From Isurus oxyrinchus (lineage: Eukaryota): 64,000 bases of DNA. The position numbers and the translations under genes are program-made. Position 1 is the stretch's first letter; every line of letters starts with the position of its first letter. Location of the stretch: contig JANJGN010000004.1 of NCBI GenBank assembly GCA_026770705.1, positions 191,952,001-192,016,000 on the forward strand. Direction: 5' to 3'. Positions 1 to 64,000 of the stretch are shown one piece after another. The notes under the pieces are model-generated. The model ran no database searches and was not told where the DNA came from. It saw only the letters and a program-made list of their open reading frames with translations.

Positions 1-490
1 AACACACACGACCTTCTCTTAACAGAGGACTAATGGGTCTCAAATTGGTGAAGCTGAATAACCATCCACCATAGGATGGCACTACTGGGTGTTTGTAATG
101 ATCCCTCCAGATCACAGCAACCGTATACTGTTGTGGTTTGATACCCTTCACCTCCTTCTCCAAACACAACTATCGTTAAGATTAACATCCCCCACATTTC
201 CTGTGAAACAGAAAATAAAACAAAATTGCGCTCTGAGAGCAGATTTGTCACAGGTATGTTATAATTCCTAATTAAATCATGCAGTTTCGATTTTACATAT
301 ATTTGCACCTATATTTGAGCTTCTTCACTTATTTTCCTTGTACTCTCCCGCTCCTCTCTGGGGCGGGGTACGAGAGTGGGTCACTACTGTTTTTCCCTTC
401 TACGTCCTGCTCCTCTCTCTGGCGGTAGCAGAGTAGAGATCGTGAGCAGAAGCACTCAGGGGTCTATTTCCCCCGGATCATGGAAACACA

Positions 491-1116
491 GGGCCAAATT
501 TTACATTCGGCGTATGCATGCGTTCCGGCGCCATTGCGCTGTCTCGCAACATTTCAACTGGCGGCTGCGCGCCAAAGGTGGCTGTGTGCCCGCCAAGAAT
601 TGAAAGGCCTATTAAGTCCATCAACGAACTAATTAGTTTCAAATTTACGCTGCCCGTCCAACCCAACGGTTGGTGGGCAGTCGAAAAGGCCAAGCAGCCT
701 TCACGTTTTTTTAGGAAACCTCATCCATGAATGGGATAAGGTTTCCTAAAGCTCTTACAACCTAAACAAAAACTTTATTTGAAACATTAAAACAACCCCC
801 ATCTTATGTGACACAGTCACAAGAGGAGACACGTTTCGTTAAATTTTACTGTATATATATATATATATATATTTTTTTTAACAATCACTTCAATCTCCCT
901 GAGACAGCAGGAAGAGCGCTGGACCCAACTCTCCCTCCTCCCCTCACCCACGCAGGTAGCGCAGCATTACCGCTCATGTTCCTCGCCGGGCAGGCCTTAA
1001 TTGGCCTGCACCGCATGAAATCGCGGTGCGGAGCTGATTGCGGGCGGTGGTAAGCTCCGCCTCTCCCAACCCCCCCCCCCAGCCGAGCCCACCCGACCAA
1101 TGAAAAATCCTGGCCC
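491..1116. mobile_element. Harbinger-type MITE (non-autonomous)
   Basis: Ends GGGCCAAATTTTAC (491) and GAAAAATCCTGGCCC (1116) resemble the Harbinger TIRs at 1245/5671. Internal hairpin AGGAAACCTCATCC...GGATAAGGTTTCCT. A related copy lies in opposite orientation at about 11773-13015. No credible ORF. Confidence 0.7.
852..872. repeat. (TA)n microsatellite
   Basis: tatatatatatatatatatat read directly. Confidence 0.9.
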
Positions 1117-1215
1117 TAGAAAATAGGACCAGGAGTAGACCATTCAGCCCTTCGAGCTTGCTCTACCATTCAATATGATCATGGCCGACCTTCCATATCA
1201 ACACCGTACTCCCGC
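1117..1215 (-). mobile_element. CR1 LINE 3' end fragment
   Basis: Reverse complement matches the CR1 3' terminus seen elsewhere in the window (gatcatattgaatgg...gctcgaagggctgaatgg..tactcctg..cctattttcta). Confidence 0.7.
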
Positions 1216-1737
1216 TCAACTGGCATAGGGTAAATAAAGTCAAGGGGGCAGAATTTTCCCATTGGTGTGCGGGGGGGGGGGGGGGGGGGGGGGGCGGGCC
1301 CCGCACATATGCCCGTGAAATGACATGCAGTGATGTCGAGCAAGTGTCCCGGCCTCACCCCATGCCATCGCGATACTTCGTAGGGCGGGCGCAAGATGCT
1401 CTCCGATGCGCATCCGCCATTAAGTAACGGGTCACTTAGGGCCACTTAATCGTCCAGTCAACAGCGGTTTCTCGGTGCCCGGGTGTTGCGCAGGCGGGTA
1501 AGACACGTTCGTCTACACCTCATCCACGAGCGGGATAAGAGGGCTCAGTGGGGTCCCGGGTCTGCTCTGTCAAATATTAATGTTTCAAAGTTACGGATAC
1601 TTGCCTGTGTGATCTTCAATACTTCAAAATGCATACCAGCTGCTTGGTCTGGACTCACAACCCTCAGGTCAGCACTCTCCAGTGAGGAATCTTTTATTGG
1701 GCCTGTATGTTTCAGGAAGCCCTCCCTTAGCCTGGGA

Positions 1738-2973
1738 ATGGGAGCCGAACTCTCTGCTGGAGGAACCTCCTCTGAGGAGGAAGGGAGGGCTAGAATGAGG
1801 AGGAGGCCAGGAGTGCACATTCAGCCTCCAGGGGAGCCACCTTTGGGAGGACAGGCGCAGGCACAAGGGACACAGGGCCAAGAGGTAGTCCAAGGTGGAA
1901 GGAGCCACAGAAGATGCCACTATCCTGCTGCCAGGGTTTACAGGCGGTGAAGCAGCTACCTCAATATGTCTGAGGTGCAGTGCCGAAGGAGGCTCCGTCT
2001 CTCAAGGGAAACAGTCAACTATATCTGTCAGATGATTGGCCCTGAGATCTCCGCTAACTGTGTGGGTGGACACCCCATGCCAGTAGCTCTGAAGGTCACA
2101 GCTGTCCTCAACTTCTATGCCTCTGGCTCCTTCCAGGGGTTGGTGGGTGATCTTTGCGGTGTCTCCCAATCAGCTGTCCACACTTGTGTCAAGCAGGTTA
2201 CAGATGCTCTGTTCAGGTGTGTATTCACCTTCATCCACTACCATTGGGACCAGGCCAGCCAGACACAGTGAGCCAGAGGCTTCACAGCCATTGCTGGCTT
2301 CCCCTGTGTCCAGGGTGCTATAGACTGTACGCATGAGGCCATCAAGGCGCCAGCAGGTGAGCCCGGTGCCTTTGTCAACAGGAAGGGCTTCCACTCCATG
2401 AACGTGCAGATAGTGTGTGACCACAGGATGCAGATTCTGCAAGTCTGTACAAGGTACCCAGGCAGCTCCCACGACACCTACATCCTCAGACACTCCCAGG
2501 TGCCGGGGCTCTTCAGTGCTCCAGCCCGGCTGGATGGATGGCTGCTGGGTGACAAGGGCTATCCCCTCAGAAGGTGGCTCATGACACCTCTCCACCATCC
2601 AAGAACAGAAGCTGAGCAGCGGTACAATAGGAGCCAGGGCACCACAAGGGCTGTGGTGGAGAGAACCATCGGTCTTCTCAAGATGCGCTTCCAATGCCTG
2701 GACTGCTCAGGGGGCGCACTCCAGTACCCCCCAGATTGTGTGTCAGTGACAGTGGTTGCATGCTGTGCTCTCCACAATCTGGCGCTGGAAAGGGGGGATG
2801 CAGTGGACAATGAAGATGTCGATGCAGTGGCTGCGGCTGCACATGATGAGTCCAGCAGTCAATCCGAGGATGAGCACACACAGGGAAATGCTGAGGGTGT
2901 AGACGCTGACCCGGGCATACACCAGCAAGGCAGGGACATCTGGGATGCTTTAATCCAATGAACCTTCAGCTAG
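1738..2973 (+). pseudogene. Harbinger (HARBI1-like, DDE_Tnp_4) transposase with in-frame TGA stops at 1948, 2269 and 2959
   Basis: ORFs 1483-1950, 1966-2271 and 2398-2961 share one frame. Motifs LNFYASGSFQ, GAIDCTH, NRKGFHSMNVQIVCD, YPGSSHD, WLLGDKGYP, VERTIGLLKMRF. Confidence 0.92.
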
Positions 2974-3240
2974 CACACCACATATGGACCTCGAGGACAA
3001 GCCTGGGCTGTATGCTCCATATTCGAGACCTAAATGCAAAATCTGCCTGGTTAGGAACATTAGCTAAGGTCCTTGTAAATAAAGCTGAATGTCCCACAAA
3101 GCACTCATTACATTATTGGAAACCATCCACCTGCAGAACAAAAGAGGCACCCTTAGCCATGATGACATGTCTGAATGTAATATTGCAACCAAAGAAACTT
3201 AATGAAACAAAATGTAAAAGGTGTTAAAAATCACACTAAC

Positions 3241-5443
3241 TCATAAAGACCTCATTGTGGCCTTATGCTTATGTTTATGGGTGCTACATCTTGGTGCTGA
3301 CCCCTCACTGGGAGTGGCATCTGAGCCAGCCTGCTCACTCTGCTGTCCTGTTGGCCTCGATGACCTTGGTGGCCGTCCTCTGGCCTGTGGAGCCTGTGCT
3401 GGCCCTGCCTGGGAGGGAGCTGCCAGTTCCACAGCTGGCATCTCCCCAGTTGCTGCAGCCTCATTGGATGCTACAGTCACTGGCAGAGGGGCGAAGGAGC
3501 TGCCGCCCTCATCCAGAGCGCCCTGAGAGGAGCCCACAGAAACGACAGGCAGCTGCTGTACCAACTTCAGGCTCACCATGGACAGATGGGCACTGAGCTC
3601 GGAAACTTAGTGCCTAGACCATCTCCCAAATTGGCAATGCTGATGTGAGATACTTGCTGGTCTGATCTTATTCCCAGGAAGCCCTGATGGGTCTCCTGGA
3701 GGAGCCTCTCCATGAAAGTCACCACCTTCTCCATGGAGGACTCATGGCACTCAGAATGAGGCTCATTGCTTTGGCGATAGTCTGCATAGACTCCTCCATC
3801 ACGGACACTAAGCCAAGCATTGCCTCATGTATCTCCCCCAGATGCTCCCACATACTCGGCCGCATTTCCTGCCTCTGCTGCATCGTGAATGACTCCAGAG
3901 GCACATCGTCAGGCACCGACTGAGCATGTGCCTGGTACTCTGCAGCCATGGCAGTCTCTTGACTGCTGGTGCCATGGGCACTCCCTGTCTCTGCCAGCTA
4001 CTCCAGTGACTGTGAAGTGCCCTCACCGCTGTGCCCTGGGACACTAGCCGATGTTCTAATTCCCACCGAGGTGCTAGTATCTGCGCTGGTGCCTGCCTGG
4101 CAGAGATGGCGTGACACTTGGTGAGACTTCACGGCCCTCAGGTGGGAGAGGGGGCACCTTCTACCCCTCCTCCTGGCCCTGCTTTGCTGATGCTGAAAGG
4201 AAGAACAAGGACATGGAATCAGTTAACATGGAGACAATGTCAATGTGTATTCCTGTCCCCTGGATCATTGTTTGCTCATCCTTCCATAAGCAATGGTCAA
4301 GCCATGTTGAAAACTGCAATCACTGGACATTCAGCACTGCCATGGCTGTTGGGAGAACAATGGTGACCTCAGTGCTGGGCAAACATACCTGCTCGTGGTA
4401 CCCCCGCCTCACCCACACCGCTGGACCTGGGTGCATGGCGCTTCTCCAAATCTAGGGCCTCCTGCTCGATGCGGCTGAGAATCGCCAACTGTGCCGCCTG
4501 CCGAACAGTAATGCTCGGTGGCATTATGTGCGTTCTTCTCCTGAAAAGGAGAGAAGAGCATTGATTAGTGCTAATTGCATCTGGACTCTCTTTGCAGAAG
4601 GCCCACCCCAGCCAGAGTGGGACATTGCAGGATTCCAGTGTCTCCTCACCCTGCTGCTGCCGAACACTCACACAAAGATGCTAGGCCTGTCCCCACCCCC
4701 TCACCCTGCCCTTGGCCAAATGCTGACTACATCACATTAGGCACCACATGGTCGAACCTTCCATAGCAAGGAGGTGCAAGTGCGTGGACCACAGAGGACA
4801 GCAGGTCGATCGGTGCCACGCCACCTTGAAGCTTCCCTCCCAGCTTGTCATCACACTGACTTTGACATGTCCTGGAGTTCCAGCACTGCGCCTAGGAGCA
4901 GCCCCTCCAGGTTGCCCTCAAAACAGTCATGTGGGTCTCAGTGTACCACATGCTGCAGGTGCAGAACCCGTCTCTTCACCACCCTCTCAGGGTGACCTCG
5001 GCATGGGCAATATCTGCTGGCCCACCCAGAGAAGGACACACGCTGTCAATGATTCAATGCAGTCACTGCTCTCAGTTTGGCGGGGGCGGGGAGGGGAAGC
5101 CTACCTGCTGGGTTCAATGCCCGATGCCAACATGGTACCTACCCTTCCTGAGCGTTACATGTCGTTGAAGCGCTTGCGACTCTAGATCCAGGTGCACCGC
5201 ACCACGTCGTGGGAGCTCACCACCTCCACCACCTCCTCCCAAGCACGCTTGGTCATGTCAGGGGGGCCTTCTCCTCCCGTCCTGGGGTACGAGGACTTCC
5301 CGCTGTGCTGCCACTTCCGCGAGGAGGGCAGCAAGGCAATCATCGGAAAAACGAAGGGCCTGTGGCCCCCCCACCCGCTGCCCTACCCTCCTGCCTGGCC
5401 TGCTCACCCACAGTGCTCTCTGGGAAGTCCTTCCATTGGCCAC
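3241..5443 (-). pseudogene. Harbinger Myb/SANT-like DNA-binding gene, spliced (exons about 5443-5142, 4541-4390, 4191-3241), disrupted
   Basis: Reads RFSDDCLAALLAEVAAQREVL.../KRAWEEVVEVVSSHDVVRCTWI*SRKRFND followed by a GTAGGT donor. Acceptor ttttcag precedes EKNAHN. Low-complexity C-terminus (RGRPPRSS). Confidence 0.8.
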
Positions 5444-5671
5444 GTTTTGCAGCCTTGGAAGAAAGGTTGCAGCAACTTTTTAAAACAGGCCGCCGGGTCG
5501 CCTTTGGACCTGGTGCTCATTGCAGACCTGCTGCCCACTCCTGCTGTCTTGGGGAGCTGCCATTCACACTGGACGGACCTTAATTGGCGTCAAATGGCAG
5601 CGTGGACCCGATCGCAAGTAGGTCCGCGCCCGCTCCCGCTCTGCCTCCCTGCCAGCCAGAAAATTCAGCCC

Positions 5672-8120
5672 AAGGAGTTAAATGTGTGGCTCGGAGATTG
5701 GTATTGGAGGAATGGATTTCAGTTCATGGGGCACAGGCACCAGTACTGGGGTAGGAGGGAGCTGTTCTGGTGGGACGGGCTTCACTTGAACTGTGCTGGG
5801 ACCAGTGTTCTGGCGAACTGAATCACTAGGGCTGTAGCGAGGGCTTGAAACTATTAGAGGGGAGGAGGGTAGTGGAAGGGGAATATGCAGGCTTACAAAG
5901 CAAAAGGAAATGGCAGCCTTGCAGGGCAGCTATTTAGGTATTGATACCCAGAGTGTGACAGGAAGGGATAGAGTGCACAAACATAAAAAAAATCAGCAAA
6001 TAGGATCAAGGGGGTGGGGGTGGGGGTGGGGGTGATGGGGGGGAGGGAATGATAAAAAGGCAAGATTAATTGCTCTTTGCTTAAGTGCACATAGCATTCA
6101 GAACAAAATGACTGAATTAATGCCACAAATAGAGGTTAATGGGTATGATCTTACAGCCATTACAGAGACATGGTTATGAGGAGATCAAAGCTGGGAACTA
6201 AATATTCAGGGATATGTGACTTTTTGAAAGGACAGGCAGGAAGGAAAGGGTGGTGGGGTAGCTTTGTTAGTACGAGATGGAGTAAGTACAATAGCAAGAA
6301 ATGATCTTGGATCAGAAGATGTAGAATCCATTTGGTTGAAGGTAAGAAATAACGAGGGGAAGAAGACACTGGTGGGAGTAGACTATAGGCCCCTGAACAG
6401 TAGCTAAACTGTAGGACAGAGAATAAATCAGGAGTTAATGAGGGCATGTGAAAAAGGCAGCACATTAATCATGGATGGCTTTAATCTTCATGTAGATTGG
6501 GAAAATCAAATTGGCAGAGGTAGCCACGAGCAAGGATTCATAGAGTGTGTTCAGGACATCTTCCTGGAACAATTTGTTGTGGATCCAACCAGGGACCAGG
6601 CTATTTTTAGATCTTGTAATCTGCAATGAAGCAGGTTTAATAAATAATCTCAGAGTAAAAGATCCCATAGGAAACAGTGACCATAATATGGTAGAATTTA
6701 GCATTCAGTTTGAGAGTGAGAAACTTGGGTTGGAAACAACTGTGCTAAACTTAAATAAGGGTAATTACAAAGGAATGAGGGCAGAGTTGGCTGGAGTGGA
6801 CTGGGAAAGGGGTTTAGCAGAAAAGACGGTTGATGAACAGTAGTAGCTGTTTAAGAAAATAGTTCATGACTCGCAACGAAGATATAGCCCAGTAAGGAAG
6901 AAGGATTCAAGGAAGGGGATAAACTAACCAAGGAAGTTAAGGATAGTATCAAATTAAAAAAAATATACAGATAATGTGGCAAAGGTTAGTGGTAAGACAG
7001 AGGATTGGGAAAGTTTAAAAAAAAACAACAAAAGATGACAAAAAATGTAATAAAGAGGGAGAAAATAAACTTTTAGGATAAATTAGCAAATAATATAAAA
7101 ATGGACAGGAAGAGCTTCTTTAAATATATAAAAAGGAAGAGATAGACCAAAGTGAGTATAGGGCCCTTAGAGAATGAAGCTGGGGAGATAATAATGAGGG
7201 ACCAAGAAATGGCAGAGGAGTTGAATAAATATTTTGCATCAGTTTTCATGTTAGAAGACACTAATAGCATTCCAAAAATACTAAATAATCAAGGGGCAAA
7301 GGTGGGGAGGAAATAAATGCAATAACTATCGCTAGAGAAAAAATACTAGGGAAACTAATGGGGCTAAAGGCCGATAAGTCCCCTGGACCTGATGGGCTGC
7401 ATCCTATTAAAGGAAGTAGCTACAGCGATAGTGGATGCACTGGTAGTAATCGTCCAAGAATCCTTAGATTCTGGAAAAGTCCCAGAGGATTGGAAAACTG
7501 CCAATGTAACACCCTTATTCAAAATTGGCAAATAATATAAAAATGGACAGGAAGAGCTTCTTTAAATATATAAAAAGGAAGAGATAGACCAAAGTGAACA
7601 TAGGCCCCTCAGAGAATGAGGCTGGGAAAATAATAATGGGGAACCCGGAAATGGCAGAGGAGTTGAATAAATACTTTCCTTCAGTCTTCATGGTAGAATA
7701 CACGAATAGCTTTCCAATATTAAAAAATGAGGGGCTAAAGATGGGTAGGAATTACTTACAATAACTATCACTAGGGGAAAAGTACTAGGGAAACTAATGG
7801 GGCTGAAGCCGATAAGTCCCTTGGACCTAATGGGTTGCATCCTTGGTGATTAAAGGAAGTTGCTATAGGGATAATGGATGCATTGGTAGTCATCTTTCAA
7901 GATTCTGAAGCAGTCCCAGAGGATTGGAAAACTGCCAATGTAACACTCTTATTCAAAAAGGGAGGGAGACAAAAAACAGGTAATTATAGTCCTGATAGCT
8001 TAACATCTGTCATTGGGAAAATGTTAGTGTTTTATAAAGGATGTAATGCAGAGCATTTGGAATTATATAACCTAATCAAGAAGAGTCAGCATGGCTTCAT
8101 GAAGGGGAAATCATGCCTGG
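5672..8120 (+). mobile_element. CR1 LINE (ORF1 esterase end, ORF2 endonuclease and RT start), degenerate, with an internal duplicated segment
   Basis: DGLHLN in ORF1. AITETW-like, SDHNMVEF, KSPGPDGLHP, WKTANVTLLFKKG and QHGFMKGKSCL in ORF2. Confidence 0.9.
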
Positions 8121-8345
8121 CAAATGATTTCTGGCCCATCCTTGTCCTTTTCCATAACAACCTTGAATCTAATAGAGTTATGATCACTATCTGCAAAATG
8201 CTCCCCCACTGATACCTCTACATCTACCCGGCTTCATTCCCTAAAATTAAGTCCAGGACCACCCCATCCCTTGTAGGACCTTCTATGTACTGGCTTAAAA
8301 AGCTCTCCTGGATGCATTTTAAGAATTCCGCTCCCTCTAAACCTA
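8121..8345 (-). mobile_element. CR1 endonuclease fragment
   Basis: EFLKCIQESFLSQYIEGPTRDGVVLDLILGNEAG; same subfamily as 55100-55300. Confidence 0.8.
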
Positions 8346-8489
8346 TCTCTGGTGACTCCGGTGCGAACCCGCCAAACTGCCGATCGGAATGATGCGCAGT
8401 GATGTCGGCACACACGCCCAATGTCACCACACGTCATTTTACATGTCGGTGTGAGGAGCCTGCCCCCACACGCCGACCTGAACATTCAG

Positions 8490-9122
8490 GTCTATCAGTT
8501 TCAAGTCATGCCATTTGGTATGAAAAATCACGTGCAACATTTCAAAGACTGACAGACAAAGTAAATGCAGGTATGAACAATTGTGCTGTGTATATTGACG
8601 ACTTGATTGTTTTCAATCAGACGTGGGACGAGCATTTACAACGTCTGGAAGAATTAGTTACTGGATTACAAGAAGCTAATTTGGTGGTGAACTTGGCTAA
8701 AAGTGAATTTGCAGAAGTGCAAGTTATGTATCTAGGCTACACCATTGGACATGGTAAGGTGGCTTCCAGAGATGTGAAAATCAAGGCTGTTGTGGATTTC
8801 CCTGTGCCTACAACAAAGAGATTTCTGGGCATGAATGGGTTTTATCGGAAATTTGTACCAAATCTTAGCAGCGTGGTTGCTCCACTGACTGAACTATTGA
8901 AAAAGAACAAAAAGTTTCGGTAGGCACAGGAGTGTCAGGAGGCATTTAACAGTTTGGAAGCTGTATTAACTCTCACACCACTCTTGGCAGTACCCAATTA
9001 CGACAAGCAATTTAAGTTGGCCTTTGGCTCAAGTGATATAGGGATTGGGGCCATACTGTTATAAAAAGATGCCACTGGAATTGAAAAACTGATAGGGTAG
9101 TTTTCGTGGAAGTTGAATGTAC
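8490..9122 (+). mobile_element. Gypsy LTR retrotransposon pol fragment (RT / RNase H)
   Basis: ATFQRL, AVYIDDLIVF, NLAKSEF, YLGYTIG, RFLGMNGFYRKFVPN. Confidence 0.88.
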
Positions 9123-11240
9123 AATCTAAATACTTTGCAATTACATACTTTGTAATATACTCTATAATATTTTCCCAATAGCGAATGTTAAGCTAACTGG
9201 CTTATAAGTTACCTCTTTTTTGTCTCCCTCCCTTTTTGAATAAGGGTGTTACATTGGCAGTTTTCCAATCCTCTGGGACTTTTCCAGAATCTAAGGATTC
9301 TTGGACGATTACTACCAGTGTAACCTCTATCTCTGTAGCTACTTCCTTTAATATCCTAGGATGCAACCCATCAGGTCCAGGGGACTTATCGGCCTTTAGC
9401 CCCATTAGTTTCCCTAGTATTTTTTCTCTAGCGATAGTTATTGCATTTATTTCCTCCCCACCTTTGCCCTTTGATTATTTAGTATTTTTGGAATGCTATT
9501 AGTGTCTTCTAACATGAAAACTGATGCAACATATTTATTCAACTCCTCTGCCATTTCTTGGTCCCTCATTATTATCTCCCCAGCTTCATTCTCTAAGGGG
9601 CCTATACTCACTTTGGTCTATCTCTTCCTTTTTATATATTTAAAGAAGCTCTTACTGTCTATTTTTATATTACTTGCTAGATTACCCTCAAAGATTATTT
9701 TATCCCTCTTTATTATTTTTTGGTCATCTTTTGTTGTTTTTTAAAACGTTCCCAATCCTCTGGTTTACCACTAATCTTTGCCAAATTGTATATTTTTTCT
9801 TTCAATTTGATAGTGTCCTTAACTTCCTTGGTTACCCATGGATGGTTTATCCCCTTCCTTGAATCCTTCTTTCTCACTGGGATATATCTTTGTTGTGAGT
9901 CATGAACTATTTTCTTAAACATCTGCCATTGTTTATCAACCAACTTTTTTTTTTAAGATCCTTTCCAAATCCACTCCAGCCATCTCTGCCCTCATTCCTT
10001 TCTAATTACCCTTATTTAAATTTAGCACAGTTGCTTCCAACCTAGGTTTCTTACTCTCAAACTGAATGCTAAGTTCTACCATGCTATGGTCACTGTTTCC
10101 TGGGGGATCATTTACTCTGAGATCATTTATTAAACCTGCCTCGTTACACATTACCAGATCCAAAATAGCCTGATCCCTGGTTGGGTCCGCAACATATTCT
10201 AGGAAACTGTCCCGAATACACTCTATGAATTCTTGCTTGTGGCTGCTTCTGCCAGTTTGATTTTCCTAACCTACATGAATATTAAGGTCACCTATGATTA
10301 ATGTGCTGCATTTTCTACATGCCCTCATTATCTCCTGATTTATTCTCTGTCCTACAGTATAGCAAATGTTAGAGGGCCACCAGTGTCATCTTCCCCTTGT
10401 TGTTTCTTACCTCCACCCATATAGATTCTCTATCTTCCAATCCAAGATCATTTCTTGCTATTGTATTTATTCTATCTCATACTAACAAAGCTACCCCACC
10501 ACCTTTTCCTTCCTGCCTGTCCTTTTGAAAAGTCATATACCCCTGAATCTTCTTGTAACCTTGTCTATGTAATGGCTGTAAGATCATACCCATTACCTCT
10601 ATTTGTGCCGTTAACTTTATTTTTATTTATTCATTCATGAGATGTGGGGGTCGCTGGCTGGGCCAGCATTTATTGCCCATCCCTAGTTGCCCTTGAGAAG
10701 GTGGTGGTGAGCTGCCTTCTTGATGCTGCTGCAGTCCATGTGATGTAGGTACACCCACAGTGCTGTTAGGGAGGCAGTTCCAGGATTTGGATTTCCAAAA
10801 GTCGTTCATTTATTTCGTTCCGAGTACTACGTGCATTTATTTAAAGAGCCATTAATTGTGCCTTTTTACCATATTTTCCCCCTTTGACACTTTTTACTGC
10901 TTTCTTTTAATGTTTGTACACCCTCCCCCCCTCTATTTAGTTTGAAGCCTTCTCTACAGCCCTAGTTATTCAATTTGCCAGGACACTGGTCCCAGCACAG
11001 TTCAAGTGAAGCCTCTCCCACCGGAACAGCTCCCTTCTACCCCAGTACTGGTGCCAGTGCCCCATGAACTGAAATCCATTCCACCCACACCAATCTCTGA
11101 GCCACACATTTAACTCCTTGGCTTGGTGTGCCCTATGCCAGTTTGCCTGTGGCTCAGGTAGTGATCCCGAGATTGTTACCTTAGAAGTTCCGCTTTTTAG
11201 TTTAGCTCCTAACTGTTCAAATTCTTTCAGCAGAACCTCT
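9123..11240 (-). mobile_element. CR1 LINE (ORF1 end to RT start), inverted relative to 5672-8120; contains a family-B 3' tail insertion at about 10625-10790
   Basis: Minus-strand ORFs 9202-9405, 9713-9943 and 10970-11284 carry CR1 motifs. Confidence 0.88.
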
Positions 11241-11324
11241 GCTAAATAGCCTAACGAGTCCACAACCCCAGGGCCTCCAGTCAAGCCTCAAGGGACGTTC
11301 AGAAGAGGAATCTGCTGAAATCCT

Positions 11325-11765
11325 TGTTATGGCACGGCTGATGGTGAATGTTGAGCTGCCCAACTCGCATGAATCTGCTGCCAAAATGTTCTTTGCGATT
11401 TGTATAGTGTGGGGAGGTGCTGAAATCAGGAAATGATGTCTCTGACTACTGGTGGTGATCTTATTGTAGAGTAAATATTTATTAAAAGAATAAAACAACA
11501 ACAAAAAAACACAATTACACTTCAACACAAGAGTGGCTGCACACACAAAATAGTACTTTAAAAACAGTTCCACAGATTCTTAACTTAACTACCCTCGGAG
11601 CTAACCGTTCCCTTTTCTGTTTGGCAACTAATCCTTGTAGATTTCAAAGTCTATAGAATTCCAGTAATTTTTAACCACACGGTGCCTTTTGTCCCTTGGG
11701 GTGCCCCTGAAGCTGGCAGCAACCGGCTCTCCCGGTCTGGCCTTTTTTCACACCGGGCTGCATCT
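11325..11765 (-). mobile_element. Gypsy LTR (partial), homologous to the LTR at 19847
   Basis: Begins TGTTATGGCA on the + strand and aligns by eye with 19847-20270 (gaaatcagga.atgatgtctctgac.actggtg; gtgcctttt.t.ccttgggg). Confidence 0.75.
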
Positions 11766-11772
11766 TACCCAA

Positions 11773-13015
11773 GTCGGGTGGGCTGGGTGGGAGCAGATGG
11801 GGGCGGGCGTGGAGCAGATTGCTGCCCGCGATCGACTGTGCAGTGCCATTTTACGTGGGGGTGGCCAATTAAGGCCCGCCCAAGGTAAAGCGCCGCTGTT
11901 TGCGCTCAGCGCTACCTGTGCGGGGGGTGGAGGGGGGGGGTGGGTGGTGTGTGGAGGAGGGAGGGTCAGGGCCTCAGGGAGATTAAGTTGATGAAAAGGT
12001 TTTGTTATAAATAAAGTAAAAAATTACTTAAACATGCCCCCTCATGTGACAGTGTCCCGTGAGCTGGGACATGTTAGTGACTGCGGGAAAATTTATTCAA
12101 TTATTTTATAAAACCTTCAGGAAACCTCATCCCGCCTGTGGACGAGGTTTCCTGAGAAACGCGATGGCCGCTTGGGCTCTGTGCCAACCTTAAGGTTGGA
12201 TGGGCAGCGTTGTTAATAAGGTTAATTACTGGCTGCAATGTTCCAGTGAAGCTCAACGCAAACTGGAGGAGCAGCACCTCATCTTCCGACGAGGCACTTT
12301 ACAGCCTTCCGGACTGAATAGTGAGTTCCACAACTTCAGATCGTGAACTCTCTCCTCCATCCCCATCGCCTTTCCGATCCCCCTTTTTCAATATTCATTT
12401 TTATTTTCTAAATTTTTATTTATTTTTTCCCCCACTTATGTTTATTATTATTATTTTTAAAAATGTATTTCCATTTTTATTCATTGTTTTATCCCCAGCT
12501 GTTAGCCTATTTTCGATTTTTTTCCCCCACCTCCGTCCCCTCCCCCTACCCCACCCCCACGAGGGCCATCTGTTGCTTGCTCATGTTGTTCTTTCCAGGG
12601 TGTTTACCCTGGTCCGGTCATTATCACATTCTGCTTTCTACTCTGAATGTCACCATTAGCACCTCCTTTAGCCAGCACAAGCACCATTAACACCCCTTTG
12701 ACCTTTTGTTTATGACATATTTCGCAACCTCTCCTTGACCTCCACCTATCGCTGATCTTCTATCCAGCTTCACCTGTGCCACCCCCGTTAAACAATGTAT
12801 ATTTCACCACATTTCTACTTCCCTTTAGCTCTGAAGAGCCATATGGACTCAAAATAATTAACTCTGTCTTTCCACGTTTGCTGTCAGACCTGCTGAGTTT
12901 TTCCAGCATTTTTTGTTTTTGTTTGTGTTAATTACTTTTTTAATGGCCTTAATAAGCCGTTGACAGATCGGTGGGTGTGCAGCCGCCTCTAGCATGCACC
13001 TGCCGAATGAAAGAT
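11773..13015. mobile_element. Harbinger-type MITE interrupted by a Penelope-like insertion
   Basis: Reverse-orientation similarity to 491-1116 (ggccaattaaggcc, catgtgacagtgtc, aggaaacctcatcc...gaggtttcct). Sequence resumes after 12927. Confidence 0.7.
12231..12926 (+). mobile_element. Penelope-like element 3' fragment (GIY-YIG C-terminus and pLTR) with 10-bp TSD
   Basis: LQCSSEAQRKLEEQHLIFRRGTLQPSGLNSEFHNFR. TSD GTTAATTACT at 12221-12230 and 12927-12936. Degenerate hammerhead-like ctgaagagcc...gactcaaaa at about 12831. Confidence 0.8.
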
Positions 13016-13016
13016 C

Positions 13017-14675
13017 ACTCCTGTACTTGAATCCTCTGGCTACGAAGGCCAACATACCATTTGCCTTCTTTACTGCCTGCTGCACCTGCGTGCTTACCTT
13101 CAGCAACTGGTGTACAAGGACACCCAGGTCTCATTGCACATTCCCCTCTCTCAGTTTATAGCCATTCAGATAATGATCTGCCTTCCTGTTTTTGCTACCA
13201 AAGTGGATAACCTCACATTTATCCACATTATACTGCATCTGCCATGCATTTGCCCACTCACTCAGCTTGTCCAGATCACACTGAAGCATCTCTGCATCCT
13301 CCTCACAGCTCACCCTCCCACCCAGCTTTGTGTCATCTGCAAATTTGGAGAAATAACTTTTAGTTCCCTCATCTAAATCATTAATATATAATGTGAATAG
13401 CTGGGGTCCCAGCACTGATCCCTGTGGTACCCCACTAGTCACTGCCTGCCATTCAGAAAAATACTTGATTATTCCTACTCTTTGTTCCCTGTCTGCCAAT
13501 CAGTTTTCTATCCATCTCAATACACTACCCCCAATCCCATGCACTTTAATTTTACACGCTAATCTCTTATGTGACACCTTGTCAAAAGCCTTCTGAAAGT
13601 CCAAATAAACTGCATCCATTGGCTCCCCCTCATCAACTCTACTAGTTACATTCTCGAAAAATTCCAGTAGATTCGTCAAGCATAATTTCCCTTTCATAAA
13701 TCCATGCCTACTCTGCCCGATTCTGCCACTGTTTCCAAGTGCTCAGCTATTAAATCTTTTATAATCAACTCTAGAATTTTCCCCACTACTGGTGTCAGGC
13801 TGACTGGTCTATAATTCCTTGTTTTCTCTCTGCCTCCCTTTTTAAATAGTGGGGTTACATTAGCTACCTTCCAATCTGTTCCAGAGTCTATAGAATCTCA
13901 GAAGATGACCACCAATGCATCCGCTATTTCTAGGGCCACTTAAGTACTCTGGGATGTAGATTATCAGGCCCTGGGGATTTATCAGCCTTCAATCCCATCA
14001 ATTTCCCCAACACCATTTCCCTACTAACACTGATTTCTTTCAGTTCGTCCCTCTCACTAAACCCTGTGATCCCCAACATTTCTGGTGTATTATTTGTGTC
14101 CTCCTTTGTGAAGACAGTACCAAAGTATGTATTTAGTTGGTCAGTCATTTCTTTGTTCTCCATTATAAATTCCTCTGTTTCTGACTGTAAGGGACCTACA
14201 CTTGTCTTCACCAATCTTATTCTCTTCACATACCTATGGAAACTTTTACAGTCAGTTTTTATGTTCCCCACAAGCTTACTCTCGTACTCTCTTTTCCCCT
14301 TCTTAATCAATCCCTTGGTCCTCCTTTGCTGAACTCTAAACTACTCTGAATCCTCAGGTCTGTTGTTTTTTTAGCCAATTTGTATGCCTCTTCCTTGGAT
14401 TTAATACAATCTCTAAATTCCCTTGTAAGCCATGGTTTGGCCACCTTTCCTGTTTTACTTTTGCGCTAGACAGGAATAAGCAATTGTTGCATTTCACCCA
14501 TGCGCTTTTTGAATGTTCGCCATTGCCTATCCCCCGTCATCGCTTTAAGTAATGTTTCCCAATCCATCGTAGCCAACTCGCGTCTCATACAATCGTAGTT
14601 TCCTTTATTAAGATTGGGGACCCTGGTCTCAGAATCAACTACGTCACTCTCCATCTTGATGAAGAATTCTATCAA
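13017..14675 (-). mobile_element. CR1 LINE ORF2 fragment (young subfamily)
   Basis: GVPQGSVLGPQLFTLYINDL, KFADDTKL, YLDFQKAFDKV. Confidence 0.92.
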
Positions 14676-15035
14676 ACAACTGGATCGTATCAGCTAATTG
14701 CACTTCAGTCTCTTTGCCCTGTCTTCTAGACTCCTCCTCCTCCTCCTGTCTCAACTTATGAATCTGTGATTGTGTTACCACATAGTCTGGAAACAAACCA
14801 GGATGTTTTCCGGCAACACTTCTGTGGATTGTTTTTCCACAGGTTGTTCAACTACAATAGGCTTCACCAAAATCTGTGGTCCAGCTATATCATTTCCTAA
14901 GGAAAATGAACCTCTGAAATAGACAATTTCTCCACTACTCCTACAGTAATTTCACCTGTTTTCAAGCTACTTTTCAGAGTCACCTTACACAATGGAATAC
15001 TTCTTGTTTTTCCATGAATTCACCTCTTCCTGCAA
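14676..15035 (-). mobile_element. Gypsy protease-to-integrase linker fragment
   Basis: Minus strand reads LGNDIAG...KPIVVEQP...RQEEEESRRQGKETEVQLADT. Confidence 0.6.
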
Positions 15036-15590
15036 GTGATATCAAGAAACAGCAGAAGGCACTGAATACTGCAAAGGCTATGGGCCTGACAATGTTCTGG
15101 CAGTAGTACTGAAGACTTGTGGTCCAGAACTTGCTGCACCCCTAGCCAAGCGGTAGCAGTACAGCTACAACACTGGCGACTACCCAGCTATGTGGAAAAT
15201 CGCCTTCATATGTCCTATGTACAAAAGGCAGGACAAATCCAACCCGGCTAATTACCGCCCCATCAGTCCACTCTCAATCATCAGTAAAATAACGGAAGGG
15301 GTCATCAACAGTGCTATCAAACAGCACTTGCTTAGCAATAACCTGCTCACTGACGCCCAGTTTGGGTTCTGTCAGGGCCACTCAGCTCCTGACCTCATTA
15401 CAGCCTTGGTTCAAACATGAAAAAAAGAGCTGAACTCCTGAAGTGACTGCCCTTGACATCAAGGCAGCATTTGACCGAGTGTGGCATCAAAGAGCCCTAG
15501 CAAAACTGGAGTCAATGAGAATCAGGGGAGAAAACTCTCCACTAGTTGGAGTCATACCTAGCACAAAAGGTGATAGTTGTGGTTGCTGGA
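15036..15590 (+). mobile_element. Family-B LINE (CR1/Jockey group) RT fragment
   Basis: NYRPISPLSIISK, QFGFCQGHSAPD, ALDIKAAFDRVWH. Confidence 0.88.
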
Positions 15591-17375
15591 GGTATATCAC
15601 CCTCGATCCCATGTGCTTTAATTTTGCCGAATAGCCTCTTATGTGGGGCCTTATCAAAAACCTTCTTGAAATCCAAATACACCACATCCACTGGCTCTCC
15701 CTTATCTATTCTACTAGTTACACCTTCAAAAAATTTCAGTAGATTAGTTAAGCATGAGTTCCCTTTCATAAACCCAGGCTGACTTTGTCTAATCCCGCTA
15801 ATGCTTTCCAAGTGTTCTGTTACCTTGTCTTTTATAATAGACTTGAGCATTTTCCCCACTATTGATGTTAGGCTAATTGGTCTGTAATTCTCTGTTTTAT
15901 CTCTCCCTCCTTTTTTAAATAGTAGGGTTACATTTGCCACCCTCCAATCTGTAGGAACTGCTCCAGAGTCTATAGAATTTTGGAAGGTGACCTCTAATGC
16001 ATCCAATATTTCCAGGGCCACTTCCTTTAGCATCCTGGGATGTAGATTATCAGGCCCTGGGGATTTTTCAGCCTTTAACCCCATTAATTTCCCTGGCACC
16101 TTTTTTTTTACTGATACTAATTTTCTTCAACTCCTCCCTCTTGCTACACCCTTGGTTCCCTAACTTTTCTGGGAAATTATTTGTGTCCACGTTTGCGATG
16201 ACAGAACCAATTCTTCTGCCATTTCTTGTTCCCCATTTTAATTTCCCCTGTTTTTGACTGTAAGGGACCTACATTTGCCTTTGCTAATCTTTTTCTCTTC
16301 ACATATTTATAGAAGCTTCTACAGACAGTTTTTATGTTCCCTGCAAATTTACTCTCATACTCCATTTTCCCCATCTTGATCAATCTTTTTGACCGCTTTT
16401 GCTGTTCAGTAATTGGCCCCAGCTGTTCACAATATATATCAATGATTTGGATGTGGGGACTAACTATAATATTTCCAAGTTCGCAGATGATACAAAGCTA
16501 GGTAGAAATGTATGTTGTGAGGAAGATGTAAAGCAGCTACAGGAGGATTTGGACAGACTTAGTGAGTGGGCAAGAACATGGCAGATGGAATATAATGTGG
16601 GAAAATATGAGGTTATCCACTTTGGTAAGAGGAACAGATGTGCAGAGTATTTCCTATATAGTAAGAGATTAGAAAGTGTAGATGTACAAAGGGACCTGGG
16701 TGTCCTTGCCCATAAGTCACTGAAAGCTAACATGCAGGTGCAGCCGGCAATTGGAACAGCTAATGGAATGTTAGCCTTTATCGTAAGAGAAGTAGTGAAG
16801 TCTTTTGTATAGAACCTTGGTTAGACCACACCTGGGGTACTGTGTGCAGTTTTGGTCCCTTTACCTCAGAAAGGATATTATTGCCATAGAGGGAGTGCAA
16901 CGAAGGTTCACCAGGCTTGTTCTGGGGATGGCGGGACTGTCTTATGGAGAGAGATTTGGCAAAATGGGCCTATATTCTCTAGAGTTTTGTTGAAAGAGAG
17001 ATGATCTCATTGAAACCTACAAAATACTTAAAGGGGTAGACAGGGTAGATGTAGGTAAGATGGGTCCCCTGGTTGGGGAGTCTAGAACCAGGGGACACAA
17101 CTTCAAAATAGGGAGGAAGCCACTTGGGACTGAGATGAGGAGAAATTAACACAGAAAGTTGTTAATCTTTGGCATTCTCTACCCCAGAGTGCAGTGGAAG
17201 TTCAGTCACTGAGTGTGTTTAAGGTAGAGATTGATAGATTTCTGATTAACAATAATGTAAAGGTTGATGGGGATGGTGTGGGTAAAAGGCATTGAAGTGT
17301 TTGATCAGCCATGATCGTATTGAATGGCAGAGCAGGCTCGGTGGGATGAATGGCCTTCTCCTGTTCCTATGTTCC
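15591..17375 (+). mobile_element. CR1 LINE with inverted 5' segment (15591-16392 on -, 16413-17375 on +)
   Basis: Minus piece ends at KAHGIEGDI. Plus piece starts at PQLFTIYINDL and runs to the 3' tail ctgttcctatgttccgatg. Confidence 0.8.
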
Positions 17376-17915
17376 GATGTCCACCATCTACAAGGCACAA
17401 GTAAGGAGTGTAATAGAATACTCCCCACTTGCCAGGATGAGTGCAGCTCCCACAACATTCAAGAAGCTTAACACTGTCCAGGAAAAAGCAGCCTGCTTGA
17501 TTGGCACCACATCCAGAAACATTCACTTCCTCCACCACCGACGCACAGTAGCAGCAGTGTGTACCATCTATAAGATGCACTGCAGGAACTCACCAAGGCT
17601 CCTTAGGCAGCACCTTCCAAACCCACGACCACTACCATCTAGAAGGATAAGGGCAGCAGATAGATAGGAACATCACCTCTTGGAAGTTCCCCTCCAAGTC
17701 ACTTGCTATCCTGACTTGGAAATATATCGCCGTTTCTTCACTTCCTCAAAATCCTGGAGCTCCCTTCCTAAGAGCACATTGGGTGTATCTACACCACATG
17801 GACTGCAGCAGTTCAAGAAGGCAGCTCGCTACCACCTTCTCAAGGACAACTAGGGATGGACAATAAATGCTGGCCCTGCCAGTGAAGCCCACATTGCGTG
17901 AATGAATAAAAAAAA
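17376..17915 (+). mobile_element. Family-B LINE 3' end
   Basis: STIYKAQVRSVIEYSPLA...YKMHCRNSPRLLRQHLP; tail gaatgaataaaaaaaa. Confidence 0.9.
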
Positions 17916-18137
17916 ATTCCCTCTGGATAACAAATCTCACTATCCTATAACATTTAGGACTGACTAGTTCCTGTGTCCCTTTAAATTTGTATATCTTTGC
18001 CAACTCCAACTTGTGTACATGAAAAGACATTTCCCTCACAGATGAAATCTTTAAACGTATGCAACCTGTCTTTCAACATTCCTTTGAAAAGGCTGTGAAC
18101 TCATTTTCACACCTTTGACCAATACATGTGCTTCTTT

Positions 18138-18374
18138 AACAAAAACAGAATTACCTGGAAAAACTCAGCAGGTCTGGCAGCATCGGCGGAGAAGAAAAGA
18201 GTTGACGTTTCGGGTCCTCATGACCCTTCGACAGAAGTTCTGTCGAAGGGTCATGAGGACTCGAAACGTCAACTCTTTTCTTCTCCGCCGATGCTGCCAG
18301 ACCTGCTGAGTTTTTCCAGGTAATTCTGTTTTTGTTTTGGATTTCCAGCATCCGCAGTTTTCTTTGTTTTTATC
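18138..18374 (+). mobile_element. Penelope-like pLTR insertion forming a 199-bp palindrome (18138-18336), with 13-bp TSD
   Basis: 99-bp arms around 18237 with one G:T mismatch. TSD CATGTGCTTCTTT at 18125-18137 and 18375-18387. The 3' sequence matches the Penelope ends at 12860-12926 and 53190-53235. Confidence 0.88.
18237..18274 (+). ncRNA. Minimal type-I hammerhead-ribozyme-like motif (variant core CUGUCGA), mirrored on the - strand at 18200-18237
   Basis: gtt-CTGTCGA-agggtc-atgag-gactc-GAAA-cg-TC-aac matches the layout of Penelope-associated minimal hammerheads, with core A6 replaced by U. Confidence 0.55.
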
Positions 18375-19846
18375 CATGTGCTTCTTTTTCTACTCGAACA
18401 AATCCTACCAGTTTGCCTTGTTCTAAAACCTCTGACTTTACAGCCCCTTTCATAATTCCTACTAATTGACAAGGTTTCCCATGTAACCTCCAGCACATTG
18501 ACTTCCTATGACCAATCTTATTACAGTGCAAACATTTAAGCTTTCTTACATTTCTTCCAATCTCACCACCATTTTTCCTAGTCTGAGGTGAAATCTTCTT
18601 AGAATCTCCAGCTGTTCCTTCTCTTCCTTGACGACCTACCTCCCTCTCACTTTCCCATTTTCAATCTTTGTCAGATTGAAAAGGGCATCAAAAAAGTGTT
18701 TTGATCTATGGGCCAGCTCATAATCATCTGCTATCTCTGCTGCTTGCCAAGCAGTTTTAACCCTTTGTTCCTCCACATGGGTTCTTACTACTGTAGGAAT
18801 TGAATCTTTAAGTTCTTCCAAAAGAATTACTTCTCTCAGCGCTTCATAGGTTCCCTCTATTTTTAATGACTTGATCTATTTGTCAAAATTATTTTGTTTG
18901 ACTCTTTCAAACTCGGTATATTTCTGTACATGCTGTTTCCTCACATTTCGAAATTTTTGTCTGTAAGCTTCAGGAACCAACTCGTAGGCACTCACTGCAT
19001 CATATTCTCCAGATATTTCTTCTGACAGCGATGCATATACCTCATCAGCTCTACCTACCAACCTAGACTGTTATGGCAATGTCCAAATTTCTTTTGGCCA
19101 TTTCACCTGTTTAGCTATCTTCTCAAATGAGATAAAGAATGCTTTGACATCTCCCTTCAAATTTTGGAAGAGCTTATACAAATTTAAACATCTGGGTTCT
19201 GTTCTGAAAATAAGCCCTTCCTCACCTTCTGGTGTCTCTTTTTTTTAACTGCCAGTTTTTAAAGCAGGAATTCCTTGCCTCCATCTTTTTCTCCTTCCTC
19301 CTTTTCTAACCTTTGCCATTTCCAATTTCCTTTCTCGTCCTCTTTCTTCTCATTCTCTTGTTTTCTATCTTTCTCCTGCATTTCTGCCAGTTCCCTTTGG
19401 AATGCTCTTTCCCTTTTCTTTCCTTTTTCTTTGGCTTCCAGTTCAAGTTTCTTCAGTTCCTTTGCTTGTTCAAGTTCTGGCCTCTGCATTTGCCACTGAA
19501 GTCCCACTGCCTCCAGCTGTGATTCATTAGCTTCCAATTTCAAACGCTGTGTTATCACTTCCATTATGTCTGATTTCCTTTCCTGTGCCGGTAATCCTAA
19601 TTGTAACTTACCTGCCAATTCTATTAACTTAGCTTTCGTTACCTGTTGTTAACCATGCCAAGTTATAACTTCTACCCCCAGACAAGTCCTAGTAACTGCT
19701 GAAGCCATTTTGCAGTCTCCCACTTTAAAATCTCACAACACCACTCCTGATTTAGTCTACCGCTCACCCTCATTTCCTTTAAATTCACCAATTCCAAGCC
19801 AATCAAGGAATTATTCTTTCACTATCCTGCAAAGAGCCCCCAGTTT

Positions 19847-20325
19847 TGTTACGGCAGAGCTAATGGCAAATGCCGAGTTGCCCAAATCCCAGATGAAACT
19901 TGAAACAGCTGCAAAAACGGTTTTTGCAATTTGTACAGTATGAGGAGAGGTTCCGAAATCAGGAATGATGTCTCTGACCACTGGTGATAATTTGATAGTA
20001 GAGTAAACATTTATTAAAATAATAAACAGAAAAAAACATAATTATACTTCAACATAAGAATGGCTGCACACAGTAAACAGCACTTCAAAACAGTTCCACA
20101 AAATTTTAACTACCCTCAGAGCTAAACGTCCCTTTTCTGTTCAGCCACTATCCTGATAGATTTCAAAATCGATAGAATTACAGTAGTTTTTACCACACAG
20201 TGCCTTTTATTCCTTGGGGTGTCCTTTGAGGCTGACAGCAGCTGGTTCTCCTGGTCTGGCCTTGTGCACACTGCCTTCTGGGAGATCTAAGCAGCTAACC
20301 TGCTGCCTTCTGGGGGACCGTTTCT
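19847..20325 (-). mobile_element. Gypsy 5' LTR (PBS-proximal part)
   Basis: On the - strand it ends ...TAACA just before the PBS; homologous to the LTR at 11325. Confidence 0.8.
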
Positions 20326-20960
20326 TTAATTCATTCACGGGATGAGGGCTTCGCTGGCTGGGCCAGCATTTATTGCCCACCCCTTGTTGCCCTTGAGAAG
20401 GTGGGGGTGAGCTGCCTACTTGAACCGCTGCCGTCCATGTGGTGTAGGTACAACCACAGTGCTGTTAGGAAGGGAGTTCCAGGATTTTGACCCAGTGACA
20501 GTGAAGGAATGACGATTTATTTCCAACTCAGCAAGGTGAGTGACTTGGAGGGGACCTTCCAGGTGGTGGTGGTCCCATCTATCTGCTCCCCTTGTCCTTC
20601 TAGATGGTAGTGGTCATGGGTTTGGAAGGTGCTGTGTAAGGAGTCTTGGTGAATTTCTGCAGTGCATCCTGTAGATGCTACACACTGCTTCTATTGTCTG
20701 TGCATTGGTGGTGGATGGAGTATATGTGGATGTGGTGCCATTCAAGCAGGTTGCTTTTACCTGGATGGTGTCAAGCTTCTTGAGTGTTGTTGGAACTGCA
20801 CTCATCCAGGCAAGTGGGGAGTATTCCATCACACTCCTGACTTGTGCCTTGTAGATGGTGAACAGGCTTTGGGGAGTCAGGAAGCGGGTTACTCGTCACA
20901 GGACTCCTAGCCTCTGACCTGCTCTTGTAGCCACAGTATTTATATGGCTAGTCCAGTTCA
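20326..20960 (-). mobile_element. Family-B LINE 3' end
   Basis: MEYSPLAWMSAVPTTLKKLDTIQ; family-B tail. Confidence 0.9.
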
Positions 20961-21150
20961 GTTTGAAAAGGACACAGAGAGCAGGAGAGATTTCAGTTTG
21001 AAAAGGACGCAGAGAGCAGGAGAGACTTCAGTTTGAAAAGGACGCGGAGAGTAAGAGAGACTTCAGTTTGAAAAGGACGCGGAGAGTAAGAGAGACTTCA
21101 GTTTGAAAAGGTTGCGGAGAGTGGCGGAGACATCAGTTTGAAAAGGATGC
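20957..21150 (+). repeat. 35-bp tandem repeat (about 5.5 copies) at the CR1 5' UTR
   Basis: Unit ttcagtttgaaaaggacgc(a/g)gagag(c/t)a(g/a)gagagac starting at 20957, 20992, 21027, 21062, 21097 and about 21131. Confidence 0.9.
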
Positions 21151-21175
21151 AGCTAGGGAACAAGGAAATTAGCAA

Positions 21176-21189
21176 CTGTGACGTCACAG
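21176..21189. promoter_or_regulatory. CRE-containing palindrome CTGTGACGTCACAG in the CR1 5' UTR, followed by an ATTGG (CCAAT) box
   Basis: Perfect 14-bp palindrome containing TGACGTCA; function is inferred only. Confidence 0.4.
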
Positions 21190-21617
21190 GAAGCTAGTAA
21201 GTTGATTGGTCGGTAAGTGCTCAGTCTAAGGGACAGAGTGTGAGAAACCAGCTTAGGACAGGCGAGCTCAGGTAGATCTACAAATTAAAAGACCTAAAAC
21301 TTTAAAATTGTAAACTAAAATTTGAAAGCTTCAAAGATAAAAAAAGGAATAAAAATAAATTTAAACAAACATCTAAAACACATACCTTGTAATTAAGAAG
21401 CAAAAAGCCTTTAGCTGTCAGTGGTACTAGCATTCCATAAACACAGTAAATTGTAGCATACATTGGAAGAAAGTAATTAAAGTAAATTAACTAAATAACA
21501 AATTGGAATAGTGGGACAGGTGTTATGTTGCAGCTGTGGGATGTGGGAGCATTTGCACCTCAAAGCAATCCATGACAAAGACGCCTGTGGGAAGTGTAAG
21601 CAGCTTAAGGAATTCTG

Positions 21618-23162
21618 GAAATAGTGAAATAGTGGATGCATTGGTGGTCATCTTCCGAGATTCTTTAGACTCTGGAACAGTTTCTACAGATTGGAGGGTA
21701 GCAAATGTAACCCCACTATTTAAAAAGGGAGGCAGAGAGAAAGCAGGGAATTATAGACCAGTCAGCCTGATGTCGGTAGTGGGGAAAATTCTAGAGTCCA
21801 TTATAAAAGATTTAATAGCTGAGCACTTGGAAAACAGTGGCAGAATCGGACAGAGTCAGCATGGATTTAGAAAAGGGAAATCATGCTTGACAAATCTACT
21901 GGAATTTTTCGAGAGTGTAACTAGTAGAGTTGATGAGGGGGAGCCAGTGGTTGTGGTTTATTTAGACTTTCAGAAGGCTTTTGACAAAGTCCCACATAAG
22001 AGATTGGCGTGTAAAATTAAAGCACATGAGATTGGGGCTAGTGTATTGACATAGAAAACTGACTGGCAGACAGGAAACAAAGAGTAGGAATAAGCGGGTC
22101 TTTTTCCGAATGGCAGGCAGTGACTAGTGGGGTACCACAGGGATCAGTGCTGGGACCCCAGCTATTCACAATATATATTAATGACTTAGATGAGGGGGGA
22201 GCGAAATGTAATATCTCCAAATTTGCAGATGACACAAAGCTGGGTGGGAGGGTGAGCTGTGAGGAGGATGCAGAGATGCTTCAGTGTGATTTGGACAAGC
22301 TGAGTGAGTGGGCAAATGCATGGCAGATGCAGTGTAATGTGGATAAATGTGAGGTTATCCACTTTGGTAGCAAAAACAGGAAGGCAGATTATTATCTGAA
22401 TGGCTATAAATTGAGAGAGGGGAATGTGCAACGAGACACAGTACACCAGTACACCTGTACACCAGTCGCTGAAGGTAAGTATGCAGGTGCAGCAGACGGT
22501 AAAGAAGGCAAATGTTATGTTGGCCTTCATATCCAGAGGATTCAAGTACAGGAGCAGGGATGTCTTGCTGCAATTATACAGGGCCTTGGTGAGACCACAC
22601 CTGCAATATTGTGTGCAGTTTTGGTCTCCTTATCTGAGGAATGATGTTTTTGCTATAGAGGGAGTGCAGCAAAGGTTTACCAGACTGATTCCTGGGATGG
22701 CGGGACTCACAAATGATGAGAGATTGAGTCAGTTAGGATTATATTCGCTGGAGTTCAGAAGAATGAGGGGAGATCTCATAGGAACCTATAAAATTCTAAC
22801 AGGGCTAGACTGGGTAGATGCAGGAAGGATGTTCCAGATGGTGGGGAGAGTCCAGTACCAGGGGTCACAGTCTGAGGATACGGGGTAGATCATTTAGGAC
22901 TGAGATGAGGAGAAATTTCTTCACCCAGAGAATGGTGAGCCTGTGGAATTCGCTACCACAGAAAGTAGTTGAGGCCTAAACATTGTATGTTTTCAAGAAG
23001 GAGTTAGATATAGCTCTTGGGGCGAAAGGGATCAAGGGATATGGGGAGAAAGCAGGAGCAGGCTATTAAGTTGGATGATCAGCAATGAACATAATGAATG
23101 GCAGAGCAGGCTCGAAGGGCTGAATGGCCTACTCCTACTCCTATTTTCTATGTTTCTATGTG
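21618..23162 (+). mobile_element. Young 5'-truncated CR1 LINE (RT to 3' tail) nested in CR1 ORF1
   Basis: ORFs 21536, 22120 and 22424 carry RT motifs; tail tttctatgtttctatg. Confidence 0.92.
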
Positions 23163-26100
23163 TCTATCAGGATTATTGATCTGGAAGCTGAAATGCAGAC
23201 ACTGCGCAACATATGGGAGGGGGAGAAATACCTGGATACTTTGTACCAGAAGACAGCCACACCTCTTAGAATAGGGTCATCTGTTTTGGTCAGCAGTGAG
23301 GGTCAGGAGGATGTGACTGTCAGTGAGACAGGTAATGGGACCGAGCAGACAGTAGGGGAGGAACCTCAGGCTTTGCAATTGTCAAACAGGTTTGAGGTGC
23401 TCACAGCCTGTGTGGATGAAAGCAAAGTCTGCAAGGTGGATGAGCTGGCTGGCTATGGCACTGTTGTACAGGTTCAAGGGTGGGGAGCAAAGAGGAAACC
23501 AGTGGTCGTAGGGGATAGTATAGTGAGGGGAATTGACACTCTTCTCTGCAGCGAAGAGCAAGAGTCCAGACGGCTGTGTTGCCTGACTGGTGCCAGGGTT
23601 TGGGACATCTTCTCAGGGCTGGAGAGGAATTTGCAGTGGGAGGGGGAGGATCCGGTTGTCGTGGTCCATGTAGGCACCAATGACGTAGCTAGAACTCGGA
23701 AAGACATTCAGCAAAGTCAGTATGAGGAGCTAGGTACCAAATTGGGAAGCAAATTAGGATTAGGCTGCAGGACGACAATGATCGGGTCCTTAATATTGAA
23801 GGGTACATGACATTCAAGAAGAATAGGAAGCTAGGTAATGGTGGAGGGTTAGCACTGTTAATCAAAGAAGGTATTGGTGCAATAGAGATGACATTGGTTC
23901 GGGAGATCAGGATGTAGTTTCGGTTTGGGTGGAGTAGGGGAAAAGATAATTAGTGGCAGTGGTCTACAGGCCCCCTAACACTAGCCACAGTGTAGGACAA
24001 AATATTCAAGAGAAAATATTGTGTGCTTGTGATAAAGGGACAGCAATAATCGTGGGCGATTTTAATCTACACATAAACTAGAAAAATCATATTGGCAGTA
24101 GTAGCCTGGATGAGGAGTTTTTAGCAGGCTTTCAAGATAGTTTCTTAGAGCAGCATGTTCTGGAGCCAACCAGAAAGCAGGTTATATTAGATTTGGTATT
24201 GTGTAACATGACAGGATTCATTAATGACCTCAGAGTAAAGGCATCCCCAGTAGTAGCGACCACAATATGATTGAATTTTACATCTGGTTTGAAAGGGAGA
24301 AGAGTGGGTCTAAGACTAGTATCTTAAACTTAAATAAGGGCAACAATGTGGGAAAGAAAGCTGAGCTAGTTGAAATGAACTGGGGAATTAGGCTGGAGGA
24401 TAGATCAATAGAAAAGCAGTGGCAGATATTTAAGGGGATCTTTCAGTGTATTCAGAGTAAGTACATTCCTACTATAAAGAAAATTTCTAAGGGGAGGACC
24501 CACCATTGTGGTTAACTAGAGGTTAAAGAAAGCATCAAACTTAAGGAAAAAACATACAACTCAGCAAAGATGAGTGACATGCCAGTTGATTGGATAGGAC
24601 CTAAAGAATGGCAGTGAATGACTAAAATGTTAATCAAGAGAAAGAAATGAGTGTGTGAGAGGAAGCTAGCTAGAAATACAAAAACAGATAGCAAGAGTTT
24701 CTACAGATACTTAATAGAAAAAAAAGAAGCAAAGTGAGTGTTTGTACTCTAGAGAGTGATAGTAGATAGGAAGGAAATGGCAGAAGAAATGAACAAATAT
24801 TTTGCTTCTGTGTTCACTATAGATGATACTAAAACCATTCCAGTAATAGCTGCAAATCAGGAGGTGAACGGGAGAAAGGAACTTGGTGAAATTGAAATCA
24901 CTAGGGAAATGGTACTGAGCAAATTGATGGAGCTGCAGCTCTCTAGGACTACACTCTAGGGTCTTAAAAGAGGTGGGTAATGAGATAGTCGATATGCTGG
25001 TATTAATTTACCAAAATTTGTTAGATTCTGGAAAGGTTCCATCAGATTGCAAAGGAGCAAGTATAACCCCTCTAGTCAAGAAGGGAGGGAGGCAGAAAAC
25101 AGGAAACTATAGGCCAGTTAGCTTGATGTCTGTCATGGGGAAGTTATTAGAAGCGATCATTAAGGAGGTTGTAGCTGGGCACTTAGAAGAGCTCAAGGCA
25201 ATTGGGAAGAGTCAAGGTTTTGTGAAAGGGAAATTATGTTTAACCAATTCATTGGAGTTTTTTGAAGGAGTAACATGTGCAGTGGATGAAGGGGAGGCTG
25301 TAACGTACTGTATTTGGGTTTCCAGGAGTCATTTGTTAAGGCGCCACATCAAAGATTATTATGGAAAATTAAAGTGCATGGTGTAGTGGGTAACATATTA
25401 GTATGGATAGAAGATTGGCTGGTAAGCAGAAAGCAGAGGGTATGCGTAAATGGGTCTTTTCTGATTAGCAGGATGTGACGAGTGGAGTCCCAAAGGGGTC
25501 TGTACTGGGGCCTCAACTTTTTACGATTTACATCAGTGACTTAGATGAGGGGAGTGAAGACATGGTAGCTAAATTTACAGATGACACAAAGTTGGGTAGG
25601 AAAGGATGTTGTGAAGAGGACATGAGATTGCAGACGGATATAGATAGATTGAGTGAGTGGGCAAAGATCTAGCAAATGGAGTTTAACGTGGGAAAATGTG
25701 AAGTTGTTCACTTTGGCAGGAAGAAAGTAGAGTACTGCTTAAATGGAGAACGGCTGCATAACTCTGAGGTGCAGAGGGATCTAAGGGTTCTAGCACATGA
25801 GACACAAAAAGTTAATATTTAAGTATAGCAAATAATTAAGAGGGCTAATGGAATGCTATTCTTTATTATGAACAGAAAAGTAAGGATGTTATGCTTCAGT
25901 TACACAGGGCATTGGTGAGATCGCACCTCGAATACTGGGTGCAGTTTTGGTTTCCTTATTTAAGGAAGGATGTAAATGCGTTGGAGATGGTTCAGAGGAG
26001 GTTTACTAGAGTGATACCCAGAATGAGTGGGTTGTCTTATGAGGAAAGGCTGCACAGTCTGGGCTTGTTTCCACTGGAGTTTAGAAGGGTGATTTGATTG

Positions 26101-26470
26101 ACGTATACAAATCCTGAACGGACTTGACAAGGTGAACGTTGAAAGGATGTTTCCTCTTGTGGGTGAGTCCAGAACTAGTGGACACTGTTTTAAAATTAGG
26201 GGTCGCCCCTTTAGGACAGAGATAAGGAGAATTTTTTTCTCTTAGAGGGCTGTGTCACTTTGGAATTCTCCGCCTCAGAAGGAGGTGGAGGCGGGGTCAT
26301 AGAATATTTTTAAGGCAGAGGTAGATAGATTCTTAGTAGGCAAGGGAATCAAAGGTTTTCAGGGTTAAATGGGAATGTGGAAACCAAAACACACGGAGAT
26401 CAGCCATGATCTTATTAAATGGTGGAGCAGGCCCGAGGGGCCTGTTCCTATTTCTTATGTTCTTATGTTT

Positions 26471-27782
26471 CTGGTCAATAGGATATTGATAATAGGGGAT
26501 TCAGTGATGGTAATGCTATTGAACGTTAAGGGGTGATGGTTAGATTCTCTCTTGTTGTAGACGGTCATTGCCTGGTACTTGTGTGGAGCAAATGTTACTT
26601 GCCACTTGTCAGTCCAAGCCTGGATATTGTCCAGGTTTTGCTGCATTTGGACATGGACTGCTTCAGTATCTGAGGAGACATGAATGATGCGGAACGTTGT
26701 GCAATCATTATGATGGAAGGAAGGTCGTTGATGAAGCAGCTGAAGATGATTGGGCCGAGGACACAACCCTGAGGAACTCCTGCAGTGATGTCTGGAGCTG
26801 AGATGATTGACCTCCATCAACCACAATCATCTTCCTTTGTGCTCAGTATGATTCCAACTAGTGGAGATTTTTCCCCTGATTCCCATTGACTCCAGTTTTG
26901 CTAGGGCTCCTTGATGCCACACTTGGTCAAATGCTGCCTTGATGTCAAGGGCAGTCACTCTCACCTCGCCTTGGGGGTTCAGCTCTTTTGTCCATGTTTG
27001 AACCAAGGCTATAATGAGGTCAGGAGCTGAGTGGCCCTGGCGGAACCCAAACTAGACGTCCGTGAGCAGGTTATTGCTAAGCCAGCGCTGCTTGATAGCA
27101 CTGTTAATGACCTCTTCCATTACTTTACTGATGGTCGATAGTAGACTGGGTGGTAATTGGCTGGGTTGCATTTGTCCTGCATTTTGTGTACAGGACATAC
27201 CTGGGCAATTTTCCACATAGCTGACTAGATGCCAGTGTTGTAGCTGTACTGGAACAGCTTGGCTAGGAACCAAGCTCTGGAGCACAAGTCTTCAGTACTA
27301 TTGCTGGAATATTGTCAGAGCCCATAGCCTTTGCATTATACAGTGCCTTCAGCTGTTTCTTGATATCACTTGGAGTGAATCGGATTGTCTGAAGACTGGC
27401 ATCTGTGATGCTGGGGACCTCTGGAGAAGGCTGAAATGGATCATCCACTCGACACTTCTGGCTGAAGATTGCAGCAAATGCTTCAGCCTTATCCTTTGCA
27501 CTGATGTGCTGGGTCCCCCATCATTGAGGATGGGGATATTTGTGGAGCCTCCTCCTCCAGTGAGTTGTTTAATTGTCCACCACCATTCACGAATGTGTGT
27601 GGCAAACTGTAGAGCTTAGATCTGATCTGTTGGTTGTGGGATTGTTTAGCTCTCTCTGTCAATTGCTGCTTATGCTGTTTGGCACACAAGTAGTCCTGTG
27701 TTATAGCTTCACCAGGTTGACACCTCATTTTTAGGTATGCCTGGTGCTGCACCTGGCATGCCCTCCTGCAATCTTCACTGAA
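26471..27782 (-). mobile_element. Family-B LINE ORF fragment
   Basis: Minus-strand RT motifs (AMGSDNIPAIVLKTCAPEL; QNLDNIQAWTDKWQVTF). Confidence 0.88.
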
Positions 27783-28238
27783 TCTGCTGATCTGATCAGC
27801 TACTCCCACCTAACCTTCAGTATTTCCTTAAATACATTCCTTCCCTTTGGGCTCTCTATTGTCTCAAACAATCTCTTCAGAAATACTTTTCTTCCCAGAA
27901 CTGATTAGACGTTTCTTTACTTTAGCTCTCAGGTTTAAGAAAAAGTAGACTTACTCTATTTTAACCTGATTTACTTAAACTGTTTTTTTAGCAACCTGTA
28001 CACATCCCCCTCTGAACTAAAACAACTCAGTTCAAAATTACTCTTGTTATTGCTTTATGTAAAATTCTGACTGAAGTTCCTCTTGGATCATTAACATATC
28101 AAAACCACTTCTTACTGCTGGTTTTAGGCTCTTGCAGTTACTCTGGATTTTACTCCAGTTACCATATTTACATCCCAACAGCCCATCTTCCAGTACATAA
28201 GAATATGACAGGGTTATTAACAGAAGAAAAATATTACA
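27783..28238. mobile_element. Probable distal remainder of the LTR that begins at 19847
   Basis: AT-rich non-coding sequence ending ...ATATTACA, like other LTR termini here; assignment is inferred. Confidence 0.4.
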
Positions 28239-28249
28239 ATCTCTTATTT

Positions 28250-30430
28250 TCTGGACACCCTCCCTGAAGTCCCGTCACAGCGCTCACACCCACACCGTCC
28301 ACCAGCGCAGGCACACACCTTGGTGGGACCTAGATCTATAGTAGCCTCGGGATCACAATCTGGCAAGAACATCACACTCTCTGATCCACAGCAGGCGGAG
28401 GCAGGGACTTCCCAGGTCTCCGGCACTTGGAGGGCTGCTGGAGGCCAGAAATTTGCTGAATCCAAGTCAGATGATGAGCCTCTGGACTCGGTCATGTCAC
28501 AGTTGCTGGAGGTGCAATGGCAAGCTAGGGAACATCAGGAAGCAATGTCCGCTGCACTCCCCCAGTGGAGGCGTCCGTCTGCCTTCAGGCAGAAGTGACA
28601 GCGTCGACATGCCAGCCTCGGTGAGAGGTCAACACTGGTAGGATGGCAGCTGCCCTGGAGACCTTGCTCCAGGATGTCACTCCTGCACTGCTGCGCGGGC
28701 TGAACTGCATCGCCGATGCCATATTTGACCTCCAACACTGTGTATGCGAGAGGGGTGCAGGACAGCATGGATGTCATCAGCCACGTCCTCTACAGGTAGC
28801 CCTTGTTGCCTAGGGGCCAACCCTACAGCCTCTGTGGACCCTGGAAGACGTCAGGGATCTGTGACTGACTGAGAATGTAGGAGTCGTGTCCTCTCCTTGG
28901 AAACTGTGCGCAGACCTGCAGGATGCGCTTGTGGTGGTCGCACACCAGCTGCACATTCAGTGAATGGAAGCCCTTGCAGTTGATAAGAGTTCACCCCTTT
29001 GTTGCGACGGAGATCTGAGCGCCACATGAGTTCAGTCGATCGCACCCTGCACTCGTGGGAAACCCGCGATCTGGGCAAATCCAAACAGTCTTTCATCCTG
29101 GCTCCCATGGTCCCGGGCAAAATGCACAAAGTTGTGTTCCCTCACGAAGATGGTGCCTGTGATCTCATGGATGCATTTGTGGTGGAGGCTTGTGATACCC
29201 CACAGAGGTCACCTTTGGAGCCCTGAAAGGAGCCACTGGCATAAAAATTGAGCACCACAGTCACTTTCACGGCCACTGGCAGTGGATGCCCTCCATGTCC
29301 CCAAAGGACCAACTCCTGTAGTAGTTGGCAGATGTGACCAACCAGTTCCCTAAACATGCGCAATCTTTGGTGACACTGTTTGTTGGTCATCTGCAGGAAT
29401 GAAAGGCGGCGTCAATAGACCCAGGGTCTAGCTAGGTGCCAACCAGTGCCGGCTCGCTGTGGCTCTTCAGCAGCATGTGCGGGAGCCCCAGCTGCCTCTT
29501 CGTCCTGAGGGTGCTGCTCCTCCCTCTGTGCAGCCAGGCACCTCCGTCGCTCTCTTCTCCATCATCACTGCTCACTGCAGGCCATAAGGCATACAGCTAG
29601 TTCACCAGGCTCCATGATCCTAATGTACTCCTGCAGGATGAAAGAGAGAGACATGTGGGTTAGCTTGGGTGTACTAAGAACTTGGCCTGGTTAGGTGTGC
29701 AGGCCCCCTAACACATCTTGAACAGCGAGTTTAGTGCGCTGCATGGCTGCTCAAAACCCCACCCCCCTCTGCCTCACTCCATCTGACCGATTGGCGGCTG
29801 CTTTGCCCATTGGACTGCAGGCTGTGCTCTCAGTTCAAGCCCAGGCATTTTCCTAACCCACACTGCAAGGCTGCTCTGTTAGCTTGAACCATGGGGGAGA
29901 CTGGTCCAAACCAGGATGCTGACATTGCCAAGGGGCTGTGAGCACCTCCACCAGTGACTGCTCCATGGCCCAGCTTCAGCAAGGAGATTGTACAATGTGT
30001 CCAGTCGTCCAACTATTCTGCAGTTCACTAAAACACTCATTAGTTTGCAGTCTGTGCCCAAGGAGGGAATAGCTCTGGAGCACTCGGTGGCACTTTCATG
30101 CCCCTGCATTGCTCGAGTGGGCAGATAAGCTAGAGGCCCAACTCCACGCGTGTCAATGTGGCTGCGCCTGAACTGTCTCTTCTGTAGAGGAATGGTCACT
30201 TTATACTTTCCCTAATGCGTATCTGCTTCCCTCCCCCAACCTGCATGTGCTTGTGCATGACCTTCAGCCACAGGGCAGACCTTGGCACCCCCCACCTCCT
30301 CCCCAATGTGCCTCAACTGCAAGGCAGCCTTTGCCCCTATCTTCAAGTCTCCTCAACCGCAGGGCAGCCCAGGGTGCATAAAACTCGCATGTCTTATCTG
30401 TAGATGAGCGAGAAGCAGTGTCACTGGTGT
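28250..30430 (-). mobile_element. Degenerate Harbinger (Myb gene remnant on + at 28250-28770; transposase on - at about 28780-29620)
   Basis: GGHPLPVAVKVTVVLNFYASGSFQGSKGDLCGVSQ on -; SDDEPLDSVMSQLL on +. Confidence 0.82.
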
Positions 30431-30499
30431 CTCCTTTTGCCAAGGCCCAAAATTACGCCAACTTTGACAGAGGTGAGCAAGCTAAGATGCTAGAGCACT

Positions 30500-31190
30500 G
30501 GGCTTTATTGAGATTTCTAGATTCCCATAGGTGCAGGGTACCGTCAATTGCACTCATGTGGCTATAAAGGCTCACGGGCCAGAGGCACTCCAACACACAA
30601 ACAGGAAAGGCTTTCAATCGCTCAATGTACAGCTGGTCTGTGACCATAAGGAACTTATCATGCAGGTTCCCTGGAAGCGTCCACGACTTATACATCTTGA
30701 GTAGACCACAGATGCTGGACATCTTTGAGGAACCCACAGCATCCAGGGCTGGCTCCTCGATGACAAAAGGTACCCGCAAAGGACATGGCTGATGACGCCT
30801 GTACAGCAGCTCAGACTCCTGTAGAGAGAAGGTACAACGAAGCTCACGTTGTTACCTGAGCATTAGTGGAGCACACCATAGGGATCTTAAAGATATGATT
30901 CCGATGCCTGGGGAGATCAGGTGGAGCACTCCAGTACACTCCTCAGAGGGTCTCATGGATCATTGTGGTTTGCTGTGCGCTGCACAACCTGGCACTGCAA
31001 AGGCTGGAGGACATGCCAGATGCTGAGATGGAGGAGCTGCACATCTGCTCTGCTGAGGAGGGTGTTGAAGGGGATGAGGCGTTGAGTTCGAGGAAGCAGA
31101 AGCTGCAAGGGAAGAGCACATAGCACAAGCCAGACAAGACAGACATGCACGTGAGACCCTCATTGCCACCAGATTCCATGAGATGATGAG
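30500..31190 (+). mobile_element. Harbinger transposase C-terminal remnant
   Basis: NRKGFQSLNVQLVCDH, FPGSVHD, GWLLDDKRYP, IIVVCCALHNLAL. Confidence 0.8.
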
Positions 31191-31743
31191 GAGTTGCAGT
31201 GAGTACCCTCTTGGACAAGTGCCTTCCATCATGGGCCAGCATGAACAACGGCGTTGCTATTTCTCTCACTTCAACCGTGCACTTCAGGATGATGAAGACT
31301 TGGGTGCATCTGTCCTTGCTGAGAGTGCTAACTGGACAAGGGAGTCCTGGGAACAGATGTCAGGAGGTGTTGCCTCTTCAAGCATATCTCCAGCATCCCG
31401 GTCGCAACAGCAGCCGACAAGAGCCAGGAGCTGTCCCACCATCCTCAGCGGGCTCGTAGCTGTAAAGCCTTCAGTGTGACAAAGCTCCTCAAGGAGATCC
31501 ATCCCCAGCAATGGGACAATGCATTCTGTGTACTGTCAATGGTGAAACCGATAGGTGACACTTGGGCCTAGGCAGTTGAGGACGTTCTGCAGGTGTGCAT
31601 CTGTTCTGACATAACTCAATCCCCTGTGACACCTTCTTCTCTATCACAGTAATATCTGGCACTCTCAATTAGGGATGTTGGCCTGCTTTATCCTCACCTT
31701 ACTATGTGTGTGGACCACCTGAGGATGACGACATTCAACCATT

Positions 31744-32604
31744 TGGTACAGCACAGCAGATGGTAAATGCTGAGCTGCTCAAATCCCAGAGGGAAACTTG
31801 AAACAGTTGCCACAACTGTTTTGCAATTTGTATTTTTATTTCGAGATGCATGCCTTGAATTCAGCAGTAATAAGTCCACCGAGTCTTAGAGGTTTTTACA
31901 AAACTAAATTAAACATTTACTAATAGTGGAAAAGATTTTAAGCACACACACAAATTACTACTATAATAACTCCTAATTCCCCTAATTAAGCTGACTTCCA
32001 GTTACACCTCTGTTAAGGCAATAGTAAAACAAAATAGATTTCAAAAGACTCAGGCAAACCACACAATACCCTGGGATATTCAAAGTGAGTATTCTCAGCT
32101 TTTGTTCCTGTATACATCAGCTTGATGCCCAGAGACTGGAGCCTTTTCACACTTGTTAAATCTTAGAACATGTTCCTCCTTACAAATAACCTTATGTCCT
32201 TTATACATGGTTCCCCATTTTGATGTAAATCCCATTGTTCTAATGTCTTTGCAACGTTACTATTTCCATAACATAAATCTTTCATAGTACTCATTTTATC
32301 AATAGCCTTTGGGAAAAATAAACACACTGTTTGACTTAGCTTCATATGGCTAGGTGTAACATCCCATCATCTCTTTGAAATTCAAACTACTTTGGTTTAT
32401 CTTCAAACCTCACATTCTAAAACTTCAGACATGTTTACGTATTTAGCATTTCAAACCTAGCTTCCCTTTTTACCACTCAAAAGCTCCAGACTAGCTGTCT
32501 GCAATTCACACAGCCACACAAAGAAACTAATCCAAACCCCATGATTGATCAACCTTTAGAATAAATCACAATAATATTATGAAAATTATTGTATTTTCAT
32601 GACA
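31744..32604. mobile_element. Solo LTR with 4-bp TSD
   Basis: TG...CA termini. TSD CATT at 31740-31743 and 32605-32608. 5' part similar to the LTRs at 19847 and 46545. Confidence 0.8.
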
Positions 32605-33639
32605 CATTTATGTGCCAGACATTAAAATGCCTCCTGTTTAAGACACACATTGTGCCCTGGTCCTTGCAAACTCCAAAATTCTCAGACACCATGAAGACCT
32701 CAAGGTCACAAGTCATTGCTAATAAAGAGCAGACTTCAGCTTCAGTACATCCCCACTCCTATCCCATTGCTTCCCTCAGCATTGACTAAAGCTATGATGT
32801 GCACTTCTAGAGCACGCTCAAAGGCTTTATTGTCCGCCAAATATCACCATTTGCAATTAGGATCACTTGACTTATCGAACATTTAGGCAATGGTTTGCAC
32901 AGCACTGCATCCCAACATTGTGACGAGAACTTTGTGGCTACAATTCAGACAATTACAGATTGAGATCCACTCAAGGTTGTAGGTTCGAGCGGTAATAATG
33001 TCGGCTCCAGGGTAATAATGTGGCTGAGAGAGACAGAGCTTCAGCAACTTGAAGTGGCAAGATCCTCCCATTTATTGTCAGCTTAGCAGATGTACACTCA
33101 GAAATTCAGAAATGCGGTTGGCAGCAGCGCACACAAGCACTGAGTATGGGCTCATAGTGTGAAAATCCTGCTGGAAGGCAGAGAGCACATGGAGTTGCAC
33201 GATATATGATCCTTCTCCATGCGTGAAGACATCTCTCCTTGTACACTACGTCTTCAGCTTTCACGGATGCAGATGAAATAGGATAACATTAACATATGAA
33301 CATACGAATTAGGACCTCTGCCTCAATCTCACACAGCCAAGAATAAACATAACATGACCCTGCCAAACATGAGAATGAGGTTTGTTCCAAAGTACACTTA
33401 ACATTAAAGTCAAGGCATCATTGATGTCGAGAGTGATTTGGAAAAGGGCCACACACTGTGGTGATATGGAAACACACTACATGAACGAGAGGCCCACGAT
33501 AGCGACGTGCGATAGATAAGTGGGGGGAGGGACCATGGTATCAACCTGATTGACAGCAACGCAGCTCATCAGAAACAAGAGGCAGGTGCAAGAGGAGATG
33601 TGGAATGGGTGCAATTCTATTTACATTTGTGAATATTAT

Positions 33640-36250
33640 ATACATGCTGTGAACACATGTGCCACCATTGTGCTCCTAAATCTTTTTAACTTTCCTAACC
33701 CAACCTCCACAGTGGAGATGGAGGCAGCCTGCTGACTGCTACATCCCGTTGTCTGTGATGACCTTGGTGGGCGCCCTTGGAGGGTTGTGACCTGGAGGGC
33801 CTCGGCCTGCTTTGGATATCCTGCTGTGGGGCAGCTGGACGCTGGAAGCTCCTCGGCCTGTGGAGCTGGAGGTGATGGGTCACGGGAAGAGGGGATTGGG
33901 ATCGGCAGGACAGTCCCGGAGTCATCTGGGTGGATGGCCCTGGGGTGTTGAGCTGCTGGTCCACCTCCCTTTGGGTACCAGAGGGCCCCTAGCTTACTCC
34001 TTGAGCATAAGGGGCAGCTGGAGTGAGATCTGGGTGCCCTGCACCCCTCTCGTGTAGCTACTGATAAATGCCACCAAGTGCTACAGCAATGGAGTGTTGC
34101 TCCTGCAGCAGTGCAGGACTGATTCCTGGACCAAGATCTCCATGGCAGCTGCCATCCTACCAATGTTGGCCTTGGTGCACGCTAGCGCTATCACCTCCGA
34201 CTGAAAGCGGACGGACTCCTCCTTCGCCCATTGCAATCTGAGGAATGCAGCTGACACCCCTTCCTGATGTTTGCGTGATTGTCGCTGCAGCTACACGGAC
34301 TGATTGAGGACCGAGTCCAGAGGCTCGTCATCTGACTCGGATGCAGCAGGATACTGTACTGATGAACTCAGATGTCCCTGCCTCCACCTGCTGTGGACCA
34401 GATAGTGTGCTGTGTGCTCACTAGATCGTGACCTCAAGGCTGCTCTAGAAATAGATCCCACCAGGTGTGTATCTCTCCACTGGTGGAGGGTGTGGGTGAG
34501 CGCTGTGACAAGTCTTCTATGTATGGTGCTCTCCTCTGGTTCCTCATCTGAGGTGTCGTTGGGGCTGGAGCTGAGGGCCTGCCTTGTGGATGCCCTTGAG
34601 TGCTTTCCAAAGGTGCCTATGAAAGAAAGGGGAGATAATTAGTGCATGGCAGGTGACACTAAAACAGGACAATGGACTCACAGTATGGCTGTCTGAGGAA
34701 TGAGCTGGTGCAGGGTCCTCATTTTGGTGTGCACTGCACACCTCTTTCACCGCAGGCAGGGTTCATATCCTCTCCGACCAGCTCGATGGCTCGATTCTCG
34801 TAGGAAGTGAGAACCTTGATTTTGGCCACTCCACTCCCGGTCTGAGACCACTCCCTTCAATCATGTGAGAACTTGTCCTGCATAAAGACAGATGGAGAGT
34901 GTGAGTAGGACGCATGCCAGGGCAGATGATAAGGATACCTGCCATGTGTGGATGCTGAGTGCAACCATGGATGGGATGAGGATGTGAACTGTGGAGGATA
35001 TGAGGCTAGAGGGATATGTGAAGGTTTGTGTGAGACAGTGAATGGTGATTTTTTTAAAAATTCATTCATGGGATGTGGGTGTTGCTAGCTAGGCCAGCAT
35101 TTATTGCCCATCCCAAATTACTCTTGAGAAGGTGGTGGTGAGCTGCCTTCTTGAACCACTGCAGTCTATGAGGTGTAGGTACATCCATAGTGCTGTTAAG
35201 GAGGGAGTTCCAAGATTTTAATCCAGTGTCAGTGAAGGAATGGTGATATATTTCCAAGTCAGGTTGGTGTGTGGCTTGGAGGGGAACTTCCAGGTGGTGG
35301 TGTTTCCATCTATCTGATGCTCTGGTCCTTCTAGATGGTAGTGGTCATAGGTTTAGAAGGTGCTGCCTAAGGAGCCTTTGAATTCCTGCAGTGCATCTTG
35401 CAGATGGTACACACTGCTGCTACTGTGCGTCGGTGGTGGAGGGAGTGAATGTTTGTGGATGTGGTGCCAATCAAGCGGGATGCTTTGTCCTGGATGGTGT
35501 CAAGCTTCTCAAGTTTTGCTGGAGCAGCACTCATCCAGGCAATTGTGGAGTATTCCATCACACTCCTGACTGGAGCTTTGTAGATGGTGGAGGGGCACTG
35601 GGGAGTCAGGAGGTGAATTACTTGCTGCAGGTTTCCTAACCTCTGACCTGCTCTTGCAACCACAGTATTCATATGGCTGGTCCAGTTCAGTTTCTGGTCA
35701 TTGGTAACTCCCAGGGTGTTATGAGCCTTGAGCTGGAAGCGTGTAAGATGCCATTGAATGTGTGATGGGCTGGTGAGTGTGTGAGTTGAGAGTGATGAGA
35801 TGGTTGACTTACCCTGGTGGCACGGATGAGATCGCCTCTTTCTGCATTGGGTGTGCCACATAGTGAGTTTGCTGGACCTCCTGTGGTCAGAGCGGTGGTA
35901 CAAGACATCGCAGTGGGCCTCGACTGCATCTAGCAGGCGTTCCAGGGAGGTGTCACTGAACTTCGGAGCAGCAGGCTTCTTCCGTTTGGTGGAGCAGTTC
36001 TGGTCTGCAGACAACAAAAAAGCTGTGCACGCGTGCTGTTTAAATATGGCACCTGGAGTGAAGAAGCGGTGAGCTCACCGATGGGCAGGCAAATCAAAGA
36101 CTGCTCACCCGTGATCCAGTGTGTTACCCCTGCGTGCAAATAATTAATGCGGCGGCAAGTGGATAATTTGGCACGAAAACCCGCCATTAAGGCCGGCAGG
36201 TAGAATGTTGATTCTCATGCCCATTGTTGGACTTAGTGCAATGAGAGGGA
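33640..36250 (-). mobile_element. Harbinger Myb/SANT gene remnant and terminal region, interrupted by a family-B LINE
   Basis: AAPKFSDTSLERLLDAVEAHCDVLY...QCRKR at 36017-35820; QGRPPRSS C-terminus at about 33770. Confidence 0.78.
35068..35720 (-). mobile_element. Family-B LINE 3' end
   Basis: LGVTNDQKLNWTSHM...IYKAPVRSVMEYS; family-B tail. Confidence 0.9.
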
Positions 36251-36252
36251 AG

Positions 36253-37930
36253 TGATTCTTCTTATCTTGCGCAGTTCTCTTTTATGTGGCACCATATCGA
36301 ATGCCTTTTGGAAATTCAAATACACTGCATCTACTGGTTCCCCTTTATCCGCTGTGCTTTTTACATCCTCAAAGGGCTCTAATAAATTTGTCAAACATGA
36401 TTTACCTTTCACAAAATCATGTGAAATACCCTTGAATAATCAGATCCCAGCCATGGTCACTTTACAACCACGGTTCTCACATTAGACTTGTCTATTTCAA
36501 TATGTGCTGACACTTCATCCATCTTATAATGAATGCTGCATGCCATCAGATAAGGAGCCTTTAATTCTGTCTTTTTACTATTTTCCCCTACCCTGACCTT
36601 ATTTGCTGGTGCATTCATATATCATATCATATATATCATATATGCTCTGTCCCTTCCTGTCAAACTCCGGTGATCATTACCCATGTTGCTACCATGCACT
36701 GTTGCCTTACTGTTTCTCTTAAACTTCCCAAATCTCCCATCACATAAACCCTTCCCACTACTTAGTTTAAAGCACCCTCTACAACCAGGACACTGATCCT
36801 GGTGTGGTTCAGGTGAAGCCCGTCCCAGTGGTACAGCTCCCACTTTACCCAGTGTCAGTGGCGTCAGTGCCCCATGAATCAAAATCCATTTCTCCCACAC
36901 CAATCTTTGAACCACACATTCAATTCTCTAATCTTATTTATCCTACAACAATTTGCTTGCGGCTGAGGTGTTAATCCAGAGATTATTACCTTTGTGGTTC
37001 TGTTTTTTAATTTAGCCCGTAGCTGGACATACTACCTCAGCAGAACCTCTTTCTTAATCCTACCTATGTTGTTGGCACCCATGTGGACCATGACAACTAG
37101 ATCCTTCTCCTCCCACTCCAAAGTTCCTCCTGAGCTCCGAGGGGATGCCCTTAACCCTGGCACTGGGCAGGCAATGCAGCCTTTGGGAACCACATTCTCG
37201 ACAGCAGTGAACAGTATCTCATCCACTGTGCAGTCCCTGCTCTCGTCCACACAAGCTGCAAGAACATCAAACCCGTTGGACAAGTGTGAGGGCAGAGGCT
37301 CCTTCATTGCCACTTTCTGGATCACCATTCCATTTTTATTCCTCACTTGTGAACCAAATTTGAAGAATCTAGCCTAAGGGGTGTGACTGTCCCCTGAAAC
37401 AAAGTATCCAGGTAATTTTCCCCCTTCCTGATGTATTGCAGCGTTTGAAGCTCAACTCCAGTTCATCAGCTCTGAGCTGCAGTTCCTCAAGCTGCAGACC
37501 TCACTGCAGACGTGGTTGCCACGGATCACACTGGTCTCCATCAGGACCCACATTCTATAGCTGCAACACATCACCTGCCCTGACATCTTTCATGCTTTAT
37601 TCAGCTACTTAGGTTTCAAATTTAGGAATATCATTCAGTGATTGTCTGTAGTTATATTAAGCAGTTCAACTGGTTAATCTATAAATTTAATACAATACTT
37701 ATATCTCCTGAGTATCAGTTTAAAATACTTCCCCAGTTTAGAGAGAAATAAGAACTTAAAGCTCATCAGCCAATCATGTAGCTGCTCACCTAATTAATGC
37801 CTCTGGGTTCCGGCTGTCAGGTATCGCTGTCCCTGGCTCCCTTTCTTGCATCACACCCTTTTTTGTAAAAGGCTAGTACAGCACCTCCTTTCTCACTGCA
37901 CCAAACTCCCTCGCTTCCCAAATTCCCAGA
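36253..37930 (-). mobile_element. Old CR1 (5' UTR, ORF1 and small RT remnant)
   Basis: LSNGFDVLAACVDES, LEWEEKDLVVMVHMGANNIG; zinc-finger start at about 37580. Confidence 0.8.
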
Positions 37931-37967
37931 GTTAAGCGTTCAGTCTCACTGCACTCAGTCGAGCCAT

Positions 37968-38822
37968 TTAGAAACATAGAAAATAGGAGCAGGAGTAGGC
38001 CATTTGGCCCTTCAAGCCTGCTCCACCATTCATTATGATCATGGCTGATCATCCAGCTCAATAGCCTGCTCCTACTTTCTCCCCATACCCTTTGATCCCT
38101 TTCACCCCAAGAACTATATCTAACTCCTTGAAAACATACAATGTTTTGGTCTCAACTACTTTCTGTGGTAGTGAATTCCACAGGCTCACCACTCTCTGGG
38201 TGAAGAAATTTCTCCTCATCTCAGTCCGAAATGGTCTACCCCATATCCTCAGACTGTGACCCCAGGTTTTGGACTCCCTCACCATTGGGAACATCCTTCC
38301 TGCATCTACCCTGTCTAGTCCTGTTAGAATTTTATAGGTTTCTATGAGATCCCCCCTCATTCTTCTGAACTCCAGTGAATATAATCCTAATTGACTCAAT
38401 CTCTCCTCATATGTCAGTCCCGCCATCCCAGGAATCAGTCTGGTAAACCTTCGCTGCACTCCCTCTATAGCAAGAACATCCTTCCTCAGATAAGGAGACC
38501 AAAACTGCACACAATATTTCAGATGTGGTCTCACCAAAGCCCTGTACAATGGCAGCAAGACATCCCTGCTCCTGTACTCGAATCCTCTGGCTATGAAGGT
38601 CAACATAACATTTGCCTCCTTTACCGCCTGCTGCACCTGCATGCTTACCTTCAGCAACTGGTGTACAAGGACACCCAGGTCTCATTGCACATTCCCCTCT
38701 CTCAATTTATAGCCATTCAGATAATAATCTGCCTTCCTGTTTTTGCTACCAAAATGGATAACCTCACATTTATCCACATTATACTGCATCTGCATTGCAT
38801 TTGCCCACTCACTCAGCTCACT
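37968..38822 (-). mobile_element. Young CR1 3' end
   Basis: Open 199-aa ORF2 C-terminus (LYRALVRPHLKYCVQFWSP...FFTQRVVSLWNSLP) and tttctatg tail. Confidence 0.93.
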
Positions 38823-39033
38823 CATATGAAATCAATTTTTGCATTTTCTGCTGAGTGGGTCTACGGCCCCAAAATTGGCACACAAATGCTAGAGAGAGCA
38901 CTGGTGAGGGAAACAGAAATAAAACACTGTGCAAGAAGAGGTGCTGACCTGAGGCAGTGCTGAGGGACATTTTTGGGCAGAACTAAAGGAGCCTTAACCT
39001 ACCTCTAATCTGTGCTATAGTACAGCTGACATA

Positions 39034-39582
39034 GGAGTGTTTGATGGGACAGTGTAGAACAAGATTTATTCTGTATCCACCTGGTGGTGCACCAGCTCTG
39101 GGAGTGTTTGATGGGACAGTGTAGAACAAGATTTATTCTGTATCCACCCGGTGTTGCACCAGCTCTGGGAGTGTTTGATGGGACAGTGTAGAACAAGATT
39201 TATTCTGTATCCACCCGGTGGTGCACCAGCTCTGGGAGTGTTTGATGGGACAGTGTAGAACAAGATTTATTCTGTATCCACCTGGTACTGCACCAGCTCT
39301 GGGAGTGTTTGATGGGACAGTGTAGAACAAGATTTATTCTGTATCCACCTGGTACTGCACCAGCTCTGGGAGTGTTTGATGGGACAGCGTAGAACAAGAT
39401 TTATTCTGTATCCACCCGGTGGTGCACCAGCTCTGGGAGTGTTTGATGGGACAGTGTAGAACAAGATTTATTCTGTATCCACCTGGTACTACACCAGCTC
39501 TGGGAGTGTTTGATGGGACAGCGTAGAACAAGATTTATTCTGTATCCACCTGGTACTACACCAGCTCTGGGAGTGTTTGATG
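39034..39582. repeat. 67-bp minisatellite, 8 full copies plus a partial copy
   Basis: Unit ggagtgtttgatgggacagtgtagaacaagatttattctgtatccacc(t/c)ggt(gg/ac/gt)t(g/a)caccagctctg starting every 67 bp from 39034. Confidence 0.97.
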
Positions 39583-39699
39583 CTGACACTGAAATAGAAA
39601 TCTTTGCTTCAAGGGTTACATAGTCTGGTGAGTATCTGAGAGCTGTGTTGGAAGCTGCTGCAGCATCTCTCATTCTCAGCAGCTGTTGTGCTCCGTGCC

Positions 39700-39900
39700 G
39701 TGGATTTCCAGTAGTTATATAAATATCTCTGCTGTTCAACATACACGGACTTCCCCTTTGCAGTTATATCGAAGGAACTTGATTAACATCTCGTGTGAAT
39801 TTCACCGAAAATGAGGAAACACTTTGAGCAACTTCTGTTTTTAGATGTCAAGAGATAAGAAGCGTTGAGCAAGAAAGAACGAAACACTGAAGAGTTGGCA
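39700..39900 (+). promoter_or_regulatory. Putative promoter / 5' UTR of the Siglec-15-like gene
   Basis: TATATAAA at 39716-39723. NF-kB/ETS-like GGACTTCCCC at 39747-39756. ETS/PU.1-like GAAGGAACT and AAATGAGGAAAC. Unique sequence directly upstream of the leader ATG. Confidence 0.5.
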
Positions 39901-39961
39901 ATGACTTCTCTCTACTTTTTACTTTCTGTCGACCTCCTGTCAGCCTTGGTGCAGAGTTACA
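39901..39961 (+). CDS. Leader (signal peptide) exon of the Siglec-15-like receptor: MTSLYFLLSVDLLSALVQSY + 1 nt
   Basis: ATG with G at -3, 20 mostly hydrophobic codons, and a consensus phase-1 donor A|GTAAGT that matches the phase of the 57777 exon. Confidence 0.78.
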
Positions 39962-40564
39962 GTAAGTACGGATCATACCTGTTCAAATTCATTTTGTTAG
40001 ATCACCCAATGTTACCTCATCTGCGGGTCTACTTTTAGTTTCCAAACCCTGGTGCTGTCCAGCATTATGTTTCTTAATGGCGAGACGCGTTTTGGTTGTC
40101 AAACAAATATCAAAACGGGACAAGGTTGCTTAACTGAAGCAACACCAGAGCTCCACTGGCGACATGGCACACAGAAGCTAATGGGAACTTTCAGGGTGTG
40201 AGCGGAGACATAGAATGCAGGTTTCAGAGAGACATTAACTTGCTGTTAAAATAATGTTGAGACTAATGGCGCTCATTTATTATTTATGCACAAATGGCAC
40301 AGCAACTTCACACACGGACAAACATGGAAATCCAAAACTTGCCGCATCATGAAACTTGCATCCTGTTGCTTGACTCACCATTGAGATTTATTGAACACCG
40401 TGAGGTTGCTGTAATTACATGGCGAATGCAAACTAAACTCATTACAGAAAGTTAAAGTTTAATCAATTTCACTCGAAATGTCCTTTTAACGATGTGGTGA
40501 GAGCTCATCACTGTCAGTCAACAACTGTGGTATTGAAATGTAACTGTGACAAGCGGGCAATCTC

Positions 40565-40695
40565 TAGCCTAAACAGCCAAGTGGTTATGATACTGGGTTT
40601 GTAACCCCAAGATCAAGAGTTCAAATCTCACAATGGGAAACAATGTAACTTCATCTGAAACAGATGGAAACAGGTTTGTACTCGAAAGAGTTAAT
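40565..40695 (+). mobile_element. tRNA(Thr-UGU)-like SINE / tRNA pseudogene
   Basis: Box A-like CAGCCAAGTGG, anticodon arm ctggg-tttgtaa, box B GAGTTCAAATC; acceptor stem not intact. Confidence 0.55.
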
Positions 40696-42029
40696 TGTTC
40701 ATTTAAAAGAAAGCAAATATTTTTGTTGCTTTCCGTTTTTGTCTCTTCCTCTCTGTCTCTCTGTCTTATTCTAATCTTTCTTTCCCCCACTTGATTTCTC
40801 TTTTTGTACTTGGCATTGAATTCAGTCACTCCTCCTCCTCATCTTCTGCAGTTTTTTTTTTACCATACTTAATAGGATTAAGGAGACGCAGTTATTTGCT
40901 TTCGCTCAGGTCCCAGATGTCCGGTTTCCTCTCCGCACTATTAGCAACTGGCCACGATTAGTGTAAAAATCTAAACTTGCAAGGGAAAGTCTACTTAACA
41001 GCAAACAACGTTAGGTGTCCTGCTACAACAAATTATCGCCCGTGGAATTAATTGGAATTTACTGTACAGAAACAGGCCATTTGGGACAACGGTTTTTTGA
41101 TGGTTTTTATGCTCTTCACGATCCTCCTCCCACCCCTCTCTATCTAACCCCCTATCTGCGGCTTCTTCTATTCTATTCTTGCCTTGTGTTTACTGAACAT
41201 CCCCTGAAATAAATCTGGGCTCAAGCCTCAACCACTCCATGCTTTATCAGTTTCAACATTTCAACGGCTCACTGAAGCAAAAAGCTTCCCGTTATACTTA
41301 TGCTTACGGCCTCTAGACTCTGGTTCCTCCACATGCCCTGCCTGTCAACCCTATGGGACCCCTTCATCATTCTAAAGACCTCCATCAGGTCATTCTTCAG
41401 CCTTCTCTTTTTTCAAGGGAAGAGCCCCAACCTGTTCAATCTTTTTTTTGGCAGTTATATACTACTCTCCTTTTTTTTTTCTGTAGTTAGGACTTTTGTT
41501 AAAGAACCCTGTAGCTTTGCTCCGTCACTTTACTCATTCCCTCTGCTGCATAACCTTGCTTTGGAATTGGTGATCTTGATCGTGAAACTGGGCTGTCCTC
41601 TGCACAACCTTTCCCGCACTCCTTTTTGCAGAGATCCTTGGTGAGAGATTTTGGCACAAAAAGTCCTGTCACTCATCATTCGAGCTCCTTGATATTGGGG
41701 ATTAAGTGTTTCCTGAACCCTGAGGAACATGCATGTTTAGTCTTGTTGCTTCCATAACTGATGTTTGGCAGAAAAACCTGACCCTTGAACCTCCTGCACA
41801 CTCTGTTGTGAATCCCTCAGCTTTGAGCCAGTAATGTGAAATCTTCGTATAGTGGTGGCTGCTGGCAAATTAACTTCTTCCTGTGTTTCCTCACAGGTTT
41901 GATGAGTGTTCTTCAAGATGCCATGGTATCTGTTGGCATCTCTTACAGAACTACTCAGTCCTAGTATCATCCTTGTAAATATTTTTTGCAACTTCTTCAG
42001 TGCCTCTAAGTTGGGCACCATAGATTTTA

Positions 42030-42855
42030 AAAAATTCTTCCACAGGATGTGGGGTTCGCTGGCTGGGCCAGCATTTATTGCCCATCCCTGGTTGCCCTTG
42101 AGAAGGTGGTGGTGAGCTGCCTTCTTGAACCACTGCAGTCCATGTGGTGTAGGTAAACCCTGTTTTGTGCTGTTAGAGAGGGAGTTCCAGGATTTTGACC
42201 CAGCGACAGTGAAGGAACAGCAATATATTTCCAAGTCAGGATGGTGAGTGGCTTGGAGGGGAACTTCCAGGCAGTGGTGTTCCCATGTGTCTGCTGCCCT
42301 TGTCCTTCTAGATGGTAGTGGTCTTGGGTTTGGAAGGTGCTGTCGAAGGAGCCTTGGTGAATTCCTGCAGTGCATCTTGTAGATGGTACACATTGCTGCT
42401 ACTGTGTGTCGGTGGTGGAGGGAGTGAATGTTTATGGATGTGGTGCCAATCAAGTGGGCTGCTTTGTCCTGGATGGTGTCCAGCTTCTTGAGTGTAGTGG
42501 GAGCTGCACTCATCCAGGCAAGTGGAGAGTATTCGATCACACTCCTGACTTGTGCCTTGTAGATAGTGGACAAGTTTTGGGGAGGCAGGAGGTGAACTCA
42601 CTGCAGGATTCCTAGCCTCTGACCTGCTCTTGTAGCCACAGTATTTATATGGCTGGTCCATTTCAGTTTCAGGTGAATGGTAACCCCCAGGATGTTGATA
42701 ATGCGGAATTCGGTGTTGGTAATGCCATTGAACCTCAAGGGACAATGGTTGGATTCTCTCTTGTTGGAGATGATCATTGCCGGGCACTTGTGCAGCACGA
42801 ATGTTATTTGCCACTTGTCAGCCCAAGCCTGGATATTGTCCACATCTTGTTGCAA
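42030..42855 (-). mobile_element. Family-B LINE 3' portion, nested in old CR1 remnants (about 41930-42990)
   Basis: ORFs 41737-42573 and 42598-42867 carry family-B RT C-terminal motifs. Confidence 0.9.
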
Positions 42856-43059
42856 GGTCTCACCCATGTCCTGTATAACTGAAGCATAACATCCTTACTT
42901 TTATATTTAATTCCTCTCATAATAAAGGATAGCATTTCATTAGCCTTCTTAATTATTTGCACACTAATTTTTTGTGACTCATGCACTAGAGCACTCCTTC
43001 AAAGAGCCCCAATAAATTGCTTAAACATAATTTCCCTTTCACAAAACTATGCTGACTCT

Positions 43060-43370
43060 TCCTGACTCCTTCAGACCGTTACTTCTTCCTCCATCCTATC
43101 TGCCCTCCTTCTTCCCCCTGGACACCCTCTTCTCTCCACACTCCTACCCCCTCCAAACTCCCTCACTTACACCTTCCACGCCTCCTCCCCCGTTACACCT
43201 ACATCCCCAGGTACCATCTTCTCCCTTGTTACCCCCTCCTCCCCCCCCCCCCATACTCCCTCCTCCCTCCCAACCTCCCCCGACACCTTCATTCTCCCTC
43301 TCTCAATCTCACCTCCCGACACCTCTTCCTCTCCCTGTCAATCCTAGTCCTTCCTCTCCCACCCCCACGA
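43060..43370. repeat. C/T-rich low-complexity tract
   Basis: Polypyrimidine and C-runs read directly. Confidence 0.8.
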
Positions 43371-43374
43371 CATC

Positions 43375-43872
43375 ATCCGTTGTGAGTATCAATGGTGACT
43401 TTCCACCTTCTGTGAGCTGCTTCATGGCGGAACCATGCCCATGAGAATCCACCCAGCATCCCATGGATGTTCCTCCAGTGTGCTATTGCTGTCAGGCTCC
43501 GGCATCTTCTGATCCTCGGGTGTCCACAATGTGAGCAAGACCCCGACGGTAAGACTCGACTTCTGCATGTCACACTTGTTAAGACATGTTCTGCACTAGC
43601 GTGTTTGCCTGCCAATATGGGTGGACGATTCAGCGGGGGTGATGGGGGGGGAGGGCATGAGTCTGGCGGGCTGGCATTATAATAATATGCTGATGTATTA
43701 CAATGAGGTTCGCAATATCCGATGGCGGGGAATGTGCCCACCATCAATGGGCTGAGCAGACAATTGCAAACTGGTTTCACGACATTGTGAAACTGATTTT
43801 TGGCCTCGCCATATTGTCCGCTCATGCTACCGAACATGCCCGACGCCAGCGGGCACGGATGATTCCTGGTCA
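43375..43872. mobile_element. Harbinger terminal remnant
   Basis: CpG-rich subterminal sequence ending in a degenerate TIR-like gattcctggtc; resembles other Harbinger ends in the window. Confidence 0.45.
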
Positions 43873-45100
43873 GCCAAATATTCCACCTCCCATTTACTTT
43901 GAAGGAGAGATTCTAGAATATGTTGAGCACTTCCTATACCTTGGCAGGCATCTCTTTCTAAAGGCCACCATTGACGAGGAGATCCAACACCAGATCTGCT
44001 GCGCCAGCTCAGCCTTCTTTTTATATTCTTTCACGGGATGTGGGCATCACTGGCAAAGCTAACATTTGTTACCCACCCTTAATTGTCCTTGAACTGAATG
44101 GCTTGCTAGGCCATTTAGGAGTCAACCGCATTGCTGTGGGTCTGGAGCCATATGTAGGCCAGACCAGGTAAGCATGGCGGATTTCCTTCTTTAAAGGACT
44201 TTAGTGAAAAGGTGGGTTTTTACAACAATCAATGATAGTTGTTGTCATGGTTACTATTTCTGTGACCAGCTTTATGTTCCAGATTTATTAATTGAAGTTA
44301 AATTCCACCAGCTGCAATGATGGGGATATGAACCTGGGCTTCTGCGATTACTAGTCCAATGACATCACCACAATGCCACCATCTCCCCCTTCTACAAATT
44401 ACGGCAGTGAGTGTTTGACAACAAATACCTCTGCAACTCAACAAAACTCCTTGTGTATAGAGCAGTTGTTGTTACCACACAGCTGTACTGCAATGAGACC
44501 CGGTCTGTGTATCAGCGACACATAATAGCACCAGAGAAATTCCATCAGCGATGTCTCTGCCGGGTCTACCAGATTGAGAGGACCTTCGAACTAATGCTAG
44601 TGTCCTTCTTGAAGCCAGCTCCACAAGCATTCTGGCAAAACTCCGAGATCAACTTCAATGGACGAGATACTTGTGTCCAGATGGCCAAGAAGCATCCCCC
44701 ACCCCAGGTCCTGTTTTCTCAACTCTCAAATGGCCAGCGTTCCAGAGAGGACAAAGAAAATGCTTCAGAGACACCCTGAAGCTGTCCTCGATGTGCGACA
44801 ACATTGACATTAATGACTGGGAGGAGCTCGCTACCAATCACTCAAAATGGCAACAGCTTGTCCATCGAGCTGCATCAAGCTCTGAGTCACAACGTCTTAA
44901 TGAAGCAGAACAGCGTCAGAAGGAAAGAAAAGGATGCAAATCCTGCACTCCGGATCCCACTATGTCATGGGATGTCATGCTCCATGTACCCAAAGATCTT
45001 TGGGTCTGTTCAGTCACATGAAGACTAATGGCAGACCCTCATGGCCCTGAGCAGACATCATACCCCAACTGAGAGACAGCCGACGAGACGATGATAATGA
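43873..45100 (+). mobile_element. RTE-clade (BovB-like) LINE 3' fragment, split by a SINE
   Basis: LEYVEHFLYLG..IDEEIQHQICCASSAF; TKLLVYRAVVVTTQLYCNET; EKFHQRCLCR; RGQRKCFRDTLK. Confidence 0.82.
44019..44389 (-). mobile_element. tRNA-headed SINE with family-B LINE tail
   Basis: Box A TGGCATTGTGG and box B GGTTCATATCC on -. 3' tail caaggacaattaaggg..aaatg..gccag..gcccacatccc. CCTTCT repeated at both flanks. Confidence 0.82.
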
Positions 45101-45102
45101 GA

Positions 45103-45290
45103 CTATTGCTGGGTCAAAATCCTGGAACTCCCTCCCTGACAGCACTGTGGCTGTACCTATACCACATGGACTGCAGCGGTTCAAGAAGGCAGCTCACCAC
45201 CACCCTCTCAAGGGCAATTAAGGATGGGCAATAAATGTTGGCCCAGCCAGCGATGCCCAAACCCTGTGAATGAATAAATTTAAAAAAAAA
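45103..45290 (+). mobile_element. Family-B LINE 3' tail
   Basis: ctggaactccctccct...ggactgcagcggttcaagaaggcagctcaccacc...gaatgaataaa. Confidence 0.88.
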
Positions 45291-45299
45291 CTACTTATG

Positions 45300-46540
45300 A
45301 AGTTGATTATAGAGAAGAACATAAGCATGACAAAAGAAAAACAGGTTAATAGTTTGGAGAAACGCTGATTTTGAAGGGCTGTGATTAGAACTTGGGAAAA
45401 TAAAATGGCTGGCACAATTGGAAAACAGCAATATAGCTCAACAATGGGAAACATTTAAATAGGAAATATTAAAACAGTATGCAGGAAAAATATATTCTGC
45501 TAAAAGGAAAGAACACATTAAAACTCTTTAGACAAATAAAACACAAGGGAACAGTTGAAAGTTGGAAAAGAGGCATACACTAAGTGCATAGGAGCAGAGA
45601 AGTGATAAGAGAAGATGAAGAGATTAGGAAATCAGTAAAACAGAGCACTTCGGAAAACAAAGAGGAACTATGAAATTAAATTATCAAGAAACATTAGATA
45701 AAATAATATAAAAGTGCATCAATTAAAGAAAGGAATGAAGGCTATGATGAGATTAGGACCATTAATATACAAACAAGATAATACCACAAGTAATGATAGA
45801 GAGATGACAGAAATATTAAATTATTATTTTTTCACTTCAATATCTACCAGGTAGACAAGACATTGAATGATGAGATAAACATTGAGATAAGTGCATTTAA
45901 AATAAAAAGGGGTGTATTGAATAAATTGAACAATGAAGTTAAAGCCCCAGCCCAGATGGTTTTCATCTCCATATTTTAAAAAAAATCTAGAGAAGAGATA
46001 GCAGAGACATCACTACTAATATTTAATAATTTGTTAGAAAAAGGAGTAGTGCCTGAGGACTAGCAGATAGCTAATGTAATTCCTATATTTAAGAAGGTGA
46101 TAGAACATGTCCAGGGAATAATGGCATTTTTACTAAAGGAGAGAATAGAAGAACATCCGGGAATGAGAAGTATAGTAATGAATAGTCAACATGAATTTCA
46201 AAAGGGAAAATGTTGCTTGACCAACCTTATTGAACTTTTTGAGGAGGTAGCAGAGAGAATGGACAATGGTAATGAAGCGGATGTCATTTATTTGGACTTT
46301 CAAAAGGCTTTCGATAAGGTGCCCCATAATAGACTAATGAATAAGGTCAGAGAACGTGGACTCGGGGGACATGTGGGAGAATGGATTGCTGGCTGGCTTC
46401 TAGACAAAAAGCAGAGAATCATAGGAAAGCGTAGTTATTCAGAGTGACAAAAAGTGGGAAGTGGTGTTCCACAGGAATTAGTGCTGAGATCACCGCTGTT
46501 CACAATTTACGTTGATAATTTGGACTGTGGAATTATAATA
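45300..46540 (+). mobile_element. Old AT-rich CR1 ORF2 fragment (probably continues at about 51150-51920)
   Basis: SQHEFQKGKCCLTNLIELFE, IYLDFQKAFDKVPH. Confidence 0.85.
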
Positions 46541-46544
46541 ACAG

Positions 46545-47345
46545 TGTTATGACACAGCAGTTGGTAACGGCTGAGTTATTTAAAATCCCAGAGGGAAACA
46601 TTAAACAACTGTCATAACCTATATTTTCAATTGGTATGTTTGAGATGCAACTCTAAATTCAGAAATGAAACCACCAAGCCTCCAGAGATTTATTATATAA
46701 ATTCAATTAAACATTTATTAATTTACAAGGAATTAATCACATGCACATCTACAAATTACTACCATAATAACTTTTAAACACATCCCCAAATTAATCACTC
46801 CCAGGTAAACCTTCCCCAAGCATCAATAACCCATAGACTTTAAGCAGACACTAGGCAAAGCAAATTTTATCTTATGAATTCAAAATGAGTTTCCTTTCAA
46901 TGTGGTTCCTTCACACAGTTGTAGGTGTACAGGCAGCATCCATAAGACTAAAAGACATTGGAGCAGAAATTAGGCCATTCGGCACATCGAGTCTGCTCCG
47001 CCATTCAATCATGGCTGATAAATTTCTCAACCCCATTCTGTTTTCTATATACCTAGCCATCCCTTTGAATGCAAATTCTCATTGTATCACCAGGCCCTTT
47101 GAACTCCACCTCTTCAAACAACAAAACCCCTTTCATAGTACCAGTTTTATTAGTAATATAAATATATTGCTTGGTCTCTCTGAGATAGGTGCAAGAATTC
47201 ATCCCCAGTCTTTTAATGGTTTATTCAACAAATTGCATATGTGCTTTTTACCTTACCTGTTTCACATCTCAAAATTAATCTACATAAAAGCATCCAGACT
47301 AGCTGGCTTTAATCGAATTAAGACACATACATTCACATTCACACC
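46545..47345. mobile_element. LTR (solo or truncated) containing a short CR1 tail at about 46940-47060
   Basis: Starts TGTTATGACACAGCAG; aligns by eye with 31744-32604 (aaatcccagagggaaac; ccagactagctg). Confidence 0.72.
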
Positions 47346-47347
47346 CT

Positions 47348-50300
47348 CAGGAAGAAGGGGCGACTGGAGCTCCCACACACGCCGCCTAAGAGCCATAGTC
47401 AGCCATCACTGGTTGGCGCCTAGTGACACCCAGGGTCTATAGATGCCGCCTTTCATTCCTGCAGATGACCGAGAACCAGTGTCGCAAAAGACTGTGCATG
47501 TCTAGAGAACTGGTTGCTCAGATCTGCCAGTCACTGCAGGATTTGGTGCCAAGGGGACATGGAGGGCATCCACTTCATTGGTGCTCAATTTTTATGCCAG
47601 TGGCTCCTTTCAGGGCTCCACAGGTGACCTCTGTGGGATCTCTCAAGCCTCCACCCACAAATGCATCCATTAGGACATGGATGCCATCTCCATGGACCAC
47701 AACTTTGTGCATTTTGCCCAGGATCGTCAGGGTGCAAGAGCGATTGGATTTGCCCAGATCTCGAGCTTCCCACAGGTGCAGGGCGCAATTCACTGCACTC
47801 ATGTGGTGCCCAGATCTCTGTCGCAACACACGGTGGACTACATCAACCACAAGGAGTTCCATTTGCTGAACGTGCAGCCAGTGTGTGACCTCCAGAAACA
47901 CATCCTTCAGGTGTGCGCACGGTTTCCAGGGTTTGTGGATGACACCTACATTCTTAGTCAGTCACAGATCCCTGGAGTCTTCCAGGGTCCACAGAGGCTG
48001 CAGGGATGGCTCCTTGGGGAATAAGGGCTACCCGCAGAGGCCGTGGCTGATGATACCTGTGCGGCGGCCTCAGACTGCAGCAGAGTAACAATATAAAGAG
48101 GCTCATGCTGCGGCTCGCAACTTGGTGGAGCAGATCAGCAGGATACTGAAGATGTGGTTCCGGTCCCTGGACTAGCCTGGTGGAGCCCTGCAATACAATC
48201 CACAGATGGTGTCACACATCATCATCGTTTGCTGTGACTTTTACAACCTGGCGCTCCAATGGGGAGGCTGAGGAGGAGATGGAGAAGCTGCATGTCTCCT
48301 CTAATGAGGAGGACGCCAATGGGTAGGAGGTTGAGGAGGTCCTCGGAGGCAGCGATGATGGGGATGAGGCCCTCGCACTGGCTAGATGTGGCAGGCGTGC
48401 TTAGGAAGCCCTCATAGCTGCTAGGTTTGTGAAAGATGATGACGACATGCAGTGAGGTGACCCCATAGTTCCTCATATCACATTTGTGTCTGGCTTATGG
48501 CAGTGCCAATACCCTCTGTGATAATGCTCCTGTCATAAAGAGTTGGTGAAGGCCCTAATAGCCGCTCAATTAGACCATAAGACATAGGAGCAGAAATTAG
48601 GCCATTCAGCCCATCGAGTCTGCTCCGCCATTCAATCATGGCTGATAAGTTTCTCAACCCCATTCTCCCGCCTTCTCCCCGTAACCTTTGATCCCCTTAC
48701 CAATCAAGAACCTATCTGTCTCGGTCTTATATACACTCAATGACCTGGCCTCCACAGCCTTCTGTGGCATTGAATTCCATAGATTCACCACTCTCTGACT
48801 AAAGAAGTTTCTCCTCATCTCTGTTCTAAAAGGTCTTCCCTTTACTCTGAGGCTGTGCCCTTGGGTCCTAGTCTCTCCTACTAATGGAAACATCTTCCCC
48901 ACGTCCACTCTATCCAGGCCTCTCAGTATTCTGTAAGTTTCAATCAAATCCCCCCACATCCTTCTAAACTCCATTGAGTATAGACCCAGAGTCCTCAAAC
49001 ATTCCTCATATGTTAAGCTTTTCATTCCTGGGATTATTCTCGTGAACCTCCTCTGGACCCTCTCCAGGGCCAGAACATCCTTCCTGAGATACGGGGCCCA
49101 AAATTTCTCACAATATTCTAAGTGTGCTCTGACCAGAGCCTTATAAAGCCTCAGCAGCACATCCCTGCTTTTATATTCTAGTCCTCTCGAAATAAATGCC
49201 AACATTGCATTTGCCTTCCTAACTACCGACTCAACTTACAAGTTAACCTTAAGAGAATCCTGGACTAGGACTCCCAAGTCCCTTTGCACTCCAGACTTCT
49301 GAATTTTCTCCCCATTTAGAAAATAGTCTATGCCTCTATTCTTCCTACCAAAGTGCATGACCTCACACTTCCCCACATTGTATTCCATCTGCCACTTCTT
49401 TACCCATTCTCCTAACCTGTCCAAATCCTTCTGCAGCCTCCCCGCCTCCTCAATACTACCTGTCCCTCCACCAATCTTTGTATCATCTGCAAACTTAGCC
49501 AGGATGCCCTCAGTTCGATTGCAGGAGAATGATGATGATTATGCAGTGAGGACATGCCATAAATCTTCACATAGCCTCTGAGAATGTCTGACTCCTGTCT
49601 GGCTGAGGGCAGCTCGCTTGCACTCTGTGATCAAGGTCATATCATAGAGATGCAGCCATGAAACTTTAGAAGTATCTGATGCTTTGTCTGCCTTCAGCAC
49701 CTGGCCCTTTCAGGAGCTGGAGCACAGCATCAGTGCTGCGACATGACTGAGTCCAGAGGCTCATCATCTGACTCGGACTCAGCAGATTTCTGATCTGCAA
49801 CAGCCCTTCGAGTGCTGGGGGCCTGGGAAGTCCCTGCCACCAGCTGCAGTGCACCAGGCAGTGCGATGTGCTCACCAGATTGTGATCCCGGGGCTATCCT
49901 AAAGCTAGGTCCCACTGAGGTGTGTACCTCTTTGCTGGTGGAGGGTGTGGGTGAGTGCTGTGACGGGACTTCAGGGAGGGTGTCTTCAGATTCCTCTTCC
50001 GAGGTTCCTTCCAGGCTTAACTGGAGGCCCTGGGTCATGGACTCTGTCGGCTGTTTGGCGAAAGCAAGGGGAGATAATTAGTGCATGGCAGTGACCTGTG
50101 AAAGAGGACACATCACTCATGGTTGTCTGATGTATGTTGCACTGCTGGATCCTCACTTGGTAGAGCAGCACCAACCTCACTGTCAGCACAGGACCGTTCC
50201 AGATCCTCGCTGTCCAGCTGGATGGCTCTGTTTTCAAAGTCCGTGAGGACCATGATTTTGGGCATTCCGCTCCAGTCTGTGACCTCTCCCTCTTGTTGTG

Positions 50301-51035
50301 TGCCAGCTTGTCCTGCGTGGATAGAGATGGAGAGAGTATAAGCAGAATGCCTGCCAGGCCAGATGATAAGTATGCCTGGCCTGTGTGAATGTTGAATGGT
50401 CCCATAGATGGGATGAGGACAATGACAGTGAGTGTGAGAGAGTGAATGGCGATGTCCCTTGAACCGGCAGTGAGTCCAGGCCCTGTGGATGTGTGATGGG
50501 TTCGTGAGTGTGTGAGTTGAGTGATGGGATGAATGACTTACCCTGGTGGAACATGGAGGAGATCATTCACCCTCTTGCAGCACTGGGTGGCTCTCCTCTT
50601 TTGCAGGGCGTTGGCACTGACCAGCACTGCCACCACCTCCTAAGGCGGGTTGATGCGGTTGCTTCCCATCCTGCAACCAAGGGTAGAGGGCATCCCAGCG
50701 GGTCTCCATGGCATCCAAAGGTCACTTGAGAGGCGCGCCGCTGAACCTGGGGGCTGCAGTCTTCTTCAGTTTCAGGGCCAAGTCTCCAGTGCAGCAATGG
50801 TGAGCTGGAAGCGCTGAGATGTGTGCTTGCAGCTGGACTTTAAACATGGTGCCCGGCATGATGCAGCGGCAGGGTGATGGTGTGGCGGACGAACGAGAGC
50901 CCACCCGCCTTGGAAACGGCTTGTTTCCTGGGAGTGAATAAATAACGAAGTAGGCTTGGGATGATACAACGTGAAAACCTGTCATCGCAGCCGGCAGCTA
51001 AAACGTTGTTTGGCAAATTTGGGAAAATTCCACCC
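47348..51035 (+). mobile_element. Degenerate Harbinger (transposase on + at about 47350-48455; Myb on - at about 49730-50790; right TIR)
   Basis: FPQVQGAIHCTHV, NHKEFHLLNVQPVCD, RFPGFVDD, GWLLG; KKTAAPRFS on -; TIR GGAAAATTCCACCC at about 51022-51035. Confidence 0.85.
48571..49516 (-). mobile_element. Young CR1 3' portion nested in the Harbinger
   Basis: Open 183-aa ORF2 C-terminus; tail cctatgtcttatggtc. Confidence 0.92.
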
Positions 51036-51149
51036 CAGGAGTGGAAATTGGCCACAGCAGGCACGTTCGTGACTTGATTCAACAGGTTTGTGTTTAACCT
51101 GCTAATCCTTTCAAAACTTTCCCGAAATGGGAAAAAAGCGTTGTGTGAA

Positions 51150-51920
51150 GATACAAAACAAATGTGAGGTTGTATATTTTGGTAAGAAGAACAGGGAGAT
51201 CACTTATAAATTGGAAAATGCAAGTCTGGGTCGGGTAGAGGAACAAAGGAATATTGGATTACAGATACAACAATCACTAAAAGTTGCGTTATAGGTTAAC
51301 AAGGTCATTTAAAAAAAAGGAAACCAAGCACTAGGTTTTATTTCTAGACGGATAGAATTGAAAAGTGAGGAAGTTACACTAAACCTGTATTGAACCTTGG
51401 TTAGACCACATTTAGAGTATTATGTGCAGTTCTGGTTGCCATATTATAAAAATTATATAGAGGCATTGGAGTCGTTGCAGAGAAAATCTACAAGGCAGAT
51501 GCCTGAAATGTGTAGGCATATCTATATCTGGAAAGGACTGATAGGCTGGGTCTCTTTTCTCTCGAAAAAAGGAGTCTGAGGGGGACCTAATTGAGGTCTT
51601 TAAAACCCTGAAAGGTTTTGACAGGGAGGATGTTTTCTCTTGTGGGAAAAGAGCATAACTAGAGGCCGTCAATATAAGATAGTCACCAAGAAATCCTACA
51701 GGGAATTCAGGAGAAACCAGAGAGTGGTGAGAATGTGGAACTGGCTACCACAGGGAGCTGTTGAAGTGAATAGTCTAGATGTATTTAATTAGACAAGCGT
51801 ATGAGGGAGAAAGGAATCAAAGGTTACAATGATAGATTTTAGTGAGGAAGGACGGGAAGAAGCTTAAGTTGGGCTGAATGGCCTGTTTCTGTGCCTTATA
51901 CATGCTAGCATTCTATGTAA
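51150..51920 (+). mobile_element. Old CR1 3' portion
   Basis: VRPHLEYYVQFWLPYYK; gggctgaatggcctgtttctgtgc tail. Confidence 0.82.
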
Positions 51921-52429
51921 GAAAGGAAAGCGAAGGGAGAGAATCCAATTGTGTGATGCCAAAAAAGAATGAATTGAAGGCGGAGATAGTATAATGAGCT
52001 TTGACTTCAGTACAGAGGGACAGAGAGTTTTCCATCACCGTCCAGATGAAATAAGGAGACGAGCATGCAGGGGAATATTACTTTTAGTAGTGCCGAGTGG
52101 CTGAGAGAGGAAAGGTTTGGATGAAGAGACAGATTTGATGCTGGGTAGCAGGTAGTTTTCCGGTATCCTGTTCAGCAGTCTGAGATAGATGCTGGAGGAG
52201 CCACCCAGGTGCTTGAGGAATGGATGGACCTCAGCTGTATAGGATCATGGGATGCTGAGGGGTAAAAATGATTGGAATCAAGCACAGAACTCAGATCCTT
52301 GGAGTCAGGTTTTCATTGGCACACAAAAACTGACTACAAACCAAAGGGGAGTCTCAGAAACGAAATTAGATTAAAACAGTTACGCTAAACTCTGACTCGA
52401 AACAAAACTACTTCTAGCCTTTCTTTCAC

Positions 52430-53238
52430 TCTGACCCCTCTGTCTTGACCTCCTGCAGTGTTCCAATGAAGCTCAACATAATCTCGAGAGACAACACCTC
52501 ATCTTTCTATGAGGCCCTTTAAACCCGTCCAGACTCAACATTGAATTCAGCCATTTCAGACTGTAAACACTGACCCCCATCTTGTTCCCTCCTTCTTTCT
52601 TAGATTTGGGTTTTTTTTCCGGACCACAGCTATTCTGCCATTCACATCTCTAGACAGATCTTTTGTTTCTTCACTTGGCCTCCTTACCATCTCCTTTTGG
52701 CCTTGCACCATGAACCCTTGAGTCGTTTAATCTCTCCTGCTTTCCACCCTATTACAGATATTTCATTCAGTACTTTCCACCCCTCCATCCCATTCTCATC
52801 TTAAAGTCTGGAGGTGGTGGCCTAGTGGTATCGTCACTGACTAGTTTTCCAGTTAAACCCAGGGTAATGCTTTGGGAATCCTGGTTTCAAATCCCAACAC
52901 AGGGCAAGTAGTGAAATTTGAATCCAATAAAAATTTGAAATGGAAGGTCTGATGATGACCATTGCAATTATTGTAAAAACCCATCTGGTTCACTAATGTC
53001 CTTTAGGGAGGGAAATCTGCTGTCCTACATATGACTGCAGCAATGTGGTTGACTCTTAAATGCCCTCTGAACAAGGGCAGTTAGGGATGGGCAATAAATA
53101 CTGGCTGAGCCAGTGATGGCCACATCCATGAATTAATTAAAAGAAACGCTATTTCTGAAGAAAGGTTGTTCACCTGAAATGGTAACTTGGTTTCTCTCCA
53201 CAGATGGTATTTGCAGCATTTCTGTCTTTATCACAATT
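52430..53238 (+). mobile_element. Penelope-like 3' fragment interrupted by a SINE
   Basis: LLQCSNEAQHNLERQHLIF (GIY-YIG C-terminus, as at 12231). Hammerhead-like CTGAAGA-aagg..acct-GAAA at about 53155-53180. Confidence 0.72.
52810..53143 (+). mobile_element. tRNA-headed SINE with family-B LINE tail
   Basis: Box A TGGCCTAGTGG, box B GGTTTCAAATCC, tail caagggcagttagggatgggcaataaat. Confidence 0.85.
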
Positions 53239-53239
53239 T

Positions 53240-53720
53240 TTTTTTAATTCATCCACAGGACGTGGGCTCCGCTGGCTGGGCCAGCATTTATTGCCCATTC
53301 CTAGTTGCCCCTTGAGAAGGTGGCGGTGAGATGCCTTCTTGAGCCGCTGCAGTTCATGTGATGTGGGTACACACACAGTGCTGTTAGGGAGGGAGTTCCA
53401 AGATTTTGACCCAGTCAAGGAATGGCGATATATTTCCAAGTCAGGATGGTGCGAGGCTTGGAGGGGAACTTCCAGTTCCAGACTCTGCTTTGAAAATAAT
53501 GCTGTGCTCCATAGAACATGAGAAATAGGAACAGGAGACAGCAATTTAGCCCTTCGAGCCTGCTCCAACATTCAACAAGATCATGGCTGATCTTCTACCT
53601 TAACTCCACCTTCCCACATCATCCCCATAATCCCACACAAAAACCTGTTGACCTTTGCCCTAAAGACATTCAGCAAATGAGCATCCACAGCTCGCTAGTA
53701 TAGCGAATTCCAAAGATTCA
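53240..53720 (-). mobile_element. Family-B tail (53240-53475) and CR1 tail (53510-53720)
   Basis: Reverse complements of the two LINE 3' ends seen elsewhere in the window. Confidence 0.8.
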
Positions 53721-54129
53721 TAGAATCATAGGAAACTTACAGCACAGAAGGAGGCCATTTAGCCCATTGTGCCCATACTGGTTCCAGTATACTTATTCCA
53801 ACCTCTGCACATGGTCTGTGACGCTGCTTGACCATTCCATGAGAGCTCCCTAGAGGTCACTGAACTTTTGGATAAAAGGATAGAATATCCATGAATTTCA
53901 GAAGGCATTGGTTAAAGTTTCACATTCAAGACTTTCAAACCGTATGAATGACCATGCTGCAACTGACAAATCAAACTGTTGGCTGCAGGCAATATTGTAG
54001 AATGTGATGGCAAACAGAAAAGATTCTGTGAGGGCCCTGAGATCTGTTCTTCAGGTAACCCTGGGCCTTCCTGACACAATAGAGAGTGTTCAGAAAACTC
54101 TCAGGCACCAAACCCTCTCTTCAAATGAA

Positions 54130-57100
54130 CTAAAAGGGGGAGGTCAAACAGACAGAGATCATGGTACATATTGGTACATATTGGTACCAATGACAAAGGT
54201 AGTAAGAGGGATGAGGTCCTGAAAGCAGAGTTTAAGGAGCAACAAAACAGATTAAAAAACAGGACCTCAAAGGTAGTAATCTCTGGATTACTTCTGGTGC
54301 CATGTGCTAGTGAGTATAGGAATAGAGGGTTAGTCCAGATGAATGCGTGGCTGGAGAGATGATGCAGGATGAAGGGCTTTAGATTTCTGGGACATTGGGA
54401 CCGTTTCTGGGGGTGGTGGGACCAGTACAGGGTGGGCAGGTTGCACCTGAAACGGAATGGGACCAACATCCTTGCGGGGAGGTTTGCTAATGCTGTTGGG
54501 GTGGGTTTAAACTAATTTGGCAGGGCGATGGGATCCTGAGAGAAGGTTCAGCAGGGGGAGATGCACAGCCAAAATTAGAAGAGAGAGCAAGTGAGTCTGG
54601 AAGGCATAGAAATTATAGGCCAGTTAAGGCACAAGGGAGTTTGGCAAGGTTGGGTGGTATTTATTTTAATGTAAGGAGCCTGACGAATAAGGCAGATGAG
54701 TTGAGGGCATAAATTAACACATGGAAGTATGATGTCCTTGCTGTCACAGAGACATGGTTGAGAGAAGGATTTTGGCAGCTCAATATTCCAGGATATCATC
54801 TTCAGACGAGACAGGGAGGGAGGTAAAAAGGGAGTGGGTATCGCAATATTGATCAAGGAATCAATTACAGCAGTAAGTTGGGATGACATCTTAGAAGGCT
54901 CCTCAAATGAAGCCATATGGGTAGAACTGAGAAACAAAAAAGGAGCAATCACATTGCTGCGAGTGTACTATAGGCCCCCAAACAGTCAGAGAGAAATAGA
55001 AGAGCAGATATGTAGGCAAATTTCAGAGAAGTGTAAAAATAATAGGGTAGTAATAGGGGAATTTCAACTCTCCCAACATTAACAGAGTTAGTCATAGTGT
55101 GATAGGTTTCGAGGGAGGAGAATTCTTAAAATACATCCAGAAAGCTTTTTAAGCCAATATGTAGAAGGTCCTACAAGAGAGGGGGTGGTCCTGGACTTAA
55201 TTTTAGGGAATGAAGCTGGGCAAGTGGTAGAGGTATCAGTGGGGGAACATTTTGCAGATAGTGATCATAACTCCATTAGATTCAAAGTTGTTATGGAAAA
55301 GGACAAGGATGGGCCAGAAATCAGAGTTCTAAATTGGGGGAAGGCCGATCAGATCAGATATGATTTGGCCAGGGTGGACTGGGAGCAGATCCTTTTAGGT
55401 AAATCTGCGTCAGTGCAGTGGGACTCATTCGAGAAGGAAATAGGGAGAGTACAGGGCCAACATATCCCAGTAAACATAAAGGGTGGGACCAACAAGTCCA
55501 GGGAACCCTGGATGTCGGGGGACATACAGGATTGGATAAAGAGAAAAAGGAAGGCTTATGGCAGATACCGAGGGCTCAAAACAGCAGAAGCCCTGGAGGA
55601 GTACATAATGTGTAGGGGGAACTTAAAAAAGGAAATTAGGAGAGCAAAAAGGGGCATGAAAAATGTTGACAGGTAAAATAAAGGAAAACCCAAAGTTATT
55701 TTACAAGTACATTAAGAGTAAGAGGATAACTAGGGAAAGGGTTGGGCCCGTTAAAGACCATAGTGGTAATTTGTGTGTGGAGCCGGAAGACGTAGGTAGA
55801 GTTCTAAATGAACACTTTGTGTCAGTGTTCACAAGTGAGAGGGATGACGTGGGTATGGAAATCAGGCAGAAGGACTGTAATATAATTAAAGAAATTAGCA
55901 TAGAAAGGGAGGAGGTTCTAAGTGGTCTGGCAGCCTTAAAAGTAGATAAATTTCACGGCCCGGATAAAATGTATCCCAGGCTGTTGAGTGAGGCGGGGAG
56001 GAGATAGCAGGGGCGCTGGCAATAATTTTCAAAACCTCTCTGGCCAAAGCAGAGGTGCCAGAGGACTGGAGGACAGCCAATGTGGTGCCGTTATTCAAGA
56101 AGGGAGGAAGGGATAAACCAGGGAACTACAGGCCAGTTAGTCTAACCTCAGTGGTGGGGAAACTATTGGAAGCAATTCTGAGGGACAGAATTAATCTACA
56201 CTTGGAGCGGCAGGGATTAATCAAGAACAGTCAGCATGGTTTTGTTAAGGGAAGGTCATGTCTGACCAATTTGATTGAATTTTTCGAAGCAGTCACCAGA
56301 GGTGTAGATGAGGGCAATGCATTTGATGTAGTCTACTTGGACTTCAGCAAGGCTTTTAATAAGGTCCTGCATGGGAGACTGATAACGAAGGTAAGAGCCC
56401 ATGGGATCCAAGGCAATTTGGCAAATTGGATCCAGAATTGGCTGAGTGGCAGGGAGCAGAGGGTGATGGTCGAGGGGTATTTTTGTGACTGGAAGCCTGT
56501 GTCCAGCGGGGTTCCACAGGGATCGGTGTTGGGTTCCTTGCTGTTTGGTATATATAAACGATTCAGATTTGAATGTAGGAGGGTTGATCAGTAAGTTCGT
56601 AGATGACACGAAAATTGGTGGGATGGTAAAGAGTGAGGAGGATAGCGTTAGATTACAGGAGGATAAAGACGGACTGGTCAGATGGGCTGATCAGTGGCAA
56701 ATGGAATTTAATCTGGGCAAGTGTGAGGTGATGCACTTGGGCAGGACAAACAAGGCACGGGAATACACGATGAATGGTAGGACCCTGGGAAGTACCGAGG
56801 ATCAGAGGGACTTTGGTGTGCATGTCCACCGGTCCTTTAAGGTAGCGGGACAGGTAGATAAGGTGGTTAAAAAAGCATATGGGATAGTTCTCTTTATTAG
56901 CCAAGGCATAGAATATAAGAACAGGAAGGTTATGCTGGAACTGTATAAAACGCTGGTTAGGCCACAGCTAGAGTATTACGTGCAGTTCTGGAATCTGCAT
57001 TATAGGAAGGATGTGATTGCACTACAGAGAGCGCAGAGGAGATTTACCAGGATGTTGCCTGGGCTGGAGAGTTTTAGTTATGAGGAGAGATTGGCTAGAC

Positions 57101-57520
57101 TGGAGTTATTTTCCCTGGAGCAGAGGAGATTGAGGGGGGACATGATTGAGGTGTATAAAATTATGAGGGGCATAGATAGGGTAGACAGGAAGGAACTTTT
57201 CCCCTTGGTGGAGGGATCAATAACCAGGGGGCATAGATTTAAGGTAAGGGACAGGAGGTTTAGAGGGGATGTGAGGAAGAATTTTTTCACCCAGAGGGTG
57301 GTGGGAATCTGAAACTCACTGCCTGAAAGGCTGGTAGAGGCAGAAACCCTCATAACATTTAGGAAGTATTTGGGTGTGCACTTGCGATGCCATGGTATAC
57401 AAGGCTATGGGCCTAGTGCTGGAAAATGGGGTTAGAGTAGTTAGGTACTTATCTGACTGGCGCAGATTCAATGGGCCGAAGGGCCTTTTTCTGTGCAGTG
57501 GACGTCTCTGACTCTATAAA
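54130..57520 (+). mobile_element. CR1 LINE: ORF1 esterase end plus essentially complete but frameshifted ORF2 (APE endonuclease and RT)
   Basis: VHIGTND; AVTETWL; VYYRPPNS; DSDHNSI; YLDFSKAFNKV; KFVDDTKIGG; FFTQRVVGI. Confidence 0.93.
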
Positions 57521-57776
57521 ATAAAAACACTCGCAATCTAACCTCGGGAAGATGTTTACAAATCACCTGAAGCACTCTGTGATACTCCAGCCTCTAACTC
57601 ATTCCACAGTGTCTCATGTCCGCTTATAAACCTTCCCAATCTGACCGAACCATGTTACATCTGTTCTAACAATATAACAGACTCAGTATATTGTCTCGTA
57701 TTTTGATTTGGAAACGTGAATATCTTTCCTGCTCTATTTTAATATTCTCTCTCTCTCACTCTCGATCCCCCTACAG

Positions 57777-58169
57777 AGACTTCGGTTCGTGATTGGACAA
57801 TGATGGTCGCGGATGATGTGCGGGTTCGGGAAGGGGGATCCGCTATCCTGCCCTGTCGTTTCACCCACCCACACACTCACCGCAGGGTCAACGGCTTCGT
57901 GATGTGGTACAAACTTCCCGCAGACCTTCATGATCCTGTTTTTAAATGTACATATCCTGGTACAGACCGTTCACAGGGTGAACTGTGTGAGAATGTGAGA
58001 CAGCGGGACAAGGGGAATCGATTCAGATTCGTGGGGAACCTCAGCAGCAACGATCTCTCAATAATGATGGAGCGGCCGAGCCGGGAGGATACCGGTCAAT
58101 ATCGGTGTCGTGTGGAGCTCAATGTGGGCAAATTTGAAGCACCAAGAGGAACGAATCTGACAGTGGAAG
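57777..58169 (+). CDS. SIGLEC15-like: Ig V-set domain exon 1, Siglec-15-like, sialic-acid-binding Arg conserved
   Basis: Polypyrimidine tract plus ctacag| acceptor and AAG|GTGAGG donor; 393 nt, phase 1-1, no stops. WTMMV, LPCRFTHPHTH, VFKC..GELC, RFRFVGNLSSNDLSIMMER and YRCRVEL parallel human Siglec-15 as recalled from memory (WSMQV, LPCTFTHPHRH, VFRC..SELC, RFRLLGNPRRNDLSLRVER, YFCRVEF). Confidence 0.92.
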
Positions 58170-58659
58170 GTGAGGATCAATGTTCAGGGGTTGTAGCTGC
58201 CCTGAGAGTTCAATGGGTAAAGGCTCCGCCTGCTCTGGGAGCTCTCGGGTTTGCTCCTTGTCCTGGGCTCTTTCAGTTGACCTGAGGGAGGAGGCAGTGT
58301 GAAGGAAAGAGAGTAGAGGCTGGGATATGGACTATTCCATCACCTGTCTCTGAAACCTCCCGCAGTCTTTCACACACTCACACAGTCACTCATTTGACCT
58401 GTTCAAACTGGCTTCATGTTGTGGGCTGGGGAACAGAAAAACATCACTGAGAATCCAAGCTCCAAGATCTCCAAATGGGATCCCTCCTCTATAGGCATAG
58501 GCCGAGAACCAGATAGTACCTCCTGAGCTCTCATTGGCTGAGCACATTGCCGAGGTTGAGGAGACCTTCCAGCCCCATTGGCTAAGGACACGAGGAGTTC
58601 CACCTCCCCAGCTTCCATTGGCTGAGAACATCACTTGGCTCCTGATGGAGGCAGCCACC

Positions 58660-58850
58660 TCCAGAAGATTGAGAGGTGATCGAATGGGACATACAAGATT
58701 CTGAGGGGGATTAACAGAGTAGGTGCTGAGAAGATAATACCCCTTGTGGACGGATATAGAACTGGAGGCGGGTTAAAAATAAGGAGCCTCCCATTTAAGA
58801 TGGAGATGAAGAGGAAATTCTTCTCTCAGAGGCTTATTAATCTTTGGAGG
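58660..58850 (+). mobile_element. CR1 3' fragment
   Basis: agaagattgagaggtgat..acatacaagattctgagggg; gaggaaattcttctctcagagg. Confidence 0.75.
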
Positions 58851-58911
58851 TGATGCAGCCAAAAGGTCATAAGTGGCAAAGGAAAAAATAATCTGAAATA
58901 TGCCTTTATAT

Positions 58912-59710
58912 GGGAGGTGGTGCCATAGTGGTAATATCACAGGGTTAGTAATCCAGAGGCCCAGGCTAATATTCTGGGGACACAGGTTCAAATCCCGTCA
59001 CAGCAGTTGGTGGAATTTAAAGTCAATTAATAAATCCAGAATTAAAATCTAATCCAATGGTGACCATGAGACCATTGCCAATTGTCATAAAAACCCTCCT
59101 GGTTCACTAATGCCCTTTAGGGAAGGACATCTTCAGCCGACATGTGACTCCACACCCACAGCAATGCGGTTGGCTCTGAAATGGCCTAGCAAGCCACTCA
59201 GTTGTTTTAAACCTGCTGCAAAGTCTAAAAGGAATGAAACCAGATATGACATTGACCTAGGCACCAGAATCGACAATGGCAAACCTGACCCTGCAAAGTC
59301 CTCCTTACTAACATCTGGGGGCTCGTGCCAAAATTGGGACAGCTATCTCACAGACTAGTCAAGCAACAGCCTGATATAGTCATATTCATGGAATCATACC
59401 TTACAGATCATGTCCCAGACACAACCTTCACCCATCCCTGGGTATGTCCTAATCTAGTGACATTTCAGACCCACCAGAGGTGGCGGCAAAGTGGTGTACA
59501 GTTGGGAGAAGGTTACCCTGGTACAAGAAACAGCTGAAGGCAATGGATAGTGCAAAAGCTATGGACCTGACAATATTCCGGCAAATGGACTAAAGACAAG
59601 AACTCCTGAACTTGCCGTGACTCTAGTCAATCTGTTTCAGTACAGCTACAATACTGGCATCTACTCATCAATGTGGAAAATTGCCCAGCTATGTCCTGTC
59701 CACAAAGGAA
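58912..59710 (+). mobile_element. 5' end of a family-B LINE: tRNA-like head running into the APE endonuclease, then an RT fragment
   Basis: Box A and box B (GGTTCAAATCC) head similar to the SINEs, then NIWGLVPKLGQLSHRLVKQQPDIVIFMESYL; family-B RT from about 59525. Confidence 0.8.
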
Positions 59711-59719
59711 GATGGCTGT

Positions 59720-61744
59720 GGTTTTTTTTTTAATTTATTCACAGAATGTAAGCTTCGCTGGCTGGGCCAGCATTTATTGCCCATCCCTAGTTGCCGTGAA
59801 AAGTGGGTGGTGAGCTGCCTTCTTGAACTGCTGCAGTCCATGTGGTGTAGGTATAACCACAGTGCTGTTAGGAAGGTTGTTACAGGATTTTGGCCCAGTG
59901 ACAGTGAAGGAATGGAAATATATTTCCATGTCAGGATGGTGAGTGACTTGGAGGGGAACTTCCAGGTGGTGGTGTTCCCATCTATCTGCTGCCCTTGTCC
60001 TTCTAGATGGTAGTGGTCGTGGGTTTGGAAGATGCTGTCTAAGGAGCCTTGGTGAGTTCCTGCAGTGCATCTTGTAGATGGTACACGCTGCTGCTACTGT
60101 GCGTCGGTGGTGGAGGGTGTGAATGTTTGTGGATGTGGTGCCAATCAAGCAGGATGCTTTGTCCTGGACGGTGTCAAGCTTCTTGAGTGTTGTGGGAGCT
60201 GCATTCATCCAGGCAAGTAAGGATTATTCCATCACAGTCCTGACTTGTGCCTCGTAGATGGTGGACAGGCTTTGGGGAGTCAGGAGGGGAGTTACTCGTT
60301 GCACAGTTCATAGCCTCTGACCTGCTATTGCAGCCACAGTATTTATATGGCTCGTCCATTTCAGTTTCTGGTCAATGGTAACCCCCAGGATGTTGATATT
60401 GGGAGGTTCAGTGATGATAATGTCATTGAACATCAAGGGGCGATGGTTGGATTCTCTCTTGTTGGAGATGATCATTTTCTGATACTTGGGCGGCGCAAAT
60501 GTTACTTGCCAATTGTCAGCCCAAGCCTGGATATTGTCCAGGTCTTGCTGCATTTGGACATGGACTGCTTCAGTATCTGAGGAGTTGTGAATGATGCTGA
60601 ACATTGTGCAATCATCACGAACATCCTCACTTCTGACGTTATGATGGAAGGAAGGTCATTGATGAAGCAGCCGAAGTTGTTTGGGCCAAGGACAATACCC
60701 TGAGGAACTCCTGCAGTAATGCCTTGGAGCTGAGATGACTGGCCTCCAACAACCACAGCCATCTTCCTTTGTGACTCCAACCAGAGGAGAGTTTTCCCCC
60801 TGATTTCCATTGACTCCAATTTTGCTAGGGTTCCTTGATGCCACACTCTGTCAAATGCTGCCTTGATGTCCTAAGGGCAGTCACTCTCACCTCACCTCGG
60901 GAGTTCACCTCTTTTGTCCATGTTTGAACCAAGGCTGTAATGAGGTCAGGAGCTGAGTGGCCCTGGCAGAATCCAAACTGGGCATGAGGGAGCAGGTTAT
61001 TGCTAAGCAAGTGCCGCTTGATAGCACTGTTGATGACCTCTTCCATTACTTTACTGATAATCGAGAATAGATTGATGGGGCAGTAATTGGCTGGGATAGA
61101 TTTGTCCTGCTTTTTGTGTATAGGACAGACCTGGGCAATTTTCCACATAGCTGGGTGGATGCCAGTGTTGTAACTGCACTGGAAAAGCTTGTCTAGGGGT
61201 GTGGTAAGTTCTGGATCATCCACTAGGCATTTCTAGCTGAAGATTGTAGCAAATGGTGCAGCCTTATCTTTTGCACTGATGTGTTTGGCTCCACCATCGT
61301 TGAGGATGGGGACATTTATGGAGCCTCCTCCTCTAGTGAGTTGTTTAATTGTCCACCAGCATTCATTTTTGGATCTGACAGGACTGCAGAGCTTAGATTT
61401 GATCCTTTGGTTGTGGGATTGCTTAGCCCTATCTTGCGCATGCTGCTTATGCTGCTTGGCATGCACGTGGCCCTGTGTTATAGCTTCACCAGGTTGCCAC
61501 CTCATTTTTAGGTATGCCTGGTGCTGCTCCTGGCATGCCCTCCTGCACTCTTCATTGAACCAGTGTTGATCCCCTGGCTTGATGGTAATGGCAGAGTGGG
61601 GGATATGCAGGGCATTAGGTTACAGATTGTATTCAAGTACAATTCTGCTGCTACTGATGTCCTCATGGATGCCCAGTCTTGAGTTGCTAGATCTGTTTGA
61701 AATCTATCCTATTTAGCATGGTGGTAGTGCCACACAACACGATG
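59720..61744 (-). mobile_element. Family-B LINE, long 3' portion
   Basis: ORFs 59774, 60308, 60502, 60825 and 61233 carry RT motifs (AGVPQGIVLGP, QFGFCQGHSAPD). Confidence 0.92.
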
Positions 61745-62765
61745 CTGTTGGAGGTCAATCATCCCAGTCCTGGGGTATTGCTGAAGAAGTTACTCAGGGT
61801 AGTGTCCTAGGTGCAACCATCTTCAGCTGCTTCATCATTGACCTTCCCTCCATCATAACGTCAGAAGTGGGGATACTCGTGGATAATTGCACAATGTTCA
61901 GCAGCATTCGTGACTCCTCAGATACTGAGCATGTCCATGTCCAAATGCAGCAAGACCTGAACAATGTTAAGGCTTGCGCTGAAACGTGGTAAGTAACACA
62001 ACTGCCAGGCAATGACTATCTTCAACATGAGTGAATCTAACCAGCTGCTCTTGACATCCAATGGCATTACCACCACTGAAACCCCCACTATCAACATCCT
62101 GGGGATTACCATTGACCAGAAACTGAACTGGACCAGCCATATAAATACTGTGGCTACAAGACCAGGTCAGAGGCTGGGAATTCTGCGGCGAGTAACTCAC
62201 CTCCTGACTCCCCAAAGCCTGTCCACCATCTACAAAGCACAAGTCACGAGTGTGATGAACACTCTCCAGTTGCCTGGATGAGTGCAGCTCCAACACCACT
62301 CAGGTAGCCCAACACTATCCAGGGCAAAACAGCCCACTTGATTGGCACCCCATCCACCACCTGCAACACCGGCTCCACCACCGATGCACAGTGGCAATAG
62401 TGTGTACCATCTACAAAATGCACTGCAGTAATTCACCAAGGCTCCTTCAACAGCACCTTCCAGACCCACGATTGCTGCCACCTCGAAGGACAAGGGCAGC
62501 AGATGCATGGAAACACCACCACCTGTAAGTTCCCCTCCAAGCCACACACCATCCTCACTTGGAAATATATTGGCCGTTCCTTCACTGTTGCTGAGTCAAA
62601 ATACTAAAACTCCCTTTCTAACAGCACTGCAGATGCACCTACACCACATGGACTGCAGCAGTTCTAGAGGGCAGCTCACTGCCACCTTAAGGGCAATAAG
62701 TGATGGGCAATACATTCTGGCCTAGCCAGCAATGCCCAAAACCCATGAAAGAATTAAAAAAAGAC
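61745..62765 (+). mobile_element. Family-B LINE 3' portion, inverted relative to 59720-61744
   Basis: TINILGITIDQKLNWTSHI; family-B tail at 62690-62765. Confidence 0.9.
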
Positions 62766-63232
62766 ATACTATGTACATAGGAAATGTCACAGGTTGAAGT
62801 AGTGAAAGGTCATGTTAGGATGATACGTGGAAATTCTCCTTCACACTGAGAGTGGTCAACACTTAGATTGGGATCCCTGGACAGAGTGATGGAGGGGTTT
62901 TGGGGTGAAATCCTTGAATTGATTTAAGTAACAATTACATTTAGCAATTGACGGGGGAGGTGATGTCGTGTTCTGGATGAATGAATTCAGGTGGGTTTAA
63001 TGGATTTTCTGATCTGTAAGTATCAAAGTTCAAAATGAAGGGTGGAGGGGACATTTTGACCAGGCTGAATCCCATAGTAGGATACAACAGCCTGTCTGGG
63101 ACGGACCTGTGAGAAATATGAGTAGAGTTTTTAAGAATTTATTGTATTGTGAAGTTGAAAAATAAATAACAAGTTGAATCTAAAAATTCTGCACACTGAC
63201 CTGACCCATTCTGATATTTGTTCTTTCCTCAG

Positions 63233-63574
63233 ATGTTGGTAGAAATGACTCAGTGGTGAGCGGGACAGAGGGAAATTCGGTTACATTGCCCTGTATGTTC
63301 ACACCCAATAACTCTTTCACCCTGACCACTGTTACATGGATAAGGAAGGATCCCGACCAAAACGTAGTCACATTTCAAGCCCAATTAAATGGATCATGGA
63401 TAGTTGTAAATGCTGGAAATCGGTACAAGCTTTTCGGGAACCCACAGAAGGGAGACGTGTCAATCATGATAAACCAACTGAACATGACGGACAATTGCAC
63501 TTACCTCTGTGTGGTGGAGTACACAGGACCATCTGATTATCAATATCTGATCCAGAATGAGGCACGAGTGCATG
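63233..63574 (+). CDS. Ig V-set domain exon 2 of the Siglec-15-like receptor (lacks the essential Arg)
   Basis: ttctttcctcag| acceptor and ATG|GTAAGA donor; 342 nt, phase 1-1, no stops. Motifs GNSVTLPCMF, VTWIRK, RYKLFGNPQKGDVSIMINQL, DNCTYLCVVE. Confidence 0.9.
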
Positions 63575-64000
63575 GTAAGAAACCATTCCCACATTCTCCA
63601 GGGTATTGAGCTTTTACAGTGAAGGCCTAACTGAGTCTGTGAACTTTGAGGTTTTTTGATTTGAATATAGTTTGCATGTGCTGATCTTTTTAGTTTCATT
63701 CTGATGTTCTTAAGGAAAGACATTGAGACACACATGTCATTCAGTTCAATCTCCAATTAACTCAACCTTAAGCTGACATTTAGATCATCTCCTCTGGCTG
63801 CAAGGTGCAACATTGTAAGTGTCGCTCTTGATTGAAATGAAAATGTTCACTCCTTCATCCATAATAGTTCCATAGATGGCAGTGTGTTACCCAAATGTCC
63901 ATCTGACTGTGGGAGCATTACAGCCATGTTGGACCTGTCCTAGCCCAGCATTCACACATTCACACATGGATTATCAACAGGGGGCAGTAACACCAAGAGG

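Follow-up and report, generated by a model that had tools for sequence, protein, structure and literature searches.

The question raised by this locus is what kind of receptor gene joins a V domain like that of Siglec-15, a drug target, to a second V domain. The passages of PMC7226832 on this receptor describe Siglec-15 as one of four conserved Siglecs, and as a single activating receptor of V-C2 build that is found from fish to man. The window, a stretch of 64,000 nucleotides from the shark Isurus oxyrinchus, probably holds the 5' part of a gene for a type I membrane receptor, coding for the signal peptide and two V domains (V1 and V2). The gene would belong to a shark and ray multigene family derived from the Siglec-15 lineage.

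The three-exon structure of leader, V1 and V2 that had been proposed from the sequence was confirmed, with both introns and all coordinates correct (Table 1). All three exons are in phase 1, their frames are open, and their splice signals are standard and intact. The great white protein P0225 aligns to exactly these exons and to no other place in the window, with an identity of 95% in the leader, 87.6% in V1 and 82.3% in V2. In a tblastn search, its residues 1-20 have exon 1 as their sole match (19/20 identical). The leader-V1 junction, 39961>57777, is a prediction by homology alone. A leader closer to V1 was ruled out, as shark leaders match 39901-39960 only.

Table 1. Features of the receptor gene in the window.
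Feature	Position	Strand	Remarks
Exon 1: ATG and signal peptide	39901..39961	+	20 codons and first base of split Lys codon
Exon 1 donor CA/GTAAGT	GT at 39962	+	read from sequence
Intron 1	39962..57776	+	17,815 bp; LINE reverse-transcriptase fragments and Harbinger-type transposase remnant
Exon 2: V1, Siglec-15-type V-set	57777..58169	+	393 nt, 131 codons, phase 1-1
Exon 2 acceptor cctacag/, donor GAAG/GTGAGG	borders 57777 / 58169	+	
Pro100 codon of V1, CCG	58076..58078	+	core position; Leu in 80/80 other distinct V1 domains
F-strand arginine codon CGT	58109..58111	+	residue 111 of exon-2 translation; aligns with human Siglec-15 R143
Intron 2	58170..63232	+	5,063 bp; LINE/SINE debris
Exon 3: V2, V-set	63233..63574	+	342 nt, 114 codons, phase 1-1
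Exon 3 acceptor ttcctcag/, donor ATG/GTAAG	GT at 63575	+	read from sequence

No further V1-like, V2-like or leader-like exon was found in intron 1 by tblastn. Intron 2 gave no C2-type exon, either by tblastn with V1 and V2 or among its open reading frames of at least 45 aa (58170-63232), all of which are LINE debris. When the relatives P0226, P0009 and P0234 were used to search the window for transmembrane and tail exons, nothing above noise came up beyond V2. These exons lie outside the window.

Relatives of the gene were collected by a wide HMMER search and a profile search, the latter yielding 94 elasmobranch proteins from 22 shark and ray species at E<=1e-10. Hemiscyllium alone has 10 distinct LOC numbers, that is, at least 10 loci. 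The family has the V1-V2 ectodomain in 88/116 proteins, a count which, like those of 109, 107 and 80 rows given for domains and tails here, includes isoforms of one gene, so that the rows are not independent. RefSeq names within the family are automatic and inconsistent, among them "uncharacterized", "Siglec-15" and "pIgR-like". Three trees were built: a quick tree of 57 proteins chosen from 153 matching ones, a careful tree of 55 domain rows of those, and a wider tree from which the rows of P0003, P0012, P0018, P0039, P0106 and P0143 were left out and to which 16 other V domains were added.

V1 is a Pfam V-set domain (E 9.7e-13). Its best match among solved structures is human Siglec-15 (PDB 7zoz, 5.9e-16), followed by CD33 (6.3e-07), and its identity to bony-vertebrate Siglec-15 is 29-35%. 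The four cysteines of the original prediction (codons at 57854, 57947, 57986 and 58106) and its F-strand arginine were all found in place. V1 YRCRVE aligns with YFCRVE of 7zoz, and the second cysteine pair, FKC and ELC, aligns in sequence with FRC and ELC. In the parts of PMC10264397 that treat these residues, human Siglec-15 has the disulfides C64-C142 and C95-C104, and a role is given to R143. V1 thus bears, as far as sequence can tell, the hallmarks of Siglec-15: a predicted B-F disulfide, a predicted C'-C'' disulfide pair and the F-strand arginine. Among family V1 rows, isoforms included, the four cysteines are each kept in 103-108/109 (FKC Cys in 108/109, ELC Cys in 105/109), and the arginine is present in 91/109. 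In the careful tree V1 belongs to a clade of elasmobranch V1 domains that has 13 rows and a support of 100/98. It groups with Siglec-15 domains, as had been expected, and apart from the V domains of CD33-related and other Siglecs, also at 100/98. Judging from this one arginine, V1 would bind a sialylated glycan. For cloned zebrafish Siglec-15, the relevant part of PMC7226832 reports no strong binding to the glycans tested.

The second domain had been called V-type rather than C2, and this was borne out. V2 matches Pfam V-set with E 1.6e-17 and 64 bits (cut-off 26); its I-set score of 16 bits is under the cut-off of 23.7. The two cysteines span 72 residues. V2 is a second V-set domain, placed where Siglec-15 carries C2. 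It has Val after the F-strand Cys and no arginine there, and an arginine at this position occurs in 0/107 family V2 rows. V2 may serve as a stalk or as a second binding surface. In the careful tree it lies inside the clade of family V2 domains at 100/99. The window gene has the build of the family: leader, V1 and V2 come in order, and each domain falls in its family clade.

A tandem of two V domains had seemed a peculiar exception. This did not hold, since a second group of cartilaginous-fish genes, chimaera included, has the build V-V-C2-TM(Lys) and so carries two V domains as well. In cartilaginous fish, V-V is the rule and not the exception. The wider tree unites V1 of this C2-bearing group with bony-vertebrate Siglec-15 at 94/90 and keeps the C2-less family outside. 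The careful tree leaves the order of the two shark groups and bony Siglec-15 undivided, and a single clade of both cartilaginous-fish V1 groups is not rejected (p-AU 0.495). A position of the family V1 next to outgroup Siglecs, seen in the quick tree, was dropped because the careful tree disagreed.

These trees bear on whether the window gene might itself be the true shark Siglec-15 orthologue, with its C2 swapped for a V domain. Such a history would suit the undivided order of the domain tree, the name "Siglec-15" that NCBI gives to several relatives, and the presence in V1 of both Siglec-15 disulfide pairs, the second of which the C2-bearing group has lost. It is nevertheless very unlikely. 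Family members sit at many loci per species, the full-length protein nearest to the window gene lacks a membrane Lys, and it is the other group that holds both C2 and membrane Lys and has its V1 placed with bony Siglec-15. The V-V-C2-TM(Lys) group is the likelier orthologue. The window gene had been taken for a paralog from an expanded chondrichthyan family, and the many loci and the separate C2-bearing group agree with this. The scope of the expansion has to be narrowed: the C2-less V1-V2 family was found in sharks and rays only, and not in chimaera.

Where V2 came from is a further question. The family V2 clade is sister to V2 of the C2-bearing group, at 100/98 in the careful tree and 85/78 in the wider one. 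As a main claim, an origin of V2 from the Siglec-15 V domain was weakened by the wider tree. V2 could instead have been brought in by exon shuffling from another V-set lineage (pIgR, TIM or CD300-like), which is possible though doubtful. The top whole-chain PDB match of V2 is pIgR (3e-10), with TIM and VSIG4 near, and some relatives are named "pIgR-like" by NCBI. However, the pIgR score adds up several weak stretches, each with about 18 bits, and the best single-domain match of V2 is the Siglec-15 V domain at 38.5 bits. Once the tree includes TIM-like and other V domains, V2 leaves the Siglec-15 group, on a backbone of 20/40; with Siglec outgroups only, it stays inside the Siglec-15 set at 100/98.

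Evidence that the two domains are expressed together is provided by assembled transcript contigs, in which 58169 is joined directly to 63233-63237 (three runs from two studies; X1 and X2 are one sample, X4 is from another study). Such transcripts, joining V1 to V2, had been predicted. The contigs cover 57777-58169 exactly and continue at 63233/63237-63560, so that intron 2 is skipped exactly; in all three, matching ends at 63560, 14 nt short of the proposed donor. Chiloscyllium plagiosum model P0006 likewise joins V1 to V2. The contigs are 95-99% identical to the window and none is fully identical, so the transcripts cannot be assigned to the window copy itself. Splicing joins V1 to V2 in the mRNA of the window gene or of a very close copy.

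Exon 3 is symmetric (phase 1-1), and V2 could on that account be an optional cassette, with V1-TM-tail as the main product. Isoforms with and without V2 do occur on the same N-terminus, in Narcine (P0016/P0161 vs P0019) and in Heterodontus (P0217 vs P0010). As a description of the main product this is quite improbable, since V1 runs on into V2 in 3/3 of the contigs that cover V1, although contigs lose rare forms, and V1-V2 is the arrangement of most family models.

The window copy has several odd residues. Its signal-peptide core contains an Asp, V2 has an extra cysteine (the unique Cys88), and V2 is off-consensus at 8/42 conserved columns, a number matched in only 1/80 other distinct V2 rows, isoforms of one gene included. 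In V1, Pro100 stands at a core position where all three transcript runs read T at 58077, giving Leu. Together with the lack of an identical contig, these features could mean that the window holds a damaged allele, or a paralogue that is decaying or has no function, and that the transcripts come from a healthier sister copy. That is unlikely, if less so than the cassette. The three frames are open and six splice signals intact, and the transcript runs may have sampled different individuals or a sister species. The X1/X2 contigs have 8-11 differences from the window in V1, and X4 differs by about 5%. In V2 the X1/X2 contigs differ from the window at just 2/324 nt; they carry most of its unusual V2 residues, which must then be expressed somewhere.

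On the preferred reading, of an intact member of a shark and ray receptor family, the remainder of the protein can be anticipated from relatives, which pass from V2 straight into the membrane span. A DAP12-type membrane lysine had been expected downstream. P0226, the closest relative of full length, lacks a membrane Lys, and its tail ends in NVTYAAV; such a lysine is therefore not to be expected in the window gene. By analogy with this basking shark protein, the exons past the window would encode a Lys-free span and a long tail. The tails of P0226 and P0009 have a Tyr-28-Tyr-28-Tyr spacing; in the window gene's tail, three tyrosines would likewise be spaced at 28 residues, with a V-x-Y-x-x-V ITIM around the last of them. 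With a tail ending in this way, the receptor would signal inhibition.

Other family members have a P-L-G-x-K span that aligns with the Siglec-15 membrane lysine. Among the 116 family proteins, isoforms again included, a V/IxYxxV/I end is found in 34, the P-L-G-x-K motif in 27, both in 0 and neither in 55. In Heterodontus, P0217 (ITIM) and P0234 (Lys) are 84.7% identical over 300 residues. Sister genes would thus pair nearly the same ectodomain with the Siglec-15-like lysine and a short tail. Nearly the same ectodomains on either type of tail suggest a paired activating and inhibitory set. Differences between close copies mostly change the protein (28/30 of those listed change an amino acid).

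Sharks and rays therefore have dozens of genes in which a Siglec-15-type V domain is part of a V-V ectodomain, with inhibitory tails or a Lys span. More tentatively, the Siglec-15 lineage in these animals may be not a single conserved activating gene but a fast-diversifying paired family, filling the role of mammalian CD33-related Siglecs. On the same tentative footing, the two-V build would go back at least to the cartilaginous-fish ancestor, and may be the ancestral jawed-vertebrate state, later reduced to V-C2 in bony vertebrates. The family offers a natural set of Siglec-15-type binding domains for tests of ligand range, and a case for how paired-receptor families arise. A search for literature on shark Siglec-15-like genes, with subscription journals and supplements outside its reach, found no paper. 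The proteins are already in RefSeq under inconsistent automatic names, and the gain is thus one of interpretation rather than of sequence discovery.

Among known systems, the closest in V1 is bony Siglec-15, compared here through human PDB 7ZOZ, golden mole P0050, bird P0112, frog P0080, coelacanth P0120 and teleost P0065/P0088. Shared are an N-terminal V-set domain with W-S/T-M and LPC.FTHP, the second Cys pair and the Y.CRVE arginine. The second domain is C2 in bony Siglec-15 and V-set in the window gene. The shark and ray family is multigene. The passages of PMC7226832 on signalling give Siglec-15 a membrane lysine for DAP12/DAP10 and no ITIM; P0226 has no Lys and a long tyrosine tail that ends in an ITIM.

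The nearest relatives are from two other Lamniformes, both called "uncharacterized protein" in RefSeq and neither identical to the window. Great white LOC121276821 (P0225) has the same leader-V1-V2 order, in a model that has no membrane span. Basking shark LOC144692089 (P0226) is 77% identical in V2, and the first half of its V1 is missing.

The V-V-C2-TM(Lys) genes are exemplified by elephant shark LOC103174418 (XP_042192165.1), Mobula hypostoma "Siglec-15" (XP_062903801.1) and Heptranchias "Siglec-12" (XP_067838218.1). Like the window gene, they have a V1-like domain followed by a V2-like domain. Unlike it, they retain a C2/I-set domain, and their V1 no longer has the second Cys pair.

In mammals, the CD33-related Siglecs form paired activating and inhibitory receptors, and Siglec-12 has two V domains. 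Their logic is the same as that of the shark and ray family, with near-identical ectodomains joined either to a charged membrane span or to a tail with an ITIM, but it is built on a V-domain lineage from which V1 is well separated.

The sequence bears out exactly the exon borders, phases and open frames of the Siglec-15-like receptor gene. All three exons are in phase 1 and have an open frame, with split codons for Lys at the border between leader and V1 and for Asp between V1 and V2, the V-set domains of exons 2 and 3. Residues 1-20 of the closest database protein, great white shark LOC121276821 (P0225; identity 87.6% in V1 and 82.3% in V2), match exon 1 at 19/20 positions, with no second match within the window. 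LINE ORF fragments occupy both introns and 40 kb upstream, with RVT_1 matches at 8399-8920 (+) and 15545-16099 (-); no further cellular gene was recognized across the 64-kb window.

Receptor exons and transposon remnants in the window
Feature	Positions	Strand	Details
Exon 1, leader	39901-39961	+	ATG start; encodes MTSLYFLLSVDLLSALVQSY; ends one base into a codon, then GTAAGT
Exon 2, V1	57777-58169	+	preceded by cctacag; GTGAGG next
Exon 3, V2	63233-63574	+	preceded by ttcctcag; GTAAG next
PIF/Harbinger-type transposase remnant	1966-2961	+	Pfam DDE_Tnp_4, E 1.7e-30 at 2398-2958
PIF/Harbinger-type transposase remnant	47423-48024	+	DDE_Tnp_4, E 1.6e-07 at 47677-48021; in receptor intron 1
Broken LINE reverse-transcriptase ORFs, many	6500-27000, 35300-38700, 41700-42600, 48600-49200, 55100-57350, 59700-62550	both	

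Domain and homology searches were run with each exon separately. V1 has a Pfam V-set score of 48.7 bits (cut-off 26), and its best solved-structure match is human Siglec-15 (7zoz, 5.9e-16), with CD33 second (6.3e-07). The aligned motifs of V1 and 7zoz are WTM/WSM, LPC.FTHPH, FKC/FRC, ELC/ELC, RFR..GN, NDLS and YRCRVE/YFCRVE. According to PMC10264397, Siglec-15 has an inter-sheet bond C64-C142, a bond C95-C104 peculiar to it in the C'-C'' region, and a sialic-acid contact at R143 on strand F. The four cysteines of V1 and its Arg111 (CGT 58109-58111) correspond to these residues in the alignment, as had been proposed for the cysteines and the F-strand Arg.

V2 scores 64.1 bits as V-set (cut-off 26), while the I-set, ig and Ig_2/3 scores of both domains are at or under the respective Pfam cut-offs. 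Its canonical cysteine pair is spaced by 72 residues, and Val takes the position of the V1 Arg. The top whole-chain PDB matches are pIgR, with a score summed across several weak stretches; among single domains, the V domain of Siglec-15 matches best (38.5 bits). From the HMM and the cysteine spacing, V2 is predicted to have a V-type fold. This is what the original prediction held against a C2 domain, and a search of intron 2 for a C2-like exon found none, only LINE debris. A cysteine at V2 residue 88 (63499-63501) lies inside an N-C-T sequon; the family, meaning the C2-less V1-V2 receptors of sharks and rays, has His there in 86/107 V2 rows and Cys in no other row. This Cys88 may be unpaired.

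Evidence for the splicing of V1 to V2 comes from assembled transcript contigs of the sequencing runs X1, X2, X4 and X6, compared with 57700-63650. X1 and X2 represent one sample, X4 a different study. One contig in each of X1, X2 and X4 (907, 1,546 and 2,024 letters) covers 57777-58169 (from 57966 in X4) and resumes at 63237, 63237 and 63234 respectively. The 4, 4 and 1 letters between replace the first bases of exon 3, so that splicing takes out the 5,063-bp intron precisely at the predicted borders, and the expected 58169>63233 junction is thus present in transcripts of this gene or a very similar copy. In X6, no joining contig was found over the same interval. The X1 contig has 163 extra 5' letters without a match on 57700-57776, consistent with an upstream exon. 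All three matches end at 63560, 14 nt short of the donor, and the contigs extend 23, 822 and 1,182 letters further. There is no GT at 63560, and the last V2 codons vary among relatives (EARVH in the window, ETRLH in great white and ETQVH in basking shark); our guess is that the aligner clipped the matches. Within intron 2, the summed contig depth in X4 reaches 200,000-396,000 at 59690-60286 and 62078-62276, compared with roughly 2-12 over the exons; these two stretches belong to a repeat family very abundant in those libraries.

No contig of X1, X2 or X4 is identical to the window: likeness is 97-98% (V1) and 99.4% (V2) in X1/X2, and about 95% in X4. Of 40 V1 columns conserved at >=90%, two differ in the window; one of them is Pro100, which is Leu in 80/80 other distinct domains, and in all three runs. 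V2 deviates at 8 of 42 such columns, as many as in only 1/80 others. Of the distinct exon differences listed between window and contigs, 28/30 change the amino acid, which exceeds the share of about three quarters predicted in the absence of selection, on a rough reckoning with non-independent runs. Such a pattern could reflect a receptor family that diversifies fast, or else gradual decay of this copy.

Word searches by exon return short shark models only, and a Chiloscyllium plagiosum model joins V1 to V2. A wide HMMER search with V1 finds 280 proteins at E<=1e-3, of which 11 reach E<=1e-30. A profile headed by Mustelus P0009, in which each of the two window exons has a row of its own, finds 99 at E<=1e-10: by source names, 94 belong to sharks (13 species) and rays (9 species), the other 5 to bony vertebrates. 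Hemiscyllium alone has 10 distinct LOC numbers among them. The predicted chondrichthyan expansion is supported for sharks and rays; elephant shark is absent from the 99. Basking shark LOC144692089 (P0226), with 77% identity in V2, is a lamniform, like great white shark, so the window probably comes from a lamniform too and holds either the gene of a further species or a paralogue. The proteins are already in RefSeq as automatic models, under inconsistent NCBI names (uncharacterized, Siglec-15, Siglec-12, Siglec-10, pIgR-like, JAM-like, A33-like, sialoadhesin-like, CD33-like). The literature searched, outside subscription journals and supplements, yielded no paper on them.

A V1-V2 ectodomain is found in 88/116 family proteins; a few have V1 only or V1-V2-V1-V2, and isoforms with and without V2 have a common N-terminus. 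A plain membrane span with a long tail ending V/IxYxxV/I occurs in 34/116, and a P-L-G-x-K span with a short tail in 27/116. No protein has both ends, and 55 (fragments or other isoforms) have neither. In Heterodontus, one ITIM form and one Lys form are 84.7% identical across 300 ectodomain residues. P0009 and P0226 have three tail tyrosines, 28 residues apart. The family Lys span aligns with the membrane lysine of Siglec-15, whose role, with the ITIM signature, is as given in PMC7226832.

A second group of cartilaginous-fish genes combines a V1-like, a V2-like and a C2/I-set domain with a Lys span, such as elephant shark P0027, Mobula P0075 and Narcine P0128; Heptranchias P0029, of the same group, has an ITIM tail instead. 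In a domain tree of 55 rows and 130 columns, all Siglec-15-type V domains separate from six other Siglec V domains (100/98), in keeping with the proposed grouping of V1. Window V1 falls within a 13-row elasmobranch clade (100/98) and V2 within an 8-row clade (100/99), whose sister is V2 of the C2-bearing group (100/98). The V-V tandem thus appears older than the split of the two groups. This tree settles no order among the Siglec-15-type groups. Forcing the V1 domains of both groups into one clade lowers the log-likelihood by 0.02 units (p-AU 0.495), so the data are compatible with duplication of an entire ancestral V-V gene.

In a wider tree of 64 rows, which takes in 16 further V domains, V1 of the C2-bearing group joins bony-vertebrate Siglec-15 at 94/90 without the family, and the deep position of V2 falls to 20/40. 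On this placement the C2-bearing genes appear to be the better Siglec-15 orthologue candidates, and the window's family would be a divergent paralogous expansion, and, as originally predicted, a paralogue rather than the orthologue. In Narcine, Heptranchias, Amblyraja and Mobula birostris, C2-less and C2-bearing members have close RefSeq accession numbers and agree in the length of their longest contig, a hint of one gene cluster.

Some shark models (P0211, P0212 and P0213, from Hemiscyllium and Chiloscyllium punctatum) carry V1-V2-V1-V2 on a single membrane span. Of the lungfish proteins (P0007, P0021), one has seven V1-type domains followed by C2, and Siglec-15 X2 carries a pair of V1-type domains, each most closely related to the other. 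Together, these shark and lungfish proteins suggest that V-domain duplication is recurrent in the Siglec-15 lineage.
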